From IMG/VR virus record IMGVR_UViG_3300028805_000048: 64,000 bases of DNA; one strand, written 5' to 3'. A program made the translations under genes and the position numbers. The notes beneath the pieces are model-generated. The model worked only from the letters and a program-made list of their open reading frames with translations. It did no database searches and had not been told where the DNA came from. Source of the DNA: a virus (lineage: Duplodnaviria > Caudoviricetes). Within the stretch, counting starts at the first letter, position 1. The number at the start of each line of letters is the position of its first letter. Positions 1 to 64,000 of the stretch are shown here, in pieces.

Positions 1-1131
1 TTCATTTTCATTACTATCTGTAATCGTAATTGAATATGGATCACTTGCTAATCCAGTAATTGACCAAGTACATACACCAGAACTTGCTGTCATTGCGGGC
101 GAAGTTAAAATAGCTTTTGTATTAGAAATACTTGTTTCAACTAATGTAGCAATTGCTTTTTCTGAAGCGACTTTTGTATCAGATGCAGAAGTCGAAGAAG
201 CAATAGAAGTAACTAATACTCCAGATTTTAAATTAGTTGTTGTCAAATCTGAAATAGTATTATCGTCAGCATCGATTGTTTTGTTAGTTAACGTTTGTGT
301 AGCGTCAAGACGTACAATATCAGATGATTCTGTATTATCTACTTTTTCGACTTTATTTACAAGCGATTCACCAGCAGCAACGTCATCATTTACCAACAAA
401 TAATCGTTTTGTTGCCATTCTATTCCACCGATGGTTTTTGGACCAGTACCAGTCACATAGAATAATGCGCCTTTCTTTTGAGGTAATGGAATGCCTGAAT
501 AGTCTGTAGCAGATGTGATATCCCATGTTCCTACGTAATGAACACCACCAGCGATCGCTGCGTTGATTGCTAATCTAACGGCTTTTTCTGTTGGAATCTT
601 AGCATCGGAAGCACTTGCTGCTACAGCAACAGATGTTGTAAATGCTTTACCAGAATCTTTTGTTTGACCTGCATTATTCCATGTAGCAATATTATCTTCA
701 ACAGCTGTAGAAACTAAATCTTGTTTAGTGGCTAATTGTTTAGGATTAACTGCCAAAACTTCACTAGTACCAGTTACAACTTCTTCATCTGTAGCAATTT
801 CTATCAAACCTTTAGTTGTTGTAGAAGCTTCATTTATGTTAATTTTAAGACCATTACTATCAGCTGAAAAAGTTTCTAATCCAGAAGAACCAGATGTATT
901 CAGTTTTAATTGTACATCTCTTGTACCATCTATCTGTTCAACACCATTCTGGAATGTATAATCACCAGCTGCATTTACCCATTCTGTACCATTCCAGAAA
1001 TATTCTGTATTATCAGTAGTATTGTAATAATGTTGACCAGGTTTAGGATTACTTGGATGGGCTGGTAAATTCTGTAACACAGCGTTTTGTAATTCATTTT
1101 GACCAAGATTTAAATCTGCATAATATTTCAT
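1..1131 (-). CDS. Tail-fibre-like structural protein (3' end runs off the left edge; not in ORF track)
   Basis: ATG at 1131 with upstream AAGGA; open to the window edge: MKYYADLNLGQNELQNAVLQNLP...PGQHYYNTTDNTEYFWNGTEW...ASTTTKGLIEIATDEEV...QTLTNKTID, motifs typical of phage fibre proteins; Thr/Ser/Ala rich. Confidence 0.75.
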   Translation of the reverse strand, partial: MKYYADLNLGQNELQNAVLQNLPAHPSNPKPGQHYYNTTDNTEYFWNGTEWVNAAGDYTFQNGVEQIDGTRDVQLKLNTSGSSGLETFSADSNGLKININEASTTTKGLIEIATDEEVVTGTSEVLAVNPKQLATKQDLVSTAVEDNIATWNNAGQTKDSGKAFTTSVAVAASASDAKIPTEKAVRLAINAAIAGGVHYVGTWDITSATDYSGIPLPQKKGALFYVTGTGPKTIGGIEWQQNDYLLVNDDVAAGESLVNKVEKVDNTESSDIVRLDATQTLTNKTIDADDNTISDLTTTNLKSGVLVTSIASSTSASDTKVASEKAIATLVETSISNTKAILTSPAMTASSGVCTWSITGLASDPYSITITDSNENE

Positions 1132-1159
1132 AGTAATTGATCCTTAATTATAATAAAAA

Positions 1160-1918
1160 TTAATTCAAAAGTGCTTTTCCTTTAAATGGTGATTTAAATT
1201 CGATTTTAACTTTATTTGAAGATAGATAAAATACATCACCAAAAACAACTTCATCTGCTGAATTTACAACTGTTACACTTGGATAAAGGTTCAAATTATG
1301 TTCTATAATCCACGTATCAGCAGGTTCACCTTGTATGTGTATATACGTTTTAGCTAATGCTATATCTAAAGCCTGTTTAACGTTAGATAAATCTTGATAT
1401 TCAGAATTTTCATACTTTATGTTTTCAGCAATCAATTCTGAATGTTCTACAAAATCACCGGTACAACCAATATATTCATATTTATCATTTATCCACAAAT
1501 ATTCATCGTAATAATTGTGATCTTCTGGTAAGTGTCTTGTAGGATCATCATCTTTTTTAATAACCAAATATAGTGTATGATCTATACCTGGTTGAGGTAA
1601 AGATTCTACAACTTCTATCTCAAAAGAATGAATACGTTTAATAATTTGTATCCATTCTTCATTTAATACTGGATATTCTTCTGTAATATCTGATATACTT
1701 TTACCAGCTCTTATTTCTGTATATGTATGTATTCCATCACCAAATATATAATAAAGTTCAAAATCTCTTTCTCTTTCTGGTGGATAATACGCATAAGCTT
1801 GTGTATCAATTGGAATAATTTGATTATAATAGATTCCGCCTTCTTCATAATCAGAAATAGGTCGTATAAAACGATGTATAATTTTATTTTGTCCAATTGC
1901 CATAACGATTTTACTCAA
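1160..1918 (-). CDS. Virion/tail-fibre accessory protein
   Basis: C-terminal WIIEHNLNLYPSVTVVNS...GDVFY...VKIEF..PFKGKALLN motif common in phage tail accessory proteins; preceded by the AAGTTCTAA motif. Confidence 0.6.
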   Translation of the reverse strand: MSKIVMAIGQNKIIHRFIRPISDYEEGGIYYNQIIPIDTQAYAYYPPERERDFELYYIFGDGIHTYTEIRAGKSISDITEEYPVLNEEWIQIIKRIHSFEIEVVESLPQPGIDHTLYLVIKKDDDPTRHLPEDHNYYDEYLWINDKYEYIGCTGDFVEHSELIAENIKYENSEYQDLSNVKQALDIALAKTYIHIQGEPADTWIIEHNLNLYPSVTVVNSADEVVFGDVFYLSSNKVKIEFKSPFKGKALLN

Positions 1919-1945
1919 ACAAATTAATTAATAAAGCGTTATAAA

Positions 1946-1954
1946 TTAGAACTT
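1946..1954 (-). promoter_or_regulatory. Putative late promoter motif AAGTTCTAA
   Basis: One of nine intergenic GTTCTA(A/T) copies, each upstream of and co-oriented with a structural/lysis gene. Confidence 0.6.
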
Positions 1955-1997
1955 TTATCAAATTTTGATAATAGAATAGTAAAATTACAATATTGTA

Positions 1998-2048
1998 TAA
2001 AAAAGAAGAGTAATCAGGAAAAGGAGGGAAACCTTAATTACTCTTCTT
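1998..2048 (-). terminator. Intrinsic terminator with anti-SD loop
   Basis: Stem AAGAAGAGTAAT (2003-2014)/ATTACTCTTCTT (2037-2048) followed by a U-run on the minus strand, downstream of 2088..3122. Confidence 0.7.
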
Positions 2049-2087
2049 ATCAATCTTTATAAATTGACAATAACTAGAACCAAGTTA

Positions 2088-3122
2088 CTATAATTCACCT
2101 CTTTTTCTTAAAATTAACTCTTTATATGTCAAATCTTCTAATTTAACCTTTTTTAAAGGCTTACCAGTTTTTATTTTTTTAATTTCTTGAGATTGTTTTG
2201 CTATTAAAGAAGATGATAGACCATATCTTTGTTTATATGTAGGTGATAAACTTTTAATAAACTGTAATATTTTTGGACTTACTAAACCAGCTCTATATAA
2301 AAATATTTTTCCAAGTAGTAATGTTTTTTTATCAAAACCAATAGGATCTTGCTTTTCATAAAACTTTTTTATATTATCATATAACTTTACACCATCAGGA
2401 TAATTTTTTGCAATAAGCAAAGCTTTATTTAATATATTATTTATTTCAGTTTGACTTTCTATATAATCTGGAGTATGGTTATTATCAGGAACAACATCAC
2501 CTAAACATTTATCACCTTTTCCATCTTCTAATTTTGAATCTAGAGAAAGTTTAAAAATTGAAGAATTTTCATCTTGCGTTGCTAAAAATGCCTTATGCTT
2601 TCTATCACCAGAAATCGATAATCTGATAATATACAAAAACTCTTTATATAACATTGGATTATATTCAACAGTAGATGCTTTTTTTAACGTTTCTGGAAAA
2701 AACCAACGAGTACGATAAAAATTACAAATTTTTACATATTTTAAATAAAATTCTGCAGCTTGATCTTCATAATTACCGTTAGAATTAGCTAATTTATATC
2801 CATTATATTCTATATATCCTTTTAAATATGAAATTAATGACTTTACACATCTGTCAAATCTTTCAGGATCAGAATTCATAATTGGTTGATGATTTATCAA
2901 ATAATGTGTAACTTCTTCAACTGTCTTAAATTTTTTAAGTTTTTCAATTACTTCTAACAATTCTTCATGTGTTAAACACGTATAAATTAATAAATCTTCA
3001 TCGTTTTTACAAGCGCTTAAAAAGGCTTGAATATCTGTATAACCAGATTCAACAAATTTCTTAAAATTTTGTTTTCTATTAGTTCTTTTTAAAATTTTAG
3101 CTTTTTTAATACCACCAATCAT
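2088..3122 (-). CDS. Divergent phage sigma-factor-like protein
   Basis: SLDSKLEDGKGDKCLGDVVPD resembles sigma70 region 3.2 (SLExPIGDDEDSxLGDFIED); basic, helical; located in the gp46/gp47 neighbourhood as gp55 is in T4. Confidence 0.45.
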   Translation of the reverse strand: MIGGIKKAKILKRTNRKQNFKKFVESGYTDIQAFLSACKNDEDLLIYTCLTHEELLEVIEKLKKFKTVEEVTHYLINHQPIMNSDPERFDRCVKSLISYLKGYIEYNGYKLANSNGNYEDQAAEFYLKYVKICNFYRTRWFFPETLKKASTVEYNPMLYKEFLYIIRLSISGDRKHKAFLATQDENSSIFKLSLDSKLEDGKGDKCLGDVVPDNNHTPDYIESQTEINNILNKALLIAKNYPDGVKLYDNIKKFYEKQDPIGFDKKTLLLGKIFLYRAGLVSPKILQFIKSLSPTYKQRYGLSSSLIAKQSQEIKKIKTGKPLKKVKLEDLTYKELILRKRGEL

Positions 3123-3215
3123 ATATTTGCTTCCTTTTTAAAAAATTAATATATTTATATTAAGTCAAAACTAGTAAAAATTGTAAAATCATTAAAAAAT
3201 TAAATTTCCATATAG

Positions 3216-3662
3216 TTAATTAAAATCACCTAAATTTTTATTTGTCTGTCCACATATAAAATACAAATCACTCATATATAAAGACCAAGCATAAACAAGA
3301 TTATGTAATTCTATAAGACCTTCTAAAACATTACTATCTTCAGAATAATAAGTAATCACATTTTCTGAAATCTTTTCACCACATCCTTTTGCTTTTTTGA
3401 TAGCACTTCTAACTTGTTCATTTCGCTTTTTGTCAATCAATGCTTGTATTTTCTTTTCATACAATTGTATTTGTGAACGAAAATAAGCTAAATTAATAAG
3501 ACTCATATGACGTTTATCTGTTGACAAATTAGCAAATTTTTGTATATTTTGCATAAAATTAATAAAACTAACAACATCTTTATCTTCTTTGAAAATAAGA
3601 TTAAGTTGATCTTTAATAGATTCATAATCAAGTGCCTCTACTTTTTCAATATCAAATTCCAT
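3216..3662 (-). CDS. UvsY-like recombination mediator (putative)
   Basis: 148 aa all-helical protein with EKISENVITYYSED segment; size and position next to SSB and Mre11/Rad50. Confidence 0.4.
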   Translation of the reverse strand: MEFDIEKVEALDYESIKDQLNLIFKEDKDVVSFINFMQNIQKFANLSTDKRHMSLINLAYFRSQIQLYEKKIQALIDKKRNEQVRSAIKKAKGCGEKISENVITYYSEDSNVLEGLIELHNLVYAWSLYMSDLYFICGQTNKNLGDFN

Positions 3663-4027
3663 CTTTTTACTCCTTTATATCTGAATTGTTTTCCGTATTT
3701 TCCATATCCACCAGTGAGATAATTATTTTTATAATTGAATTCTTGATCTTTAATGACTTCAAATTCTATATCTGGATTTACTATGTAACAATCACCACAT
3801 CCATGAGATATAAAATCTAAATGAATATCAAAATATTTATCCATTATTTCAAACGCTTTATCAAAAAATCTCCTTGGATCATCTGAATCATATGAAGAAC
3901 TTTGACCAAAATTTTTACCGAAACATTCATCATCTTTTGGAAAATATTCACTTACAATTTCAGCTGCTTCTCTAGGAACACCATATAAGATAAGTAAAGT
4001 TATTTGATCTTCTGTTAATTGTATCAT
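3638..4027 (-). CDS. Hypothetical protein
   Basis: 129 aa ORF, GAGG RBS, tightly packed in the operon. Confidence 0.7.
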   Translation of the reverse strand: MIQLTEDQITLLILYGVPREAAEIVSEYFPKDDECFGKNFGQSSSYDSDDPRRFFDKAFEIMDKYFDIHLDFISHGCGDCYIVNPDIEFEVIKDQEFNYKNNYLTGGYGKYGKQFRYKGVKRWNLILKK

Positions 4028-4140
4028 TCATGTTTCCTCTTTTTTAAATAAATAATAATAGATAACACTAACACAAAAAAGAATATTATAACAAGAATAA
4101 AACCAAGAAATTTAAATATTCCATCTAATATACTTATCAA
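4024..4140 (-). CDS. Small single-pass membrane protein (38 aa; not in ORF track)
   Basis: TTG start; MISILDGIFKFLGFILVIIFFFVLVLSIIIYLKKRKHE*; fills the gap exactly and its TGA overlaps the next ATG (ATGA). Confidence 0.6.
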   Translation of the reverse strand: MISILDGIFKFLGFILVIIFFFVLVLSIIIYLKKRKHE

Positions 4141-4142
4141 AT

Positions 4143-4967
4143 TTAAAACCATAACTGTATCTCTTCATCGTGTTCATAGATATTTATTTCACAATCTGAT
4201 TCTTGTCTTAATAATTCTTCAAAGGCGTTTGTTAATTCTGTTTTTTTATTATTTGCATTCGCTAATAAAATTCTTTTTGGTTTCAATCTTAATATTTTCC
4301 CAACAACTAAAGCTACTTCCATAATATTATCAGCTTCAAAATCTTCCCAATAAAAACCAAAAACTTCACTACCAATACGTCCAATCAATTTGCCTTCATG
4401 ATCTTTATATCCAACAGAAATATAATGGTTTTCTCTAGGTGTTAACATAAAGTTTAGCCTATCTTTTCCAAAACCTACTTCATCATCACCTTTTTTATAC
4501 GATGCATATTCCAATAAATTTTCTAAAGACAAATACATACTATCCGCTATTCTTCTATTAACTCTTTCTAAGCCTTCTGTACTAGAATGATCATGATGTT
4601 CATTACATAAAGAAACTAAATTATATTCTTCATATAAAAGATCTTTACGTTTACTTCTGAGATGTATATGATGTACTTGAGTTGCTGGTTTACCACAAAC
4701 GACACATTTGTAATTATCACGTTCTAATACTTTATTACGAACTTCTTCCCACTTAGCTTTAGCTTTGTCATTTTGTTTTTTTAATGGCGTTTTAATTAAT
4801 TCTTTTCCATTATCTTTTAAACTCTTTGTCTTTTTTAATTCTATTCCTTTATTTTTTAAAAAATTAACTTTCTTTAAAGAAGAATTCACCTTTAAACCAT
4901 TTTTATTAGATTTCAAAGGTGTTCTTTTAAGTAATTTATTTCCTGTCTTTAAAGCAGTTTTTTTCAT
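4143..4967 (-). CDS. HNH endonuclease with basic N-terminal repeats and extra C-terminal domain
   Basis: VLERDNYKCVVCG...QVHHI...NLVSLCNEHH = HNH signature; N-terminal LK(K/R)TPLK-like repeats. Confidence 0.85.
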   Translation of the reverse strand: MKKTALKTGNKLLKRTPLKSNKNGLKVNSSLKKVNFLKNKGIELKKTKSLKDNGKELIKTPLKKQNDKAKAKWEEVRNKVLERDNYKCVVCGKPATQVHHIHLRSKRKDLLYEEYNLVSLCNEHHDHSSTEGLERVNRRIADSMYLSLENLLEYASYKKGDDEVGFGKDRLNFMLTPRENHYISVGYKDHEGKLIGRIGSEVFGFYWEDFEADNIMEVALVVGKILRLKPKRILLANANNKKTELTNAFEELLRQESDCEINIYEHDEEIQLWF

Positions 4968-4978
4968 ATAAACCTCTC

Positions 4979-5031
4979 AAGAGCGTGACAGGAAGGAACT
5001 TATCATGCAAACAAAAACCTATCACGCTCTT
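4979..5031 (-). promoter_or_regulatory. RNA hairpin between ssb and HNH genes
   Basis: AAGAGCGTGACAGG (4979-4992)/CCTATCACGCTCTT (5018-5031); the single mismatch becomes G-U on the minus strand; ends directly before the HNH RBS. Confidence 0.65.
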
Positions 5032-5047
5032 AACCAATGATCACTAA

Positions 5048-5920
5048 TTAAAAAGGAACGTCATCCCATCCTTCATTAGCAATCGTTTCAGCAGCAACAT
5101 TGTTTGTAGCAAAACTATTAGTAGTATCTGTAGTTTGTTCAGCCGATTTACTCATAGCATCACGGGCCGCTACATAATTTTTAATCATGTCTTCAGCAAT
5201 TTGATTTACTTCCATAAATTCTTGATCAGAAGGCATCTTCCACAAATCAGGAAGTGTAAGCTGCTCATTTTCTTCTTTAAGTTTTGCAATAACTTCAGGA
5301 GAAGGTCTAAATTCTTTAAAACTAAACTCACGTTCCCATTTACCTGTATCACCAGGACGTGAAAACTTAATTGGATTACTAGATTCAATAGTCGTAAAGT
5401 TAGGAATTTCATTACTAGCATACTTTTGAGCCATCCAAACAGTCATAAAAGAACCATTTTGCTGTAAAACAGAAATGTGTGCTTTATCCCAATCGTTTCT
5501 TTCATCAGACTGAAGAACAACAACCTTAGCATTTGATGAAAATCTAGGATCAAATACAGGATCTGGACCAAATTTACCTTGTGTACATAACTGATCCTCA
5601 GTGAAACCCATCTTCAACAATTTTCTCTTAGCTTCACAAATCGGACATTTAATGCCTTTACCTTTAAGATGCACCGTCTCTTCAGGACATACAAATCTCT
5701 TAAACTGACCGTTACCTAAATCCAGCCAGTGAGTCCCTACAATATGACAAAAAACATTATCTTCTCTTGTATTAGCTGGCATTACTTTAAAAATGATATT
5801 CTTTTTAAAACCATGTTTATAACGAACCCATTCTATATCTGGTAAAGAACCAGAAGAATTATCAGTAGTATCATTTTTGAGCATTTGTTTCATCCATTCT
5901 TCATTAAAAACTTTTTCCAT
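5048..5920 (-). CDS. Single-stranded DNA-binding protein, T4 gp32-like
   Basis: His/Cys zinc ligands (HW...FVCP...CPICE), acidic C-terminal tail ending WDDVPF, recombination-gene context. Confidence 0.8.
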   Translation of the reverse strand: MEKVFNEEWMKQMLKNDTTDNSSGSLPDIEWVRYKHGFKKNIIFKVMPANTREDNVFCHIVGTHWLDLGNGQFKRFVCPEETVHLKGKGIKCPICEAKRKLLKMGFTEDQLCTQGKFGPDPVFDPRFSSNAKVVVLQSDERNDWDKAHISVLQQNGSFMTVWMAQKYASNEIPNFTTIESSNPIKFSRPGDTGKWEREFSFKEFRPSPEVIAKLKEENEQLTLPDLWKMPSDQEFMEVNQIAEDMIKNYVAARDAMSKSAEQTTDTTNSFATNNVAAETIANEGWDDVPF

Positions 5921-5983
5921 GTTAAAATTCCTTTAAAAAAATAAACATTTTATCGAAAACAAGATTTTTTATATCTTGTGTAT

Positions 5984-6028
5984 TATAGAATACAAATAAT
6001 TATTAATTTCTAATCAAAAAAATTTCCA
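5984..6028 (-). promoter_or_regulatory. Putative bipartite promoter TGGAA-N33-TTCTATA (ssb)
   Basis: TTCCA at 6024-6028 and TAGAA at 5986-5990 on plus strand; same spacing recurs at other non-structural genes. Confidence 0.55.
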
Positions 6029-6031
6029 TTT

Positions 6032-7090
6032 CTAATTAACTTTATCCAATAATCTTTTACCTTCTGTTATTAAAGCTTCTTTCTGTTCATCTGTATTTTC
6101 AGATTTATTAACAAATTGTTTAATAACATCAAGATTATTAGTAGTGTTTGATAAATCAGTTTCAATATTTTTAGATATAGAAATTCTATTTATGTCAACG
6201 TGTATATTTTTACCTTTCATTCTATCTATCTTAGCTTTAATTTCATCAGTTAATAGAATGTCTGTTGTAACATTAACATCAATATAATTATTATCATCAA
6301 TCTTCAAAATTTCTTCAATATTATCATCATTAAAACACAACCAATCTGGACATTCAAAACTACGTCTTTCTATTTTATCCATTTTTGTATCATAAATAAG
6401 AATATTTCGACGTGATATTCCTTTATCTTTAAAAGATAACCGTTGTGTAGAACCAGCTATTTGTATTTTATGTCCATAACTTCCACCAGAATGATAATGC
6501 CCTTGTAATGTCATTTTGAATTGATTTAATAAATCTAAAGGAACACCTTTTTGAGTAACTATACCATTACCAAGATTAATTCCACCTAATTCAAGATGTG
6601 AAAAGATAATTTTATTTTGTTTATCTTTTATATTTTCAAGAAATCTTATAGCTTCATCGTCATTAAGACAATAAGGCATATATACACATTCATAATGCAT
6701 ATCTTCACACAAATACTCTATTTCTTCTGGTTTAACATGAAGTTTAATATTAGGTAGATATTTTAATGCTTCTAACTTGTGTATTTGAAGATTGTTATCA
6801 ACTATATCATGATTTCCAAGAATAATGTCAAGAGATATTTTGGCATCGTTAAACTTTTTAAAAAAATCTAACACAGCTTTTAAAGTTTGGGCAGATATAT
6901 TATCGCCAACCGGGCCCCAAATATCACCAAGACAAACTAACTTATCGATATGTTCTTCTTGATATAGTCTTATTAAAGTATCAGCACAAGACAAATGCTC
7001 TAATTCACGAATTGTAAAACCAGAATCAGTAATATGTGAAAATCGATGTGTATGATGAAAATGTATATCACCAAAAGCCATTATTCTCAT
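6032..7090 (-). CDS. Mre11/SbcD-like recombination nuclease (T4 gp47-like)
   Basis: Phosphoesterase motifs GDIH, LGD, GNHD, SH, GHYH; adjacent to Rad50-like gene. Confidence 0.92.
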   Translation of the reverse strand: MRIMAFGDIHFHHTHRFSHITDSGFTIRELEHLSCADTLIRLYQEEHIDKLVCLGDIWGPVGDNISAQTLKAVLDFFKKFNDAKISLDIILGNHDIVDNNLQIHKLEALKYLPNIKLHVKPEEIEYLCEDMHYECVYMPYCLNDDEAIRFLENIKDKQNKIIFSHLELGGINLGNGIVTQKGVPLDLLNQFKMTLQGHYHSGGSYGHKIQIAGSTQRLSFKDKGISRRNILIYDTKMDKIERRSFECPDWLCFNDDNIEEILKIDDNNYIDVNVTTDILLTDEIKAKIDRMKGKNIHVDINRISISKNIETDLSNTTNNLDVIKQFVNKSENTDEQKEALITEGKRLLDKVN

Positions 7091-7091
7091 G

Positions 7092-8957
7092 TTACTTCTC
7101 CTCTATAGTCGTTACACCAAGTGATTTAGTGCATATGATTTTGTTTTGTATACTTTCTTTTACAGCTGGATGATTAGTAATCCAATATACAGATTCAGAT
7201 GTATCACTCTTATCTTCAATGATATTGATAAGTTGTTGTACACCGACAGGATCTAATTCAGATTCTATTTCATCTAACCATAACATATTAAAACTTACTT
7301 GTGATGTTGCTTGAATTAAATCATAAAGACCTAATTGAATAGCGATATTAAGTCGCTTTTTTTCACCACCAGATAAGCTTGTTACTTTTTTCTGAATACC
7401 ATTACTATTTATCAAGATATTGATGTCTGCACCATCCAAACGTAATTCTACATCTGTATTGCTGAAAAATTCGTGGATGTATTTTTGCATACAACTGTTT
7501 AAATATGCTATATCTTGTTTCAATAAATACGGTCTCAGTTCACCTTTTGATCCAAGTAACTTGTAAAAATAATCAGATAACTGCCTTTTGTTTTCAAGCG
7601 ATTTAAGTTGTCGAGCTACTTCGATTTCACCAGTGTCAAGATCAGCTATTTCTTTTTTATAAATAGACATGTCTTGAACCAACTTATCTACCTGGGAAGA
7701 GTGGGACTTCTTTTCAAGTTCCAGCCGAGCTAACTCTTGCGTATTTGCCAGCACTTTACTCTTTAGACTGTTTATCAATGAGTTATTTTCAGTCAATTTA
7801 GTTTTTAATTCTTTTAAAGAACTTTCACTAGCTTGTAATTGACTATTTACTTGTGCCCATTCTTGTCTTTTCTTTAAAAGATCATTATTCAAACCTTTTA
7901 TTTTTTCATCAACAAGAATCATGTCCTTATTAAGTTGATCACGATGGTTTGATTTTTCAGATTTTTCTTGTTCTGTTCTATCTAATAAATGACCACAAGT
8001 AGGACATCTATCGTTTTTAAACCAAGCTTCGATAAGATCAATATCCTTGACTTTCTCTTTCCGTTCGTATTCCGCACTCTGAAGAGTTAGTTTAATATTG
8101 TTAGCCTCATCTACTATCTCATTAAGTCTTTTTTGTAAAGAATTATTTGATGTTTCTTCTAAAGTTTTTGAAAAATTGGTACCGTTTTCTTCATTAACTT
8201 TAATTTCATTGTTACAATTGCTTATTTCGTTTTGTAACGCATCAATTTTAGCATTTATTTTTGCTTCATCGAAAGATTCAACAAGTACTCTATAGTTTTC
8301 CCCCGTAGTATCTAACATCTTTTGATAAGTTGTTTTACTACCATTCATGTTACTTAATTTTAAATTAAGTTCCTGTATTTCCTTGTTGTAAATTTTAATG
8401 TCTTTATTAGCTTCATCACGAACTTTATCCCAAACAGAATAATCACGTATACTTTCTAAAGTTTGTACACGTTGCTGAGGAGTAAGCTCAGAAAAAGCAG
8501 ACTTAATATCATGAGTCATCATAATTGTACTATGGAGCAACTCAAAAGGTATCTTGAATAATTGATTTATACGATTTTGTGTATCAGCAATTTTATGACA
8601 CGTTAAATCTTGTCCACCAATTTCAAGAAAAAGATTATTGCCAAACTCAGAATCTTTTCTAGTACGTGTTATCTTTATATTTCCTTGATCAGAATCAATA
8701 TAAAGAATTACACGACAATTTTTACCTGTTTTGGCATTAACAATATCATCTGCAAGAACTTCATTTGTTAAGGCATTACCAGTTAAACACCAATAAATAC
8801 TTGATAACAAAGAACTTTTTCCAGAACCATTGAAGCTTCCTTTTTCATCATTGTTAATTCCTTCAACAGAATATAAACCTTGTTTAATAGAAAACACAAT
8901 TTTAGATTGTATACTTCTAAAATTTTCAATTTCTATTTGGCGTATATTAAATTGCAT
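7092..8957 (-). CDS. Rad50/SbcC-like SMC ATPase (T4 gp46-like)
   Basis: IENFRS, Walker A NGSGKSS, coiled coil with CPTC zinc hook, LSGGE signature, Walker B LWLDE, H-loop. Confidence 0.95.
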   Translation of the reverse strand: MQFNIRQIEIENFRSIQSKIVFSIKQGLYSVEGINNDEKGSFNGSGKSSLLSSIYWCLTGNALTNEVLADDIVNAKTGKNCRVILYIDSDQGNIKITRTRKDSEFGNNLFLEIGGQDLTCHKIADTQNRINQLFKIPFELLHSTIMMTHDIKSAFSELTPQQRVQTLESIRDYSVWDKVRDEANKDIKIYNKEIQELNLKLSNMNGSKTTYQKMLDTTGENYRVLVESFDEAKINAKIDALQNEISNCNNEIKVNEENGTNFSKTLEETSNNSLQKRLNEIVDEANNIKLTLQSAEYERKEKVKDIDLIEAWFKNDRCPTCGHLLDRTEQEKSEKSNHRDQLNKDMILVDEKIKGLNNDLLKKRQEWAQVNSQLQASESSLKELKTKLTENNSLINSLKSKVLANTQELARLELEKKSHSSQVDKLVQDMSIYKKEIADLDTGEIEVARQLKSLENKRQLSDYFYKLLGSKGELRPYLLKQDIAYLNSCMQKYIHEFFSNTDVELRLDGADINILINSNGIQKKVTSLSGGEKKRLNIAIQLGLYDLIQATSQVSFNMLWLDEIESELDPVGVQQLINIIEDKSDTSESVYWITNHPAVKESIQNKIICTKSLGVTTIEEK

Positions 8958-8989
8958 AAAAAAGACTCCTATATTCAGTAATCACCATA

Positions 8990-9034
8990 TATAGAAGTCC
9001 AATAATGATATATTTCTACGTAATTAAATTTCCA
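8990..9034 (-). promoter_or_regulatory. Putative bipartite promoter TGGAA-N33-TTCTATA (gp46/47)
   Basis: TTCCA 9030-9034 and TAGAA 8992-8996 on plus strand. Confidence 0.55.
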
Positions 9035-9040
9035 AATAGT

Positions 9041-9346
9041 TTAAAAAATTCTTTTAAAAAATGCTTTTAATACATTGAAAATATTACCAAAAAACGATTT
9101 TTTATAAGAAACGCTTAAAAATTCTTCTTCTTTAAAAACGTTATTCACAATTGTCCATTTTTTATTAGCAGAAGATTGAAATTCTCTACCTTCATCTTCA
9201 GCAAATTCATAAATATCAAATTCATAATCATTAAATAATTCTTTAAATTTCTTATTTTTCTTAAGAATATCACGAACTGTCATAATAAAAGTTGTCTTTC
9301 CGACAGCCATTTTACCCTTAACGAAAATATTAATTTTCTTTGTCAT
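9041..9346 (-). CDS. Small protein with P-loop-like motif
   Basis: IFVKGKMAVGKTT near N-terminus; only 101 aa. Confidence 0.55.
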   Translation of the reverse strand: MTKKINIFVKGKMAVGKTTFIMTVRDILKKNKKFKELFNDYEFDIYEFAEDEGREFQSSANKKWTIVNNVFKEEEFLSVSYKKSFFGNIFNVLKAFFKRIF

Positions 9347-9618
9347 TAATTTCTACTCCTTAATTTAAGTTCTGTACATTTATTATTTAATATATCCAAT
9401 AAAGATACAAAAATTTCATCTTGATATTTTTTTAAACAATTTTCACATAAACAAAAAGGTGAATTTTCTATAAAAGAATCTACAAACACAGATTCTAAAC
9501 CAGCTAAAAAAGCTTTATGTAAGAAATTCATAGATCTTGAAGTAACTTGATTTGGCATTTCTTCACCACAAATATTACAACATACTTTATCTACTTCAAT
9601 CACTTTTTTGCAAATCAT
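9346..9618 (-). CDS. Small zinc-finger protein
   Basis: CNIC...CENC pairs; translationally coupled to neighbours. Confidence 0.6.
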   Translation of the reverse strand: MICKKVIEVDKVCCNICGEEMPNQVTSRSMNFLHKAFLAGLESVFVDSFIENSPFCLCENCLKKYQDEIFVSLLDILNNKCTELKLRSRN

Positions 9619-10172
9619 AATTCACCTTTATCAACTTTATCATAAAGTTCATAAGCATTATCAATCAATTTATCAAAGCTAAGAACTCTTTTATCTGGAT
9701 TCTGTTTAAATTTTTTATATTCTTCAACACAATCATTTTCTATAGCCGTCATAAACAATTTATTAAAAATTTGCATATTTTTTTCAGCTTCTTCTTTTTT
9801 ATCAAAAACAACACATATTGTATTTTTGTTTTTATATTTATTACGACTGTGATCTTCATCAACAACAGAAGTATACCAACACCATTGTTCTTTTAATTCT
9901 TTAACAATATCATTTGTAGACATTCCATCAAATGATTTGTTTTTCCAATTTACACGAATTGAACATACTCCATTTGGTTTTATTAAAACATCACGTGTTG
10001 ATGGAATGTAAGGTAAACCATTTAAACAATACATTGAATTATGTATCTTTTTTATCGTTTTATTTATCTTAATTTTCTCTTTTTTAACTAAATCTTTTAA
10101 TTCATTTACTTTTTTATGTAATTTTTTATCTTTTGTAGTTTTTTCATCTAAAACTAATGCCATCAAATTCAT
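9615..10172 (-). CDS. Hypothetical protein
   Basis: 185 aa ORF with GAGGA RBS. Confidence 0.75.
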   Translation of the reverse strand: MNLMALVLDEKTTKDKKLHKKVNELKDLVKKEKIKINKTIKKIHNSMYCLNGLPYIPSTRDVLIKPNGVCSIRVNWKNKSFDGMSTNDIVKELKEQWCWYTSVVDEDHSRNKYKNKNTICVVFDKKEEAEKNMQIFNKLFMTAIENDCVEEYKKFKQNPDKRVLSFDKLIDNAYELYDKVDKGEL

Positions 10173-10189
10173 TTTTAGCTCTTCCTCTT

Positions 10190-11092
10190 TTAAGAATCAT
10201 AATATTTTATTAAATTTATTAAACCACTACAACTTTCACCTTTGTAATTTAAATTTAGATATCTATTTGCTAGACATCGTAATTTAGAATCACAATTTAG
10301 ACAAATTTTATCTCTTAAATTTTCCATTTCCTCAAATTTTTTACGCAAATCCAATAAATTATCAAATTCTAATAATTCAAATTCATTATTTTTTGTAAAA
10401 TTCTGTAAAGCAAACTTATTATTTGGTGTTATATAAACATTTTTTACATTATAATTATCAATCGGTAAAACTTCATCTAATTGTAATTTATTTTGAAAAG
10501 CAAATCTCATTGATTTTGTTAAAAATAAATATTTCTTAATGATTTTTTCTGTTTCTAGATATGATCTTTTAATATTTTTTACGTCTTTACCGTGATGGTA
10601 TGGAATTATTTCCCAAGATTTAATTTTTAACAAATTTAAATCTTCAATAATTCTTTTTTCATTCTTATCACATGAAATATCTAAAGATTTGACATTTATT
10701 GATTTATTATTAAATCTTTTAATATTATCAAAAACTTCTTGTTTATGTTTAGTAAATCCATTAAAATTAAATTTAACATTTATAGCATCAAAACAATTAA
10801 TTAAAGTCTTATTATAATTAACAAAATTTGTAGAAATATATATTTTATTACAATTCAATTTTATTATTTGAAATAACATATTTAAATAAAAATCAGAAGC
10901 TAAAGTTATTTCACCACCACATATTTCTGTTTGAAGAATATTATAATAATTTTTCAAATCAGATAAAGCTGAATCTAACCAAACAACATCTAATTTTGTT
11001 TGATCATATCTTTTATCATTGAAAATATAAAACTCGTCATTTTCTTTCTGTGTATAAAGTGGAATGACATATAATCTAATTTGTTCCTTCAT
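10190..11092 (-). CDS. Degenerate radical-SAM/SPASM-like protein
   Basis: EICGGEITL (GGEP-like), ISTN, VYITPN, C-terminal CLNC...C...C; no CxxxCxxC motif. Confidence 0.55.
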   Translation of the reverse strand: MKEQIRLYVIPLYTQKENDEFYIFNDKRYDQTKLDVVWLDSALSDLKNYYNILQTEICGGEITLASDFYLNMLFQIIKLNCNKIYISTNFVNYNKTLINCFDAINVKFNFNGFTKHKQEVFDNIKRFNNKSINVKSLDISCDKNEKRIIEDLNLLKIKSWEIIPYHHGKDVKNIKRSYLETEKIIKKYLFLTKSMRFAFQNKLQLDEVLPIDNYNVKNVYITPNNKFALQNFTKNNEFELLEFDNLLDLRKKFEEMENLRDKICLNCDSKLRCLANRYLNLNYKGESCSGLINLIKYYDS

Positions 11093-11615
11093 ATTTTGGA
11101 AAATCTTTTATAAATTCATCATAAACATTTGATAAATCTAATAATTCATCTGTTTTTTCTAATAAATCATTATGTTTTGTTAAAATATTTAGATAATGTT
11201 CATGTATTAAATCGCGATATTTTATTATTGATAAAGATTGTTCTTTGTATTTTTTTATTTTTGAATCTTTCCAGCTATAAGCATCTAAAAAAGAATCAAA
11301 ATTTAAAGATTTTACAATATTATCTAATTCATTATGTAAATAATCTAAACAATTTTTAACAAATTGTGTTTTGTTATCATATTTGATAATTTCATTTGGA
11401 TCTTTTGGACATCTTTGCTTTAAATAAAATTTTCCATCATATCCTTTAACGATTTCTTCATTTGTACAATATAAATCTTTATTATACCAGTCTTTGTATC
11501 TGAAATTATTGACATAAAATTTAGCTGTCTCAAAATCAGCTGTCCATTTAATACTTCCGTCTTCTAAATAGACATAAAATTTATTTGAATATTTTGGATC
11601 ACCATTAATTTTCAT
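11076..11615 (-). CDS. Tail-fibre assembly-like protein
   Basis: LDNIVKSLNFDSFLDAYSWKDS..KYKEQSLSIIKYRD resembles phage fibre-assembly chaperones; AGGAG RBS and GTTCTAA motif upstream. Confidence 0.5.
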   Translation of the reverse strand: MKINGDPKYSNKFYVYLEDGSIKWTADFETAKFYVNNFRYKDWYNKDLYCTNEEIVKGYDGKFYLKQRCPKDPNEIIKYDNKTQFVKNCLDYLHNELDNIVKSLNFDSFLDAYSWKDSKIKKYKEQSLSIIKYRDLIHEHYLNILTKHNDLLEKTDELLDLSNVYDEFIKDFPKYEGTN

Positions 11616-11637
11616 TTTTAACTCCTTTTTTGTATAA

Positions 11638-11645
11638 TTAGAACT
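11638..11645 (-). promoter_or_regulatory. Putative late promoter motif AGTTCTAA
   Basis: Recurrent intergenic motif. Confidence 0.55.
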
Positions 11646-11714
11646 GGAAAAATTTTTTTAAAATTATTTTTCTAAAAGAAAAAGGTTGATCAAAAAGAAA
11701 ATTTATTAATTATT

Positions 11715-11780
11715 TTAATAAATTCCCTGCTTTCGCTCGTCGGCTTTGTCGCCGCCGTCGCTCAAGCTGGAATTTATTAA
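11715..11780. repeat. Inverted repeat enclosing a GC-rich island (origin-like element)
   Basis: TTAATAAATTCC (11715-11726)/GGAATTTATTAA (11769-11780) flank CTGCTTTCGCTCGTCGGCTTTGTCGCCGCCGTCGCTCAAGCT within an almost pure A/T intergenic region. Confidence 0.7.
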
Positions 11781-11848
11781 TATATTTTTTATTTTATTAA
11801 TAAATTTAAATTATTAATAAAAATTTCCATTTAATTTAAAGATATAAA

Positions 11849-11892
11849 TGGAAATTTTATAAATTTATTTTTAATATATTTTAGATTCTATA
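11849..11892 (+). promoter_or_regulatory. Putative bipartite promoter TGGAA-N32-TTCTATA
   Basis: TGGAA 11849-11853, TTCTATA 11886-11892, upstream of 11923. Confidence 0.5.
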
Positions 11893-11922
11893 AATAAAAT
11901 TATATAAGAAAGGATTTTTAAA

Positions 11923-12252
11923 ATGAATACAAATTGTATAATTGAACTTAAAGAACATGTCAATAAACTATATAAACAACCAGTGTATACTCTTGATAAA
12001 GATAAAAAATTTTTATGTTTAGGTAATTATGCAAACGTTTTACAGTTTCACAAAAGATTAAAAAATGTTTTAATGTATGGTTACATTAATAATAAAGATT
12101 CAGATATCATTCTTTCACATAACGATGATACATTTTTTATAAAAAATAAAAAACACAATACATTAATTAGCTTACCAAATGAACAAGTAAGATATTTATC
12201 AGCAAATATTGGTAAATTTATATATTCGAAAATGAATGAAAATAAATCTTAA
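11923..12252 (+). CDS. Hypothetical protein
   Basis: 109 aa, AAGGA RBS, own promoter-like motif. Confidence 0.75.
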   Translation: MNTNCIIELKEHVNKLYKQPVYTLDKDKKFLCLGNYANVLQFHKRLKNVLMYGYINNKDSDIILSHNDDTFFIKNKKHNTLISLPNEQVRYLSANIGKFIYSKMNENKS

Positions 12253-15200
12253 ATATCTACTTCATTCAAATCACGAATTTCTATTTTACCTGTATCAAGA
12301 TCTTTAACTTTAACTTTCATTTGAGACATATCGTTTTCATTAACTAATACATCTACAATTCTTTCATTTTTTGTAGATGGCATAGGAGCTTCATCATTCA
12401 TATCTCCTGATCCACCATTTATATTTATATCACCAAAACTTGGTAATCCACCATCCATTCCTGGTTCTTCTGGTCCATAATCATCTAAACCGTCAGAAGC
12501 CATATTATCTTGAGTATCTAAATTTGTCGTAGATGTATCATTTGCTCCTGTTGTAGCAGAAGTCATATCAGAAGCTATATTAGCTGCTCCATCTGCAAAA
12601 TCTGCTGGTGTAGGAGCTTCTGTTAATAATGATAGAAAACATTTATTAAATGATATAGATTCGTTTTGTTGATTTAATAATGGAGTTAAACGCATAGATA
12701 CATAATCTCCAACACCTTCATCATCAAGATATGAAGCTGCTGCATTTGCTGTTTTTGAAATTATATTTTTCTTAATATTGTTTGGTATATTTTTAATTAA
12801 AACTTCATTTTTAATCATATCAATTAAGTTTTTAGTTCCAATAATTTTTCCATTATTAAAAGAATCTATGATACTATCAGCTTTTTTTGATACATTGTTA
12901 ATTTCATTTTGATTAAAATTATCCATAGACTTTTTATTAGCTAATACTTTTTCATGAGCTGCATTATATACTTCATCATTAGTTAACATTTCTCTAATTT
13001 TATTATCTATTGTACGCCATTTGTAAAAAAACGGTATAAAATATGTATCTCTCCATTTTTCGAATTCTATTCGATTTTGAGATGCTGGTTTATTTTTTGT
13101 TCCAGCTTTTGTTTTTACAACAGGTTCATTTGGTGTCAAATTTAAACCAAAGGCATTATTTATTTCATTTATTCTATTTTCAATTGCTGGTCTATCGTTT
13201 TCGTCATATCCAGCAAAAGCATACATGAGGCTTGGATCTTTTTGTAATGCTTCATTACTTGCAAATGGTTCTGTTTGCCATATTGCTATCGTTGATGGTA
13301 ATATTTCACCTGTTTTTTTATTAAATAGTTTAGGAGCATCTTTTTGACCACGCCACATATCACCAGCTCTACTATCTATAACACCTTTATAATGTGCTTC
13401 TAAATCTTCTCTTGCTTGTTGGCGTTGTTCTGACGTCATATTAGCTATAGAATCACCTTCTTTAATAGCACCTATTTCTGTATTGTTTTTCAAATCATAT
13501 ACTTTATTTTTATTTGCTACATAACCAATTGGTCTATTATTATCATCTAATACAATTCTTCTGTATACATTTTGACTTGTAAATGTAGAATCTATTCCTC
13601 TTGTTGGATCTTTATATGTGCCAATACCAGTATCTTTATCAAATGAAAATCCACTATTTCCATCTTGCTCATATTCAGCTATTGTTTTTCCAATTTTTCC
13701 AAGATAATTACCATGTAAATCGACTACTTCAGCAGAATCTTTATCATTTTTACGAATTATTCCATAATTTTTACCCTTTAAACGAAGAGATTCTTCTAAA
13801 CTTTCTTCTTTCTTTTTATTTCCAAGATATTGAACAGCAGAACCTAATCCGGCACAACTAACACCACACTCATTCATATCAAGACCAGTAATCGGTTTTA
13901 AAGGAAATGGAAGTTTTTTAACAGAATATAATTCTTGTAATTCATTCATAGCATCTTCACGAGATGTAAATTTAGCAGCTGTTTCTAAATTATCAGAAAT
14001 TAAATTTTCATCACGCCAATTTGAATTTAAATAATAATTTTTATTAACATCATCTATTTGATATTCAAGATACCAAATTTCATTATCAGTTATTTGATTA
14101 TTTTCGATTGATTCTTTTTTCATAGCAGAAAAATCTTTACCTTTATTTAAATCATTCCAAACCATTTTTTGAGCAAAATCTTTATTTGCATCATTCACAT
14201 CTGGATTTTTTTCATAATGTATATCATTCCATTTGCGTGCAGCTTTTTCTTGCTCCCAACCCATACCTCTGGCATTTGGATTCATTCTAGACATATATTC
14301 TTCTTTGTGCTTTTGTATATCTTCTGGAGTCCATGATTCTCTATCTCCAAGTCTATTCCATCTGTGTTTTAAAATTGGACCCCATTTAGTATTAGCATAT
14401 CTAGCTTTAGTTCTTAAAGCAATATTGTCATCTACATCATTTGTTATTTCCGGAACATCTAATTTTTCTATTTTATCTTCTGTTACGTCATCGTCCCATA
14501 TTTGTTCTTCTTTAGGAATAGAATAATCTGCTTCAGGTATTTCTATTTCAAAATAATTAGGATCCCAAGAACCAGGTTCAGCATTATATTTTTTATAAAT
14601 ATCAAGAATTTTTTGTTTATTATCTTCTATTTGCTTTTTGATTTGTTCTAAATCATCATTGTTTTCTGGTTTTTCTACATTTGATAAAATTTTATCTACA
14701 TATAATTGATTTAAATTATCACTTATAGCTTTCAATTCTTCATTGTAATGAAGAATTTTATCATTTATAGGTTTATTTAAATTGTCTGTTATTTCTTTAT
14801 CGATTATAGGTGTTATATTTTTTTTACTATCTTTATATTGCGTACCAAGATGACCAATTATATCATTATCATTTTCGCTGCTTAAAATGAAATAATCAGT
14901 TTTAAGATATCGCATATTATTATTATTATTTATATTATCAATTTTTTTATTATTAAAATCGAATACCGTATTATTATCCTTTGTATAACCTATACACTTG
15001 TTACCAACAAATACAGGATTCATATCATGTGCTATCTTACCTATAGGATGTTCATCTTTGAAATAGACATCTTTTTTTCTTTCTTTTTCATCTTTACTAT
15101 TTAAAGCTTTTTGCCATTTATCACTATCGAAATGAATAGGATAAACAAAATCATTTTCAATGACATAATCCATGATTTTATCTTTTTCTAAACTTTCTAA

Positions 15201-16247
15201 TGAATTTGATAATTTTTCATAAGTATTTATCAATTCATTAGTCTGTTCATCAGAAAAAATCTGTTTAAAATTTTTTATATCTGGTATTTTTGTATCTTTT
15301 TCATATCTTAAGTTTGATAAATATTTTTCAATTTTATCTTTTGTATCTAATAAACGTTTTATTTCAATTTTAATATTTTCATATTCGCTTTCTATTACAG
15401 CTTTTTCAATTTCTTCTTTATCACTTAATTCTTTATTTTTAAACTTTTCAAGTTTTTCTAATGTTTCTAATTTTTTTTGTGGTAATTCTTTTTCAAGAAA
15501 TTGTATACGTGATAATATTTGATGATATTCATTCATCATTTCACTTAAATTATCTTGTGCTACTTTAGTTATTTTATTCTTATCCAAAAATCTTTTTTCT
15601 TCTTCACTTGGTTCTCTTTTAAATTTTTCTGAACGATTATAAAAAAATTGATTTCTATCATTCAACTCTTGTTGAAGTTTTTCATTTTGATCAGTTAAGT
15701 CTTTGATTTCTTTCCAACCAGGAGTACGATTTATATTTTCTTCAGTTATTACTGATTCGTGTAAAACAATTCCTTTTGGTAAAGGATAATTATTTTTCTT
15801 TAACCAATCGTGTAATTCTGCAACCGATTTAAAAATTTCTATTTTACCATCATGTGAAAGACAAAGATTTTCATTTTGTTTAAAAATACGAGCATTTTTA
15901 CTTCTTAAAATTGCCGTATTGTCTTCTTCGTTTACTTTCCAATCATTTGTATCGATGTCATCGTTTATTTTTTTAATACGATTTAAGATAGATTGTAATT
16001 CATCAGAAACTTTAAGAGATTGTTTTATTTTATCCATGACTTCATTTGTCAATTCTCTTTTTTCTTCTTCTTTGTCAGTATCAAGTTCTTCACGATTTGT
16101 ATAAAATTTTGATCCAGGATTAGAAGGATCGAATGAATTGTCTTGATTTGCAACAGAAACAAATCTTTCTTCTTCATCTTCTTTTAAATACATATTATTT
16201 AATGTTTCATCTATGAGTTTGAGAGAATTTTCAAAAATATTTGTCAT
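12249..16247 (-). CDS. Large putative head-packaged (internal) protein
   Basis: 1332 aa, acidic/coiled segments punctuated by IFEN, LKE, LHES, ITEE, KKES, MNE, EESLEES, QNES, LTEA motifs like T4 gp21 cleavage sites; downstream of a late motif. Confidence 0.55.
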   Translation of the reverse strand: MTNIFENSLKLIDETLNNMYLKEDEEERFVSVANQDNSFDPSNPGSKFYTNREELDTDKEEEKRELTNEVMDKIKQSLKVSDELQSILNRIKKINDDIDTNDWKVNEEDNTAILRSKNARIFKQNENLCLSHDGKIEIFKSVAELHDWLKKNNYPLPKGIVLHESVITEENINRTPGWKEIKDLTDQNEKLQQELNDRNQFFYNRSEKFKREPSEEEKRFLDKNKITKVAQDNLSEMMNEYHQILSRIQFLEKELPQKKLETLEKLEKFKNKELSDKEEIEKAVIESEYENIKIEIKRLLDTKDKIEKYLSNLRYEKDTKIPDIKNFKQIFSDEQTNELINTYEKLSNSLESLEKDKIMDYVIENDFVYPIHFDSDKWQKALNSKDEKERKKDVYFKDEHPIGKIAHDMNPVFVGNKCIGYTKDNNTVFDFNNKKIDNINNNNNMRYLKTDYFILSSENDNDIIGHLGTQYKDSKKNITPIIDKEITDNLNKPINDKILHYNEELKAISDNLNQLYVDKILSNVEKPENNDDLEQIKKQIEDNKQKILDIYKKYNAEPGSWDPNYFEIEIPEADYSIPKEEQIWDDDVTEDKIEKLDVPEITNDVDDNIALRTKARYANTKWGPILKHRWNRLGDRESWTPEDIQKHKEEYMSRMNPNARGMGWEQEKAARKWNDIHYEKNPDVNDANKDFAQKMVWNDLNKGKDFSAMKKESIENNQITDNEIWYLEYQIDDVNKNYYLNSNWRDENLISDNLETAAKFTSREDAMNELQELYSVKKLPFPLKPITGLDMNECGVSCAGLGSAVQYLGNKKKEESLEESLRLKGKNYGIIRKNDKDSAEVVDLHGNYLGKIGKTIAEYEQDGNSGFSFDKDTGIGTYKDPTRGIDSTFTSQNVYRRIVLDDNNRPIGYVANKNKVYDLKNNTEIGAIKEGDSIANMTSEQRQQAREDLEAHYKGVIDSRAGDMWRGQKDAPKLFNKKTGEILPSTIAIWQTEPFASNEALQKDPSLMYAFAGYDENDRPAIENRINEINNAFGLNLTPNEPVVKTKAGTKNKPASQNRIEFEKWRDTYFIPFFYKWRTIDNKIREMLTNDEVYNAAHEKVLANKKSMDNFNQNEINNVSKKADSIIDSFNNGKIIGTKNLIDMIKNEVLIKNIPNNIKKNIISKTANAAASYLDDEGVGDYVSMRLTPLLNQQNESISFNKCFLSLLTEAPTPADFADGAANIASDMTSATTGANDTSTTNLDTQDNMASDGLDDYGPEEPGMDGGLPSFGDININGGSGDMNDEAPMPSTKNERIVDVLVNENDMSQMKVKVKDLDTGKIEIRDLNEVDI

Positions 16248-16294
16248 GGAATTAACTTCTCTTTCTAAATAGTTAATAGTATTATTTTTAATGA

Positions 16295-16912
16295 TTAGTA
16301 GTTATCTCTTAATCTTTGAATATAATCTAAAAATGGTTCATTTTCAGATGTTTTAAGATTTGAATCTTGCCACATTTGATACCAGTCAGGTTTATCTTCT
16401 GTTTCAGCTCCAAAATCATCTTGGTAAAGCATATCAGCGTTAGGATTATCTTCATAATTTGGTCTAGATACAGCCTCTGCAAATGGATCTTCACCGTTCA
16501 TCAACGCTTCTACATCATATTTGTTAAACTTGTTACCATACTTATCTGTATAAATACCATTTTCATCTTTAACAAAATGATGTTCACTAGCAAAAGCTTC
16601 AATTTCATCGTTTGTTTGATTTTTATATTGATCAGCTATAGGAGATTCATATTCATTATTATAAGCTGTGAATTCTCCGTTAGCTTGTGCACCTTCCCAA
16701 TTCATAGCATCATCTGTTGGTATCGTAGATGCATTTGCTCCACCCGCCATCAAACCACCAGCGACAGCAGCCGTAGCAAGACCTTTTTTGATATTGTCTT
16801 TCCATCCTTCTTCAAGGTTTTCAGAATTAAATGATTCTTTGAATAATTTATTTTCACTATTTTCATAAATAGCTTTTAACATATTTGATTTAAAGCTTTG
16901 TTGATTTTCCAT
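16295..16912 (-). CDS. Putative head-packaged protein with internal signal-peptide-like helix
   Basis: IYEN..FKES..LEE followed by GWKDNIKKGLATAAVAGGLMAGGANA. Confidence 0.55.
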   Translation of the reverse strand: MENQQSFKSNMLKAIYENSENKLFKESFNSENLEEGWKDNIKKGLATAAVAGGLMAGGANASTIPTDDAMNWEGAQANGEFTAYNNEYESPIADQYKNQTNDEIEAFASEHHFVKDENGIYTDKYGNKFNKYDVEALMNGEDPFAEAVSRPNYEDNPNADMLYQDDFGAETEDKPDWYQMWQDSNLKTSENEPFLDYIQRLRDNY

Positions 16913-16948
16913 AATTTATATTCCAGATCTGGTTAAAACGTTTATAAA

Positions 16949-16955
16949 TTAGAAC
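16949..16955 (-). promoter_or_regulatory. Putative late promoter motif GTTCTAA
   Basis: Recurrent intergenic motif. Confidence 0.55.
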
Positions 16956-16970
16956 ATTTTTATTTGGAAA

Positions 16971-17015
16971 TGGAAATATTTTATAAAATATTAAGCCTAT
17001 CATTGTAGTTCAATA
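16971..17015 (+). promoter_or_regulatory. Putative bipartite promoter TGGAA-N33-TTCAATA (clpP)
   Basis: TGGAA 16971-16975, TTCAATA 17009-17015 (one mismatch, same spacing). Confidence 0.45.
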
Positions 17016-17046
17016 GAACATCATTTTTATAATTACAAAAAGGAGA

Positions 17047-17796
17047 ATGATTTTTATGTGGTCTGGTAATAGCGATAGTATTTTACAACAAGTACCAAGA
17101 AATTATATGTTTGGTGATAAAATTTTCATTTATGATACAATCACTAGTGAAAACTGTGCTCATTTGATAGGTGATTTATCTACATATGTATTGAATTATG
17201 AAAATGCTGGTAGAAAATTGTCATTTTTTATAAATTCTCCAGGTGGTGAAGTATCAGTAATGATGAATATTATTGGTATAATGAATATGGCAAAGTTAAA
17301 TGATATTTCAATTGATACTTATGTTCTTGGTCATGCTGCTTCAGCTGCTTCTTTAATTGCTGTCAATGGAACTTGTCGTATAATGAGTAAGTTAGCAAGA
17401 CATCATCTTCATTTTGGAACAATTTTTGATGTTACAACCAAACAAAGTGAAATTGAAAAAACTTATATTCAAAACATAGAGTATTCTGAAAATATAAAGA
17501 ATATATATTTAGAATGTTGTCAAGGTAAATTATCAAGAGAAATTTTAGATAAATTAGAAGAAGATGAAAGAGGTCTTTTGAATGCTAAACAGTGCTTAAA
17601 GTATGGTTTATGTGACATTATCGTTGAAGATGCCTTAAGTGATAAAATGAAAGATGAAAATTCCAGATCGTTATTTGAAGAACAATATAGAAAGCATTTA
17701 AAAGAAGAAGAAAAGAAAAGACGTGAACAATCAAAGAAAGAAAAGCCGAAGAAAAAATCTAGAAAATCATTAAAAAAGGATGAAAATCATGAATAG
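17047..17796 (+). CDS. clpP: ClpP-like protease subunit (start possibly at 17056)
   Basis: FINSPGGEV, AASAAS (catalytic Ser), HHLH, YGLCD; Lys-rich C-terminal tail. Confidence 0.88.
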   Translation: MIFMWSGNSDSILQQVPRNYMFGDKIFIYDTITSENCAHLIGDLSTYVLNYENAGRKLSFFINSPGGEVSVMMNIIGIMNMAKLNDISIDTYVLGHAASAASLIAVNGTCRIMSKLARHHLHFGTIFDVTTKQSEIEKTYIQNIEYSENIKNIYLECCQGKLSREILDKLEEDERGLLNAKQCLKYGLCDIIVEDALSDKMKDENSRSLFEEQYRKHLKEEEKKRREQSKKEKPKKKSRKSLKKDENHE

Positions 17797-19285
17797 AAGT
17801 GCTATTATTGAATATTTTAATACTTTATGTGGAACTTGTAATAAAAAGTTATCAAGATCTGAATATCGCATGTTAAATCCTGAATATCCATCATCTTTAA
17901 TTGAAAAGCTTTGGGGTAATTGGAATAATTTCATGGATGAAGTAAATGATACAGTTATCATGACTCGTACTAGTCTGAAGAAGAAATTTAATAAAAAAGC
18001 TGATAAAATAGTTATTTCATATGTTAACGATGGAACAGATATTAATTTAGATTTTTTTAAAACATTAAAACTATACTGTAAGAATAATCATGCTGAGTTA
18101 GGTATACTGTGGGGTAAAGGAATAAAAAAGAATGTTACTTTTAGTAGAGATACTTTTGATTTATTGTCAGAATATCTTGCTACAGAATTTACATTTGAAA
18201 AAGATGATAAATGTATCGCTAAAGATTTTATGTTACCTCTAAGTCAAAAAAATCCACTTTTAAATATAGATAAATTATCAACAAATATAAACACTGTAAT
18301 AGTTGGATCAAATAAACAATATTTGAAGATTCTTCCATATAAACAATATCACGATTATAGAATAGCTTGCTCTACAGGTGGTTTATCCGAAATAGAATAC
18401 GGTGATACAATATCAAATTGTATTGATGAAAAATATCATACTTTTGGAGCTATTTTATTAGAATGGAGTAAAGATAAAAATAGATATATTATTAGAAATC
18501 TTATTTTTAAAAACGGTTGTATTCATGATTTAAACAAAATATATTATAATAATAAGATAACTACCAAAAAGAGTCTTCCTGGTATGGTATTAGGTGATTT
18601 GCATTTACCTGATGAAGATGAAAAGGCACTTTCTATAACTGAAGAATTTATAAATAAATACAAACCAGAAGCAGTAATGTTACATGATATAGCTTCTTGG
18701 AATAGTGTATGTCATCATAATTTTGGTAAATGTCTAACACAAGTTATTAATATGGATGAAATAAATACTACACTAGAAACAGAATTAAATGATGTTTTGA
18801 TAAGATTACGTGTGTTTGCAAAAATGTGTCCAGATAGTAATTTCTATGTAGTTAATTCGAATCATGATAATTTTATTGAAAAATGGTTAGAAACTGGTGA
18901 ATTTTTAAAGGATAAAAGAAATGCTAAGATTGGAGCTAAATTATTCTTAGATTATTCACAAGGAAAAAACATTTTTGACGGCAAATTACCAGAAAATATG
19001 AAATTTTTACCAAAGAATAAAAGTTTTGAGATTTGCGGATTTGAATTATCTGAACATGGTGATTGCGGTATATCCGGTGCAGGTGGAAGTGCTAATGCTT
19101 TCAATAAAACTTTTGAAAATTGTATAGTTGGACATACACATTCACCAGAAATTAGAGAAAAAACATTTTATGTTGGTACTTTATCAAAACTAATCGTTAA
19201 TTATAATCAAAAAGGTATGACAACTTGGGTAAACGCCAATGCTGTTGTTCATGAAAACGGTACAGCTCAACTTATTTTAATATAA
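17780..19285 (+). CDS. Calcineurin-like metallophosphoesterase with long N-terminal extension
   Basis: LGDLH, LHD, SNHD, EHGD, GHTHS motifs in the C-terminal half. Confidence 0.85.
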   Translation: MKIMNRSAIIEYFNTLCGTCNKKLSRSEYRMLNPEYPSSLIEKLWGNWNNFMDEVNDTVIMTRTSLKKKFNKKADKIVISYVNDGTDINLDFFKTLKLYCKNNHAELGILWGKGIKKNVTFSRDTFDLLSEYLATEFTFEKDDKCIAKDFMLPLSQKNPLLNIDKLSTNINTVIVGSNKQYLKILPYKQYHDYRIACSTGGLSEIEYGDTISNCIDEKYHTFGAILLEWSKDKNRYIIRNLIFKNGCIHDLNKIYYNNKITTKKSLPGMVLGDLHLPDEDEKALSITEEFINKYKPEAVMLHDIASWNSVCHHNFGKCLTQVINMDEINTTLETELNDVLIRLRVFAKMCPDSNFYVVNSNHDNFIEKWLETGEFLKDKRNAKIGAKLFLDYSQGKNIFDGKLPENMKFLPKNKSFEICGFELSEHGDCGISGAGGSANAFNKTFENCIVGHTHSPEIREKTFYVGTLSKLIVNYNQKGMTTWVNANAVVHENGTAQLILI

Positions 19286-19286
19286 T

Positions 19287-19331
19287 TGGAACATTTTTTG
19301 AATTTTTTATAGTAATATTATGGATTCTATA
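19287..19331 (+). promoter_or_regulatory. Putative bipartite promoter TGGAA-N33-TTCTATA (grx-groES-groEL unit)
   Basis: TGGAA 19287-19291, TTCTATA 19325-19331. Confidence 0.55.
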
Positions 19332-19371
19332 AATATAATTTGTAAAATCGTTAGATTTTTGTGAGGTAATT

Positions 19372-19587
19372 ATGGCAAAATCTGTAAAGAGTGTTAAAAA
19401 GACGCAAAAAACGACTAAATCTGTTAAAAATGTCAAAAAAAGCATCAAAAACAATGATTTAGAACAAGAAATTGACGAAAAATTAGATCAAAATGTTAAA
19501 AATGAAGAACAAGTTGATCAAAAAGATAATAAAAGTAAAAAGAAAAGTAATCTTTTTGCTAGTATGAAAGATATAATCTGGTTTTAA
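19372..19587 (+). CDS. Small Lys-rich low-complexity protein
   Basis: KSVK repeats, GAGG RBS. Confidence 0.65.
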   Translation: MAKSVKSVKKTQKTTKSVKNVKKSIKNNDLEQEIDEKLDQNVKNEEQVDQKDNKSKKKSNLFASMKDIIWF

Positions 19588-19605
19588 GAAAGGATTTTTA
19601 TAAAA

Positions 19606-19824
19606 ATGAAGCTGTTAACGATGAGTAGTTGTATTCCATGTAAAATGGTTAAACAATATTTTGCTGAAAATGATATAAAAGCTGAAATCTTAGATGTCAC
19701 AGAACATGAAGATTTAGTCGAACAATATAATATCAAACAAACACCGTCTCTAATTTTAGATGATGGTACAATTTTAGCTGGTAAAGATGATATAATTGAT
19801 CATTTTGAAGAAGAGGAGGAATAA
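19606..19824 (+). CDS. Glutaredoxin/NrdH-like redoxin
   Basis: CIPC motif, QTP cis-Pro segment, 72 aa. Confidence 0.85.
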   Translation: MKLLTMSSCIPCKMVKQYFAENDIKAEILDVTEHEDLVEQYNIKQTPSLILDDGTILAGKDDIIDHFEEEEE

Positions 19825-19825
19825 A

Positions 19826-20146
19826 ATGTCTAAAATTTATCAAGCTATTGGTCAAAACGTTTTTGTAGAAGAAATAGTTAAAGAAGAAAAGGTAGGTACA
19901 TTATATATTCCAGATTCTCTTTCGCAAGATTTTACATATGGTGAAGTAGTTTCTTGCGGAGAAGGTTATTGGGATAAGGGTGGTTTTGTTCCAATGACTG
20001 TTTGTGTCGGTGATATTGTAGCTTTTCCAAAGGTAGCTGGAACAAAAATTAGTTTAGGTGGTAAAAATTATATTCGTGTATACGCTTCTGATATCATCGC
20101 TAAAGAAGTTGAAGGTGAAATTTTAGAAAAGAAAGGAAATAAATAA
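19826..20146 (+). CDS. groES: Co-chaperonin GroES
   Basis: GTLYIPDS mobile loop, GEVVSCGEG, PMTVCVGDIV, GTKI, DIIA; GGAGG RBS supports start at 19826. Confidence 0.93.
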   Translation: MSKIYQAIGQNVFVEEIVKEEKVGTLYIPDSLSQDFTYGEVVSCGEGYWDKGGFVPMTVCVGDIVAFPKVAGTKISLGGKNYIRVYASDIIAKEVEGEILEKKGNK

Positions 20147-21792
20147 TGAGTAGATCAGCTTATTTTGATAAAGAAGCTCAAGACGCTTTAGTTAAAGGAA
20201 TAAACCTCGTTGCTGATAGTGTCAAAACAACGTTGGGATATGCTGGAAAAACAGTTGTTATTCAACAAGAAGATAAAACACCTATAATCACAAAAGATGG
20301 TGTTACTGTAGCAAGGCACATTTCACCAAAAGACGAAAAAGTGAAATTGGGTGCTGATTTGGCTATTAATGCTGCAGCAACGCAACTTCAAACTGTTGGT
20401 GATGGAACAACAACGGCAACTGTTCTTGGTCAAGCAATTGTAAATGCTGGTGTTCGTCAACTTGAATTGTCTGATAATAGTATCAATCGTACTTCTTTAC
20501 GTCATGGTATTGAAAAAGCATGTGATTGTGTGATCACTAAGCTTGATGAAATGAGTACAACAATTACAGAAGATAAACAGCTTGATAATATTGCAACTGT
20601 GTCTGCTAATGGTGATACAAAGCTCGGTAATATTGTTGCTGAGGCTTATCGTAAAGTTGGAAAAGATGGAGTTGTATTAGTCGAAGAAACAAAAGATCGT
20701 GATATTCGTCTTGAATTTAAGGAAGGCATGACATTTGATAAAGGTTGGACTTCACAATTTTTTATTACTAATCATGATAGTCAGACTGTTGAATTTGATA
20801 AACCTAAGATTCTTTTGTGTAATTCGAAGATCAGTAATTTTAAGACTTTGGCAGATGTTATTCAAGGAATAATCACTCGTGGACAGCCTTTAGTAATCAT
20901 TGCTGAATCTTTTGATACTTCTGTTACACAAGGTCTTGCTATGAATATTGTTCGTTCTGGTGGTCAGATGAAAGTAGCTTGTGTTGAAGCTCCTTCTTAT
21001 GGTGATGCTAGACTGGATAGATTACGTGATATGGCTTTATATCTCGGGGCTAATGTTGGTGATGATCCAATGGGAATTAAATTTGAGGCCATGTCAGAAG
21101 CTGATTTTGGTTCTTGTGATAAGATCATTATCAAACGTGATGAAACAATCATTTCTGGTGGTCATGGTAATGAGGCAGACATTAAAGCTCGCGTAGAAGC
21201 TATTCAAGGTGAAATTAAAGCTTTGAAAGAAAATGCTACTTGGGAAAAAGATGTATTAAATAAACGTCTTGCTTCTTTGACAACTGGTGTAGCTGTTATT
21301 AAAGTTGGTGGTTCTTCAGAAGAAGAAATTCATGAACTTAAAGATAGATTAGAAGATTCTCAATTTGCTGTTAAAGCTGCTCTTGAAGAAGGTTATTTAC
21401 CTGGTGGTGGCGTAACACTATTAAGATTATCTGAAGAATTAAATAATCTTGAGACGGTTAATGATGATGAACGGATTGGCGTTACTATTTTTGCTACAGC
21501 TCTTAAAGCTCCATTCAAGACAATTGTAGAAAACGCTGGTTTACACGCCGACGTTATTATTCCAGAAATTCTTAATAAAGATAAAGAATATGGATATAAT
21601 GTTGCTACAATGAAGATAGCTAATATGCTTGAAGATGGTATCATTGATCCTACAAAAGCTGTTAAAGGTACAGTACTTGCAGCTTCTTCTATTGCTTCTG
21701 TTGTTCTTACGTCTTCTGTGATTATTTGTAATGATCCAGTAGAAAATAACGGAGTAAATCTTAACATGATGGGTGCTGGTCCTATGATGTAA
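20146..21792 (+). CDS. groEL: Chaperonin GroEL
   Basis: ITKDGVTVA, GDGTTTATVL, EGMTFDKG, VAVIKVGG, PGGG, GIIDPTK, Gly/Met tail. Confidence 0.98.
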   Translation: MSRSAYFDKEAQDALVKGINLVADSVKTTLGYAGKTVVIQQEDKTPIITKDGVTVARHISPKDEKVKLGADLAINAAATQLQTVGDGTTTATVLGQAIVNAGVRQLELSDNSINRTSLRHGIEKACDCVITKLDEMSTTITEDKQLDNIATVSANGDTKLGNIVAEAYRKVGKDGVVLVEETKDRDIRLEFKEGMTFDKGWTSQFFITNHDSQTVEFDKPKILLCNSKISNFKTLADVIQGIITRGQPLVIIAESFDTSVTQGLAMNIVRSGGQMKVACVEAPSYGDARLDRLRDMALYLGANVGDDPMGIKFEAMSEADFGSCDKIIIKRDETIISGGHGNEADIKARVEAIQGEIKALKENATWEKDVLNKRLASLTTGVAVIKVGGSSEEEIHELKDRLEDSQFAVKAALEEGYLPGGGVTLLRLSEELNNLETVNDDERIGVTIFATALKAPFKTIVENAGLHADVIIPEILNKDKEYGYNVATMKIANMLEDGIIDPTKAVKGTVLAASSIASVVLTSSVIICNDPVENNGVNLNMMGAGPMM

Positions 21793-21835
21793 AGATAAAT
21801 ATTATTCTGTTGACATGATTGAAAATCTCCCTAAT

Positions 21836-21867
21836 GTCCTTGATTGAAATATATCAAGGACTTTTTT
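21836..21867 (+). terminator. Intrinsic terminator after groEL
   Basis: GTCCTTGAT/ATCAAGGAC perfect 9-bp stem plus T6. Confidence 0.85.
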
Positions 21868-21919
21868 ATAATCTATGGAAGAATTTATGACGTGGTTTGA
21901 AAAACAATAGTCACATTTT

Positions 21920-21928
21920 AAGTTCTAA
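21920..21928 (+). promoter_or_regulatory. Putative late promoter motif AAGTTCTAA
   Basis: Recurrent intergenic motif; heads the portal-containing block. Confidence 0.6.
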
Positions 21929-21955
21929 ATAAAAACGCGTTTAGAGTTAAATTTA

Positions 21956-23110
21956 ATGGTTAAAAAAAGTAATTCAAGACTTAAAGAGACGGCTTTTTCT
22001 CAATATAATCTTCGTGACGCCTATATTACGGAGATGTCAGAATATGTGAGTAATTTGAGAGATGAATCTTTGTTCTCAAATTATGGACTTCAAGTATTAG
22101 TAAGAATACCTGTTGTTAACGATAACATATTCGACAACGAAGTTGACGAATATTCAAATTTCGTAAACACAGAATGGATCGATACAACAGAATCGGTTAT
22201 ACCATTGTTTGGCGAATATCGTCAAGTACTTTCTGAACATGGTATGACTGCAGATGGCACAGATGGTTTATATCCTCTTGAAATCTTGATTCCTACAAAA
22301 CTTCATCTTCCACGTGATAGTCGTATTATTCTTAATGAGCATGATTGTAATTTCAATAAAGTTGCTCGTGAATGGCAAGTCTTAGGTACAATGCAAAAAC
22401 AGCTTAGTAACGGTTCGACTTATTCTAAAGTTGCTAATTGTGTACCTGCCCGTCAAACTACTTATGACACAAGTCATATTAAAGGTCAAAATATTATCTG
22501 GTTTGATTATAATGTGTCTGAAAATGGCTTTAGTAAAGATAATAACATCCGTGCGCAAGGGACTATCTGGTTCATTAACAAGCCAATTAATAGAAATGAA
22601 TCTGTTAGAGTTATTCATGATACAATATTTGAAGATATTCAAGATATTCCTAAAATAAATACAATAAATGAACATATAGAAGTACCATATTATTATGATA
22701 CTCGTTCTAAATATATTATTGAATCAGGTATTGGTTTTGAAGCAGGTGAACAATATGATATATTAGATGACAATGGAAATCCTTTATATATTATCATCGA
22801 TGAGGAAGGTAATAGAGAACAACTTATATTAACTGTTTCTAAAGTAAATGAGCATGGTGGGATAACAGAATTTGAATTGAATGTCGAAAAAGGATTTACG
22901 TTACTTGGTGACGATGGAGTAATGAGAATTGAATTAGTTAAAGATGAAGATTTTCCTGCTGTTATTGATTTGAAAACAAATATAATAAATGGATCAATAT
23001 ATAACGAAACTATTGAAGCATCTGTTATAGAAAAACCAAAATATCTATCACCTTATAGAATGGATGCCGTATTAATTGGTAAAAAAGTTGCAATAACGGT
23101 AACAGGATAA
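21956..23110 (+). CDS. Putative virion structural protein (neck/head-closure-like)
   Basis: 384 aa acidic beta-rich protein after the late motif, upstream of portal; family not firmly recognised. Confidence 0.4.
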   Translation: MVKKSNSRLKETAFSQYNLRDAYITEMSEYVSNLRDESLFSNYGLQVLVRIPVVNDNIFDNEVDEYSNFVNTEWIDTTESVIPLFGEYRQVLSEHGMTADGTDGLYPLEILIPTKLHLPRDSRIILNEHDCNFNKVAREWQVLGTMQKQLSNGSTYSKVANCVPARQTTYDTSHIKGQNIIWFDYNVSENGFSKDNNIRAQGTIWFINKPINRNESVRVIHDTIFEDIQDIPKINTINEHIEVPYYYDTRSKYIIESGIGFEAGEQYDILDDNGNPLYIIIDEEGNREQLILTVSKVNEHGGITEFELNVEKGFTLLGDDGVMRIELVKDEDFPAVIDLKTNIINGSIYNETIEASVIEKPKYLSPYRMDAVLIGKKVAITVTG

Positions 23111-23116
23111 AAAGAT

Positions 23117-23956
23117 ATGAGTGATTCTACTTGGAATGAAAAAGCTTTGAGTATCGTGTTGGGTTATAATTTTATTAAACCTGATGATTTTTCTATTAAT
23201 GAAATAAAAGAAATTTTAGATATAAAAAATAAATCATTAAAAGAAAATAGTGAAACAGATTTTAAAAAATATATGCGTGCTCAAAATATTTTAGTTAAAT
23301 TAGCAAAAGAATATGAAAAAGAATTAAAAAATTTATTTGCTGGTAAAAATAGTTCATTAAACATGAATTTTAACATAGATGGTATAACTTTTAAAATTTA
23401 TGATGCTAGTTTGAATAATGATAAAATATCATACACAGCTAATCCAAAAAATAAAGAAATCACAATATACACAGAATTACCAAGATTATTACAAAAAGAT
23501 AGTATTTCGGCATGTATTCATGAAATTATACATTGTTTAGATTATGATGATTTAAAAGATAGAAATGCTATAATGAAATCTGTTAATTTATCTGGTATAG
23601 ATTATCTTACTTCACCATTAGAATACAATGCTATAACAAATGAATTATTTTTAAAAGCAGTCAATATAGTATGCCAATATGCTTGGTTAAATAAAACAGA
23701 ACCGAAAGAATTAGTTAAAGATAAAAAACTTTTAGCTAAAATATTATCAAGAATGCTAACTGATATGTGTGAAAATGATGATACATATAAAAGATTTTTA
23801 GCATGTCAACCAGAAGATAAATTAAGGCGTATATTTAATAGATTATACGGATTTGTTGAAAAAGCCTTAAAAGAAAATTGTGTAAAATTTTTAGATAAAT
23901 TAACAAATTTACGATTAGAACTTTTATTTGAGTCTATTTTATTGGAGAATAAGTAA
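23117..23956 (+). CDS. HExxH zinc-metallopeptidase-like protein
   Basis: EITIY...CIHEIIHCLDY...YLTSPLEYNA (third-ligand Glu). Confidence 0.7.
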   Translation: MSDSTWNEKALSIVLGYNFIKPDDFSINEIKEILDIKNKSLKENSETDFKKYMRAQNILVKLAKEYEKELKNLFAGKNSSLNMNFNIDGITFKIYDASLNNDKISYTANPKNKEITIYTELPRLLQKDSISACIHEIIHCLDYDDLKDRNAIMKSVNLSGIDYLTSPLEYNAITNELFLKAVNIVCQYAWLNKTEPKELVKDKKLLAKILSRMLTDMCENDDTYKRFLACQPEDKLRRIFNRLYGFVEKALKENCVKFLDKLTNLRLELLFESILLENK

Positions 23957-24397
23957 ATGGCTATATATGGTTTACAAACAGATTTTATGAATAAACTTTT
24001 AAAAGAATATTTTTGTGGTGAAGTACCTAACTTAGAACAAAAAGAGTTATTTCTTGGTTTAGGTCTTACTCAAATAGGCGCAAGAGCTAACACTGAAGAC
24101 TTTGATGAAGTATTTGGTGGAAGACCTCTAGGTAACTATCAAAGAGCTCGTATTATTTTTGGAAAAGCTGTTGATGGAAATATTAGTAATATCAGTGAAG
24201 TTGTATTTAATACTGCATCTGAAGATTGGACTGAAGCAAATAAATATATAGAAATGATTGGTATTTTTGATACGATGGATTATGAAAATTCAAAGCCTTT
24301 AATTGTATTGCGTTTACCTAAATCTGAAACAGTTCTAAAAGGTGAGACATGTATATTTAATCCAGAAACAATACAACTGTGTTTGACAGATTATTAA
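23957..24397 (+). CDS. Small phage tail/virion beta-sandwich protein
   Basis: LFLGL...NYQRARIIF...GNISN...VFNTASEDW...IGIFD pattern seen in phage tail-associated proteins. Confidence 0.55.
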   Translation: MAIYGLQTDFMNKLLKEYFCGEVPNLEQKELFLGLGLTQIGARANTEDFDEVFGGRPLGNYQRARIIFGKAVDGNISNISEVVFNTASEDWTEANKYIEMIGIFDTMDYENSKPLIVLRLPKSETVLKGETCIFNPETIQLCLTDY

Positions 24398-24410
24398 TAG
24401 GAATTAAACA

Positions 24411-24605
24411 ATGACTAAATATAATATTTATAAATTAACATATTCTATAGAAGATAATAAAAGTGTTTATACTTTATCTAAAGAAATTGAAATAAATGAC
24501 GAATTCATTGAATCACAAGAAAAAGTAGATGAAGATTCTGAATTAGATTATTATAGAATCAATATGGTTTCTGGTAAAACTTATGTTATAGGAAAAAATA
24601 AATAA
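24411..24605 (+). CDS. Hypothetical protein
   Basis: 64 aa, AGGA RBS, coupled to next gene. Confidence 0.65.
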   Translation: MTKYNIYKLTYSIEDNKSVYTLSKEIEINDEFIESQEKVDEDSELDYYRINMVSGKTYVIGKNK

Positions 24606-25057
24606 TGACAAATTTAAGATTTATGTTAAATCCAAATTTTGTAAATACCTTGTTAGAAAATAATTTTGGTACACCATCATTTAATTTTCCTACAACGGAC
24701 GTGTATGCTGGATTAGGAATAGAGTTTGATGAAGAATCTTTTAATTTTACTAAAGAACCAGTTTCTAAAGGATTTACAATATTAGAAAAACCTATAAAAT
24801 TTGGTGATCCTTTAAATGGTGTAATAAGAAATATAGATGCTTTAGAGTGGCCAAAAGCTAAAGAGGATTGGACTAAGAATAGTGAAACAATAAAATATCT
24901 TGGTTTATATTATAGATATGAAAAAAGCAAATTAGATACAGAATATCGATATGAATTAATTGCTGTATTGCCTTTGCAACCTGATGAAACCGTTTTATAT
25001 GGTGAAAGAATGTCATTGAATACAAACATGATTCAATTAAGACTTGCTAATAGATAA
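24605..25057 (+). CDS. Paralog of 23957..24397
   Basis: VYAGLG...FG..LNGVIRN...WPKAKEDWT...LGLY...LIAVLPL...ETVLYGE...IQL aligns by eye with the upstream gene. Confidence 0.6.
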   Translation: MTNLRFMLNPNFVNTLLENNFGTPSFNFPTTDVYAGLGIEFDEESFNFTKEPVSKGFTILEKPIKFGDPLNGVIRNIDALEWPKAKEDWTKNSETIKYLGLYYRYEKSKLDTEYRYELIAVLPLQPDETVLYGERMSLNTNMIQLRLANR

Positions 25058-25073
25058 AGAGGAGTATACTAAT

Positions 25074-25256
25074 ATGGATACAAACAAAATTGTTATGAAT
25101 GAATCAATTGAAAAAACAGTAAAAGAAAATATTACAGTTAGTCTTGAAGATATGACTGAACAAGAATTTATTCAAGCTGTAAATAGTATTAAAGGATTAA
25201 ACGCTACTTTAACAGAATCTGGTGAAATTAAAATCAGACAAATTTTGTTAGGATAA
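25074..25256 (+). CDS. Small acidic protein, possible prohead core component
   Basis: GAGGAG RBS supports ATG at 25074; MNES/VKEN/LTES motifs. Confidence 0.55.
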   Translation: MDTNKIVMNESIEKTVKENITVSLEDMTEQEFIQAVNSIKGLNATLTESGEIKIRQILLG

Positions 25257-25260
25257 TATT

Positions 25261-25722
25261 ATGACTGATTATTCTAATTTATCGTTTCCTTTAAGATGTA
25301 TTTCTTATTACGCTTCTTCAAAATCTGGTTTAGATAATAAACACAGTTATGAATTTTGGTTAAGAGGAGTATGTATTCGTATTGTGTGTGATAAACCATT
25401 TAGTAGAAATGACGTTCTTGAAATACAGAACATAGAAGATACTAACATTGGTGTATTAATAAACACAAAACTCATTGATGAATGGGAACAAGAATATCCT
25501 GTTCTTAATTTTATAAGCGGCCGTTTGATTTATAATCGTTGGGCTGAATTTGAATATGACGTTACAGATGGAATACAAATAATTAAACCAATAGAACAAA
25601 TATTATCAAACAATCTTTCTATTGGTTTTATAATTCTTTGTTATAAATCTGGTAAAATATCTTGTGTTGATAAAAAAACCGATAATAGATTTGATGTGTG
25701 TGTAAATTTAAATTGGGAATAA
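25261..25722 (+). CDS. Hypothetical protein
   Basis: 153 aa ORF packed directly upstream of portal. Confidence 0.7.
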   Translation: MTDYSNLSFPLRCISYYASSKSGLDNKHSYEFWLRGVCIRIVCDKPFSRNDVLEIQNIEDTNIGVLINTKLIDEWEQEYPVLNFISGRLIYNRWAEFEYDVTDGIQIIKPIEQILSNNLSIGFIILCYKSGKISCVDKKTDNRFDVCVNLNWE

Positions 25723-25728
25723 AATATA

Positions 25729-27510
25729 ATGCCTAAAGTAAGTAAAGATGCAAAAAGAATAGCTAAATTAATAACTGAAAATGGTTTTTATGATCAGGAT
25801 TCAGAAACGCTATTCCTTTCTAATCCAGGAATTTCTTTCGATGTATTAAAAGGAATAGCGAAAAAACATAACTTCACAATCGGGCAGACGCGCTCTGGTG
25901 AATATATTTCTATTCCTACAGCATTTAAACATACTAGAGAAATGTTTGAATTATATGATGACTTTCTTAGTACATATACTTTCTTTAGTAAAAACTATGA
26001 ATCCATGTTAGACGTTTATAAAACCGTTGATCAAATGGATGAAAATGTTAGTGAAGTAAGTCTTATTCTTGATACATATACAGCGGAAGTTCTTTCTGAA
26101 GGATTTGTAGATAATCCATTAAATATAAAAATTTCTAATAAAAACGCTCAAACTCTTGTTGAAAAGATTCTTTATAAAAATAAGATTTATCAAAGATTAC
26201 CTAGTATTACTAGAGCTTTAGCCAAATATGGTAATGTAGGTCTTTTGTTATCTTATCCGTATCTTGAAAATTGGATGTTAGAACAAGATGTTAAAGATTT
26301 TAAGCGTATAAATGTTTTAGAAGATTTAATCATTTCTTATGTTGAACCAAATCGTTTTAAAGTAAATACAGATGAATATTATAATGTAATAAACTATGAA
26401 GTAGAAAATGATGCTGGTTTTGTCAATAGCATGAATGTTACAGCTAAGAGAAGTAAAAAAATATGGCAACCATGGAGTTTTGTACACGGCAAGATATTCG
26501 ATTCTTTAACAGAACCATATGGAAAATCAATGCTTTGGTCTATGAGATCTGCTTTTGATCAATTGACAACGCTTGAAGGTTTACTTGGTATTTCTCGTGC
26601 TTCTAAAATTCAACGTCTCGTATTTTATGTACCGTTACCGAATGGAATTAGCTTACCGCAATCTGCACAATTTTTAAACGAGTTTCGTGGTCAATATTTA
26701 AATTCTATGTTTAGTGATACAAATGCTCCAAAATTAGGTCGTAAATTACCAGGTGCAATGTCTATCTTAACTTTACCTGAAGCTGCTGATGGTAAAAAAG
26801 TTACGATCGATAAAATAGAAGCAAATATAGATTTAAGTCAAACAGAAGATGTTCAATACTTCTTGGATAAAATTTTACGTAATTCAAGTCTTCCTAAAGG
26901 TTATCTTGTCGGTGAAGATGTAATTACTACTTCTCAAGCTTTAGAAGCACAAGATTTAAAATTAAAACGTACTTTGATTCCTTTAAAGCGTGCTCTTCTT
27001 GATTGTATGATGACTTTAGTTGAAAATATTTTAACTCATTGTGGTTATGATGTTTCTAAAATGGAAATTGAGATAGGATTAAATGAGCCAATTCAAATTC
27101 CAGCTGATGTAATTGAAAAATATGGATCTATAGCAGAATTACTTAAAGGTTTTATAGAATTAAATCCTGGAATGACAATGATAAATAAATTTCAGTTTTT
27201 AATTAAAATGGGATTACCAGCTGATGTTGCCTCTCTAGTATGTAGTAATTCGACTTTGAATACTATGAATACTTCAGATGAATTAAGTAGATTTTTATTA
27301 GGTCAAAAAATTAAAGATCCACAAGCTGTATTAGCTGATCCAGAATTAGGTGAATCTGTGAAATATAAAATAAATTCAAATGTTTATAACGCTGAAAATC
27401 CATATTTGTTAAAGCTTTTAAAAGAAGTTTATGAAGATACACAATATGAAGATTCTAAAACATTATTTGAAAATGCTAAAAAGATATACGGTCATTCTTT
27501 AAATGGATAA
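25729..27510 (+). CDS. Portal protein, T4 gp20-like
   Basis: PYGKSML, ISRASKIQRLVFYV, EDVQYFLDKI..SSLPKGYL, QDLKLKR motifs of gp20-type portals. Confidence 0.88.
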   Translation: MPKVSKDAKRIAKLITENGFYDQDSETLFLSNPGISFDVLKGIAKKHNFTIGQTRSGEYISIPTAFKHTREMFELYDDFLSTYTFFSKNYESMLDVYKTVDQMDENVSEVSLILDTYTAEVLSEGFVDNPLNIKISNKNAQTLVEKILYKNKIYQRLPSITRALAKYGNVGLLLSYPYLENWMLEQDVKDFKRINVLEDLIISYVEPNRFKVNTDEYYNVINYEVENDAGFVNSMNVTAKRSKKIWQPWSFVHGKIFDSLTEPYGKSMLWSMRSAFDQLTTLEGLLGISRASKIQRLVFYVPLPNGISLPQSAQFLNEFRGQYLNSMFSDTNAPKLGRKLPGAMSILTLPEAADGKKVTIDKIEANIDLSQTEDVQYFLDKILRNSSLPKGYLVGEDVITTSQALEAQDLKLKRTLIPLKRALLDCMMTLVENILTHCGYDVSKMEIEIGLNEPIQIPADVIEKYGSIAELLKGFIELNPGMTMINKFQFLIKMGLPADVASLVCSNSTLNTMNTSDELSRFLLGQKIKDPQAVLADPELGESVKYKINSNVYNAENPYLLKLLKEVYEDTQYEDSKTLFENAKKIYGHSLNG

Positions 27511-27513
27511 ATC

Positions 27514-27849
27514 ATGGAAAAAGCTATAAATGGAATTCGTATAATAGAAAAGAAATGGTCATTTGTTTGGTTAAATGATCCAGAAAAGCAAGTGACTGAA
27601 GCAATGGATTATTTTGATTTTAAAGCAATTTTACATCAAACCTTCACAGAAGAACAAATAAATAAAATATTAGAAATGATAAATTGTGATGAAAAAATAT
27701 TAATAGATTTTGATAAAGAAAAAGTAAAATTAATAACTGTAAAAGATAAACCATTCACAGATCAAATGAAAGAATATATGAATCCAAATAGAGTTTTATT
27801 AGATTTAATTGATTCAGAAGAAAGTGTTGGTAAATTTGTTAAATATTAA
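27514..27849 (+). CDS. Hypothetical protein
   Basis: 111 aa ORF coupled to portal. Confidence 0.7.
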   Translation: MEKAINGIRIIEKKWSFVWLNDPEKQVTEAMDYFDFKAILHQTFTEEQINKILEMINCDEKILIDFDKEKVKLITVKDKPFTDQMKEYMNPNRVLLDLIDSEESVGKFVKY

Positions 27850-27867
27850 AGAAAGGATTGAATTGAT

Positions 27868-28233
27868 ATGAGTAGGTTAGATATATTTGGTGATGGAAGA
27901 AAAACTCCAAAAATTACTATAAATGTAAAAGTTAAAATAAAAACAAATGATCAGAAAGAAATAGCTGATTGGAATAGAGTATTTGGTTATATAATGAAAA
28001 AACCACGTACTAAATTAGAATTTTTAATGGTAGATCCAATTCGTTGTCTTGCTTTAGATAAAATTTACTTGAATGATATAAAAGATTATATTGAAGAAGA
28101 AGATTATAATCAATTAAAAACTGTAGAAAATATTTTTGATAAAAGAATAACTTCAGATATAAAAGCTTTCATTTTATCTATTTTAAGAATAAAAATTTCT
28201 ATTTTAGAAAATATTATTTTATCTAAGAATTGA
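27868..28233 (+). CDS. Hypothetical protein
   Basis: 121 aa, AAGGA RBS. Confidence 0.7.
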   Translation: MSRLDIFGDGRKTPKITINVKVKIKTNDQKEIADWNRVFGYIMKKPRTKLEFLMVDPIRCLALDKIYLNDIKDYIEEEDYNQLKTVENIFDKRITSDIKAFILSILRIKISILENIILSKN

Positions 28234-28444
28234 TTATAAAATAAGACGCTGGCAGTGTGATTAGTAGCTGGTCTATTGATTCAGGTGTAATTATTGTTCT
28301 TATTAATCCGTTTGGTACGCGGGTATAAGTTATGTTATATCCAAATTCATTAAAATTAGCATCAACAGATTCAAACAAATTTAAATTTTTTAAATTTGTT
28401 TCTTCTATCTCTTTATAATGTTCACGTTTTTTATATTTAAACAT
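28223..28444 (-). CDS. Hypothetical protein
   Basis: 73 aa, second gene of a small minus-strand pair. Confidence 0.6.
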   Translation of the reverse strand: MFKYKKREHYKEIEETNLKNLNLFESVDANFNEFGYNITYTRVPNGLIRTIITPESIDQLLITLPASYFIINS

Positions 28445-28446
28445 GA

Positions 28447-28668
28447 TTAATCACCAAAGTTATTTTCGATATACATTACAATATTTGGAAATTCATAAAG
28501 ATCTTTATCAGATAAAGTCAATTTTTTATCATTTAACGTAAATATATTGTTTTCAATGTTATATTTTTTATTTATAAAATCTTTTACTTCATCAAGTGAA
28601 AGATATATTTGTTTTTTGTTATCTGTTATAAGTTTAATACCAGTATCATCAAGATTAATCACACGCAT
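28447..28668 (-). CDS. Hypothetical protein
   Basis: 73 aa, AGGAG RBS, TTCTATA upstream. Confidence 0.65.
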   Translation of the reverse strand: MRVINLDDTGIKLITDNKKQIYLSLDEVKDFINKKYNIENNIFTLNDKKLTLSDKDLYEFPNIVMYIENNFGD

Positions 28669-28771
28669 AAAATAAACTCCTTTTTCATAACTATATATAG
28701 AATCTAAATAATCTATATTTGTAAAGCTATTATTTTAAAATGAATAATAAAAAACTTCCATTTACATAAAG

Positions 28772-28780
28772 AAGTTCTAA
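28772..28780 (+). promoter_or_regulatory. Putative late promoter motif AAGTTCTAA
   Basis: Recurrent intergenic motif. Confidence 0.6.
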
Positions 28781-28820
28781 TACAAAGTTATAAAAATCAT
28801 ATAAAATTAAGGTTATACAA

Positions 28821-31800
28821 ATGGCAATCACATTGTTTCCTAATGCTCAAAAAATAGCTTTGACAGAAGACGATAAAGCTAATCCGCATAAATCTAGTTA
28901 TGAAAATTATACAGGAATAGTATTTGATACAGATAAAAATGAATTTAAAATTGTTACGGGTAAATTTCGTGATAAAAAAGATATGTATGAAAAAATGACT
29001 AAAGAGGAAAAATATCTTCGTCGTGCATATGAATCTAAAATTTGGGATTGGATACAAGATAATGCTAAAACTCCTGTTGATGGCTATTTGATGCTCAGTA
29101 CAGCTGTTTCTAAATGGATAAATAATAATGTTTTGTCTAAATATTATAAAAAATTACTTCATGATTTACCATATATTAACCGTGAAGGTCGTAAAGGTGA
29201 TCCACAAACAATGGGTACTAAAGCAAGTTTTGAATCAATGGAAGAAACAGAGGAAGATAAAATGTTAAATGAAGCTATTATGAATGAAGCTGATTTAGAT
29301 GATAAATATGATGAATTGTATCAAATAGACAAAAATGATGAAAATAAGAGTAAACATACTGTTGATATATATGGTGTAGACGATGAAGGTAAAAGAGGTA
29401 GATTATTAATATCTTATCCTAATGTTTATTTATTTGATAATTTTTTAGATGGAAGTTATGCAGATGCTTTAAATGTTACTAATGAAAAATTAAAAAATAA
29501 AGCAAGAATATTTTCACCATCGTTTATAACTGCCGTATATAATAATATGAAAACACGTCTTAAACAAGATCAAGGAATAAAGCCTGGTGAATTGAGTCCA
29601 GATAGTTATAATAATCAAAATTTAATATTTGTTGTTGACAAAAATTTAAGTGATCCAATATATTTGAAAAAAAGTGACATAGGTAATATGTTTGCTAGTA
29701 TGTATAATAATCATTATGATTGGGATCCATTTAAAGTTATTACTAAAGGAAAAGACGACCAAATAGCACAAATAGATCGCGCATATCAAGCTGGTAAAAT
29801 AACAAAAGATAAATATAATAGATTAAAAAATGTAACTGGTGCAGATACCAAATTACCAAATGAAATCATTAAAAAAATAATTCCTTTAAAAACAGAACGT
29901 GATAAATTAAATAAAATGATCAGTGCTCCAGATAAAGATTGGGATGAATTTATTAAATTATTTGGTGATGAAGAAAATCCTTTACCAAAAGCTAAAGCAA
30001 GAGTACACGAATTAACAAAACAAATTTTAGAATTAGAAAATCAAGGAAGATTACAAAATATTTCTTCAAATAAAAAAGAAAATGACTTTAACAGAGAATA
30101 TAATCTTAATAAGCCTATATCAATAGGTAATCCTCTTCATAATAGCAATTATGAAAATGACTTTGTTAACAGAATTGATCAAAAATTAAAGTTTAAAAAC
30201 AATATAGTTAATCAAATAAAAAATTATGAACAGCAAGGTAATTATAAAAGAGCAAGTGAGTTAAGAAAATTGTTAGGTGAAAAACCAGATATTCTTTCTA
30301 CAATACATGACACTGAAATTTTAGATAGATTTAAAAATAAAGCATCTAATGCTGTCAATAGATGGAATGCTTCTAAAGAAATAAAACCTATCGAACGTAC
30401 TACAAAAAGACATGAAGAAATTATAAATGATTTAGCTTCTAAAACAGGTGCTAACATTTATTTGTTAAAAAGAGCTGCACATGCAGTTTTAACAAATAAA
30501 GGAATAGAATTGAAAAAAGAAAAACCGCAGTTTTTTGATCGTAGTTTAGCTGGTAGAACATATGCAGATCCAGTAAATGCTGCTATTGATTATTTTGATA
30601 AAAATCGTGTACACGATAATGAATTTATTCAAGATTTGAATAAAGAATATATTAAATTAAAGAAATTTCTTGGTACAGACGCTAAATTACCAGATGACAC
30701 AATTAAAAAAATAATTCCTCTGAAAAAAGAAATTGATAAATTAAATACTCTTATTCGTACTTCTGACCTTGATGGATTACGTTTAGAGTTTGGTGATGAT
30801 GTAGAAAATCCAATGGATGTAGCCAAAGAAAAAATAAACGAGTTAAATAAAGAAATGAATGAATTGAGGCAACAGAATAAAAATGAAAGTGTTGTAGATG
30901 AAGCTCAAGTAAACGACGGTGCAACAGAATTAATGCAACAAACAGATAAAATAGCTCAAAATATTCAAAAAAATGCCATGACTGAAGATAATACACATTC
31001 AGAATTAAATCCTGAATTGTTTGAAAACGAAAAACTTAAAGACGATATTCGTGATGCTTTAATTAAAATAGCAGATACTTTCAAAGAGAAATTAAAACTT
31101 CCATTTGAACCTGTAGACGTTTATTTTACAGGAAGTGAAGCTAATTATAATTACAATGAAAACAGTGATATTGATCTTCATCTCGTTTATGATTTTGAAA
31201 ATGCTGGAGTAAGTGCTGAAATATTAAATAAATATCTTCAATCAGCTAAAAGAGTATTTAATGATGAGCATGATATTTTAATTAAAAATATTCCTGTAGA
31301 AGTTGGAGCTGAAAATCTTGCAGAACCTTTAACTACTTCTGGTGTATATTCTTTAGTTTCTAATGACTGGGTAATTAAACCTCAATATGCAAATGTTGAA
31401 ATAGAAGAACCAGAAAAATCAAATTTAGATGAAGTAAGAAATATAATTGAAGATGTTATTTCTAGTCAAAATCGAAATGAAATAGAAAACATGATTAAGC
31501 TTGTATGGGATATGCGTAAAAATGGTCTTAAAGAAGAAGGTGAATTCGGACCATCAAATACATTGTTTAAAATATTACGTAATGATGGTATATTGGCGCG
31601 GTTAAAAGATGCTTATTATGCTTCTGAAAGTCGTGATTTATCTTTAGAATCAATAATGAAAGAAGATTATTTTGGTAATCGTGATGAAATATTTACAGTA
31701 GAAGATGATTTGATCAATAAATCAGAACAAGAGATTTATGATGGCTTGATGGATCATTATAAAGGTAATGAAAATGAAGCTTTAGCTAAATTAGAAGATG

Positions 31801-33407
31801 TTTTAAAAACATGTGATGATGGCTATAAAGATAAAATTCATGATGTTATGAGAAAGATTAAAGAAAATACAAGTTTTGAAAATAAATGTAATAGAATAAT
31901 AGAAAATAGTATGTCTAAATTAGAAGAATATGGAAAAAAAGATCCATTAGAAGGATCAGAAAATCCAGCGCACGTAGATTTAAAAGAACCTATAGCTGAA
32001 ATTAATGAAATGCTTAGATTCTGTCGCGAAGGAATTCATCCAAACATTAAAGAAGCACATGTTCCTTTTAGATATACTGACAATAATGGTAATGTAAAAG
32101 GTATAACTTTGTTAGGTATTGAAAAAGGTGATGATCCACAAAATGTTTGTGTTCAAGAAATAGGTAATGTTCGTGATCCAAATAATAGTTATAGACGTCT
32201 CAGAACATATGGTGAAAAGCAATGGATGCCAATTTCTAAGTTTTTAGAAATAATAAATAGCGAAGAAAATAAAAAAATGTATGATTCAATTATACACAGT
32301 AGTAAATATCCTGACATGTCATTAGATCAATGGGTTGATTATTTAACTAATAAAAAAGAAGCAATAATCAATAGGTATAATAACTGGTTTAAAGCTCATG
32401 AAGATGAATACGATTTAAACAAATACACATGGAAAGCACGTCATGATATTTACGATAAAATCATAAATAAAAAATGGAGACCAGATTTAGCTTTGGCACA
32501 ACATAAGAAAATTGATGATTGGAGAAACAAATTGCCTAAAAAAGAAGAATCTACATTAGATGAAGCTGGGGCTCAAGATTATTGGAAAGTAACAGATGGT
32601 CAAAAAGGTAGATATATAGTTAATCTTCTTGAAAGCATGGGTATTTCTCCGGAATTCATATCTGTTCCATTTGGTATATCTGTAGCTAAAAATACAGATC
32701 AATCTAAAAAAACATCATGGGCAAAACATAAACAAGCGCAAAATCCAAATACACCTGAAGATCAAAGTTATAAATATGATTTCTTTATTATTAAAGGAAT
32801 AGATAAACCCGAAAAAGAAAAAGATATAGAAGAATATAAAGAACCAGAAAATATCTGGGTTCAAAGATTAACTGAAGAAGGTGAAGCTATTAAAACAGCT
32901 TTAAAACCTTTTGCTATGAGTACGCATAAAGTAAAATTAGCAATGCTGAATCCAATAAATGATCCTACCGCTGTTGACGAAAGAGCATTTAATCAAATGT
33001 TTAATCCACAAGGTGCAAAAAGACAAACAGGACGTACTTGGAAAGAAGGTGAATATCAAAGTATTGTTTTGACAGATGAAGAAATAAGAGCTGTTTTAAA
33101 ACAAGTTGAAGAAAGATATAGAAAAGAAGAAAGAATGTTTAAAGCGATTAGAGGACAAACAATCGATGATCATAAATTAGATAAAGATTTGATAAGCATA
33201 TATGAGTCTAATCCAGATGATCCTAGAATCATTAATGCTTTAAAAGCTTTTGATGAAGATACTCTACATTGTGTAAGAAAAGTACAAACCAGTTCTGGTC
33301 CTACATATAGATTATGGCTACCTTATCCAAACGGTTCTGTAAATCCACCAATGCATTATGCGAAGAATAATTTCTTAAAAATGGTTAACGCTGATACAAG
33401 TTATTAA
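28821..33407 (+). CDS. Large multidomain putative head-packaged protein with pol-beta-type nucleotidyltransferase domain
   Basis: VYFTGSEANYNYNENSDIDLHLV (hG[GS]x9-13DxD) plus IPVEV at about 30980-31650; clusters of LNEA/MNEA/KNES/VDEA/MTED/LES/MKED/LDEA motifs. Confidence 0.75.
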   Translation: MAITLFPNAQKIALTEDDKANPHKSSYENYTGIVFDTDKNEFKIVTGKFRDKKDMYEKMTKEEKYLRRAYESKIWDWIQDNAKTPVDGYLMLSTAVSKWINNNVLSKYYKKLLHDLPYINREGRKGDPQTMGTKASFESMEETEEDKMLNEAIMNEADLDDKYDELYQIDKNDENKSKHTVDIYGVDDEGKRGRLLISYPNVYLFDNFLDGSYADALNVTNEKLKNKARIFSPSFITAVYNNMKTRLKQDQGIKPGELSPDSYNNQNLIFVVDKNLSDPIYLKKSDIGNMFASMYNNHYDWDPFKVITKGKDDQIAQIDRAYQAGKITKDKYNRLKNVTGADTKLPNEIIKKIIPLKTERDKLNKMISAPDKDWDEFIKLFGDEENPLPKAKARVHELTKQILELENQGRLQNISSNKKENDFNREYNLNKPISIGNPLHNSNYENDFVNRIDQKLKFKNNIVNQIKNYEQQGNYKRASELRKLLGEKPDILSTIHDTEILDRFKNKASNAVNRWNASKEIKPIERTTKRHEEIINDLASKTGANIYLLKRAAHAVLTNKGIELKKEKPQFFDRSLAGRTYADPVNAAIDYFDKNRVHDNEFIQDLNKEYIKLKKFLGTDAKLPDDTIKKIIPLKKEIDKLNTLIRTSDLDGLRLEFGDDVENPMDVAKEKINELNKEMNELRQQNKNESVVDEAQVNDGATELMQQTDKIAQNIQKNAMTEDNTHSELNPELFENEKLKDDIRDALIKIADTFKEKLKLPFEPVDVYFTGSEANYNYNENSDIDLHLVYDFENAGVSAEILNKYLQSAKRVFNDEHDILIKNIPVEVGAENLAEPLTTSGVYSLVSNDWVIKPQYANVEIEEPEKSNLDEVRNIIEDVISSQNRNEIENMIKLVWDMRKNGLKEEGEFGPSNTLFKILRNDGILARLKDAYYASESRDLSLESIMKEDYFGNRDEIFTVEDDLINKSEQEIYDGLMDHYKGNENEALAKLEDVLKTCDDGYKDKIHDVMRKIKENTSFENKCNRIIENSMSKLEEYGKKDPLEGSENPAHVDLKEPIAEINEMLRFCREGIHPNIKEAHVPFRYTDNNGNVKGITLLGIEKGDDPQNVCVQEIGNVRDPNNSYRRLRTYGEKQWMPISKFLEIINSEENKKMYDSIIHSSKYPDMSLDQWVDYLTNKKEAIINRYNNWFKAHEDEYDLNKYTWKARHDIYDKIINKKWRPDLALAQHKKIDDWRNKLPKKEESTLDEAGAQDYWKVTDGQKGRYIVNLLESMGISPEFISVPFGISVAKNTDQSKKTSWAKHKQAQNPNTPEDQSYKYDFFIIKGIDKPEKEKDIEEYKEPENIWVQRLTEEGEAIKTALKPFAMSTHKVKLAMLNPINDPTAVDERAFNQMFNPQGAKRQTGRTWKEGEYQSIVLTDEEIRAVLKQVEERYRKEERMFKAIRGQTIDDHKLDKDLISIYESNPDDPRIINALKAFDEDTLHCVRKVQTSSGPTYRLWLPYPNGSVNPPMHYAKNNFLKMVNADTSY

Positions 33408-33414
33408 GAAAATT

Positions 33415-33450
33415 AGAGTGAGGTTATTTAAATCTCACTCTTTATTTTAT
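33415..33450 (+). terminator. Intrinsic terminator
   Basis: AGAGTGAG/CTCACTCT stem followed by T-rich tract. Confidence 0.7.
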
Positions 33451-33463
33451 ATTTTATCAAATA

Positions 33464-33472
33464 AAGTTCTAT
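33464..33472 (+). promoter_or_regulatory. Putative late promoter motif AAGTTCTAT
   Basis: Recurrent intergenic motif; heads tail block. Confidence 0.6.
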
Positions 33473-33513
33473 ATTTATAAGATTTATTTCCCTTTATAAA
33501 AGTTTATAAATAT

Positions 33514-34125
33514 ATGTTACGTACGTTAAATGAAGTAAGATCTTTAAAAGATCCAATTAAACAATCCCAGTGTGAATTTATCATACAGGATACACCTGGT
33601 TTATTACTTGCTAAATTAACACAAAAGATAGCCGGCCAAATTTCAGGCAATACAGCACTTGCAACAGCAAAACAGCTTAGGCTACGCTGTACATCTTTTT
33701 CTTATCCAGGAGCAAAATTAGCACAAACAGATCTTAATATAATGGGTCATAAAAGAAAACTTGGAACATTCCAAAACAAATCTGGTGTTTGGAAATGTAC
33801 TGTTGTAGAAGATTTTGAAGGTTCTGTGCTTAATATCATTGCTGCTTGGCAAGATCTTATCCATTCTAATATGTTAGGAACAAGATTACCATCTACAGCA
33901 TATGCTGCAACATGTACAATTCTTATGGGTGGTAATAATTCTGGTGGTCATGTAAGAAACGCTAGTTTAAAAAGGCGTCAAATTGTATTGCATGGTTTTT
34001 ATCCGATAGAATATCAAGTTGCAGACATAGATCCCAGTAGCTCTAATCCAATAAGTGTTAATATTTCTTGGAATTATGATTACTGGGCTGAACGTGGTTA
34101 TAGTTTGTTTTCATTAATTTCATAG
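33514..34125 (+). CDS. Tail tube-like protein (gp19/gp54 fold)
   Basis: LRCTSFSYPG...W..TVVED...AWQDLI...LHGFYP...VNISWNYDYW pattern of T4-type tube proteins. Confidence 0.75.
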   Translation: MLRTLNEVRSLKDPIKQSQCEFIIQDTPGLLLAKLTQKIAGQISGNTALATAKQLRLRCTSFSYPGAKLAQTDLNIMGHKRKLGTFQNKSGVWKCTVVEDFEGSVLNIIAAWQDLIHSNMLGTRLPSTAYAATCTILMGGNNSGGHVRNASLKRRQIVLHGFYPIEYQVADIDPSSSNPISVNISWNYDYWAERGYSLFSLIS

Positions 34126-34136
34126 GAGTAGATAAG

Positions 34137-34919
34137 TTGTCGCTACGATTCCAATCACAAATGGAGGTATCAGGTTTACCAGACGAAGCAATTAATTCTA
34201 CTTGGGAAGTATTGATGCCTAAAATAGATATATCTGATCCATACAGTTCAATTGCTGGAAATGGTGGAATCGGTGCTGTTATGTCTTTATTTACTTCTTC
34301 ATTAACAACATATCAACCTGTTGTTGAACAAATAAGTTTTGGTGTTACAAATTTTAAACCACAAACAAGACGTGTAAGAACAATGTGGTGTAACGTTCCA
34401 GAAGATATAGAGAATTATCATGATGTTAACATAACCATGTTTTGTTCTGCTGGAATGTTAACACAGTATTATATGGCTGCTTGGAGAAGTCTTGTATATA
34501 ATGCTGAAGGTGAATATTATAATCCTATGTCTGTATATAAAAAGAATATAGAAGTTTTTATATATGGACCAGGTAATGTTGGAATAACTGGATTAGCAAT
34601 GGCTCATTTTACATTACAAGGTTGTTGGCCGGTATCACAAGATGATTATAAATTAGAATATAGTGACAATCCTAAGCGTTTAACTATAACAGCTAAGTTT
34701 AAAGTAGATAAAGTTGTATATGCTGGTTCTGAAGCAAATAAAGCAATGGTAACAGAATTAATAACGTCACCTACTTCTATTGTAGATAAAGCTATAACGA
34801 CATTATTTAATGAGAGTTCTAACTATAATGTATATGATACATATGGTTATGAGGGTATTGAAAAAGATGAACCTAATTTAACCAAACAATATGAAAATGT
34901 AGGTGGAATTAAAATTTAA
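34137..34919 (+). CDS. Tail tube initiator-like protein (gp19/gp54/gp48 fold)
   Basis: YHDVNITM...Y..AW..LVYN...YKKNIEV...FTLQGCWPVS...LEYS...ITAKFKVD. Confidence 0.7.
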   Translation: MSLRFQSQMEVSGLPDEAINSTWEVLMPKIDISDPYSSIAGNGGIGAVMSLFTSSLTTYQPVVEQISFGVTNFKPQTRRVRTMWCNVPEDIENYHDVNITMFCSAGMLTQYYMAAWRSLVYNAEGEYYNPMSVYKKNIEVFIYGPGNVGITGLAMAHFTLQGCWPVSQDDYKLEYSDNPKRLTITAKFKVDKVVYAGSEANKAMVTELITSPTSIVDKAITTLFNESSNYNVYDTYGYEGIEKDEPNLTKQYENVGGIKI

Positions 34920-34934
34920 AAAAGGAGAATTTAA

Positions 34935-35678
34935 ATGGCTTTTGAGTATTATGCAGTTGATTTACCTGGTAAAATTCTTTATCCTAAGGAATTTAGTGTT
35001 AGTATAAGACGCATTACACCAATTGAACAAAAATATATTTTATCATTGTCGCAAAAACAACAAAAAACTAACAGAGATTATATTGAATTTCTTAAAAAAC
35101 TTGTCGCCTTTGATAATCCAGAAATGACATTTGAGCAATTGTATTGGTTTGATGTACAATTTTTATTATATAAAATTCGCTTTACAACTTATGAAAAGCA
35201 TCCAATTAGATTAATATTCAAATGTGATAACGATAATCCAGAATGTAATGAAGAAATTACAACAGATTTAAACATTGGAAGTATCGAAATCACAGAAGCT
35301 TCTGATATTGAAGGATTAACAACTGGTATTCTTTTAGATAATCTTGGAAATACGCCAATTCGTCAAAAAGTTATGGGCGACGATTTAGCGATTGAAGAAT
35401 TTATAAAAAATCATAAAGATATTTCAGAAAATGATATGAATATGAGATTACTTCTTCTTGATCTTTGTTTGATTTCAAATGGTAAAACATTAGATGAAAT
35501 GTGGCAATTAGCATCAGATGGAACAATTACGGCTAATGATATCACTAATATTGAAGAATGGTTTGGAAAAACTATTTGGGGCGTTAAAGAAGAAGTAAAA
35601 GTTATATGTCCAAAATGTGGAAAGGAGAGCTCTCGTGCTTATGTTCTAGCATTAGAGGACTTTTTTTCCGCGTTTTGA
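34935..35678 (+). CDS. Baseplate hub/tail assembly chaperone, T4 gp26-like
   Basis: LYWFDVQFLLYKIR, C..C and CPKCG zinc pairs, ends LEDFF; precedes tape measure. Confidence 0.75.
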   Translation: MAFEYYAVDLPGKILYPKEFSVSIRRITPIEQKYILSLSQKQQKTNRDYIEFLKKLVAFDNPEMTFEQLYWFDVQFLLYKIRFTTYEKHPIRLIFKCDNDNPECNEEITTDLNIGSIEITEASDIEGLTTGILLDNLGNTPIRQKVMGDDLAIEEFIKNHKDISENDMNMRLLLLDLCLISNGKTLDEMWQLASDGTITANDITNIEEWFGKTIWGVKEEVKVICPKCGKESSRAYVLALEDFFSAF

Positions 35679-35856
35679 TTTAAATGACATTTTAGAAAGG
35701 GAATGGTGGTTAATGCACCACCTTCACCTTGGCTATCGAGATATTTGTGAGATGCCTTGGGAATATTTTGAATGGTTTTATAAAAGACACGTTCAACATC
35801 TAGTTGATTTAGAAGAAGCTCAAAAAGGACAAGAACAAGTAACTTTTGGAAGATAG
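35662..35856 (+). CDS. gp51-like tail chaperone extension, probably reached by +1 frameshift (not in ORF track)
   Basis: +1 frame FFPRFDLNDILEREWWLMHHLHLGYRDICEMPWEYFEWFYKR...GR*; LMHH..Y..I..MPW resembles T4-like gp51; frame is closed by TAG at 35653-35655. Confidence 0.7.
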   Translation, partial: FFPRFDLNDILEREWWLMHHLHLGYRDICEMPWEYFEWFYKRHVQHLVDLEEAQKGQEQVTFGR

Positions 35857-35861
35857 TTAAA

Positions 35862-38612
35862 ATGGCTAGCATAAAAAAAGGTAAAGAACCTAAAATAGAA
35901 AAAGAAATAGATAGAGATAAAGCATTATTGAATGCTATATCTGGTTTATCTAAAGATTTTAAATCTATCAATAATCTTTTAAAAGATATTAACGATAATC
36001 AGTTGAAAGGAACTAAAGCTTATGAAAAGATTCATGAAAAATTAGTTAAAGATACTTTTCAAACAATTAATAAAATTAAAGCTACTGGTACAAAAGAAAT
36101 TTTAAATGATTTAAAAGTTCAAGAACAAAAAATAAAAAATGAAATGAAACAGCTCGATCTTGAAAAAAAGAAAGAAGATAAAATAGATCGTGAACTGAGA
36201 AAAAAACAAAATGCGGAATTGTTTAAAAAAAGATTAGAAAGATATAATGAAGAAATAAAAAGTATACAAGAAGAACGTGAAAAACTTAAAAAAGAAAAAA
36301 GTAAAAATCGTTATAAAGAAAATACATTATATAAAGTTGGATCAAACATAAAAGGTCAACCAAGTAGTGTTGTTTCTTCTATAGGCTTATCTGTTGCTAC
36401 AGGTGGTCTTATAAATCCAGTGATTGCTAAAACATTAGGTCTTGATAAAATAGTAACAGCTAGTGTTAAATTAGCTGGAAGAACAATTGGCAATGTAAGT
36501 AGTAAAATTTATGATGCTACTGTTGGTTCAATATTTAAAAATATAATGGATCCTTTCAAAAATAAAAAATCTTATGTTAGGAAAAACATAGATAAAGGAT
36601 CAGATGTAGTAAAAAACGCTTTTGGAGGTAGTTGGTTTGGAGCATTTAATAAAAAAGAAGGTGCTATTGCTAAAAATGAAGAAGAAAATAATCCAATTGT
36701 AAAAGAACAAAAAAAGACTAACAATATTCTTGAACTTTTAAAAAAACATGTCCTCGGAAAAGAAGAGAAAGAAAAGAAAAAAGAAGGTGGAAGTATATTA
36801 GGTAAACTTCTTCAAGCCATTGGTGGATTTGGAACAATATTAAAAGGTGCAGCTATTGCAGCCATTCCATATGTCATTAAAACATTTTTTCCAAAAATTG
36901 CAAAATGGTTAGATGATAAATTTAAAGCATATTTAACTGGTACAATTGGATTATCTGAAGGTGGAGCTGAAGTAGTGAGTCAATTAGTCAAAGATGCTCT
37001 ACCTGGTGCTTTGTTTGGTTTTAAGGTCAAAGGTATAAGAGGTGCTATCATTGGTGGTTTATTAAGTTTAGCCGCTATAAATCTTTATAGACTTAGCGAA
37101 AAGATAGGTGAATGGACTGCAACAGCAGTAAATTGGTTAAAAGAACATCCAGCAACAGCAATTGGTGGAAGTTTATTAGGTATAGCAAATTTAGGTAATA
37201 TAAAAAAAGCTGCGTCTGCTTTATCTACGTATATGCACAAAGCTGTTGATTCTTCAAAAAATCTTGGTTCTGCTCTTTCAAATTTTGCAAAAAAATTAGG
37301 TACAGTAACTTTTGGGTTTTTAAAAACAAATATTTCAAAATTAGCATCAGCTATGTCAGCTGGAGCGGCTAAAATAACTAGTGGAATATCAAAATATATA
37401 ATTTCATACTTACCTGCTATAAGAACAGCAATGTCAGGATTAGTAAAAGCAATAGGTTGGTTAGGTGCAGCTTTTATGGCCTATGACATAGGAAAAATGA
37501 TAGGTGAATGGGTTGGTAAAAAAATGAATGAAAAGGAAGAAAAAGAAAGAAAAAAGACAAATAAAAAAGTCAAAAGTATAAAAGATATGTCCAAAGAAGA
37601 ATTAAGTGCATATAATCAATGGTTACATGATACTGGTCAATGGGAAGGTTATGCACAAGGATATACTATAGAAAAAGGTTTGATTTTGGATTCTAAAAAA
37701 GATTTTGACTATGATAGAAGTCTTGAACAATTTCACAACTATCAAGAAAAAATTTTAAACAATGGTCCAGAATATGATGTACCTGATTTTAAACAGCTTG
37801 GATTTGAAAATTTAAAACAATATTCAGATGTACCTTGGAATTCTTCTATTAAAAGAAATAGAGGTATTCCTAAAAGAATAGCTGATAATTTGAATTCAAT
37901 ACATGATAATGTAATATCTCCTTTACAAATGGCATTAGGTACGCATAAAATAACCATAACAAGTTCATATCGTGATTCAAAATATAATGAAGACATAGGA
38001 GGAGCTAAAGGATCAAAACATTTAACTGGTAATGCTGTTGATTTACAAGTTTCTGGTATGACTCCAGAACAAGTTAGTAATGTTTTAAGAAAAGCAAATA
38101 TACCTTTCGCAAGAGCAATTAGAGAAAAAAGTGGTAATACGCAATGGCTTCATTTGGAATATAATCCAAATGGTAATAATCCAGGAATATTAGCAAATTT
38201 AAATGCCACCACTGGAAAATATGTTCAGGTTAGTCCAGGAAAAATCGGTAATGCTAACGATATAAAATTAAGCACAAGTGATATGCCAACAACAGCAGAA
38301 AACCAATATGTTGCCATGAATACCATGAATGAAATGACACAAGCTACAGCAGAAGCACAAGAAACTTCTAATGGTGGAATTATGGATTTATTAGGTAATA
38401 TTAGTAATGGTGTAGCAACAACTGCAGAAAATACAACAAGTAGCATAAACAATATGTTTTCTGGATTAAGTATTTCTAATGCTGGATCTCAAAATCAAGG
38501 ACAAAGTTTATCATTTTCCATACCAAATACGAATGGAGGAGCTGGTTCTTCTACAGGTTCTGTTTATCAGTTTGGTGATGTTGCTAAAACACCTATTTTA
38601 TATACTTTATAA
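35862..38612 (+). CDS. Tape-measure-like protein with Peptidase M15 domain
   Basis: N-terminal coiled coil, Gly/Ala amphipathic region, ITSSYR...N..IGGA..SKHLTGNAVD...WLHL M15 signature. Confidence 0.8.
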   Translation: MASIKKGKEPKIEKEIDRDKALLNAISGLSKDFKSINNLLKDINDNQLKGTKAYEKIHEKLVKDTFQTINKIKATGTKEILNDLKVQEQKIKNEMKQLDLEKKKEDKIDRELRKKQNAELFKKRLERYNEEIKSIQEEREKLKKEKSKNRYKENTLYKVGSNIKGQPSSVVSSIGLSVATGGLINPVIAKTLGLDKIVTASVKLAGRTIGNVSSKIYDATVGSIFKNIMDPFKNKKSYVRKNIDKGSDVVKNAFGGSWFGAFNKKEGAIAKNEEENNPIVKEQKKTNNILELLKKHVLGKEEKEKKKEGGSILGKLLQAIGGFGTILKGAAIAAIPYVIKTFFPKIAKWLDDKFKAYLTGTIGLSEGGAEVVSQLVKDALPGALFGFKVKGIRGAIIGGLLSLAAINLYRLSEKIGEWTATAVNWLKEHPATAIGGSLLGIANLGNIKKAASALSTYMHKAVDSSKNLGSALSNFAKKLGTVTFGFLKTNISKLASAMSAGAAKITSGISKYIISYLPAIRTAMSGLVKAIGWLGAAFMAYDIGKMIGEWVGKKMNEKEEKERKKTNKKVKSIKDMSKEELSAYNQWLHDTGQWEGYAQGYTIEKGLILDSKKDFDYDRSLEQFHNYQEKILNNGPEYDVPDFKQLGFENLKQYSDVPWNSSIKRNRGIPKRIADNLNSIHDNVISPLQMALGTHKITITSSYRDSKYNEDIGGAKGSKHLTGNAVDLQVSGMTPEQVSNVLRKANIPFARAIREKSGNTQWLHLEYNPNGNNPGILANLNATTGKYVQVSPGKIGNANDIKLSTSDMPTTAENQYVAMNTMNEMTQATAEAQETSNGGIMDLLGNISNGVATTAENTTSSINNMFSGLSISNAGSQNQGQSLSFSIPNTNGGAGSSTGSVYQFGDVAKTPILYTL

Positions 38613-38620
38613 AGTTCTAA
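38612..38620 (+). promoter_or_regulatory. Putative late promoter motif AAGTTCTAA
   Basis: Recurrent intergenic motif. Confidence 0.6.
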
Positions 38621-38650
38621 ATTATTATAAAAAACTTTGGAAATTTAAAG

Positions 38651-39859
38651 ATGCCTATTAATAAAGCTGAAGATTTGAGTAAATATGCTAATAGTAATGG
38701 AGCGAACATTGTTACTATTGGTAATTATACATATAAAGATGAAAATGGTAATGATAAAACTTTATCATTTGATCAAATTTATACTAACTTAACGGCTGAT
38801 GCACGAGGTATTCATAATCATAAATCTTTAGATTTTTCTAATGTTGGTATGCCGACGCAAAAATCAGATGGAAATAAAGTTAAACAATTGCGTCAATTTC
38901 ATCAAACACGTCTTTATATCATGGATTATGATGGTGTAATGGCACATAATGTTGAACAGAAGAAACACAACGCTACATATCTCATATCTGCTAATCTTCC
39001 TGAACAATTCAGTTATACAGTAGGTTCTACTTGGACACAGCCTTTTCAACAATTTAGTTCAGCTACAATGAATGGACTTATTCAATTAGGTGGTAAAGAA
39101 GCAATAAATAGAATAACAGGCGATCAAGATGCCGGTAATGAAATTCAATCGCTAACAAATAGAGTTATGACTATTCAGACTTGGAATGGTTCAATGCCTT
39201 TAAATTTAAGTTTACGTATTCCAGTAATTGATGATGGCCATCCAGCAGAATCTTCAGTTGGTGTTGGAATAAGAACAAATCTCGTTGAAGCATTAGAATT
39301 TCTTGGAAGTTTATGTTTACCAAAATCTTCTGGTCATTTAGGATTTTATGAACCGCCACCATCTCCATATGATTTTACTTATACATCATATGCAAAAGAT
39401 AAAAATGGTAAATATACCAATACTGTAGATAATAGTAAATTTAATTTTTATGGACAAGCTAATAATCATGCTAGAATTATGCTTCAATTAGGAGGTATGC
39501 TTCTTGTTGATAATGTTATTGTTAAAGATATAAAAGTAGAATATCCGAATACAAAAACAATGATTAGACACTGGTATGCTCCAGGTGGAACACAAGTTGG
39601 AACAGCTGGTCAGTCTTATTTAACTCCATTGTTAGCTAATGTTACCATTGATATAACTACTTCTGAGGCAATTACTGCACAAACTTATAGTAAGATGCTT
39701 TGGTTAAGACAGCAAACAGATCAAGGTTCATTTAAATTAAATAATGCTGAAGTAGAAAAAGTACAAGGATATGGTATAGAAACATTTGACAGAATTAAAA
39801 AAGGTGTTGATAGATTATTTGATGGAAAAGGATTTAGTGAACAAAAATCACCATCATAA
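38651..39859 (+). CDS. Baseplate/tube-cap-like protein
   Basis: CLP...YEPPP..., IMLQLG...NVIVKDIKVEY...PLLANVTIDI pattern; position between tape measure and gp53. Confidence 0.55.
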   Translation: MPINKAEDLSKYANSNGANIVTIGNYTYKDENGNDKTLSFDQIYTNLTADARGIHNHKSLDFSNVGMPTQKSDGNKVKQLRQFHQTRLYIMDYDGVMAHNVEQKKHNATYLISANLPEQFSYTVGSTWTQPFQQFSSATMNGLIQLGGKEAINRITGDQDAGNEIQSLTNRVMTIQTWNGSMPLNLSLRIPVIDDGHPAESSVGVGIRTNLVEALEFLGSLCLPKSSGHLGFYEPPPSPYDFTYTSYAKDKNGKYTNTVDNSKFNFYGQANNHARIMLQLGGMLLVDNVIVKDIKVEYPNTKTMIRHWYAPGGTQVGTAGQSYLTPLLANVTIDITTSEAITAQTYSKMLWLRQQTDQGSFKLNNAEVEKVQGYGIETFDRIKKGVDRLFDGKGFSEQKSPS

Positions 39860-39875
39860 TAAAAGGAAATAAGAC

Positions 39876-40271
39876 ATGGCTAATAATATATCGTATGATT
39901 CATTTTTTGAAGATAGAATATTAGATCCAAATGGAATATCTGTATGTGATATAAACAAAGGATTAGATAATCTTTATAAATACTTTGTAGATACTAAAGA
40001 TCAATTTTATACATCTCAAAGATATTTAGTTCCAGAACAAGAAGAAGGTTATCCTGATATGGTTGCATATAAATCTATATTAGGTTCACAATCTTTTTGG
40101 TGGTGGGTATTATTAATCAATGAATTGGATGATGCATTTGAAGGAATTAAACAGAATTGGGCTTATTCCGTTGTAAATGGTAATCAAATATCTACCTTTA
40201 TTCAAAATTCAACTTCTGCTGAAGAAGCTTCAAGTGATGATAGAATAGGAACAGTAGTAGAGTTAAACTAA
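39876..40271 (+). CDS. Baseplate wedge protein, gp53-like
   Basis: YPDMVAYK..LGSQSFWWWVLLIN LysM-like gp53 motif. Confidence 0.8.
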   Translation: MANNISYDSFFEDRILDPNGISVCDINKGLDNLYKYFVDTKDQFYTSQRYLVPEQEEGYPDMVAYKSILGSQSFWWWVLLINELDDAFEGIKQNWAYSVVNGNQISTFIQNSTSAEEASSDDRIGTVVELN

Positions 40272-40272
40272 T

Positions 40273-41421
40273 ATGATTGTACAAGGAATTTATAATTTAG
40301 ATATACTTATTGATAACCTTAGTTTATTTAAGGCTCCTGATACTGTGTTTATAAAAGGCGATATATATGAAGCAATTATGAATCCTGTACCAACGTGTTC
40401 ATTAGAATTGATTATTCCTTTGTCATGGTTTGATAACAGAACGATAGCTGACGGTACGTTGATAACTTTTGAATTTAAATCAGAAATACTCAACTTGAAT
40501 GAAAGATGTTATTTTCGTGTCTTTAATATAGAAGAAGTTCAATTATCTCAAAAAAATGCAACAGTCAAATTGAATGGTGTTTTAGATTTTTATAAAGGAT
40601 ATACACCTGGCAACGATATAAATATGTATGGTAATTCATCAGATATTTTTCAAAGAATAGCTAGTATTGGACAATTAACACCGAATATAGATCCGACTAA
40701 CGATAAACAACTTTGGATAGCTGGTGAAAAGAATATTTATCAATTTATGTCAATGATCGCTTCTAGAGGTTGGATAGACGAAACGTCTGCTATGATATGG
40801 TGTATAGATCGTAAAAAGAATTTGTTATATAAGAATCTGACATCTTTATTTAGAAATAGACAAGATAAAGTTTATAATTTTGTTCAAAAATCTATAAGTG
40901 CTTGTAAAGAAAAAGAATATGAATATTCTGGTGTTACTGGATCTATTCAAGCTGGATCTAATAATTTAAAAAACGAAGGATATGGTGGAGAAGATTATTA
41001 TTTTGATCTTCTTTCATATTCGTTAAAACCTGTTGCCGCTAGAAAAGCAGTTGCAGAAAGCAAATTTATAAACATTTCTAAAGAATTATCACAAGGTTTA
41101 TCAGATTGTCAATATCCATTTGATGTTGGTAATTTTCATCCAAATCATTTTTTAGCACGTAAACAAAATAAGCGTATTTTATCTACGTATTCAACATATA
41201 TGATCTTACAGACGCAACATCTTCAATCGTTTAGACTTGGACAAATTGTAACTTTTGAATTCATGGATTCTCAAACTAAAGCCAATAAATCTAAAGCTAT
41301 GTCTGGAGTAAATATGATAGATGCCATTCATACAGAAATAACTAAAGAATATATAAGATCTACAGTCGAAATCGTATCTCAAGGCATGAATGGTACAGTG
41401 ACTACACAGGAGGTATATTAA
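40273..41421 (+). CDS. Baseplate hub protein, gp27-like
   Basis: IYEAI..P, size and position between gp53 and gp5; LGQIVTF...SGVNMIDAIH. Confidence 0.65.
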   Translation: MIVQGIYNLDILIDNLSLFKAPDTVFIKGDIYEAIMNPVPTCSLELIIPLSWFDNRTIADGTLITFEFKSEILNLNERCYFRVFNIEEVQLSQKNATVKLNGVLDFYKGYTPGNDINMYGNSSDIFQRIASIGQLTPNIDPTNDKQLWIAGEKNIYQFMSMIASRGWIDETSAMIWCIDRKKNLLYKNLTSLFRNRQDKVYNFVQKSISACKEKEYEYSGVTGSIQAGSNNLKNEGYGGEDYYFDLLSYSLKPVAARKAVAESKFINISKELSQGLSDCQYPFDVGNFHPNHFLARKQNKRILSTYSTYMILQTQHLQSFRLGQIVTFEFMDSQTKANKSKAMSGVNMIDAIHTEITKEYIRSTVEIVSQGMNGTVTTQEVY

Positions 41422-42071
41422 TGCGAGATTTTTTTCAGCAAGATGATACCTTAACAAATCCATTCTTTGTTGCTACAGTAGAAGATAATAATGATCCTAC
41501 AGGTAATTATCGTGTAAAAGTTCGTATTCCACAAGTTCATCACAGTAACATAACAACAGCTAATTTACCTTGGGCAGCAAAATTAGGACAATCTTTTTTA
41601 GGTTCTGGTAGTTCAGGTTCAAATCATTGCGTTCCTGAAGTAGGTTCACAGGTTTTAGTAATAGCAGTAGGAAACAATTTAAATTCTTTAATATATATAG
41701 GCATTCTTTGTCACAATGAATCTGTAACACCCTCTGGTAATAGTTATACAGGTTCATATGGTATTTATATGGCTAATGGTCAATTTTTAGGTGTTGATAA
41801 AATAACTCAAACTTTAAAAATGATTTATCAAGGTCATATAGACGTCGATAAAATAATAGATGGTAAAATAACCATTTCAGATAAACTAGATGTAACATGT
41901 CCAAAATTGAATATTACTGGTGATGTTGATATACTTGGAAAACTTCATATTTCAGGCGAGGCTGTTTCAGATACAGAATTTAAAGCAAAAAATGTAACAT
42001 TGACAGGACATAGACATGTTGTTCCACAAACACCATCAGGAAAACAGACTTCTGATACAGGTAAAGGATAA
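41421..42071 (+). CDS. Baseplate central spike (gp5/gpV-like)
   Basis: VEDNNDP..YRVKVRIP, LPWA, VPEVGSQV OB-fold; C-terminal HRH apex motif; no lysozyme domain. Confidence 0.88.
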   Translation: MRDFFQQDDTLTNPFFVATVEDNNDPTGNYRVKVRIPQVHHSNITTANLPWAAKLGQSFLGSGSSGSNHCVPEVGSQVLVIAVGNNLNSLIYIGILCHNESVTPSGNSYTGSYGIYMANGQFLGVDKITQTLKMIYQGHIDVDKIIDGKITISDKLDVTCPKLNITGDVDILGKLHISGEAVSDTEFKAKNVTLTGHRHVVPQTPSGKQTSDTGKG

Positions 42072-42102
42072 TCTATTTTTTCATTATAGTTTCTTATATA
42101 TA

Positions 42103-42111
42103 AAGTTCTAA
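42103..42111 (+). promoter_or_regulatory. Putative late promoter motif AAGTTCTAA
   Basis: Recurrent intergenic motif. Confidence 0.6.
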
Positions 42112-42152
42112 TAAACAATAGATAATTTATACTTTATATATCGTTTTAAATA

Positions 42153-42527
42153 ATGGATACTTATATTGATTTAAATCAAGATTACTTGACATCTGCTAAT
42201 GAAACAAGTGTTATTGTAACCGATACTAAAAACGTTATAGAATCTTTAACGCGTCTTTTTATGACAGGAAAAGGCGAAGTTCCGTTTAATCGTGAATATG
42301 GAACATCTTTAAAATCTTTATTGTTTGAAACAAATTTAGATCCAGCAGATATTGCTAATTATTTATATATGGATATTACGACATGGGAACCAAGAGTAAC
42401 ATTAAATCCAGCAGATATAAATATAGTACAAAGAGATAATAATAGTTATGAAGTGTTTTGTACATTTACTGTGATTGGTGTGAATGGTAATCCACAAACC
42501 ATATCAACTATCGTTTCAGGTGGGTAA
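42153..42527 (+). CDS. Baseplate wedge protein, gp25-like
   Basis: T.KGEVPFNREYGTSL..LLFE, WEPRV. Confidence 0.9.
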   Translation: MDTYIDLNQDYLTSANETSVIVTDTKNVIESLTRLFMTGKGEVPFNREYGTSLKSLLFETNLDPADIANYLYMDITTWEPRVTLNPADINIVQRDNNSYEVFCTFTVIGVNGNPQTISTIVSGG

Positions 42528-42532
42528 AAAGA

Positions 42533-45500
42533 ATGAAATTAGATAATATAATTTATGACGTAGATTCACTTAAAGTTGCAATCGCTGAGCAGTGGAGTGC
42601 TGATTCAGAAGTATTTGCTTCTATATATCCATCTGATACAGCTACAGCTTTGATAAACGGTATGGCTGCATATGGTTCTATGCTGCAATATACCATTGTT
42701 TCATGTCTTGCTAACTGCTATACATCAACAGCTTTTTCTGATGCTGCTGTTTATCAGTTGGCAGATACATTGGGAAATGATTTACATGGTAACGTGTCTA
42801 GTCAAGTAATTGTTAACATTATAAAAAACAATTTAAAAGAAGAAAACTTGACGATTCCACAATATAGTACGTTCGTTATAGGTGGTAAAAAATTCTTTAA
42901 TCCATATGAAATAATTCTTCCTGCTAATGTTCCGTTTGTACATACAATTACTCTTGTTCAAGGTGAAATAATTGAAGTAAATAAAACTACATCTGGTATA
43001 GCAAATGAAAAGTTTTATTTTTCTTCAGAATTTAAAGCATCTCCACACTATATTCGTGTTTTCATAAATGATGAAGAATGGAATGTTGTCGAATCATTTT
43101 TGCAATATGATAAATCTTATGTATTATCTCCAGAAGATATGAATTCTGTCATTTTAAAAACAGATCCTGATGGTAGAGCTTATATAAAAGTCGGTAATGG
43201 TCAATTAGGTACATTACCTATGAGTGGAAGCGTTATTCAAATAAAATATTGCTCAAATGATGGTAAAGATGGTAATATTGATGAAAAAGGCGCAGAAGGT
43301 GTTTTAGAATCACAGTTAGTATATACTGATAGATATGGTAATCAACAAACGTTGGATGTTACTGTTGTTACAACGACTACTGCTTATGGTGGTTTTTCTA
43401 AACAATCTGTAGAAACATTACGTCTTACATCACCTTGGGTATTTGCTTCCGGTCATAGAGCGATTAGACGTCAAGATTATAATGCTCTTTTACAAAATCA
43501 ATGTGGTTATATAACTTCACAAGTTTGGGGTGAATATGAAGAAGCTAATAGAATAGGTGCATATGATCATTTGATGATGAATATGGTTTATTATACTGGT
43601 ATAAAGAACTTTAGAGATTATCCATATTTTAAATTAGATACAATAACTAATCCTACAGCATATACAGGTGCTTTATACAGTAATTCTGGATTTTATGGGT
43701 CTTATAATTTAAGATTATCTAATTTGGTTGGTTCAAGAAATGACATATATGTACAAGATACAGGTGCTCAAGGTTGGTTATTTATAAACGATAATGATCA
43801 AGATCCACGCGATAGTCTTTTACCAGATTGGATAGCTAGTGAAAATAGGTATTATAGAAACATCATAACGTTTGATCCAAGTGATTCACAATCAGGAACA
43901 AGTGGCGGTTTAAATTATAAAGTAAACGATGAATTATGGATAAATGTTACTGTACCAGCTTCTGGAGGAACAATACCAACAACAACAATACAAACTAATT
44001 GTTTGGTACGTGTAAAAGAAATAGATTCAAATGGTAAGGTATTAAAGATAGAATTATTAACTAAAGCTAGTTCAGAAAGATATAACATTGTTGAAACTTC
44101 TACATTTTCAACAACTTATTATAAAGGTATATCTCAACAAGGTGTAGGATTAGTTGTAAAATTATCACAAGAACAATATGATGATTCTAATTTGATTACT
44201 ACTAATGATTTTGAATATACTGAAGAAGAATTAGAAAATCCTTTAATAAATGCTCGTTCTGATAAACCTAATGGAGAAGATACATTTTATAGAAGCATTT
44301 TTCATCCGACATTACAATATCCAGTTCAAATTAGAATAAATTATAATGAATCAAAGACAATAACCGGTATAAAATTTAAAGCAACAAATCCAAGAAATGG
44401 TACATTTATTGGTACAATTGCTATGTTTGGAAGTAACGGTATTGATAATGGTCAAGGTGGTACAAATCCTCCTTCTTATGTAAATGTTAGAAATAATTCA
44501 GAAGATTGGACTTGCATCATTAATAGAAAAGAATTAAGTACACCTTATAATTCGGAAAACGATAATGATTGCTGGAGCAATTGGATTGCAACATCATGTT
44601 TCTTGAACGATCAAGGAGAAACTGAAAAAGATGCAAATGGTGATCCAAAATTAAAAGAATATAAATATTACGTTATTGAATTTTATTCAACAGAAAACAA
44701 CAGTGAAGAAGATTCTAAAATAACATTTGATTCAATGAAAGTTTTATATTCAGATAATACGTCATTGATTTTTTATACAGAAAATGGTGAAATAAGGCTT
44801 AATTTACCTACAGCTGGTGATCCTGGTCCAGGTACAGAAGATGGTTATATTGAAAACAGTTTAATAACTAGTAAAAATTATCCTTTATATAATTATGGAA
44901 TTACATTAGCTGGTATTACAAAAGCCAATGGATATGAAGATAATGATATACTTGTATATAAATCAACAAATGGATCAATATTTAGAATAAAAGTTGTATC
45001 TATTGCCAATGAAGAATACTTAATGAGTGTAAACGGCAGTGAAGTATTAGTTGGTAACGATAATGTTCAAATGGCTTCTAATCAACCAGTTTCATTTGGT
45101 GATAATAAAATATATACATATACTCTTGATCCAATCACAAATCAACCAATTGTTGGTAACGGTGGTTCTGGGTATAAAGTCAACGATGTAGTATATATCG
45201 CAAGAACAGATCCAGATCAAATAGCTAGATTAGGTGAAAAAACTGATTTGAGTTTAAGAGTTGCTGCAGTTGATAGTTCTGGTGCTGTTTTAGCTTTAAC
45301 TTGGTTAAACAATGAATTATTAGATGAAGAATTAGATAAAGTAATTAACTATAGTGTATCGCCAACAATAACCGATGGTGAAGGAGTAAACTTAAAATTA
45401 GTTGTTGTTTCTAAACCTGGAACACTTGGTACACAAGGAACAATATTGATAAAGTCATCATATAATATAGAAGTTAATGCTAATTTCAAAGGTGATAGAA

Positions 45501-45880
45501 TAAATACAGCTGATGTAAATTATTATGATGAACCGATAATTAAAAAATTCAATCATTTCACAACATATCTTGAATTTATACAACCAGAAATGCATAATGT
45601 TAATATTCATGCACAAGTAGCAATTAAGAAAAATTCACAAATAGCTTCTGGAATAGTTCTTCAAAATGTTCGTACAAACATTCAAAAATTATTTGAAATA
45701 ACTCCAGATTATATGGGTAAAGATCTTAAATTGTCTGATATTTATAAAGCTATTACAGGTACAGAATATGTATCTTGGTGTAAAGTTTTAAAACCATTAG
45801 ATAATCAAAATATAAACGCAAATGAAATTATGATTTGTCAAGATATTATTTTAGATGAAGTACAGGATATATATGAGTAA
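42533..45880 (+). CDS. Baseplate wedge protein, gp6-like with large insertion
   Basis: LVQGE, YIKVGNG.LG..P, GGFSKQSVETLR, RAIRRQDY, VWGE; gp6 C-terminal region resumes after about 600 extra residues. Confidence 0.85.
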   Translation: MKLDNIIYDVDSLKVAIAEQWSADSEVFASIYPSDTATALINGMAAYGSMLQYTIVSCLANCYTSTAFSDAAVYQLADTLGNDLHGNVSSQVIVNIIKNNLKEENLTIPQYSTFVIGGKKFFNPYEIILPANVPFVHTITLVQGEIIEVNKTTSGIANEKFYFSSEFKASPHYIRVFINDEEWNVVESFLQYDKSYVLSPEDMNSVILKTDPDGRAYIKVGNGQLGTLPMSGSVIQIKYCSNDGKDGNIDEKGAEGVLESQLVYTDRYGNQQTLDVTVVTTTTAYGGFSKQSVETLRLTSPWVFASGHRAIRRQDYNALLQNQCGYITSQVWGEYEEANRIGAYDHLMMNMVYYTGIKNFRDYPYFKLDTITNPTAYTGALYSNSGFYGSYNLRLSNLVGSRNDIYVQDTGAQGWLFINDNDQDPRDSLLPDWIASENRYYRNIITFDPSDSQSGTSGGLNYKVNDELWINVTVPASGGTIPTTTIQTNCLVRVKEIDSNGKVLKIELLTKASSERYNIVETSTFSTTYYKGISQQGVGLVVKLSQEQYDDSNLITTNDFEYTEEELENPLINARSDKPNGEDTFYRSIFHPTLQYPVQIRINYNESKTITGIKFKATNPRNGTFIGTIAMFGSNGIDNGQGGTNPPSYVNVRNNSEDWTCIINRKELSTPYNSENDNDCWSNWIATSCFLNDQGETEKDANGDPKLKEYKYYVIEFYSTENNSEEDSKITFDSMKVLYSDNTSLIFYTENGEIRLNLPTAGDPGPGTEDGYIENSLITSKNYPLYNYGITLAGITKANGYEDNDILVYKSTNGSIFRIKVVSIANEEYLMSVNGSEVLVGNDNVQMASNQPVSFGDNKIYTYTLDPITNQPIVGNGGSGYKVNDVVYIARTDPDQIARLGEKTDLSLRVAAVDSSGAVLALTWLNNELLDEELDKVINYSVSPTITDGEGVNLKLVVVSKPGTLGTQGTILIKSSYNIEVNANFKGDRINTADVNYYDEPIIKKFNHFTTYLEFIQPEMHNVNIHAQVAIKKNSQIASGIVLQNVRTNIQKLFEITPDYMGKDLKLSDIYKAITGTEYVSWCKVLKPLDNQNINANEIMICQDIILDEVQDIYE

Positions 45881-48701
45881 TACTGTTAATGATATAAATA
45901 AAATATATTGTGATAGTCCTATTTCTGTTAGACACATTAATATGACATCTTTGCTATTTGTCGATGATAAAGTTGTATCAAAATCTAGATATTCTGTTAT
46001 AGATAGTTATATAAATTTATTAGATGTTGCAGAAAAAGATATATGTCTTTATCAACATCGAGGATCTTCTAATTATTATGAATATCGCATGAATTTAAAA
46101 GAATTATCTACTATATCAGGTAGAGATATTTATGGAAATACTTTACAAAATATTACAAAAACAAATCATATATTGTTTATAAATGGATTAAAAATACAAC
46201 AATCTGCTTATACGATTGATACAGAAAATAACACAATAACATTAAATGTAATATTTCCTAATGAAGAAATATCAACAATCATAATTTATACTTCAGATAG
46301 TATGCAATATATGGGGAAAGTTAATGCTATCGATGAAGAAACTGGTGGATATAAAAGAGATTGGAATTTAGAAAAACATTCATTTAAATTAGATGATTAT
46401 ACATATCTTCGTTATATATTTTTTAAAAATGGTGAAGTTTTAACACGTGATTACATTCACAAAATAAGAGATGTCGTAACACTTAATACAGAATTAAATA
46501 TTCGCATAAATCCAGAAACTGGTGAAAAATATATGGTTGATGACATTGATTATTATATGTTACCAATTGATACAGAAAATGTAATATTCAATGCTGATCC
46601 TGGATATTTTTCATATGGTCCAAAGGATAATCTTGATTTACCTGTTCCAGAAGTTCATGATGCTGAAGTAACATTTCAATCAATTGTAAGATTAGCAATA
46701 GATGATGTTAGAAAAGGTTTCTTCATAAGAGAAGCCGATGGTGATGGTTGTGTTATGATTTCTGGTGAGAATTTTGAAACAAAAACAGCTTATTGTACAA
46801 CAATAAAGAAATTTTCTAAAGAATCATATTCTAAAAATGAATATTTTGTTCAAGTTCCTAATGCTAAATCTATTTTGAAATATATATCAGAATATGATTT
46901 GAATAAAATGCTTATGCCTGAAATATTAGGCAGTTTTCAAAAATTATTACTTGATGAAACATATGATAGTGTTCAACGTTTAAAAAATTCAAGAAGTATA
47001 AATTATGTTGATTCTACTGAAATAAACAAGTTAATTAGATTTATGGGATTAGATATAAATCTTACAAATATAGATTTAGAAAAAAAGCACGCTTTATTAG
47101 AAGAATTAACAAACTTCTATAACATTGTTGGTACACGTGAATCATATAATTTTTATAATATCACAAACAATACTGGTAAAATAGTAAATATCGATCAATT
47201 ATTTACTCCAATTAAAGATTACACTGATACTGAAACATTGGATAGTGCTAGAAGGTATGTTGATTTTAGAACAGCAGAAGAATTAGGCGCAGTAACAAAA
47301 ACACGTTATGAATATCCTTTTTATGATTTAGGTCAAGTAGATATTTTAGCAAATCCAGATGATTCATTTACAAATCAACCAAGAGATGAAGGAATATTAA
47401 ATTACACTGGATACAAAATAATAGGCGAACCATTAATCGATTCTAGAGATAGAATAAGTGGTTTTACAAAAAATGATTATATAGAATTAAATGATATTTT
47501 TGATCCTAGTGAAAAAAACTTTAAAGTTATGATTAAGTTTAAAACTCCAAATAATGTTGCTACTGGATCAGATCAAGCTTTGTTTGAAGCTAATGGAAAT
47601 ATAAATTATTGTGGATTAATCGTTTATATAAGAAGTAATGGACACTTAGCATTTAATTTTCCAAAAGAAGACATGTCAGGTTGGTATGGTGGAGTAACTT
47701 CAAGTTTCATTCTGAAACCAAATACTTGGTATTGGGTAATTGTAGAAAGAATAGATAAAAAAATAACAAGTTATTATTCTATTAACGGAAGAGATTATAT
47801 AATTATAGGTTCAAAAACTTTAACAGACAACTTTGTTATGCCTACGTTCAATTATACACGTATAGGCGTTAGAAAAAATACAATAACAGATAAAATTTCT
47901 AATATTTATAATGGTATAATAGATTTAAACGAATATTATATTTACATCGATGATTCTTTGTATTGGACAGCGATACCAACAGGATTACCTGCTACATTAT
48001 CTCATACAAGTAATGTTGTTGTTAACTTGATTAAGAAAAAACTTATTGTTTATAAATTAAGTAGTAGTAATGAACAATACGTTGGATATGTATGTGAAAA
48101 TGATAAAATATACAATGATAATAAAATAGAAATAGGTTATGTTACTGGTGAAAATCATGATATTCCACACATAGAAAACATGACTGAATATGAATTAATA
48201 GATATTGATCCTGGTGAAGAATTAAATGTAAATGAACTTTTATTAAATGTAAATGTCGAAAAATATACACCTGTAAACAGATATATAATTGAGCCAGTAG
48301 CTGGTCCTAATAAACCAACAATGGATTTTGGTTATATAAATGAAGAAGCAACAAGCTTTTATGATTTTGGTTATGTATCAGATACGATAAAAGGACAATG
48401 GATTTCATGGACAGAATGGGATAGACCTAAAAATTGGTATCCAACAAATCATGTTGATGTAGCCGTTCAAATTCCACCAACGATAGACTATAAGACATTT
48501 ATGACAGAGTTTAAAAATACTTTTTATGATATAGCTAGCGCAGTTCTATATATACATAGTATCATTGAAGTTTATACATTTGGTGATGAAAATCCATCTG
48601 GAGTAGGCGCTAATTTTGGTATATTAACTACACCAACTTACTATACGTATGAATGGGCATTCACAAATGATCCAAGAAGACAAGATTATCGATATGATTA
48701 A
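45873..48701 (+). CDS. Baseplate wedge protein, gp7-like, with LamG-like insert
   Basis: FYNIVGTRESY (gp7/P2 gpI KGT-type motif); LKPNTWYWVIVER...YSING LamG-like segment; AGGA RBS supports start 45873. Confidence 0.65.
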   Translation: MSNTVNDINKIYCDSPISVRHINMTSLLFVDDKVVSKSRYSVIDSYINLLDVAEKDICLYQHRGSSNYYEYRMNLKELSTISGRDIYGNTLQNITKTNHILFINGLKIQQSAYTIDTENNTITLNVIFPNEEISTIIIYTSDSMQYMGKVNAIDEETGGYKRDWNLEKHSFKLDDYTYLRYIFFKNGEVLTRDYIHKIRDVVTLNTELNIRINPETGEKYMVDDIDYYMLPIDTENVIFNADPGYFSYGPKDNLDLPVPEVHDAEVTFQSIVRLAIDDVRKGFFIREADGDGCVMISGENFETKTAYCTTIKKFSKESYSKNEYFVQVPNAKSILKYISEYDLNKMLMPEILGSFQKLLLDETYDSVQRLKNSRSINYVDSTEINKLIRFMGLDINLTNIDLEKKHALLEELTNFYNIVGTRESYNFYNITNNTGKIVNIDQLFTPIKDYTDTETLDSARRYVDFRTAEELGAVTKTRYEYPFYDLGQVDILANPDDSFTNQPRDEGILNYTGYKIIGEPLIDSRDRISGFTKNDYIELNDIFDPSEKNFKVMIKFKTPNNVATGSDQALFEANGNINYCGLIVYIRSNGHLAFNFPKEDMSGWYGGVTSSFILKPNTWYWVIVERIDKKITSYYSINGRDYIIIGSKTLTDNFVMPTFNYTRIGVRKNTITDKISNIYNGIIDLNEYYIYIDDSLYWTAIPTGLPATLSHTSNVVVNLIKKKLIVYKLSSSNEQYVGYVCENDKIYNDNKIEIGYVTGENHDIPHIENMTEYELIDIDPGEELNVNELLLNVNVEKYTPVNRYIIEPVAGPNKPTMDFGYINEEATSFYDFGYVSDTIKGQWISWTEWDRPKNWYPTNHVDVAVQIPPTIDYKTFMTEFKNTFYDIASAVLYIHSIIEVYTFGDENPSGVGANFGILTTPTYYTYEWAFTNDPRRQDYRYD

Positions 48702-48715
48702 TAGGATTTATATAA

Positions 48716-50992
48716 ATGATTGTAAGTAGAGATAAATTAATACAATATTCAATTCCAGAACAATTTTATTTTGCAAGACGTGTTGGTGAAGGTTCTCCAA
48801 TCAGTCGTGATGAATATTTTAATAACAATCCTATTCAATTAGTAAAATCGGCTTATTGTGCTATAGGTAATGATACTGATGGTTGGGAACTAGAAATGTA
48901 TAATGGTGTTAACTGGGTAGTAGTTACACCTGAAGAATCATATTCGTTAACAATAACAAATGATGGACTTGCCGCTTTAACTAATGTTAAACAAGGTACA
49001 ACTCAATTAAAATTCAGTGGTTTAAAAATAATTGATCAAACAATTCTTAATCCAGCAACACCTCTCATTCAATGGACAGATACAACATTTTTAGCTGCTG
49101 GTAATGTTGTGTTTTCTGTAGGAACAAGAGGAGCAGCTCATAGCAATCCTGAAGAATTAAAACATCTTTTAAGATGGCGTTTTAATTCTTCTTCTGGTGG
49201 TTTACAATATATATTAACGTTACCAGCTGATGGTCTAGGATCTACAGCTGATGATAGAAGTAGTACATGGAATATTGGTGCAATTGGTTTATATGTAAAA
49301 GATCCAGATGATCAAACTACCGATGTATTATTTGCTGTTGCAACATTACCAGAATTGGTAACAAAGCATGCATCTACTATAGAAATGATTGGTAATACAA
49401 TTAAATTGTATTTTAATACGATATTAACTAACTTAGGCGTTGTATCAAATTTAAATGTGTTAGCAGATAATGATGTTAGTTTACCTGAAGTACAAAATGA
49501 AACTTTATTAACTTATCCAATAGATGCTGAACAAGATCCAAACAACTGTTATTTAGTAAATAATTTATATGGAACAAATATTCCAGCTTTAGCAATTAAA
49601 AAAACAATTGATGCTTCTAGTGATTCTGAATGGATATACATTCAACCTAGTGATAATTTTACAATTTTACCAGCTGAAGCTTTTGATCAATCAGTAAACA
49701 ATTATGATTTTGTATATTGGGATGCAACTGCAGAAAAATATAAATTAGCTGAAGGTAAAACTAATTCTACAGAAAACAATGAAAAAATGCCTATAGGTAT
49801 ACGTGTTGGTAATTCAATTGTTTATACAGGTGTTGTCACAAACACGTCTACTTCATACGAATATTCAATTGATTTAATTTCAAGCGGTACAAATTATAGA
49901 GATAGTGATGAATTATTAATAGCTGTTAACGGTGCACTTACTTTTAAGGTAATAGTAAATAGTATTCAACCTGACGGTGGTATTAATGGATTTACATTAA
50001 TTGGTCCTACTGTAGGTGATTTAGAAATACCTGGTGGAGAAATCACTTTACCTGCTATATATGATCCAAGATCTCAATTGCCTAGAGATGGATATAACGC
50101 TAGATTTAAAGTAACTAGTACAAGAATTCCTAGTTCTCAATGGAATTTTCCAGCGTCGTGGTTAAATAAACCTTTATATTGTAGTTGGAATAATGATCCT
50201 GTGCATACAAGTAATCCACAGTTAGGTGGTGAAGGTAAACCAACAATTACTGAAACAGATAGTATGGTTGGATGGTGTATATCTTCAAATGCTATAAAAC
50301 TTGGCTTTGATGTAAGAAATGAAGCAACAACTACTAAATATGGTACAGTAAGGTATGCTACTAATGCTGAAGTTAAAGAAGTTTTAACTAATTCTCAAGC
50401 AAATTATACAACAGCAATTTGTCCTAAGACATTAAACGATAACTATCTTCAAATAAGTAAACCTTCTAATACGAATCAAAAAGGTAGTTCAATCAATAAA
50501 CCAATAGAAGTAAACAGCTTTGTTAAATTCAAACAAACTGTTCTTGGAAAAAATACTGCTAGTTATGGCACAACATATATGAATGATGCGAACATAGATT
50601 TCTACGGTTGTTCATATCGTGCTTGGTATGCTGACTTAGCTGAATTTTATGAAGCTGATAAATATTATGAAGCAGGTACACTAATTAGTATCGGTGGTGT
50701 TAAAGAAATAACCGTTGCTAAAAATGAATGTAATGGTATAATTTCTACAAATCCTGGCTTTGAATTAGGTAATAAACTTTCTGATATGCATCTTCCAGTT
50801 GCTTTGGTAGGACGTGTTCCAGTTTTATTTGATGGTAATTGTATGCCTAAATTTGGAGATAAGATATATTTGTCTAAAATTATTCCTGGACGTGCTTCAA
50901 CTGTTCCAAATGGTAATTGTTTAGGTAAAATTGTGGCTAAAAGTTTTGGTACTAATAAATTAATAGAATGTATTATAAGAATAGATTTTTAA
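48716..50992 (+). CDS. Baseplate-attached fibre protein with C-terminal intramolecular-chaperone-like domain
   Basis: ITNDGLAAL and IGAIGLY...VLFAV fibre-attachment motifs, ATTTKYGTVRYAT, C-terminal YADLAEFYEAD...GIISTNPG...PVALVGRVPV. Confidence 0.7.
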   Translation: MIVSRDKLIQYSIPEQFYFARRVGEGSPISRDEYFNNNPIQLVKSAYCAIGNDTDGWELEMYNGVNWVVVTPEESYSLTITNDGLAALTNVKQGTTQLKFSGLKIIDQTILNPATPLIQWTDTTFLAAGNVVFSVGTRGAAHSNPEELKHLLRWRFNSSSGGLQYILTLPADGLGSTADDRSSTWNIGAIGLYVKDPDDQTTDVLFAVATLPELVTKHASTIEMIGNTIKLYFNTILTNLGVVSNLNVLADNDVSLPEVQNETLLTYPIDAEQDPNNCYLVNNLYGTNIPALAIKKTIDASSDSEWIYIQPSDNFTILPAEAFDQSVNNYDFVYWDATAEKYKLAEGKTNSTENNEKMPIGIRVGNSIVYTGVVTNTSTSYEYSIDLISSGTNYRDSDELLIAVNGALTFKVIVNSIQPDGGINGFTLIGPTVGDLEIPGGEITLPAIYDPRSQLPRDGYNARFKVTSTRIPSSQWNFPASWLNKPLYCSWNNDPVHTSNPQLGGEGKPTITETDSMVGWCISSNAIKLGFDVRNEATTTKYGTVRYATNAEVKEVLTNSQANYTTAICPKTLNDNYLQISKPSNTNQKGSSINKPIEVNSFVKFKQTVLGKNTASYGTTYMNDANIDFYGCSYRAWYADLAEFYEADKYYEAGTLISIGGVKEITVAKNECNGIISTNPGFELGNKLSDMHLPVALVGRVPVLFDGNCMPKFGDKIYLSKIIPGRASTVPNGNCLGKIVAKSFGTNKLIECIIRIDF

Positions 50993-51005
50993 AGGATAAA
51001 CTATA

Positions 51006-52769
51006 ATGGCAAGTTATTCAGAAACAACAGCGATAAGAATTCGTCATGGAAATAAAAGCGAAAATGATAATTTTACAGGATTATCTGCTGAAGTTGTCGC
51101 TGATTTAGGCGAAGATAACACTGGTACTGATCAAAATACTACATTACGATTACATAATAGTATAAATCAAGGTGGTATTAAATTAGCTCGTGCTGATATG
51201 GCTAATGTCACAACTGAAACTTTAGCTAAAAATCGTCGTTTATTAGGTGATAAAAATCTTGCTTATGCTGATATGACTAACGTTAACACTGTTGATCTTG
51301 CTACAAAAGCTGATGAATTAGATGGACATGAAGGTAAAAATCTTGCATACGCTGATCTTAGTAATCTTAAAGATAATAAATTAGATCCAAATACACAAGA
51401 AGAAATCATAGATGATGTAGTAGAAGTATTAAATGATTATGGTTTAGCTACAAAAGTCGATTTGAATACAGAAATAACAGCTTTAGACAATAAAAAAGCA
51501 GAAAAAGATTTATCAAATGTTGATACAGCAGATCTTGCTAGTGGAGAAGGTGAACAAGGAAAGCATGCTGGTAAAAATCTTGCATATGCTGATATGAGTA
51601 ATGTAAGTACAGTCGATTTAGCTACATCAACAGGTCATGCTGGTACAAATTTAATGTATGTTTCTGCTTCTAATATTAATACAGCTGGTTGGAATAAATT
51701 AAGTACAAAATTACAAAATATAGACGATAGACAAAATGATATTAGCTCATCAGCACAAATAACTGATAGAACAAAAGCGTATCCGACAGTAAAAGCTGTT
51801 ACTGATTACGTAGATACAGCCGTTACACAAGAAGGTTTATTAAAGATAGACTTTAAAAATGCTAAAACTTGGGATCCTTTGGTAGATAGATCAAACATCG
51901 AATTTAGATTTTCTACAGATGTTGAAAATATAATTGCTGCTGGTACAGGTTTTACAACTATGATGACTTCTATATCTGGAACAAGTTATCAAGTACCTAC
52001 ATTGGCTCCAACAAATCTTACTGTTGGGAATACACCAATCAAATTAGCTGTTTATGAAATAAACGATGAACATAAACCAATCAGTTGGAGATTATATCCA
52101 GAATATGGTAAAACAAATATTTCAACTCAAACTATCAAATTCAAAACAAGTTTAGGTAAGACATTAGAAGGTACAATTAAAAGCATAGCACATCCAAGTG
52201 CATCTGGTGTATATCGTTATATCTTTACAATATCAGATAGAACAAAGATTCAAGAAAGTCCTGAATGGATAGGAACAAGAGTAGCAAATGATTTCGAATA
52301 CGTACCTTTATACGATTGTACAACAGCAATCAATGTAAATCAAAGTGTTTGTATTCAGATTAATAATGTTGATAGTAATGGTGCTATAACATCTTATTCA
52401 ATTGTTCCAAGCACATCAACCACAGCAATAGCTTCTAATAATCGTCCAGTATATCATCCAATATTAATTACAGAAGCAGTTCAAAGTGGTAACAACGGAA
52501 CAATTGCTATCTTTTCTGAAAATTGTATGCCAAACATTGGTGGTGCTGGTCTTTTAAAAGATGATTTCAGCAATTTGAGTGGTAACAGTGCTGTAGATAA
52601 AGCATCAGCTAAAGATGCTATTTGGAATATAAACAGAGAAAAACCAATGCCAGATATTTCTTTAACAACAATTGATGAATCAGAATATTATAGAATTTGT
52701 ACAATTGGACAAGTTTGGGATGCTCTACACGATTATGGTTCAACAAAAGTAACGATTAGAGATTGGTAA
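51006..52769 (+). CDS. Tail fibre protein
   Basis: N-terminal IRHG...FTG..AEV...TLRLH...GG..LA fibre head motif; repeated KNLAYAD(M/L)SNV units. Confidence 0.7.
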   Translation: MASYSETTAIRIRHGNKSENDNFTGLSAEVVADLGEDNTGTDQNTTLRLHNSINQGGIKLARADMANVTTETLAKNRRLLGDKNLAYADMTNVNTVDLATKADELDGHEGKNLAYADLSNLKDNKLDPNTQEEIIDDVVEVLNDYGLATKVDLNTEITALDNKKAEKDLSNVDTADLASGEGEQGKHAGKNLAYADMSNVSTVDLATSTGHAGTNLMYVSASNINTAGWNKLSTKLQNIDDRQNDISSSAQITDRTKAYPTVKAVTDYVDTAVTQEGLLKIDFKNAKTWDPLVDRSNIEFRFSTDVENIIAAGTGFTTMMTSISGTSYQVPTLAPTNLTVGNTPIKLAVYEINDEHKPISWRLYPEYGKTNISTQTIKFKTSLGKTLEGTIKSIAHPSASGVYRYIFTISDRTKIQESPEWIGTRVANDFEYVPLYDCTTAINVNQSVCIQINNVDSNGAITSYSIVPSTSTTAIASNNRPVYHPILITEAVQSGNNGTIAIFSENCMPNIGGAGLLKDDFSNLSGNSAVDKASAKDAIWNINREKPMPDISLTTIDESEYYRICTIGQVWDALHDYGSTKVTIRDW

Positions 52770-52828
52770 ATTTTTTTAGTCTAGAATAACTAATTTTAAA
52801 TTCATTGTTCTTCCTCATAAAAAAGTAA

Positions 52829-52866
52829 AGAGCTTATTCTATGGTCAAAAAATGAGCTCTAATTTT
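52829..52866. terminator. Hairpin/terminator between convergent units
   Basis: AGAGCTTATT/AATGAGCTCT stem (one G-U on plus strand) with A- and T-rich flanks. Confidence 0.55.
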
Positions 52867-52881
52867 ATTAATATGTTAGAT

Positions 52882-53130
52882 TTAATTAGATTGATTTATA
52901 AGATCGTTTGTGATATGATTTTGAGCTTTTTCAGCAGCATCTTGTTTTTGGTAGCATATAATTATTTGTGTAAATGTTTTGTCACCAGCTAAGCAATCGT
53001 AGTCATAGTCAGTTTGAATAAACTTATTTGTAGAGATAACATTTGTAGTTTGTGTTGTACAACCTGAAATTGGTCCTAATATGATCAAATAAAGAGTTAA
53101 TAAACCTATGATTTTGCAAAATGTTTTCAT
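52882..53130 (-). CDS. Outer-membrane spanin (o-spanin) lipoprotein
   Basis: Signal peptide with lipobox ISGC, two further Cys, directly after i-spanin. Confidence 0.7.
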   Translation of the reverse strand: MKTFCKIIGLLTLYLIILGPISGCTTQTTNVISTNKFIQTDYDYDCLAGDKTFTQIIICYQKQDAAEKAQNHITNDLINQSN

Positions 53131-53131
53131 A

Positions 53132-53446
53132 TTATTTAACCTTTCTAAAGTAATTTAATAGCTGCTGAGATGGCTTTACATCACCACAAGAATCAGAAGG
53201 AATGTTATTTAATATTTCTTTATATCTTTCTTCTACTTCTTTTATTTCTTTATTTTTTTGATTGTTATATTCATTTAGTTTATCGTTATCGATTTGTAAA
53301 GCTGTAATAGTTGCATTAGCATGAATCAATTCTGCATTTTTATTATCCAATTTTGTACATGTATTACGCCACATGAATCCACAAAAGCATAATCCTAAAA
53401 ATAAAACCAATATGATAATATATGGAATATAAGATTTATTAAACAT
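53132..53446 (-). CDS. Inner-membrane spanin (i-spanin)
   Basis: N-terminal TM helix, coiled coil, C-terminal C...P..LL. Confidence 0.75.
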   Translation of the reverse strand: MFNKSYIPYIIILVLFLGLCFCGFMWRNTCTKLDNKNAELIHANATITALQIDNDKLNEYNNQKNKEIKEVEERYKEILNNIPSDSCGDVKPSQQLLNYFRKVK

Positions 53447-53448
53447 TA

Positions 53449-53883
53449 TTATTTATCCTTCTTTTTATGAGTTTTCTTTTTATAAATTCTTTTTGCTCTT
53501 TCTTTGACTTCTATTTCATGTCCTATCGCAGAAGAAGCTATGTGTTTTAATATAGCTTTAAATATGTCGCTGAAATAATCTAATATCGATACACCAACTA
53601 CGCCAGATACGCCTGCGCATGCTAATACCCAATTTTTATGATCAAAATCTGGTAAAAAAAGTCCAATTATTATACCAGAAAATGAAGCTGTAACCATAGT
53701 AGATATAAATCTTTTTATATTAAAACAAGATTCAAAATTTGATAATTCACGAGCTATGCCACCTAAACAGCTTAAAATTGCACACATACAGATCGCTAAG
53801 TATTCTGGTTCATGTCCTGTGTTATTATTCTCTATCATTTTATTTATTTTCCTTTCTTTTCGATCTTGCAAGATCCACAGCAT
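53449..53883 (-). CDS. Holin (LydA-like, about three TM helices; start probably at 53838)
   Basis: LGGIAR...ASFSGIIIG...AGVSGVVG..ILD pattern and basic C-terminal tail; upstream of spanins. Confidence 0.75.
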   Translation of the reverse strand: MLWILQDRKERKINKMIENNNTGHEPEYLAICMCAILSCLGGIARELSNFESCFNIKRFISTMVTASFSGIIIGLFLPDFDHKNWVLACAGVSGVVGVSILDYFSDIFKAILKHIASSAIGHEIEVKERAKRIYKKKTHKKKDK

Positions 53884-54491
53884 TTATATTTCCAGAATCC
53901 TACTAATGCCCAGTTTAATAAAGCTGTAATGAGAAGCATAATACCAATTGCTATTTCCAATTCTTTATCTATTGGCTCTTTTGGATAATTTGTAACACCT
54001 GTAATAACTAATAATTTTTCATCATTTACTTTAAAATGTCTAAATTCCCAAATTATTTTATTACCGTTTTCTTTAGTTGCAAAAGATCCGCGTTTGTGTT
54101 TTGCGATAGTATTTCTTATTTCTTTTTCGTCATGTGGATGTTTCTTTAAAAGGAATGGGCAATTTGCTGAATGATATATTTCAGATTTTGTGTTTGGATT
54201 AAATGAATCTTCTGTTTCGTCACGCAACATATACGTGTATGTATTATCAAAAGTATCTAAAGTTAAAATTGAATTCTTTACATCTGTTATTGTAGAGAGA
54301 CTTTCTGTCAAAGTCATTAATTGATTCTTTTCACTTATTTGTCTATTTAAATCACGTGTATATAGTCTTTCAAATAGATTTATAAAATAAAATATACCGA
54401 TAGTAACAATGATTAAAGGAAAAAGCCATACAAACTTTTTCATAAAAGTTTTAAATTTAGATCTCATTTTTAATAATCCTAATAATTCCAA
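53844..54491 (-). CDS. Two-TM membrane protein with periplasmic domain (lysis-cassette associated)
   Basis: TM helix near each terminus enclosing about 135 aa soluble domain; first gene after late motif; true start likely a downstream ATG. Confidence 0.6.
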   Translation of the reverse strand: MELLGLLKMRSKFKTFMKKFVWLFPLIIVTIGIFYFINLFERLYTRDLNRQISEKNQLMTLTESLSTITDVKNSILTLDTFDNTYTYMLRDETEDSFNPNTKSEIYHSANCPFLLKKHPHDEKEIRNTIAKHKRGSFATKENGNKIIWEFRHFKVNDEKLLVITGVTNYPKEPIDKELEIAIGIMLLITALLNWALVGFWKYKCCGSCKIEKKGK

Positions 54492-54527
54492 TTAAATTTG
54501 TTTGCAAATTTTTATTTTTTATAATTA

Positions 54528-54536
54528 TTAGAACTT
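54528..54536 (-). promoter_or_regulatory. Putative late promoter motif AAGTTCTAA
   Basis: Recurrent intergenic motif; heads lysis cassette. Confidence 0.6.
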
Positions 54537-54568
54537 TACTTATCAAATAGTTTTCGTAAAAAATAAAC

Positions 54569-55921
54569 TTACCATTTTCTTATTGTTACACTAGCACCAC
54601 CAGAACCACCTATCGATTTACCATTAACATGGGTCAATTTACCATTTGCATCTAACGTCATGAAAAATGATTGAGAAGTATCTATTGCGATAGCGGTTGC
54701 AGATTGAGCTACCCCAATATAATACCATGTATATCCAGCTGTCATTGATGTAGTCACATAATTATCAGATAAAATATTACTGCTTGAATCTATTGTACAT
54801 CTAAAATAACAAGGATTGCCTCTAACTAATGTTGCGTGTGGAATATTTGTTAAAGTTGTAATAGATAGTTTTTGTCTTATTTGGTCCCAACCAAGACCAT
54901 TACCAGAATTATAAGCAGAAGTAACCAACTGAATACCAAAACCAGGTTCAATAGCTTTAGTTTTATCACTGGCTGGATATATTTGATTACCGTTTTGATA
55001 TACAAAGGAGTTAGCGACTAAAGCGGCTCCGGCTGTATTAATCGTTGAATTAATAAATTTTGATAATCTATTATTAACTTGTGAAGCGTTATCAGATTGA
55101 AGAACAGTACCATACATATAGTTAAAATCATAACCATATCTTGTTTCAATATCAATTTGCCCTGAACTTTGATATGTAGAATTATATGTTGTAGCAGTTC
55201 CTTCTACCCATGTAAATTTGGAATTAGTTTTAAATACTTCAACTTTGTAATGACGTTCTGTAGTATTTCTATTATTAATTACTTCTAATGCCCATCCATG
55301 TCCATTATTTAACGCTTTAGGAAAAACATATCTTAAATATCTTGCTCCACCATATGTCGATGAAGTTGTTCCAGGAAACATATTAGCTATAACATATGGT
55401 TGGTTATTTTGTCTTCCTGGAAATATTACAGCAAAATTGCCAACCTGATGAATGCTTGTACCTGTGACAGTAATTCTAAAATATATTACATCATTTAAAT
55501 CTGCTTGGTCTGTTTCGGTATTAGTTCTTGTACAAATTTGATGATAAGCAGTATCAGTAGTATCAAATTCAATCGTTTGAATAGAAGTCATAGCATCAAA
55601 ATTAGGTAATAGATTTCCTTGATCTGCTTGTTTCAGATATGTTTCAGAAATTACATTACCATCAGCATCTTTTCCAGCTTGAATATTAGCAATAGATGTT
55701 TGTCCGGTACCACCATTAGCAACTCCTAAAGTACCTTGTATACCAGGAGTAATGTTGGCAGACCCATCAAAACCTACAGCAGTTGTTGACCCTAAATTTG
55801 TTCTTATTGTTCTTGCTGTTTCTAGTTTAGTTGCGGTATCAGCATTACCTTTTAAATTAGCATATAAATATCCTAATATTCTCGCTGAGCCATTTACAAT
55901 CAAATCTTTTAAATTTGCCAT
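54569..55921 (-). CDS. Tail fibre-related protein
   Basis: GNADTATKLETARTI, FDGSANI, LGVANGGTG fibre motifs; ends VTIRKW like VTIRDW of 51006..52769. Confidence 0.75.
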   Translation of the reverse strand: MANLKDLIVNGSARILGYLYANLKGNADTATKLETARTIRTNLGSTTAVGFDGSANITPGIQGTLGVANGGTGQTSIANIQAGKDADGNVISETYLKQADQGNLLPNFDAMTSIQTIEFDTTDTAYHQICTRTNTETDQADLNDVIYFRITVTGTSIHQVGNFAVIFPGRQNNQPYVIANMFPGTTSSTYGGARYLRYVFPKALNNGHGWALEVINNRNTTERHYKVEVFKTNSKFTWVEGTATTYNSTYQSSGQIDIETRYGYDFNYMYGTVLQSDNASQVNNRLSKFINSTINTAGAALVANSFVYQNGNQIYPASDKTKAIEPGFGIQLVTSAYNSGNGLGWDQIRQKLSITTLTNIPHATLVRGNPCYFRCTIDSSSNILSDNYVTTSMTAGYTWYYIGVAQSATAIAIDTSQSFFMTLDANGKLTHVNGKSIGGSGGASVTIRKW

Positions 55922-55935
55922 AGATATTTATCCTA

Positions 55936-56592
55936 TTAAATTTCATAAAAGTCATTTGCAACTATACAATTCTTAGTTATTTGGAACTTATTTTCTTCAG
56001 ATAAATTATCGATTCTTACCCATAATTGTACTTTGCCTGATATTACTCCAGTTGGTCCTGGCATACCATTTTGGTAATTGTTTCGTGGAGCAATTGCAAA
56101 AAACCAATTCGTATGTCCAACTGAACCACTTAAATAGCATGGATTTATTGGAGAAGCAGAAGTAAGAGAATTTTGTAGTGTTAATCCACCCCAATAATGT
56201 CCATTCCAATCAATGTGTATGGCTTCATATCCTTCTGCTGTTCCATCACCAGCAGATGTAGTAGGTACATACTCGTTACACGGATTATTGTTTTGAATCC
56301 ATCTATTATATTGATTAGGAACATTATCAGGATATTCTAAAAGAAATTCATATTTGTCATTAATATTTTTAAAATAATCTAGTAAATAAAGACGGCTATA
56401 TTTGTTTTCTACTTGAGTATTTAAAGCCTCATCAACTGAAGAAAATACAACAGTACCACTGTTACTATTATGCTCGAATATCTTAGCCCACTTAGCACCT
56501 TCAAAATACTTAGTCTCCATATCTTCAAGTATACCATTTGTAGAGAATCTATTAGATTTGACTACGGTATTCTTCTGTATTCCTGTTGTCAT
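55936..56592 (-). CDS. Fibrinogen-like/lectin-like tail accessory protein
   Basis: WAKIFEHN...KYSRL...YEFLLEYP...NRWIQ..NP...WGGL...WFFAI...LWVR. Confidence 0.55.
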   Translation of the reverse strand: MTTGIQKNTVVKSNRFSTNGILEDMETKYFEGAKWAKIFEHNSNSGTVVFSSVDEALNTQVENKYSRLYLLDYFKNINDKYEFLLEYPDNVPNQYNRWIQNNNPCNEYVPTTSAGDGTAEGYEAIHIDWNGHYWGGLTLQNSLTSASPINPCYLSGSVGHTNWFFAIAPRNNYQNGMPGPTGVISGKVQLWVRIDNLSEENKFQITKNCIVANDFYEI

Positions 56593-58379
56593 TCTTCAAC
56601 TAACTCCCCACAATATAATTTTCCCGTTTTATCAACTTGAGCACTGACTTTATATAATTCTGTAACCTCATCAGCTGTAAGTGTTTTAGCATATATTCTG
56701 AAATCTAAAAGTTTACCTACAAATTTTTCTTGATTATATGTAAAGTCACCTAAAGACCAACGACTGGTATCGTTGGCACATTTTATAGTGGTAGCAATAC
56801 TAGTTTTATCAATTGTTCCAACTAATTCACCGTTTAAATAACATTTAAATATTCCATTATCAAAAGTCATTACAATATTATACCATGTATTTAAAGCTAA
56901 TTCATTAGTTAAACTTATTCTTATATCTTGATAACCAGAATTCATATATACGATACTTTGTATTTGTGATGAAGTATTAGATCTTGTTCTCCAAAAACCA
57001 TTTTGATTGAGATTCCAAAGATTATTACTAGTCCCCAAATCAACCTTAAATTTAGCCCATATACTAAGGCTTAAATTGCTTACTTCATCGCCTTGATGAA
57101 ATATTCTATCTAATATTAAATCCTTATTAGCATCAAATTCTGTTGACATATAATATCTTGGAGAATCTGGTGTGAATGTTACTCCTTGTCTTGTTCCATT
57201 AAATCCATTGCCAGATAAATCATCTTCAATATCTGTATTTATTAGGCCATGTGGTATATATGGAGTAGCTTTAGAGCCTTTTTCTAATTTTGGACAACAA
57301 GCTTTTAATATAGCATGTTCTCCTTCTGTTTTACTTCCATTGTTGTCAATTCTTATATAACCAGTATAGTCATCTGTAGGAGTAGTAAATGTCCAAGTCA
57401 CATAATTCCATTGATTTACTATTAATCCAGAAACATTAGCTATTCTTGTAGCATTTACCCATCCTGTTCCAGTTTTTTGATTAGTTTCAATATCAGATAA
57501 CCAGAAAATATCAACACTTTTAACATTACTATCTAACCAAAGATAACAAGAAAATGTATATTGTGTAGATTGTTCAACTTGTCCAGTTCTACCCCATCCT
57601 AAATAAGATTCTGTTGTTGCCGTAGTATCTCTTATAAAAACAGTTTGACTTCTATATCCATTTTCTTCAATACTACTATGATATAATGAATTTAAAGGTA
57701 AAATATTTTCTCCAGCTCCATATCCTTTTAAGTCATAATGAAGAATAAGACCTTTTGATAATTCTTTTATTTCTTTTGTCGATAATGTATGATTATAAAT
57801 TCTAAAATCATGAAGTTCACCTAAAAGAATATTACCACTTCTATTATCACCACCAATATAAGTATTATTTGTAATACCTGAAAACGTGAGTTGCTTTGTA
57901 ACACTATCTACTAATTCTCCATTTTTATAGAATTTAACAGTTGTTCCATCATATGTAAAGCAAACGTGAGTCCATTTATTTGCGTCAACTATTAAATTTG
58001 ATTGATAATTATAATTAACACTTCCTGTGTACCAATATAATCTTAAACTATTATTTGTTACTCCTCCACTGGCATTTATTTCAAATGCTGCTACTTTTTC
58101 ACTTCCACCACTTTTATAATTTCCTAAAATGATTCCTCTTTTACCATCATTTTTAAAATTAATCCAAAATGATACCGACCAAGTAGTTTGTCCAAAAGCT
58201 TCTTCACCAGGAAAATTATCTAATAAAATTTTACTTCCAGAAACTCCATCAAAACTTGCACAAGTTCCAAATTGATTACTATTCACAAGAGTTACACCAG
58301 AATTAACTGTTTCAGTAATATCAGATAATCCTTTATTCTTAAAGTCTTTTGTAAATGGATACCAAACTATTAAACTCAT
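56589..58379 (-). CDS. Tandem LamG/ConA-like lectin protein with central carbohydrate-binding-like module
   Basis: Two copies of SVSFW..., NKWTHVCFTYDG..KFYKNG, DFRIY..TL...I.EL; central PKLEKGSKATPY motif. Confidence 0.8.
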   Translation of the reverse strand: MSLIVWYPFTKDFKNKGLSDITETVNSGVTLVNSNQFGTCASFDGVSGSKILLDNFPGEEAFGQTTWSVSFWINFKNDGKRGIILGNYKSGGSEKVAAFEINASGGVTNNSLRLYWYTGSVNYNYQSNLIVDANKWTHVCFTYDGTTVKFYKNGELVDSVTKQLTFSGITNNTYIGGDNRSGNILLGELHDFRIYNHTLSTKEIKELSKGLILHYDLKGYGAGENILPLNSLYHSSIEENGYRSQTVFIRDTTATTESYLGWGRTGQVEQSTQYTFSCYLWLDSNVKSVDIFWLSDIETNQKTGTGWVNATRIANVSGLIVNQWNYVTWTFTTPTDDYTGYIRIDNNGSKTEGEHAILKACCPKLEKGSKATPYIPHGLINTDIEDDLSGNGFNGTRQGVTFTPDSPRYYMSTEFDANKDLILDRIFHQGDEVSNLSLSIWAKFKVDLGTSNNLWNLNQNGFWRTRSNTSSQIQSIVYMNSGYQDIRISLTNELALNTWYNIVMTFDNGIFKCYLNGELVGTIDKTSIATTIKCANDTSRWSLGDFTYNQEKFVGKLLDFRIYAKTLTADEVTELYKVSAQVDKTGKLYCGELVEE

Positions 58380-58398
58380 ATGTCTTTATCCTTTCTTT

Positions 58399-61300
58399 TT
58401 ATATGAAGCTAAACTCTAAGGCTTCTGTTGTAGAATTATATGACATAACAGCATGCTGACCTACTGTCACTGATGTATTTGCATTAATGTTTGCTGTAAA
58501 TGTCTTAACATCGTTGATAGTTTCTGTACCAGATTTATGAACTACATTGGCATCGAGAGCATATGAAGCTAATTTAGTGTTACGTGCACCTACTGTATCA
58601 ATTTGAGTAGAAGTTGTATTATCTTCAGTCGGTGTCGGTACAGATGTATATACTGTTCCGTCCTTCTTTGCTGCCACTTTAATTCCAGCATCTACATTTG
58701 CTGTATCAGCCGTATTTCTTGCTCTTGCGTGTAGTTCATAAGAAGATTCACCGGATGTTTCGTATCTATATTGTAAATAAGCCATATGCTGATTATTTTT
58801 ATCTCTTACTGCAAAAGGACTTTCGGCTATATAATCAGATGGATTAACTTTATAATCAACATTAGTTAATCTTACTTCATATGGAGTTTGCCAATTAGCA
58901 GATGTTGTATAAACCGGTGAACTAGTAAATGTCTTAATTCCACCTATAGTTTCATTACCTGTTTTGTGAACTACGTTAGCATCTAAGGCATAAGAAGCTA
59001 ATTTAGTATTTCTAGCTCCAACCGTATCAATTTGAATCGATGATGTGGTATCTTCTGTTGGTGCAAACAATTCAGCTGCTTTTGAGCCATCCTCATTTTG
59101 TTTTAATCTTAAAATAGCACGACTGTTAGTTCCTAACCAAGAAGCAACCAATTCTGTTTTCGTTTGAGTAGCATTTACTAAATAGCTATTGACATAACCA
59201 GTTTCTTTATTATCACCAGTTAAAAAATGTAAATATCCTTGTCCATATTTTTCTTCACCATAATTTGCAGACGTTGTTTTTATCACAATATGAGCGTTAT
59301 TTTGTGTAAAGGTTTTAACACCACTAATACTTTCATCACCAGTTTTATGTACAACATTGTTATCTAAAGCATATGAAGCTAACTTGGTATTACGAGCACC
59401 GACAGTGTCAATTTGTTTAGAAGTTGTTGTATCTTCACTTGGTGCAGTGGTGTACATTCTACCATATTTTTGTTCTATTTGAGAATATCCATCAGGTAAT
59501 GATTCAACACCAGCAATATTGTCGTACCAAGTCCAACTATTCCTTCCGTACCCGTGATAATTCATCGGAACAATTTTACAACCATCCCAAGCATTTTTTA
59601 CATAAGACCATATTTCACAAGTAGCTTGATTACTTTCAGGTGTATTATTTTTATAAAGAACATAAAACTTTACATTTCCATTATTTATCCAATCAGGATA
59701 TTCACTTAAAACAACACCTGTAGTACTAGTTCCAATTACTCCAGCAGTGGCGTCAACTCTTAAACTAATTTTACCTTGATAACCAACTTCTGTTGTATTA
59801 ACAGCATCTTTATAATAGAAAAATGGAACAACAACAGATTGATATTGTCCTGTTAATATTATTTCACCAAGTTTTCTATAAAGATTTCCTGTTTCTCCGT
59901 TATGTGTTTGATATGCTACTAAACTTCCATCTAAAACAGGAGCAGTAAGCCTATTGGCAGAAACAGTTCCTGGAAATGAAGTATTACCACTACCATCTAA
60001 AAGGGTTGCTGTTCTTTTTAGTGTAGCAAAACCACCTTGATATTGTCTTACGTAGATAGGTTCATTATAATCATCTGCCGTAGCTAATTCTACATAACCA
60101 GCGTTTGAAGCACCACCAGTCATAAGTCTAAAATAATCATTATCTGCTATTTTAGCTCTCAACAATTCTTTTGTAGAACCAGCGGCAACAGTTGTATTTA
60201 TAGTTCCATCAATAGGACTTGAGAAAGTCTTAGTTCCAGCTATGGTTTCATTACCAGTTTTATGAACTACATCATTATCAGCAGCCTTAGCGTTTAACTG
60301 CGTTTGAATATTAGATGTTACACCATCTGTATAGTTAAGTTCAGCAGTTGTAGCTGTAATCCCATCAAGAACATTAACTTCAGTTGCGGTTGCAGTAACA
60401 TCTGTAATCTTGGATAATGATAAGTTTGGAATATCACTTGCATCTAAATTTGCTCCAGCCGTTACAAGTCCTTTACTATCATATGTAATTTTACATTTTG
60501 TCGCACCAGTAATCGCAGTATTTGAAGCAACTGCACCAACATCAGAAGCAGATAATGTAATATCAGCAGTTAATGCCTTATTATTAATTTTACGAGAAGT
60601 TGGAACAACACCAGACAAATCAATATTTTCACTTAATTTATCCCAAGCAGAACCATCCCAAGCATAGTTAGCACCTGTATCTGTAACATTCCACATATCA
60701 CCTTGAACATTACCAGTTGTAGGTAAGTTAGAAACGCTTGCTTTAGTTCCTTTAAAGTGCATAGCACCAGACAATTTACCATCAATTTCTGTCTTTGTAT
60801 AAGCATCTGTAATTCCATATCCACTTAAAGAAGTAGCTTTATCTGCTTTATTACTTATAGCAGAAGCAACGGCTTTACCAGACATACCATCTGATGAAGT
60901 AGCCGAATAGGTATCTGTAATTGTAGGAATTACCGTAGAACTTGGTAATGCACCAACATCAGAAGCAGATAATGTAATGTCAGCGGTTAATGCTTTATTG
61001 TTAATTTTACGAGAAGTTGGAACATAATTTTGAAGTTTAGTATTACGAGCGCCTACTGTATCAATCTGAGTAGAACTTGTTGTATCTTCTGTAGGAGTTG
61101 GTGTTAAAGCATATTGCGTATCAAACTTTGCATATCTATTTTCTGATTCATCAAGACCTATTTCTAAAGTTGGCCATATATTACCTGTATCAGCAGCATT
61201 TCTAAATCCAGCTCTATAAGCTACATATCTTTTATTATTTCCATTTGCATTATATTTTACAAATCTATTAATTGATGGGCCATCAACTTTACCATCAGTA

Positions 61301-64000
61301 TTTGTTGTAACTTGTAACAAAGGAATATCTGTATCTCTTGTAGTAGTTAAAGATGGTGTTATATTGTTTTTTAATCTAGCAGCGTCTTTAAAAATAACTT
61401 CGTTGTTAAATGTCTTTACACCAGCTACGGTTTGATTACCTGTTAATGCAACATATTTTCCGTCTGCTTCTGTTTTAGTATAAGCGTCAGTAATTCCATA
61501 TCCAGATATTGTTGTTGGTGTTCCAGTTATGTTATTCCAAGCTACAGAACTAGATGAAGTAATATATCCTTGACTTTTAACCCACGCTGTTGTAGCACCT
61601 TTTGTTGAATTATCTGATACTGCTGGTGTAGAATAACTAACAGTTGCAGGAAATATAACGTTCTTGTCTTTATCAAAAGAATAAATATATCCTGTTTTAG
61701 CAAAATCGTCTACTATCCAATTTGTAACACCTATCAAACGAATATCACTTATTCCGGCACAACAAGTATTACTCGTATTTACAAACGTAGACCATATTTC
61801 TATTCTTAAATCACCGTATTGATTGGTTTGATTATTATAACCGCCTAATTTTTCTACAAATGGGATAGAATTCCATCCAGACCAACCTGAAACATTATAT
61901 GTTCCTTTATCAACCCAAATATCATTTCCAGCAATATAATTAGCTATTGTTCTAACTGAAATATTTACTCTTGTTCCACCAGCACCGGCAGTTGACACAT
62001 TTAATAAAATCTTTTTTATTGCACTATAAAATCTTGATTCATTATTCGAGTCTTTTATATGAAGGGTTATTCTTGCTCTTACTTTATCAACATTTTCATT
62101 TGTAAGAGTACCACCATTTGCAGTTAATGTACCTTTACCAACAACTGCATTAAATCCAGTTCTTGTTACTAACTGCCATTTTTGAATATCAGTAGCTCCA
62201 TAATCTATCCAGGTAGTTCCATCAGTTGTATATTCAATATCAATAAGACCTCGCCAATATGAAGCCTTATTATGTCCGAAATCATCAATACAACCAGCAT
62301 CAGAAGGAGAAACGTTTTCAGTTAAGTTAGGTCCACCCCATTGAATATAATTATCACCGTTAAGATTACCTATAAATGAATTAGCAGTAATATCGTTTGT
62401 AAAAGTTTTATTTCCAGCTACGGTTTCATTACCAGTTTTGTGTACTACATCTGCATCTAAAGCGTAACCTTTATTATTTACCCAAGCCGTAGTAGCAAGA
62501 CTTTCATCATTTGTAGATGTTGTTAATTCAGCAATTTTAGCAATTAACGTGTTTGTTCCAGCCTGTGATTTGTAAAAATTCCATAAACCACCATATTCCC
62601 AGAAATTCATATAATCTTTACCACTATGACCTAATTCCATTGCGTGGTTAGTATAACTTATGGCTTGGCCTTTTAATATACCAGTAAAAGTTTTATTGCC
62701 ATCTATTGTTTCATCAGCAGTTCTATGAACAACGTTTGTTGATAGTGTTGGATTATTTACCCAACCAGTTGTTGCAATATTAGTAGTATTTGTAGCGTTG
62801 CTTGCAGAAGGAGAAGGAGCTGTTGCATATGCACCACTTGTTAAATTATATCCTATTACTATAGCGCTTCTGTTTGTCGATGCCGCTTCATTTTTATATA
62901 CACCGAGAGCAAGAGTTGTTTGTCCTGTAGTATCTAAAGCTGCTTCTGCAATACCTAATCTCGTATTTGCCCAAGTATTACTATTTGTTTTATCATTGAT
63001 CCTAAATAATCCCCAATATTGAGTAGATTCAGGATTAGTTCCTTTAGTTACACCACCGTTAACTAAATCTATTCCTTGATATAATATTTCTTTCTTTTGA
63101 AATGTTTTAATTCCATCGATAGTTTCATCACCAGTTTTATGTACTACGTTGTTATCAACAGCTTTTGTATCTAACTGATCTTGAATATTACTTGTTACAC
63201 CGTCAACGTAATTTAACTCCGTTGTAGAAGCTGTTATACCATCTAAAACATTAACTTCAGAAGCACTAGCAGTAACATCTGTAATTTTCGATAAACTCAA
63301 TGATGGAATATCTGAAGCTGTAAGATCTGCACCTTCTGTAACAAGACCTTTGGAATCATAAGTAATCTTACATTTCGTTGCGCCAGTGATTGAAGAATTT
63401 TTTTCTACTTTATTATTTAATTGAGTTTGAATTGCTGACGTAACACCATCTAAATATCCTAACTCTGTGCTTGTAACATCACTTACTACAACCTTACCTG
63501 AAGAATTAGAGATAAGAGCTCTTGAAGCTGTTAAGTTAGATGATACAATTGTTGTAGCTGCACCAGTTATTGTATCTTGTTTTGCATTCAATTGATTTTG
63601 GATATTGCTTGTAACACCGTCTGTATAATTTAATTCTGTCGTACTTGCTGTAATACCATCTAAAACGTTTAGTTCAGCAGCACTTGCTGTTATGTCAGAA
63701 ATTTTCGATAATGTCAAAGAAGGTATATCAGAAGCAGATAAATCAGTACCTGCAGTAACAAGCCCTTTAGAATCATAAGTGATTTTTGTATGTGTAGCAC
63801 CTGTTATTGAAGAATTAGCTACAACGGCATTATCGGCTTTATATTCTAGTTTACCTATGGCTGTATTTAAAGAATCACTTGTTTCTATAGCGTTCGAACC
63901 TGTAGCTTTAGAATATCCAGTCATAGCTGTTATTTTATTCGATGCTAAATTAGGAATATCTGAAGCAGCTAAATTAGCTCCAGCTGTAACAAGTCCTTTG
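58399..64000 (-). CDS. Long modular tail fibre (5' end lies beyond the right edge)
   Basis: Frame stays open upstream of the Met at 63924 (KGLVTAGANLAASDIP...); repeats VVHKTGNETIxGxKTF, KITYDSKGLVTAG, ELNYTDGVTSNIQ, PTEDTTSSTQIDTVGARNTKL. Confidence 0.9.
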   Translation of the reverse strand, partial: KGLVTAGANLAASDIPNLASNKITAMTGYSKATGSNAIETSDSLNTAIGKLEYKADNAVVANSSITGATHTKITYDSKGLVTAGTDLSASDIPSLTLSKISDITASAAELNVLDGITASTTELNYTDGVTSNIQNQLNAKQDTITGAATTIVSSNLTASRALISNSSGKVVVSDVTSTELGYLDGVTSAIQTQLNNKVEKNSSITGATKCKITYDSKGLVTEGADLTASDIPSLSLSKITDVTASASEVNVLDGITASTTELNYVDGVTSNIQDQLDTKAVDNNVVHKTGDETIDGIKTFQKKEILYQGIDLVNGGVTKGTNPESTQYWGLFRINDKTNSNTWANTRLGIAEAALDTTGQTTLALGVYKNEAASTNRSAIVIGYNLTSGAYATAPSPSASNATNTTNIATTGWVNNPTLSTNVVHRTADETIDGNKTFTGILKGQAISYTNHAMELGHSGKDYMNFWEYGGLWNFYKSQAGTNTLIAKIAELTTSTNDESLATTAWVNNKGYALDADVVHKTGNETVAGNKTFTNDITANSFIGNLNGDNYIQWGGPNLTENVSPSDAGCIDDFGHNKASYWRGLIDIEYTTDGTTWIDYGATDIQKWQLVTRTGFNAVVGKGTLTANGGTLTNENVDKVRARITLHIKDSNNESRFYSAIKKILLNVSTAGAGGTRVNISVRTIANYIAGNDIWVDKGTYNVSGWSGWNSIPFVEKLGGYNNQTNQYGDLRIEIWSTFVNTSNTCCAGISDIRLIGVTNWIVDDFAKTGYIYSFDKDKNVIFPATVSYSTPAVSDNSTKGATTAWVKSQGYITSSSSVAWNNITGTPTTISGYGITDAYTKTEADGKYVALTGNQTVAGVKTFNNEVIFKDAARLKNNITPSLTTTRDTDIPLLQVTTNTDGKVDGPSINRFVKYNANGNNKRYVAYRAGFRNAADTGNIWPTLEIGLDESENRYAKFDTQYALTPTPTEDTTSSTQIDTVGARNTKLQNYVPTSRKINNKALTADITLSASDVGALPSSTVIPTITDTYSATSSDGMSGKAVASAISNKADKATSLSGYGITDAYTKTEIDGKLSGAMHFKGTKASVSNLPTTGNVQGDMWNVTDTGANYAWDGSAWDKLSENIDLSGVVPTSRKINNKALTADITLSASDVGAVASNTAITGATKCKITYDSKGLVTAGANLDASDIPNLSLSKITDVTATATEVNVLDGITATTAELNYTDGVTSNIQTQLNAKAADNDVVHKTGNETIAGTKTFSSPIDGTINTTVAAGSTKELLRAKIADNDYFRLMTGGASNAGYVELATADDYNEPIYVRQYQGGFATLKRTATLLDGSGNTSFPGTVSANRLTAPVLDGSLVAYQTHNGETGNLYRKLGEIILTGQYQSVVVPFFYYKDAVNTTEVGYQGKISLRVDATAGVIGTSTTGVVLSEYPDWINNGNVKFYVLYKNNTPESNQATCEIWSYVKNAWDGCKIVPMNYHGYGRNSWTWYDNIAGVESLPDGYSQIEQKYGRMYTTAPSEDTTTSKQIDTVGARNTKLASYALDNNVVHKTGDESISGVKTFTQNNAHIVIKTTSANYGEEKYGQGYLHFLTGDNKETGYVNSYLVNATQTKTELVASWLGTNSRAILRLKQNEDGSKAAELFAPTEDTTSSIQIDTVGARNTKLASYALDANVVHKTGNETIGGIKTFTSSPVYTTSANWQTPYEVRLTNVDYKVNPSDYIAESPFAVRDKNNQHMAYLQYRYETSGESSYELHARARNTADTANVDAGIKVAAKKDGTVYTSVPTPTEDNTTSTQIDTVGARNTKLASYALDANVVHKSGTETINDVKTFTANINANTSVTVGQHAVMSYNSTTEALEFSFI

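Follow-up and report, generated by a model that had tools for sequence, protein, structure and literature searches.

RESULTS AND DISCUSSION

Four anti-Shine-Dalgarno sites in one phage contig

Do sequences complementary to translation start regions, found several times beside hairpins at the gene ends of a phage genome, belong to one regulatory system, or do they have separate origins? The question is raised by a 64,000-nt stretch of tailed-phage DNA (Caudoviricetes; IMG/VR record IMGVR_UViG_3300028805_000048), here called the window, in which a sequence-only reading had pointed to four such sites. It proposed either 3′-UTR-derived small RNAs (sRNAs) that occlude ribosome-binding sites (RBSs) or translated antisense minigenes, and named decayed gene starts as the dull alternative. 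All four sequences were located where it had placed them (Table 1), and its three opposite-strand readings of a Shine-Dalgarno (SD) sequence plus ATG (MQTKTYHALNQ, MSTE, and MNLKLVILD) were reproduced from the letters. The association with hairpins held for sites 1 and 2, which are hairpin loops, but not for sites 3 and 4, which lie outside loops, just 5′ of terminators.

The reading that we favor, with a probability of roughly 0.6, is that the sites are of different kinds: site 1 is an sRNA gene, for which we infer a mechanism based on its anti-SD loop, site 2 is a separate element, sites 3 and 4 are terminator-flanking sequence, and the minigenes are chance.

Table 1 Positions of the features discussed in the text, numbered along the window
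Feature	Position	Strand	Remarks
Second GTTCTA promoter-like motif, for next gene	1941..1952	-	34 nt ahead of next start
Site 1, candidate small RNA, ~70 nt	1997..2068	-	5′ hairpin, terminator hairpin with anti-SD loop, U-tail
Hairpin 2, intrinsic terminator stem	2003..2048	-	covariation; U-run at 1997-2002
Site 1, apical loop UUUCCCUCCUUUU	2019..2031	-	13 nt; CCUCCUU is the core of the 16S rRNA anti-SD
Hairpin 1, GUCAAUUU/AGAUUGAU	2049..2068	-	predicted in 15/15 relatives
Promoter-like GTTCTA plus 6-nt spacer	2069..2080	-	directly upstream of site 1 small RNA
HNH-type nuclease gene	4143..4967	-	downstream of site 2 hairpin; PHROG HNH endonuclease families, E 1e-15
Site 2, conserved hairpin	4977..5033	-	16-bp stem, 25-nt loop at 4993-5017; directly 3′ of gp32-like SSB gene
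gp32-like single-stranded-DNA-binding protein (SSB) gene	5048..5920	-	DDVPF end; weak Pfam gp32 match, E 0.026, below threshold
Site 3, CAU..CUCCCU stretch	21810..21832	+	between groEL stop and terminator hairpin 21836-21861
Site 4, CAU..UUCCUC stretch	52798..52816	+	5′ of bidirectional terminator 52829-52860

A putative single-copy sRNA gene at site 1

Site 1 would be a conserved single-copy sRNA gene, ~70 nt long, shared by a group of uncultured jumbo phages with AT-rich DNA; a late-type GTTCTA promoter-like motif would drive the RNA, and hairpin 2 would end both the RNA and the upstream operon. The stem of hairpin 2 is 15 bp long and leads into UUUUUU on the minus strand (z -4.05); this pairing of a stable stem-loop with a U-run on the transcribed strand, the hallmark of an intrinsic terminator, is also present in all relatives. 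No other terminator lies between gene B (DHFR in relatives) and hairpin 2, which therefore terminates the upstream operon. The predicted fold of the small RNA is -22 kcal/mol, and its sequence contains no AUG.

GTTCTA is 10.7-fold denser in intergenic than in coding DNA, and its usual place is 29-48 nt 5′ of most start codons that follow gaps. At site 1 it stands exactly 6 nt ahead of the first G of hairpin 1, a spacing shared by 15/15 tabulated phage sequences, and the relatives also have an equivalent of the second GTTCTA after the terminator. With a promoter-like motif at fixed spacing, a terminator, and no AUG, site 1 would be an independent transcription unit; the 5′ end and the abundance of its RNA are inferred. 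Site 1 seems to own a promoter, so that the proposed origin from a 3′ UTR applies to it only in part. sRNAs of the DapZ/MicL type, which derive from 3′ UTRs, have their own promoter and share a terminator with the mRNA. Site 1 is like them in its shared operon terminator and in a promoter-like motif just past the last stop codon that could make a short RNA, and unlike them in that this motif lies after the coding region, not inside it.

Fifteen contigs of related uncultured jumbo phages carry one copy each of the element, as do two MAG contigs, the bins of which give conflicting hints about the host (Succinivibrionaceae versus Bacilli). Gene B, its neighbor, has 49-93% identity to the version in the window across the 15 phage contigs; as a candidate sigma-like factor gene B was rejected, a profile search against Pfam and PDB having given nothing usable. 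A covariance model (R1) scored the window at 84.6 bits and returned a single match per related phage, with no paralogues or extra copies in the related genomes. Relatives among cultured or annotated phages were found neither by DNA nor by gene B protein. In a pattern scan of IMG/VR, a loose pattern gave mostly chance matches, and a specific pattern matched only five contigs, all already known. An Rfam 15 search of the window gave no match at the gathering threshold, and at E values up to 10 positions 1900-5100 had chance-level matches only, with no homology to RsaE, LhrC, or 6C.

Compensatory changes hold the helices of both hairpins. Hairpin 2 shows double compensatory changes in 10/15 pairs, and 89.7% of its alignment cells are paired, versus 40-60% when the partner is slid; the observed values were reached by 0/500 shuffles. 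In hairpin 1, pairs 3-6 vary in a compensatory manner (AU/GC/CG/UA). Covariation was measured on a model-guided alignment, since the raw MAFFT alignment led RNAalifold to pair GG wrongly with the CC of the loop. The heptamer CCUCCUU is unchanged in 15/15 phage sequences within an apical loop of 11-15 nt, and it is unpaired in the apical loop of the minimum-energy fold in 13/15, being partly paired in L086 and L087.

Proposed action on Shine-Dalgarno sequences

The exposed CCUCCUU loop would pair with the SD sequences of host or phage mRNAs and block 30S binding, and SDs of the GGAGG type would be its best partners. By analogy, blocking of translation through SD pairing, as in the C-rich-loop sRNAs LhrC and RsaE, is most likely what the site 1 RNA does. 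In LhrC, CUCCC..UUUU loop motifs, one of them in the terminator loop, bind the SD region of lapB (PMC4132741), and a UCCC motif has been described for sRNAs of Staphylococcus aureus (PMC2790875). Site 1 and the LhrC, RsaE, and RNAIII RNAs of low-GC Gram-positive bacteria are alike in being short RNAs of two hairpins, of which the second is an intrinsic terminator, and in presenting an unpaired, SD-complementary C/U-rich motif, with U's after it, in an apical loop (PMC4132741, PMC2790875); the predicted folds of site 1 expose such a loop. Site 1 differs from LhrC and RsaE in lacking sequence or structure homology to them, in coming from the genome of a lytic-type jumbo phage and not of a bacterium, and in having as its single seed the universal anti-SD core CCUCCUU, so that it is potentially non-selective.

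Two further systems invite comparison. The Mycobacterium sRNA 6C likewise binds multiple mRNAs through C-run hairpin loops, without a chaperone in the case of 6C (PMC6486639), but it has two C-rich loops, belongs to high-GC hosts, and represents an unrelated family. The c4 RNA of phages P1/P7 is, like site 1, a small structured phage RNA, and its loops pair around an RBS and block translation (PMC12197685); c4, however, is processed from a longer transcript and acts on one mRNA (ant) by gene-specific pairing, whereas site 1 carries a generic anti-SD.

In duplex predictions over the mRNAs of the window and of G001, the closest near-complete relative (227 kb), the site 1 loop paired only at the level of an ordinary SD, with no outstanding phage target, and no GGGG-extended SD matching the length of the C-run in the loop was found in G001. 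The selectivity of the loop is unexplained, because many of the phage's own RBSs (AAAAGGAG) are also able to pair with it. The longer AAGGAGG is nearly missing from phage gene starts.

A bolder version of SD pairing, which we regard as doubtful, is that a late, abundant RNA copy of the anti-SD serves as a global translation device, either as a sponge of strong GGAGG RBSs or as a decoy that shields ribosomes. If the sponge version is true, host or early messages would be shut off while late messages with weaker SDs go on; if the decoy version is true, ribosomes would be guarded against host nucleases directed at the anti-SD. Either would amount to a generic, not gene-specific, phage RNA weapon, and we found nothing similar described.

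An unlikely explanation is that the loop mimics the 3′ tail of 16S rRNA and titrates a protein that recognizes or cuts the anti-SD, for example a MazF-type toxin acting at UCCUU in abortive infection. Phages do use RNA mimics against RNase toxins (pseudo-ToxI). What stays invariant at site 1 is precisely the 16S core CCUCCUU and not just any C-run, and the search for a specific mRNA target came back empty, both of which would suit such mimicry. Mycobacterial MazF toxins cut the anti-SD at UCCUU and thereby inactivate ribosomes (PMC12274833, PMC5408214). The idea is nevertheless pure analogy, since no such toxin is known for the host of the phage; moreover, the ribosome presents its anti-SD as a single-stranded tail instead of a hairpin loop, and pairing of an anti-SD loop with SDs is simpler and has many precedents.

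If the preferred SD pairing is correct, site 1 offers a simple, testable model of RNA-based translation control during infection, and its RNA would be a ready-made natural anti-RBS module. To our knowledge, few regulatory RNAs have been described from lytic phages. Jumbo phages go unmentioned in a 2025 review of phage sRNAs, as does any anti-SD RNA, and the sole RBS example there is c4 of P1/P7 (PMC12197685). Here, a whole group of uncultured phages of ~150-260 kb keeps one small RNA, the only invariant part of which is the sequence with which the ribosome docks mRNA. With R1 and the 17 sequences, this family can now be searched for.

A separate conserved hairpin behind the SSB gene

Site 2 folds at -27.3 kcal/mol (z -4.69). 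In six relatives the stems at this position are perfect (11-16 bp) and unrelated in sequence, and the loop keeps the pattern U-run..YAUG..GUU(U)CCUU, a motif that is unique, with no second copy within each genome. The C-terminal tip DD(I/V)PF of the SSB is kept in relatives and the HNH gene is syntenic, and the hairpin stays behind the SSB stop codon even where the next gene differs (L086). Other, distant relatives have an intrinsic terminator at this position. Most likely, site 2 serves to mark the SSB message at its 3′ end, or to protect that end, and reduces read-through into the HNH gene, and the conserved loop (U-run/YAUG/UUCCUU) is probably a specific recognition site. A sense-strand upstream ORF starting at the AUG of the loop was rejected: an ORF is present in all relatives, but its frame shifts relative to UCCUU, the peptides are unrelated, and no SD precedes it.

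A generic start region, when reverse-complemented, also gives the layout of the loop (UUCCUU, spacer, CAU, U-run), which raises the idea that the loop acts in cis, on its own message, by pairing either with the SD of the SSB gene or, in a pseudoknot-type repression, with the start of the HNH gene just downstream. A precedent exists in icaR of S. aureus, in which a C-rich anti-SD motif within a 3′-UTR structure, as at site 2, pairs specifically with the 5′ UTR of the same mRNA (PMC3868564). The SSB start region was the 2nd-ranked partner of 59 in the window, but only the 45th of 299 in G001, so that a preference for the own mRNA start of the icaR type was not found for site 2. Its own downstream start, further, did no better than background starts in 4/6 phages (fractions 0.89, 0.69, 0.41, and 0.27), and L086 keeps the loop despite its different downstream gene. 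Action in cis is therefore distinctly unlikely.

Recurrence of the four sites

If all four sites formed one recurrent 3′-UTR system that displays anti-SD and anti-AUG sequences and acts through antisense RNAs, as the sequence-only reading had suggested, such sequences should recur above background. The 1320 nt of 3′/intergenic sequence in the window contain 3 antisense SD+ATG combinations, where dinucleotide shuffles predict 0.28 (P about 0.003), or 2 versus 0.31 expected (P 0.03) when only unidirectional regions are counted; the motif was defined post hoc, and these counts are very small. Anti-SD pentamers by themselves are at background (4/13 regions versus 2.9 expected, P 0.31; strict set, 3 versus 1.1, P 0.07). 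Counts over 107-125 regions of G001 revealed no enrichment of antisense SD+ATG (6 versus 4.6 expected, P 0.31) or of anti-SD pentamers (31/125 regions versus 27.5 expected, P 0.2). Recurrence above chance is hence not established by the window and G001.

A single system draws some further appeal from two of the four sites being conserved hairpins with C/U-rich loops and from two additional UUCCUU-containing hairpin loops in G001. Among the large-loop intergenic hairpins of G001, however, an anti-SD 4-mer occurs in 7/42 loops and an SD-like 4-mer in 4. Nor is there a common architecture, site 1 being a stand-alone sRNA, site 2 an intercistronic hairpin, and the other two unstructured stretches; R1 detects no paralogues, the site 2 loop motif is unique per genome, and conservation is lacking at sites 3 and 4. 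A common system is thus very improbable, and the idea of RBS-occluding sRNAs fares differently from site to site: it is strongly supported at site 1 insofar as this is a conserved structured RNA, and possible at site 2.

Sites 3 and 4 are ordinary terminator-flanking DNA. The site 3 stretch is conserved in none of six relatives, the majority of them having purine-rich sequence on the sense strand in its place, and its local fold is not significant (z -1.57). At site 4 the C-rich hexamer is kept only in the closest relative, G001 (CTCCTT); L216 lacks it, and in L215 it belongs to a stem. Nor do relatives conserve the antisense ATG, G001 having none at a usable spacing. Conservation in relatives therefore extends to sites 1 and 2, whereas site 3 is not kept and site 4 keeps its C-rich motif only in the closest relative.

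Chance or decayed gene starts, then, fit sites 3 and 4 but not sites 1 and 2. Extended to all four sites, with site 1 merely the intrinsic terminator of its operon bearing an incidental loop, this explanation becomes highly improbable. Hairpin 2 does end the upstream operon, and the terminator layout of AT-rich DNA (A-tract/GG...CC/U-tract) yields AAGG and CCUU by construction. Yet a stem and a U-run suffice for termination, and at site 1 it is the stems that vary while the loop of 11-15 nt keeps CCUCCUU, even where the identity of the flanking protein is just 49%; the upstream promoter-like motif and the 5′ hairpin are, in addition, conserved at fixed spacing.

That the sites are translated on the opposite strand as antisense minigenes is scarcely credible, for despite a good SD-spacer-ATG geometry at three sites, site 1 lacks a start codon, relatives do not keep the site 3 region, G001 has no usable ATG at site 4, and neighboring genes all run the opposite way, with no promoter motif facing these ORFs. 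The ATG is gone in at least half of the relatives, and start, frame, and peptide are not conserved, so that the proposed translation was not borne out. At site 2 the antisense ATG is present in 3/6 relatives and gives 11 aa, 12 aa, and a bare start-stop, the peptides being unrelated; the sense-strand AUG, by contrast, is kept in 6/6. In AT-rich genomes, antisense SD+ATG look-alikes near terminators are mostly by-products of composition and terminator layout.

Source phage and its relatives

The window is AT-rich (~29% G+C) and derives from an uncultured large phage; its genes include groEL, those for a T4-like portal and an HNH-type nuclease, and long structural genes. No close relative, by DNA or by protein, was found among deposited phage genomes. 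Related contigs of up to ~260 kb were found in IMG/VR, ENA and Logan assemblies, the nearest near-complete one being G001 (227 kb; GroEL 83% and gene B 80% identical). In most relatives, a DHFR gene lies directly 3' of gene B with stop and start overlapping; the window and contigs L085, L087 and L214 have no DHFR after gene B, and the small RNA treated below adjoins gene B itself.

Features discussed, with coordinates in the window unless another contig is named
Feature	Coordinates	Strand	Remark
Gene B	2088-3122		Upstream of the site 1 RNA
Site 1, candidate small RNA	2068-1997	-	
Site 1, loop	2019-2031	-	Hairpin -24.9 kcal/mol, z -4.05
Exceptional GTTCTA copy	2075-2080		Next start 162 nt away; strong terminator after motif
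HNH gene	4143-4967	-	
Site 2, loop	4993-5017	-	Hairpin -27.3 kcal/mol, z -4.69
SSB gene	5048-5920	-	
Bipartite promoter-like class	5950-6031, 8958-9040, 11840-11922, 19286-19371		Also upstream of SSB genes, L023-L031
Imperfect long GC-rich hairpin	11720-11790		In 307-nt divergent intergenic region
Site 3	21810-21832		After groEL
Sense mini-ORF	21879-21914		3' of groEL terminator; GGAAG, 5 nt, ATG; MTWFEKQ*
Site 4	52798-52816		5' of bidirectional terminator
Two intergenic hairpins	G001 56650-56977, 57347-57451		UUCCUU-type loops
Endonuclease-like gene	L086 1244-1819		YNTW..RC..; NUMOD/AP2-like look

A conserved small RNA candidate behind gene B

A sequence-only reading had proposed that four hairpin-associated 3' regions carry anti-Shine-Dalgarno (anti-SD) sequences and form one antisense or minigene system. 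All four sequences are present as stated; sites 1 and 2 lie in apical loops of very stable hairpins on the minus (transcribed) strand; sites 3 and 4 are unstructured and sit just 5' of terminator hairpins. The small-RNA idea is supported for site 1, which exposes a real family of phage small RNAs, not filed before, whose loop is anti-SD; it did not extend to all four sites.

A loop-motif search of the relatives recovered the entire site 1 element in every related contig examined, after the gene B homologue or, where DHFR follows gene B, after DHFR. One common plan was shared by 15 phage sequences with 49% to 93% gene B identity to the window, and the element was also present in two MAG contigs, L219 (52 kb, Succinivibrionaceae) and L223 (249 kb, Bacilli; probably a whole phage genome). 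Because these were binned into two unrelated MAGs, binning gives no reliable host. The plan runs from GTTCTA, through exactly 6 nt, to a 5' hairpin starting GUC, followed by a short spacer and then by a second hairpin with its U-run; most sequences have another GTTCTA 50-100 nt beyond, ahead of the next gene. A covariance model made from 11 sequences matched just once in each phage, scoring 50-88 bits, and found no paralogues in the window or in G001.

The helices of this predicted RNA were supported by covariation. Hairpin 2 showed compensatory double changes at 10 of 15 pairs in a model-guided alignment, with 89.7% of its cells paired versus 40-60% when the 3' partner was slid, and 0 of 500 shuffles reached the observed values; hairpin 1 covaried at pairs 3-6. 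The loop was constant, being UUUCC(C)(C)UCCUUU in clade 1 and UAUUUUCCUCCUUUUUG in the distant clade, and comparison of the two leaves CCUCCUU invariant, the core of the 16S rRNA 3' tail. The RNA contains no AUG, and an Rfam search returned no match. On these comparisons, the best reading of site 1 is a candidate stand-alone small RNA of ~70 nt, whose terminator would be common to the upstream operon.

Possible action of the site 1 RNA

The exposed anti-SD, in a predicted loop, is the sole conserved sequence of the site 1 RNA, and its closest precedents are CU-rich-loop sRNAs from low-GC bacteria. The lapB SD region is bound by CUCCC..UUUU motifs of LhrC, which lie in its loop A, linker and terminator loop (PMC4132741), and the UCCC motif is described as characteristic of initiation-blocking sRNAs (PMC4132741; PMC2790875). 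From this conservation and these precedents we infer that the site 1 RNA most likely acts at initiation: its loop would pair with the SD sequences of mRNAs and occlude 30S binding. None of the phage start regions paired with the loop better than an ordinary SD, and no extended SD corresponding to its variable C-run was found, both of which count against a gene-specific role. AAGGAGG stands at 0 gene starts in the window and at ~3 of roughly 300 in G001, the usual SDs of both being AAGGA or AGGAG. This scarcity would fit selective action on stronger RBSs, perhaps those of the host, and is only a lead.

With lower probability, the loop could be a decoy that mimics the 16S tail and draws in factors directed at the anti-SD, for example MazF toxins that cut UCCUU (PMC12274833). 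SD pairing by a C-rich-loop sRNA we rate as a kind of mechanism already known; its origin in a phage, its exact identity with the anti-SD and the small-RNA family itself are new.

A conserved hairpin behind the SSB gene

The gene upstream of site 2 ends in DDVPF (DDIPF in relatives), and its match to Pfam gp32 is weak and below threshold; we read the product as a putative gp32-like SSB. Its stop codon is followed by a hairpin in every relative. One hairpin type occurs in six phages (the window, G001/L026, L024, L023, L087 and L086), with perfect stems of 11-16 bp that are unrelated in sequence and loops that align as U-run, YAUG, 5-8 nt, GUU(U)CCUU; in relatives further off, a short terminator takes its place. 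L086 keeps hairpin and loop despite a different endonuclease gene next to them, so the element belongs to the SSB 3' end. What stands of site 2 is a conserved hairpin, at a 3' end or between cistrons, with selection acting on its loop sequence. Its probable role is to fix where the SSB message ends, or how stable that message is, and how much read-through reaches the HNH gene.

A uORF at site 2 was rejected: the sense AUG is kept in 6 of 6 phages, but the reading frame from it is not conserved. Pairing of the loop with the SSB start region was not specific (this region came 2nd of 59 in the window and 45th of 299 in G001), and pairing with the downstream start region did not exceed background in 4 of 6 phages.

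The endonuclease-like gene of L086 occupies the place of the KKTPLK-repeat HNH gene after the SSB hairpin, which suggests nuclease gene replacement at this location. In the distant relatives L027, L028/L051, L029, L049, L052 and L053, the HNH-type gene lacks an SD over the 9-14 nt leading up to its ATG. The only SD-like sequence is found within the purine-rich 5' arm of the terminator-like hairpin ahead of the gene, or immediately 5' of that arm. Such a layout recalls T4 genes 38 and 25 with their split RBS or, alternatively, an SD sequestered in a terminator.

Sites 3 and 4 and the test for recurrence

CAU..CUCC behind groEL was absent in 6 of 6 relatives, most of which have a sense purine-rich stretch ahead of the groEL terminator instead. 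In four of the six (L001-L004), an SD-like stretch of this kind, with polarity opposite to site 3, lies between groEL stop and terminator, e.g., AAGGAGGUGA in G001. The mini-ORF beyond the groEL terminator is probably chance. The site 4 motif is absent in L216 and forms one arm of a stem in L215; G001 keeps CTCCTT beside the homologous bidirectional terminator. Terminator layout in these AT-rich phages (A-tract, GG..CC stem ends, U-tract) yields AAGG and CCUU by construction, and is a mundane origin of many such look-alikes. Translated antisense minigenes are refuted, as the opposite-strand ATG of site 2 is kept in only 3 of 6 relatives and G001 has no usable antisense ATG at site 4.

The window holds ~2.1 kb of intergenic sequence in all, with 13 informative 3' regions. 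Antisense SD+ATG, a motif defined post hoc for the window counts, occurred 3 times there versus 0.28 expected (P ~0.003), and 6 times versus 4.6 expected in G001 (107-125 regions; P 0.31). Regions with an anti-SD pentamer numbered 4/13 in the window (2.9 expected, P 0.31) and 31/125 in G001 (27.5 expected, P 0.2). In large-loop intergenic hairpins of G001, anti-SD 4-mers (7/42) were barely commoner than SD-like ones (4/42). Given the post hoc motif and G001 counts near expectation, a recurrent system lacks statistical support; nor does one interpretation unify the four sites, sites 1 and 2 being separate elements. Two further G001 hairpins have the loops UAAUAUAUAUGUUCCUUGU and CUUUAUUUCCUUUCA, the former (56650-56977) looking like the site 2 loop motif.

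Promoter-like motifs

Relative to coding sequence, the density of GTTCTA in intergenic DNA is raised 10.7-fold in the window and 6.6-fold in G001. The motif is oriented as the next gene and, except for the copy at 2075-2080, stands 29-48 nt ahead of the start codon; by this distribution it behaves like a putative promoter element of the phage. Another promoter-like class is bipartite, TGGAA(A/C)(A/T)T, ~30-33 nt, (A/C)TTCTAT(A/T)(A/T)ATA; it lies ahead of genes for replication and chaperones and differs from the AAAGTTCTAA class, which precedes structural genes. A hairpin in the SSB 5' UTR, ATGACAG..CTGT, is kept in relatives. The GC-rich hairpin at 11720-11790, with the flanking inverted repeat TAATAAATTCC/GGAATTTATTA, is the sole GC-rich non-coding stretch of the window.

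Follow-up and report, generated by a model that had tools for sequence, protein, structure and literature searches.

The 64,000-nucleotide stretch of viral DNA that was analysed here as a whole (the window) carries, between positions 5,984 and 19,331, five copies of a two-box signal in which the word TGGAA is followed 37 or 38 bp later by the core TTCTAT or a variant of it (M-class promoters in the Table). All five are intergenic, and each is oriented towards a gene with its start 37-70 nt downstream. Exact matches to TGGAA-N32/33-TTCTAT were found four times in the window compared to an average of 0.17 over 100 dinucleotide shuffles, none of which reached four; the fifth site has the core TTCAAT instead. 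The conserved consensus of the box is AAWTGGAAAWTT, its T lying 37-38 bp before the core and near position -50, and the GG of the box is invariant among the sites collected, in a genome of 27-28% GC. Just upstream of M-class promoter 3 there is a second, inverted copy of TGGAAAT (strand -, start 11829). A preliminary description of this DNA had listed the five sites, all of which we recovered with the same positions and distances, together with two loci where one half of the signal occurs. The latter are also as described: the TGGAAAT box at 3210(-) stands upstream of an early-type TTTACA core, and the TTCTAT core at 28702(-) has no TGGAA at 38 bp but a TGGAAG further upstream.

Table. Promoter-like sites and the candidate specificity factor in the window. 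Distances (bp) are from start to start; G001 is a related phage.
Feature	Position	Strand	TGGAA/core (distance)	Elements	Downstream genes
M-class promoter 1	5985..6028	-	6028/5990 (38)	TGGAA 6028-6024; optional TAGAA 6012; TTCTAT 5990-5985	290-aa gene 5048-5920
M-class promoter 2	8991..9034	-	9034/8996 (38)	TGGAA 9034; GTAGAA 9019; TTCTAT 8996-8991	SbcC-like 7092-8957; SbcD-like 6032-7090
M-class promoter 3	11849..11891	+	11849/11886 (37)		109-aa gene 11923-12252
M-class promoter 4	16971..17014	+	16971/17009 (38)	core GTTCAAT	ClpP-like 17047-17796; T5 A1-like phosphoesterase 17780-19285
M-class promoter 5	19287..19330	+	19287/19325 (38)	G001 orthologue at 159490(-)	gene 19372-19587; thioredoxin-like 19606-19824; GroES-like 19796-20146; GroEL-like 20146-21792
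Hybrid promoter	28697..28760	-	28760/28702 (58)	TGGAAG 28760; TTCTAT 28702-28697	two 73-aa genes, 28447-28668 and 28223-28444
Box before early-type promoter	3176..3210	-		TGGAAAT 3210; TTTACA -35 element 3187-3182	sigma-like gene
Late-type core with box	21876..21929	+		core AAGTTCTAAAT, G at 21922; TGGAAG 47 bp upstream	gene 21956-23110
Candidate sigma-like specificity factor (344 aa)	2088..3122	-		weak sigma-region-2 signals from structure and embedding searches

To follow the signal beyond the window we used a 227-kb relative, G001, which is 95% complete, and eight further related phages. Conservation of the spacing outside the window had been set beforehand as the test on which the proposal could fail, and the spacing proved to be conserved: the histogram of TGGAA/core distances in G001 peaks at 37-38 bp, and the window and its relatives together (446 kb) have 22 pairs spaced by 37-38 bp, where other distance bins contain about 0.7 each. 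When the search was anchored on the box and no core was assumed, TTC[TA]A[TA] was recovered at 36-38 bp in 18 of 26 non-coding boxes. The box is orientation-specific, the word TTCCA yielding no distance peak. Orthologous promoters retain both boxes and their spacing, with divergent spacer sequences. Both boxes of M-class promoter 1 are present in nine of ten related phages, and M-class promoter 2 is retained in six of ten relatives; in L023 its box lies 47 bp upstream. Even the TTCAAT variant of M-class promoter 4 is found in its G001 orthologue. The genes served include SbcCD, RecA, helicases, thymidylate synthase, a dUTPase-like gene, ClpP and GroES/EL. Motif counts and relatives thus bear out the earlier view of a distinct, conserved promoter-like class before replication, recombination and chaperone genes. 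The clade that carries TGGAAA and, 37-38 bases later, TTCTAT consists of uncultured, distantly T4-like rumen phages; it is abundant in ruminant gut metagenomes, and several members are of jumbo size, with genomes of 200-260 kb. A megablast search with window positions 5000-20000 gave no match among INPHARED phages, and literature searches did not find a description of the two-box motif.

The core TTCTAT(A) is probably a -10-type element, because it lies 17 bp after -35-like elements, is located 25-76 nt before start codons (34-76 nt at the sites with a TGGAA box) and is followed after 5-8 nt by a conserved 5' hairpin. Such a hairpin follows M-class promoter 1, where its stem sequences vary between phages. 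The early promoters of the phage have the form GG[CT]TTTAC[AT]-N16/17-TATAWT, and in TTTACA-N17-TTCTAT hybrids TTCTAT occupies the -10 position; in the hybrid promoter of the Table an early-type GCTTTACA starts at 28727, exactly N17 before TTCTAT. An optional third element, GTAGAA, was found 22-23 bp before TTCTAT in 13 cases compared to 0.75 per bin, which is the geometry of a -35/-10 pair, and it keeps its distance from the core when TGGAA shifts by about +10 or +20 bp. The late class, AGTTCTA[AT], comprises about 60 copies that have no upstream element; a late-class sequence is AGTTCTAA. As had been proposed, TTCTA is common to the two-box class and the late motif. The box pairs almost exclusively with cores that lack the G of AGTTCTA: a phased box occurs at 2 of 64 GTTCTA (late) cores, one of them at 21876..21929, versus 18 of 50 gene-proximal cores without this G. 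The optional GTAGAA, the exclusion of the late-type G and box variants displaced by +10 and +21 bp were absent from the earlier reading.

Another reading of the core starts from the host. At most sites core positions 3-8 are TATAWW, such that TATAAT, TATAAA or TATATA is contained in TTCTATAWW, and since the phage's own early promoters, which tolerate similar variants, have -10 elements no better than these words, host sigma could read them. The host primary-sigma holoenzyme would then recognise the TATAAT-like hexamer in TTCTATAAT, and a phage activator at TGGAAA would replace the -35 contact, following a MotA-type logic in class-I geometry (about -50), with TTC as an accessory contact or an accident of ancestry shared with the late motif. 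The occurrence of the box with an early-type core and a gene set that matches the T4 middle genes would both fit. Nonetheless, we regard this reading as possible but unlikely. TTC, the heart of the late element, was recovered by anchoring on the box alone; only about one site in three has the final T of a sigma-70-type hexamer (position 6 in TAnnnT); no TATAAT-like hexamer is in register in the GTTCAAT variants; and this reading does not explain why the late-type G is strictly avoided.

Besides the main spacing, the box occurs 47-48 bp (n=2-4) and 57-60 bp (n=5-8) before the core and almost never between, all of these counts being small. That the box is also found about 10 and about 21 bp further upstream suggests a dependence on the helix face, and its position appears, from these few sites, to be phased in steps of about 10.5 bp. 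Class-I activator-dependent phage promoters include those of Mu Mor and C, those of phi29 p4 and, with a site near -55, the late ones of P2/P4 Ogr/Delta. The sites described here resemble them in having a sequence-specific site upstream of the -35 region that recurs, in small numbers, at about 10.5-bp steps from the core, in apparently acting from one face, and in a poor or absent -35 element. They differ in that the sites of the known systems are dyad-symmetric and have identified activators, whereas the present box is asymmetric and strictly oriented. We rejected TGGAA as the -35 half of a promoter whose -10 element would lie 17 bp further on, as no conserved hexamer was found there. The sigma-54 -24/-12 elements, the consensuses of Bacillus alternative sigma factors, and the CodY and cre boxes fit in neither words nor spacing.

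UP elements are A/T tracts without a conserved G. The position of the box (about -50 to -40) and its A/T-rich flanks (AAW...AWTT) resemble them, and helical phasing is typical of contacts by the alpha C-terminal domain too, so TGGAAAWTT could be an UP-like element that is bound by this domain of the host polymerase, without any phage activator, at strong promoters lacking a -35 element. This is very improbable in our judgement: position and flanks are compatible with an A/T tract between -40 and -60, but the two G residues are invariant despite the low GC content, the box has a strict orientation, and it precedes only a single functional class of genes and is kept away from about 60 late promoters. 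It is harder still to credit that the signal is an operator, with TGGAA and TTCTA as an imperfect inverted repeat (TGGAA versus the complement TAGAA) at which a dimeric phage repressor shuts off middle genes late. The boxes are indeed nearly dyad-related, and perfect TAGAA-N32-TTCTA palindromes occur in G001, L022 and L025. However, 3.5 helical turns would separate the arms and place them on opposite helix faces, and the box also occurs on its own, with other core types and at +10/+21 bp. Moreover, most cores have no other upstream promoter element, so that some activation would be required.

The preliminary description had suggested a MotA-like activator, or another distal contact, at TGGAA. 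This is borne out in so far as TGGAA behaves like a separable upstream module of the kind expected for an activator or distal contact: it is orientation-specific, appears on small counts to be phased at about 10.5 bp, and is present before an early-type core as well. The T4 MotA box, (a/t)(a/t)(a/t)TGCTTtA, is centred at about -30. The box AAWTGGAAAWTT is not placed in this way, and the element at the -35 position is GTAGAA. Furthermore, profiles for MotA and AsiA (PF09114, PF09158 and PF09010) returned nothing from G001 at E <= 10, in a clade so divergent that phmmer also missed T4 gp43 and gp46. When every open reading frame of the window and G001 was searched by phmmer with T4 gp55, gp45, gp44, gp62, RegA, RpbA, gp43 and gp46, the only result was a weak AAA+ match for gp44. 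The neighbouring 148-aa protein resembles UvsY at best, and no candidate for the box-binding activator emerged. DxDGD motifs of the kind found in giant virion RNA polymerases were sought in large unknown proteins, with no convincing case.

The product of 2088..3122 had been put forward as sigma-like. Repeated weak signals of sigma region 2 from structure and embedding searches speak for this, but the protein fails every sequence test that was applied. The top Foldseek matches of its model are nearly all sigma-A chains, at E-values of 0.15-1, which is below the reliable level. By VIA, residues 80-183 align with SigR (Z 6.2, rmsd 3.0, 72 residues aligned), in a Z range that is common for helical proteins; at least 15 of the top 50 matches are sigma factors, with many ECF sigmas just after SigR. 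The nearest named ESM cluster carries Sigma70_r2 at 0.93, again below the reliable level. On the other hand, nine family members, including distant ones, had no Pfam match at E 5, Sigma70_r2 included; PF04542 (Sigma70_r2) and the gp55 families phrog_234 and phrog_12791 did not match in G001; and hhalign of the family against a gp55 alignment detected no similarity (probability 0.1). There was no tblastn match in INPHARED, the family profile had only chance matches among PDB sequences, and a profile search of 1.8 billion representatives returned a narrow family that nothing linked to cellular sigma factors. The family counts more than 128 metagenome proteins on contigs of up to 263 kb. Judged from the model, the 344-aa protein may thus be called weakly sigma-like, and it would be a candidate specificity factor with no sequence relatives among the known sigma factors.

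The architecture of this protein invites the thought that a single phage polypeptide reads both boxes, a region-2-like domain recognising TTCTAT and a C-terminal helical domain recognising T(G/A)GAAA, either at -35 as GTAGAA or more distally as TGGAAA. The words of the two upstream elements, TGGAAA and TAGAAA, are nearly identical, and in the model a linker of low confidence, about 35 residues long (184-217), connects two folded halves. Modelled alone, the C-terminal domain reaches a pLDDT of 78 and a best Z of 4.8 with no clear fold match; it has weak matches to the helix-turn-helix domains of DnaA (domain IV, Z 3.9-4.4) and sigma-32 (region 4, Z 3.5), but all of these lie in the noise (Z <5). 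Region 4 of known sigma factors is fixed on the beta flap and does not reach to -50, the box is found as well before an early-type core with host sigma as its presumed reader, and the +10/+21 bp variants are better suited to a separate protein. We therefore find a single reader improbable. An equally doubtful, more general form of the idea is that one sequence-orphan sigma-like factor reads all TTCTA promoters using interchangeable parts, where 'AG' would make a promoter late, and GTAGAA, or TGGAAA at about -50, -60 or -70 contacted through the factor's own tethered C-terminal domain, would make it middle. If true, this would be a sigma factor with a second DNA-reading domain that acts far upstream of -35.

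Most likely, to judge from the motifs, the two-box signal marks a third, activator-dependent promoter class beside the early and late promoters. Our best explanation of the whole, which we hold tentatively and rate at somewhat below an even chance, is that the sites are phage middle-class promoters, at which TTCTA is read by a phage-directed form of the polymerase that works together with a separate box-binding protein. The reader of TTCTAT would be the same phage-directed form of host RNA polymerase as that for the late AGTTCTA(A/T), with the divergent 344-aa sigma-like protein as the probable reader. Without the 'AG' that extends the late element, middle cores would be weak alone and dependent on upstream contacts, namely the optional -35-like GTAGAA 22-23 bp upstream and the distal box near -50. 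The box would be bound by a sequence-specific protein, most likely a phage early product, which from one helix face may touch a part that is common to all holoenzymes, for example the alpha C-terminal domain. In the promoter of the sigma-like gene, TGGAAAT lies 23 bp before TTTACA and about 46-48 bp before the -10 element, and the same arrangement occurs in G001, L022 and L023; the presence of the box before an early-type -10 element in four phages argues for a contact with the polymerase core and not with one particular sigma. Under the proposed middle-class scheme, replication, recombination and chaperone genes would fire before, and independently of, the late-gene switch.

The three tiers of T4 (early, MotA-dependent middle and gp55-dependent late) are the textbook case of phage takeover of host RNA polymerase; many of the more distant T4-like phages are not known to encode MotA and AsiA. 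By analogy, the gene set served by the two-box class is a T4-style middle regulon. As in T4, there is a third class between early and late that precedes genes for replication, recombination and nucleotide metabolism, in a myophage with T4-type portal and baseplate genes, the host -35 element is absent, and there is a phage-specific upstream box. In contrast to T4, the box is TGGAAA near -50 (also about -60 and about -70) and not TGCTTtA at -30, the core has TTCTA in common with the late promoter and is not a plain sigma-70 -10 element, and a MotA/AsiA homologue was not found in the 95%-complete G001. Likewise, the late class has the one-element layout of the T4 gp55 late promoters, with their single -10-like element TATAAATA, and the middle core is a variant of the late one; the sequence is different, however, no gp55 homologue was detected with phrog_234, phrog_12791 or hhalign, and the middle class adds upstream elements that T4 late promoters do not have. 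The clade thus appears to have an equivalent three-tier programme built from different parts, with a different late element and a middle class that reuses the late core together with a distal, apparently helix-phased box.

Extended -10, -35 and UP elements can substitute for one another. For the 'mix and match' of extended -10 and -35-dependent sigma-70 promoters, PMC2613000 names four promoter elements. The likeness to such promoters is that bases adjacent to the -10 element (AG here, TGn for sigma-70) and upstream elements are mutually exclusive. The words are different, the reader is presumably different too, and the distal element found here lies beyond the -35 position. The promoter grammar separates gene classes well in the window and in G001, and should help to assign classes across the uncultured clade; it also provides specific DNA baits, such as AAATGGAAATTT, with which the missing factor could be sought. 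An Rfam search of the window found no family. Finally, a sheep-gut metatranscriptome run contains 52% of the sampled words of window positions 10001-20000.

The two-box motif TGGAA-N32/33-TTCTAT has 4 exact matches in the window as compared with a mean of 0.17 in dinucleotide shuffles, and the fifth site listed in the preliminary description carries TTCAAT as its core at 38 bp from TGGAA, so that all five proposed sites were borne out. Each of them is intergenic and aimed at a gene that starts 37–70 nt downstream. The window (28% GC) encodes a very divergent myophage with a baseplate hub, tail tube proteins and a T4-type portal, the genes being preceded by strong Shine-Dalgarno sites. A sheep-gut metatranscriptome run contains roughly half of the words sampled from positions 10001–20000. 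Through the SbcC-like protein we reached a syntenic relative with 70–77% DNA identity (G001; IMG/VR contig UViG_3300028888_000051; 227,383 bp, 95% complete), and through the 344-aa product of gene 2088–3122, for which over 128 homologues are present in metagenomes, on contigs of up to 263 kb, nine further IMG/VR loci (among them L022, L023 and L025–L030; protein identity 49–80%). The preliminary description had made the class depend on conservation of the spacing across the rest of the genome, and the peak at 37–38 bp indeed recurs in G001 and eight loci. In the G001 histogram of TGGAA-to-TTCTAT distances, slightly relaxed words place 13 pairs in this peak versus about 1 per bin, and in 446 kb (window, G001 and the eight loci) there are 22 pairs versus about 0.7 per bin. 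First-order Markov simulations gave means of 1.0 for G001 (7 observed) and 0.5 for the eight loci (11 observed). The G001 orthologues of 5/5 window promoters retain both boxes and their spacing with a different spacer sequence, and the motif is present before the 290-aa gene in 9 and before sbcC in 6 of 10 phages. The association of box and core is independent of the search design; anchoring on WTGGAAAWW only, in strictly non-coding DNA, recovered TTC[TA]A[TA] at 36–38 bp for 18 of 26 boxes. The signal was not found upstream of the sbcC or 290-aa orthologue of L028 (IMGVR_UViG_3300031992_000024), where sbcC has TCTTTAC upstream, resembling an early −35 element; this pattern suggests turnover of promoter classes inside the clade. 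Judged from sequence, the two-box signal is a real, conserved and clade-wide class of predicted promoters with a defined grammar.

Predicted middle-class promoters and other features of the window
Position (strand)	Feature	Genes behind the site, or remark
6028 (−)	exact match	290-aa protein, no assigned function
9034 (−)	exact match	SbcC-like and SbcD-like proteins
11849 (+)	exact match	109-aa protein
16971 (+)	core TTCAAT	ClpP and T5 A1-like phosphoesterase
19287 (+)	exact match	thioredoxin-like protein, GroES, GroEL
3216–3662 (−)	148-aa protein	directly upstream of the sigma-like gene
4143–5047	HNH endonuclease gene (4143–4967), then spacer	spacer 80 bp, unusually GC-rich, with inverted repeat
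~5955–5978 (−)	hairpin	before the 290-aa gene
10284–10326 (−)	TGGAAA-N32-TTCTAA	within ORF 10190–11092
11616–11922	divergent intergenic region	307 bp, very AT-rich
~11735–11800	GC-rich island	within the divergent region
~11820–11861	two inverted TGGAAAT boxes	starts 11829 (−) and 11849 (+)
17047–19285	overlapping ClpP-like and A1-like genes	
28702 (−)	hybrid TTTAC[AT]-N17-TTCTAT	

The information in the class is concentrated in AAW-TGGAAA-WTT and TTCTATA, with an A/T-rich, unconserved spacer, and the TGGAA box occurs in one orientation only: no distance peak was seen with the reverse word TTCCA. The box associates with cores in which the G of the late motif AGTTCTA[AT] is missing: a phased TGGAA was present on 18 of 50 gene-proximal non-G cores and on 2 of 64 non-coding GTTCTA[AT] cores (window and G001). 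Middle-class cores preceded by G read TTCAAT instead, which is retained in the orthologues, and at about 60 late cores an upstream element was looked for and none was found. A third, optional element, GTAGAA, lies 22–23 bp before the core (13 cases versus 0.75 per bin), which is the start-to-start geometry of a −35/−10 pair. Its distance from the core is unchanged where TGGAA lies some 10 or 20 bp farther out (L023 sbcC, G001 224407 and the UvsW-like gene of G001), and the element is present without TGGAA at L027 sbcC and G001 52794. TGGAA also recurs 47–48 and 57–60 bp before the core, with almost none between; under a stringent non-coding filter there were 13 pairs at 36–39 bp, 2 at 47 bp and 5 at 58–59 bp, and only 3 at all other distances from 10 to 60 bp. 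In four phages the sigma-like gene (2088–3122) has an early-type promoter with a TGGAA box 23–24 bp ahead of its TTTACA −35 element and about 46–48 bp ahead of its −10 element, in phase with the 47-bp class. The two hybrids of the form TTTAC[AT]-N17-TTCTAT, one in the window and one at G001 20756 (−), would put TTCTAT exactly at the −10 position. As the main rival explanation, the host sigma factor may recognise the core through its TATAAT-like portion, with TTC as an accessory contact. One reader of TTCTA whose auxiliary contacts are interchangeable would fit three features: TTCTA is shared, upstream elements and the AG of the late motif exclude each other, and GTAGAA is −35-like. Sigma-70 likewise swaps its auxiliary contacts, using extended −10, −35 and UP elements interchangeably. 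These elements are named in PMC2613000. The TGGAAA box, in turn, would be bound by a separate sequence-specific protein that, from a single face of the helix, contacts a region of the polymerase that stays constant, as in class-I activation; the phased positions of the box, its fixed orientation and its occurrence with an early-type core fit this.

Middle-class genes of G001 encode dUTPase-like, thymidylate synthase, RecA and DnaB-like helicase proteins, a 779-aa AAA+ ATPase, a UvsW-like helicase (TGGAA spacing 58 bp), SbcCD, ClpP with the A1-like protein, and the thioredoxin-like protein with GroES and GroEL. Early-type promoters (GG[CT]TTTAC[AT]-N16/17-TATAWT) are grouped before small-gene arrays, and structural genes are preceded by AGTTCTA. 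The three promoter types thus show the same functional split of genes as early, middle and late transcription in T4, and the class appears to work like an activator-dependent phage middle promoter while falling outside the T4 MotA system. The ClpP-like gene overlaps a gene whose product is homologous to the 'DNA transfer' metallophosphoesterase A1 of T5 (phrog_1745, E 6e-73); this unusual pair probably makes up a single middle-class operon.

Profiles of MotA, AsiA, gp55 and Sigma70_r2 had no match in G001, which is weak evidence because T4 gp43 and gp46 likewise found none by phmmer in this very divergent clade. The 344-aa candidate specificity factor is all-helical in its AlphaFold model (pLDDT 79), and its best PDB matches in Foldseek are almost all sigma-A chains (E 0.15–1). 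In an independent all-against-all structural search, residues 80–183 matched sigma region 2 (SigR, Z 6.2, rmsd 3.0, 72 residues; next SigH, CnrH, SigE, SigB, BldN, sigma-28 and RpoS), and among named ESM Atlas clusters the nearest one carries Sigma70_r2 (score 0.93). The invariant residues F135, Y136, R139, W140 and F141 of the family lie on a long helix, an arrangement reminiscent of aromatic region 2.3 in sigma factors. The family showed no profile similarity to gp55, its distant members had no Pfam match, and a profile search from it did not connect it with cellular sigma factors. When modelled by itself, the C-terminal domain had no clear fold match (best Z 4.8); DnaA domain IV and sigma-32 region 4 scored Z 3.5–4.4. 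Taken together, these results give the protein roughly an even chance of being sigma-like. For the 148-aa protein, ESM Atlas gives a weak lead to UvsY (score 0.81, the family being carried by only 42% of the cluster); it probably acts as a recombination mediator rather than in transcription.

Before the 290-aa gene a hairpin begins 5–8 nt after TTCTAT, which fits a transcript start just past the core. It has orthologues in L022, L023, L025–L027, L029 and L030 with varying stems (CAAGAT/ATCTTG, GACAG/CTGTC, GAGAG/CTCTT), and is probably a 5'-terminal stabiliser or regulatory stem-loop. In the divergent intergenic region, the right-hand copy only of the inverted TGGAAAT boxes has TTCTAT at the canonical distance. 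The GC-rich island folds into a long but imperfect hairpin (−38.2 kcal/mol as RNA, z −7.8 versus shuffles) without a matching Rfam family; it might act as a bidirectional terminator, encode a small RNA or serve as an origin-like element. The match inside ORF 10190–11092 falls where the encoded 300-aa protein is rich in Cys. It is retained in G001, L022, L023 and L030, and could reflect protein conservation alone or an internal promoter. The free-standing HNH endonuclease gene and its spacer resemble the insertion of a mobile endonuclease, with the 290-aa gene on one side and the recombination genes on the other; at the position equivalent to the spacer, G001 has a different GC-rich hairpin.
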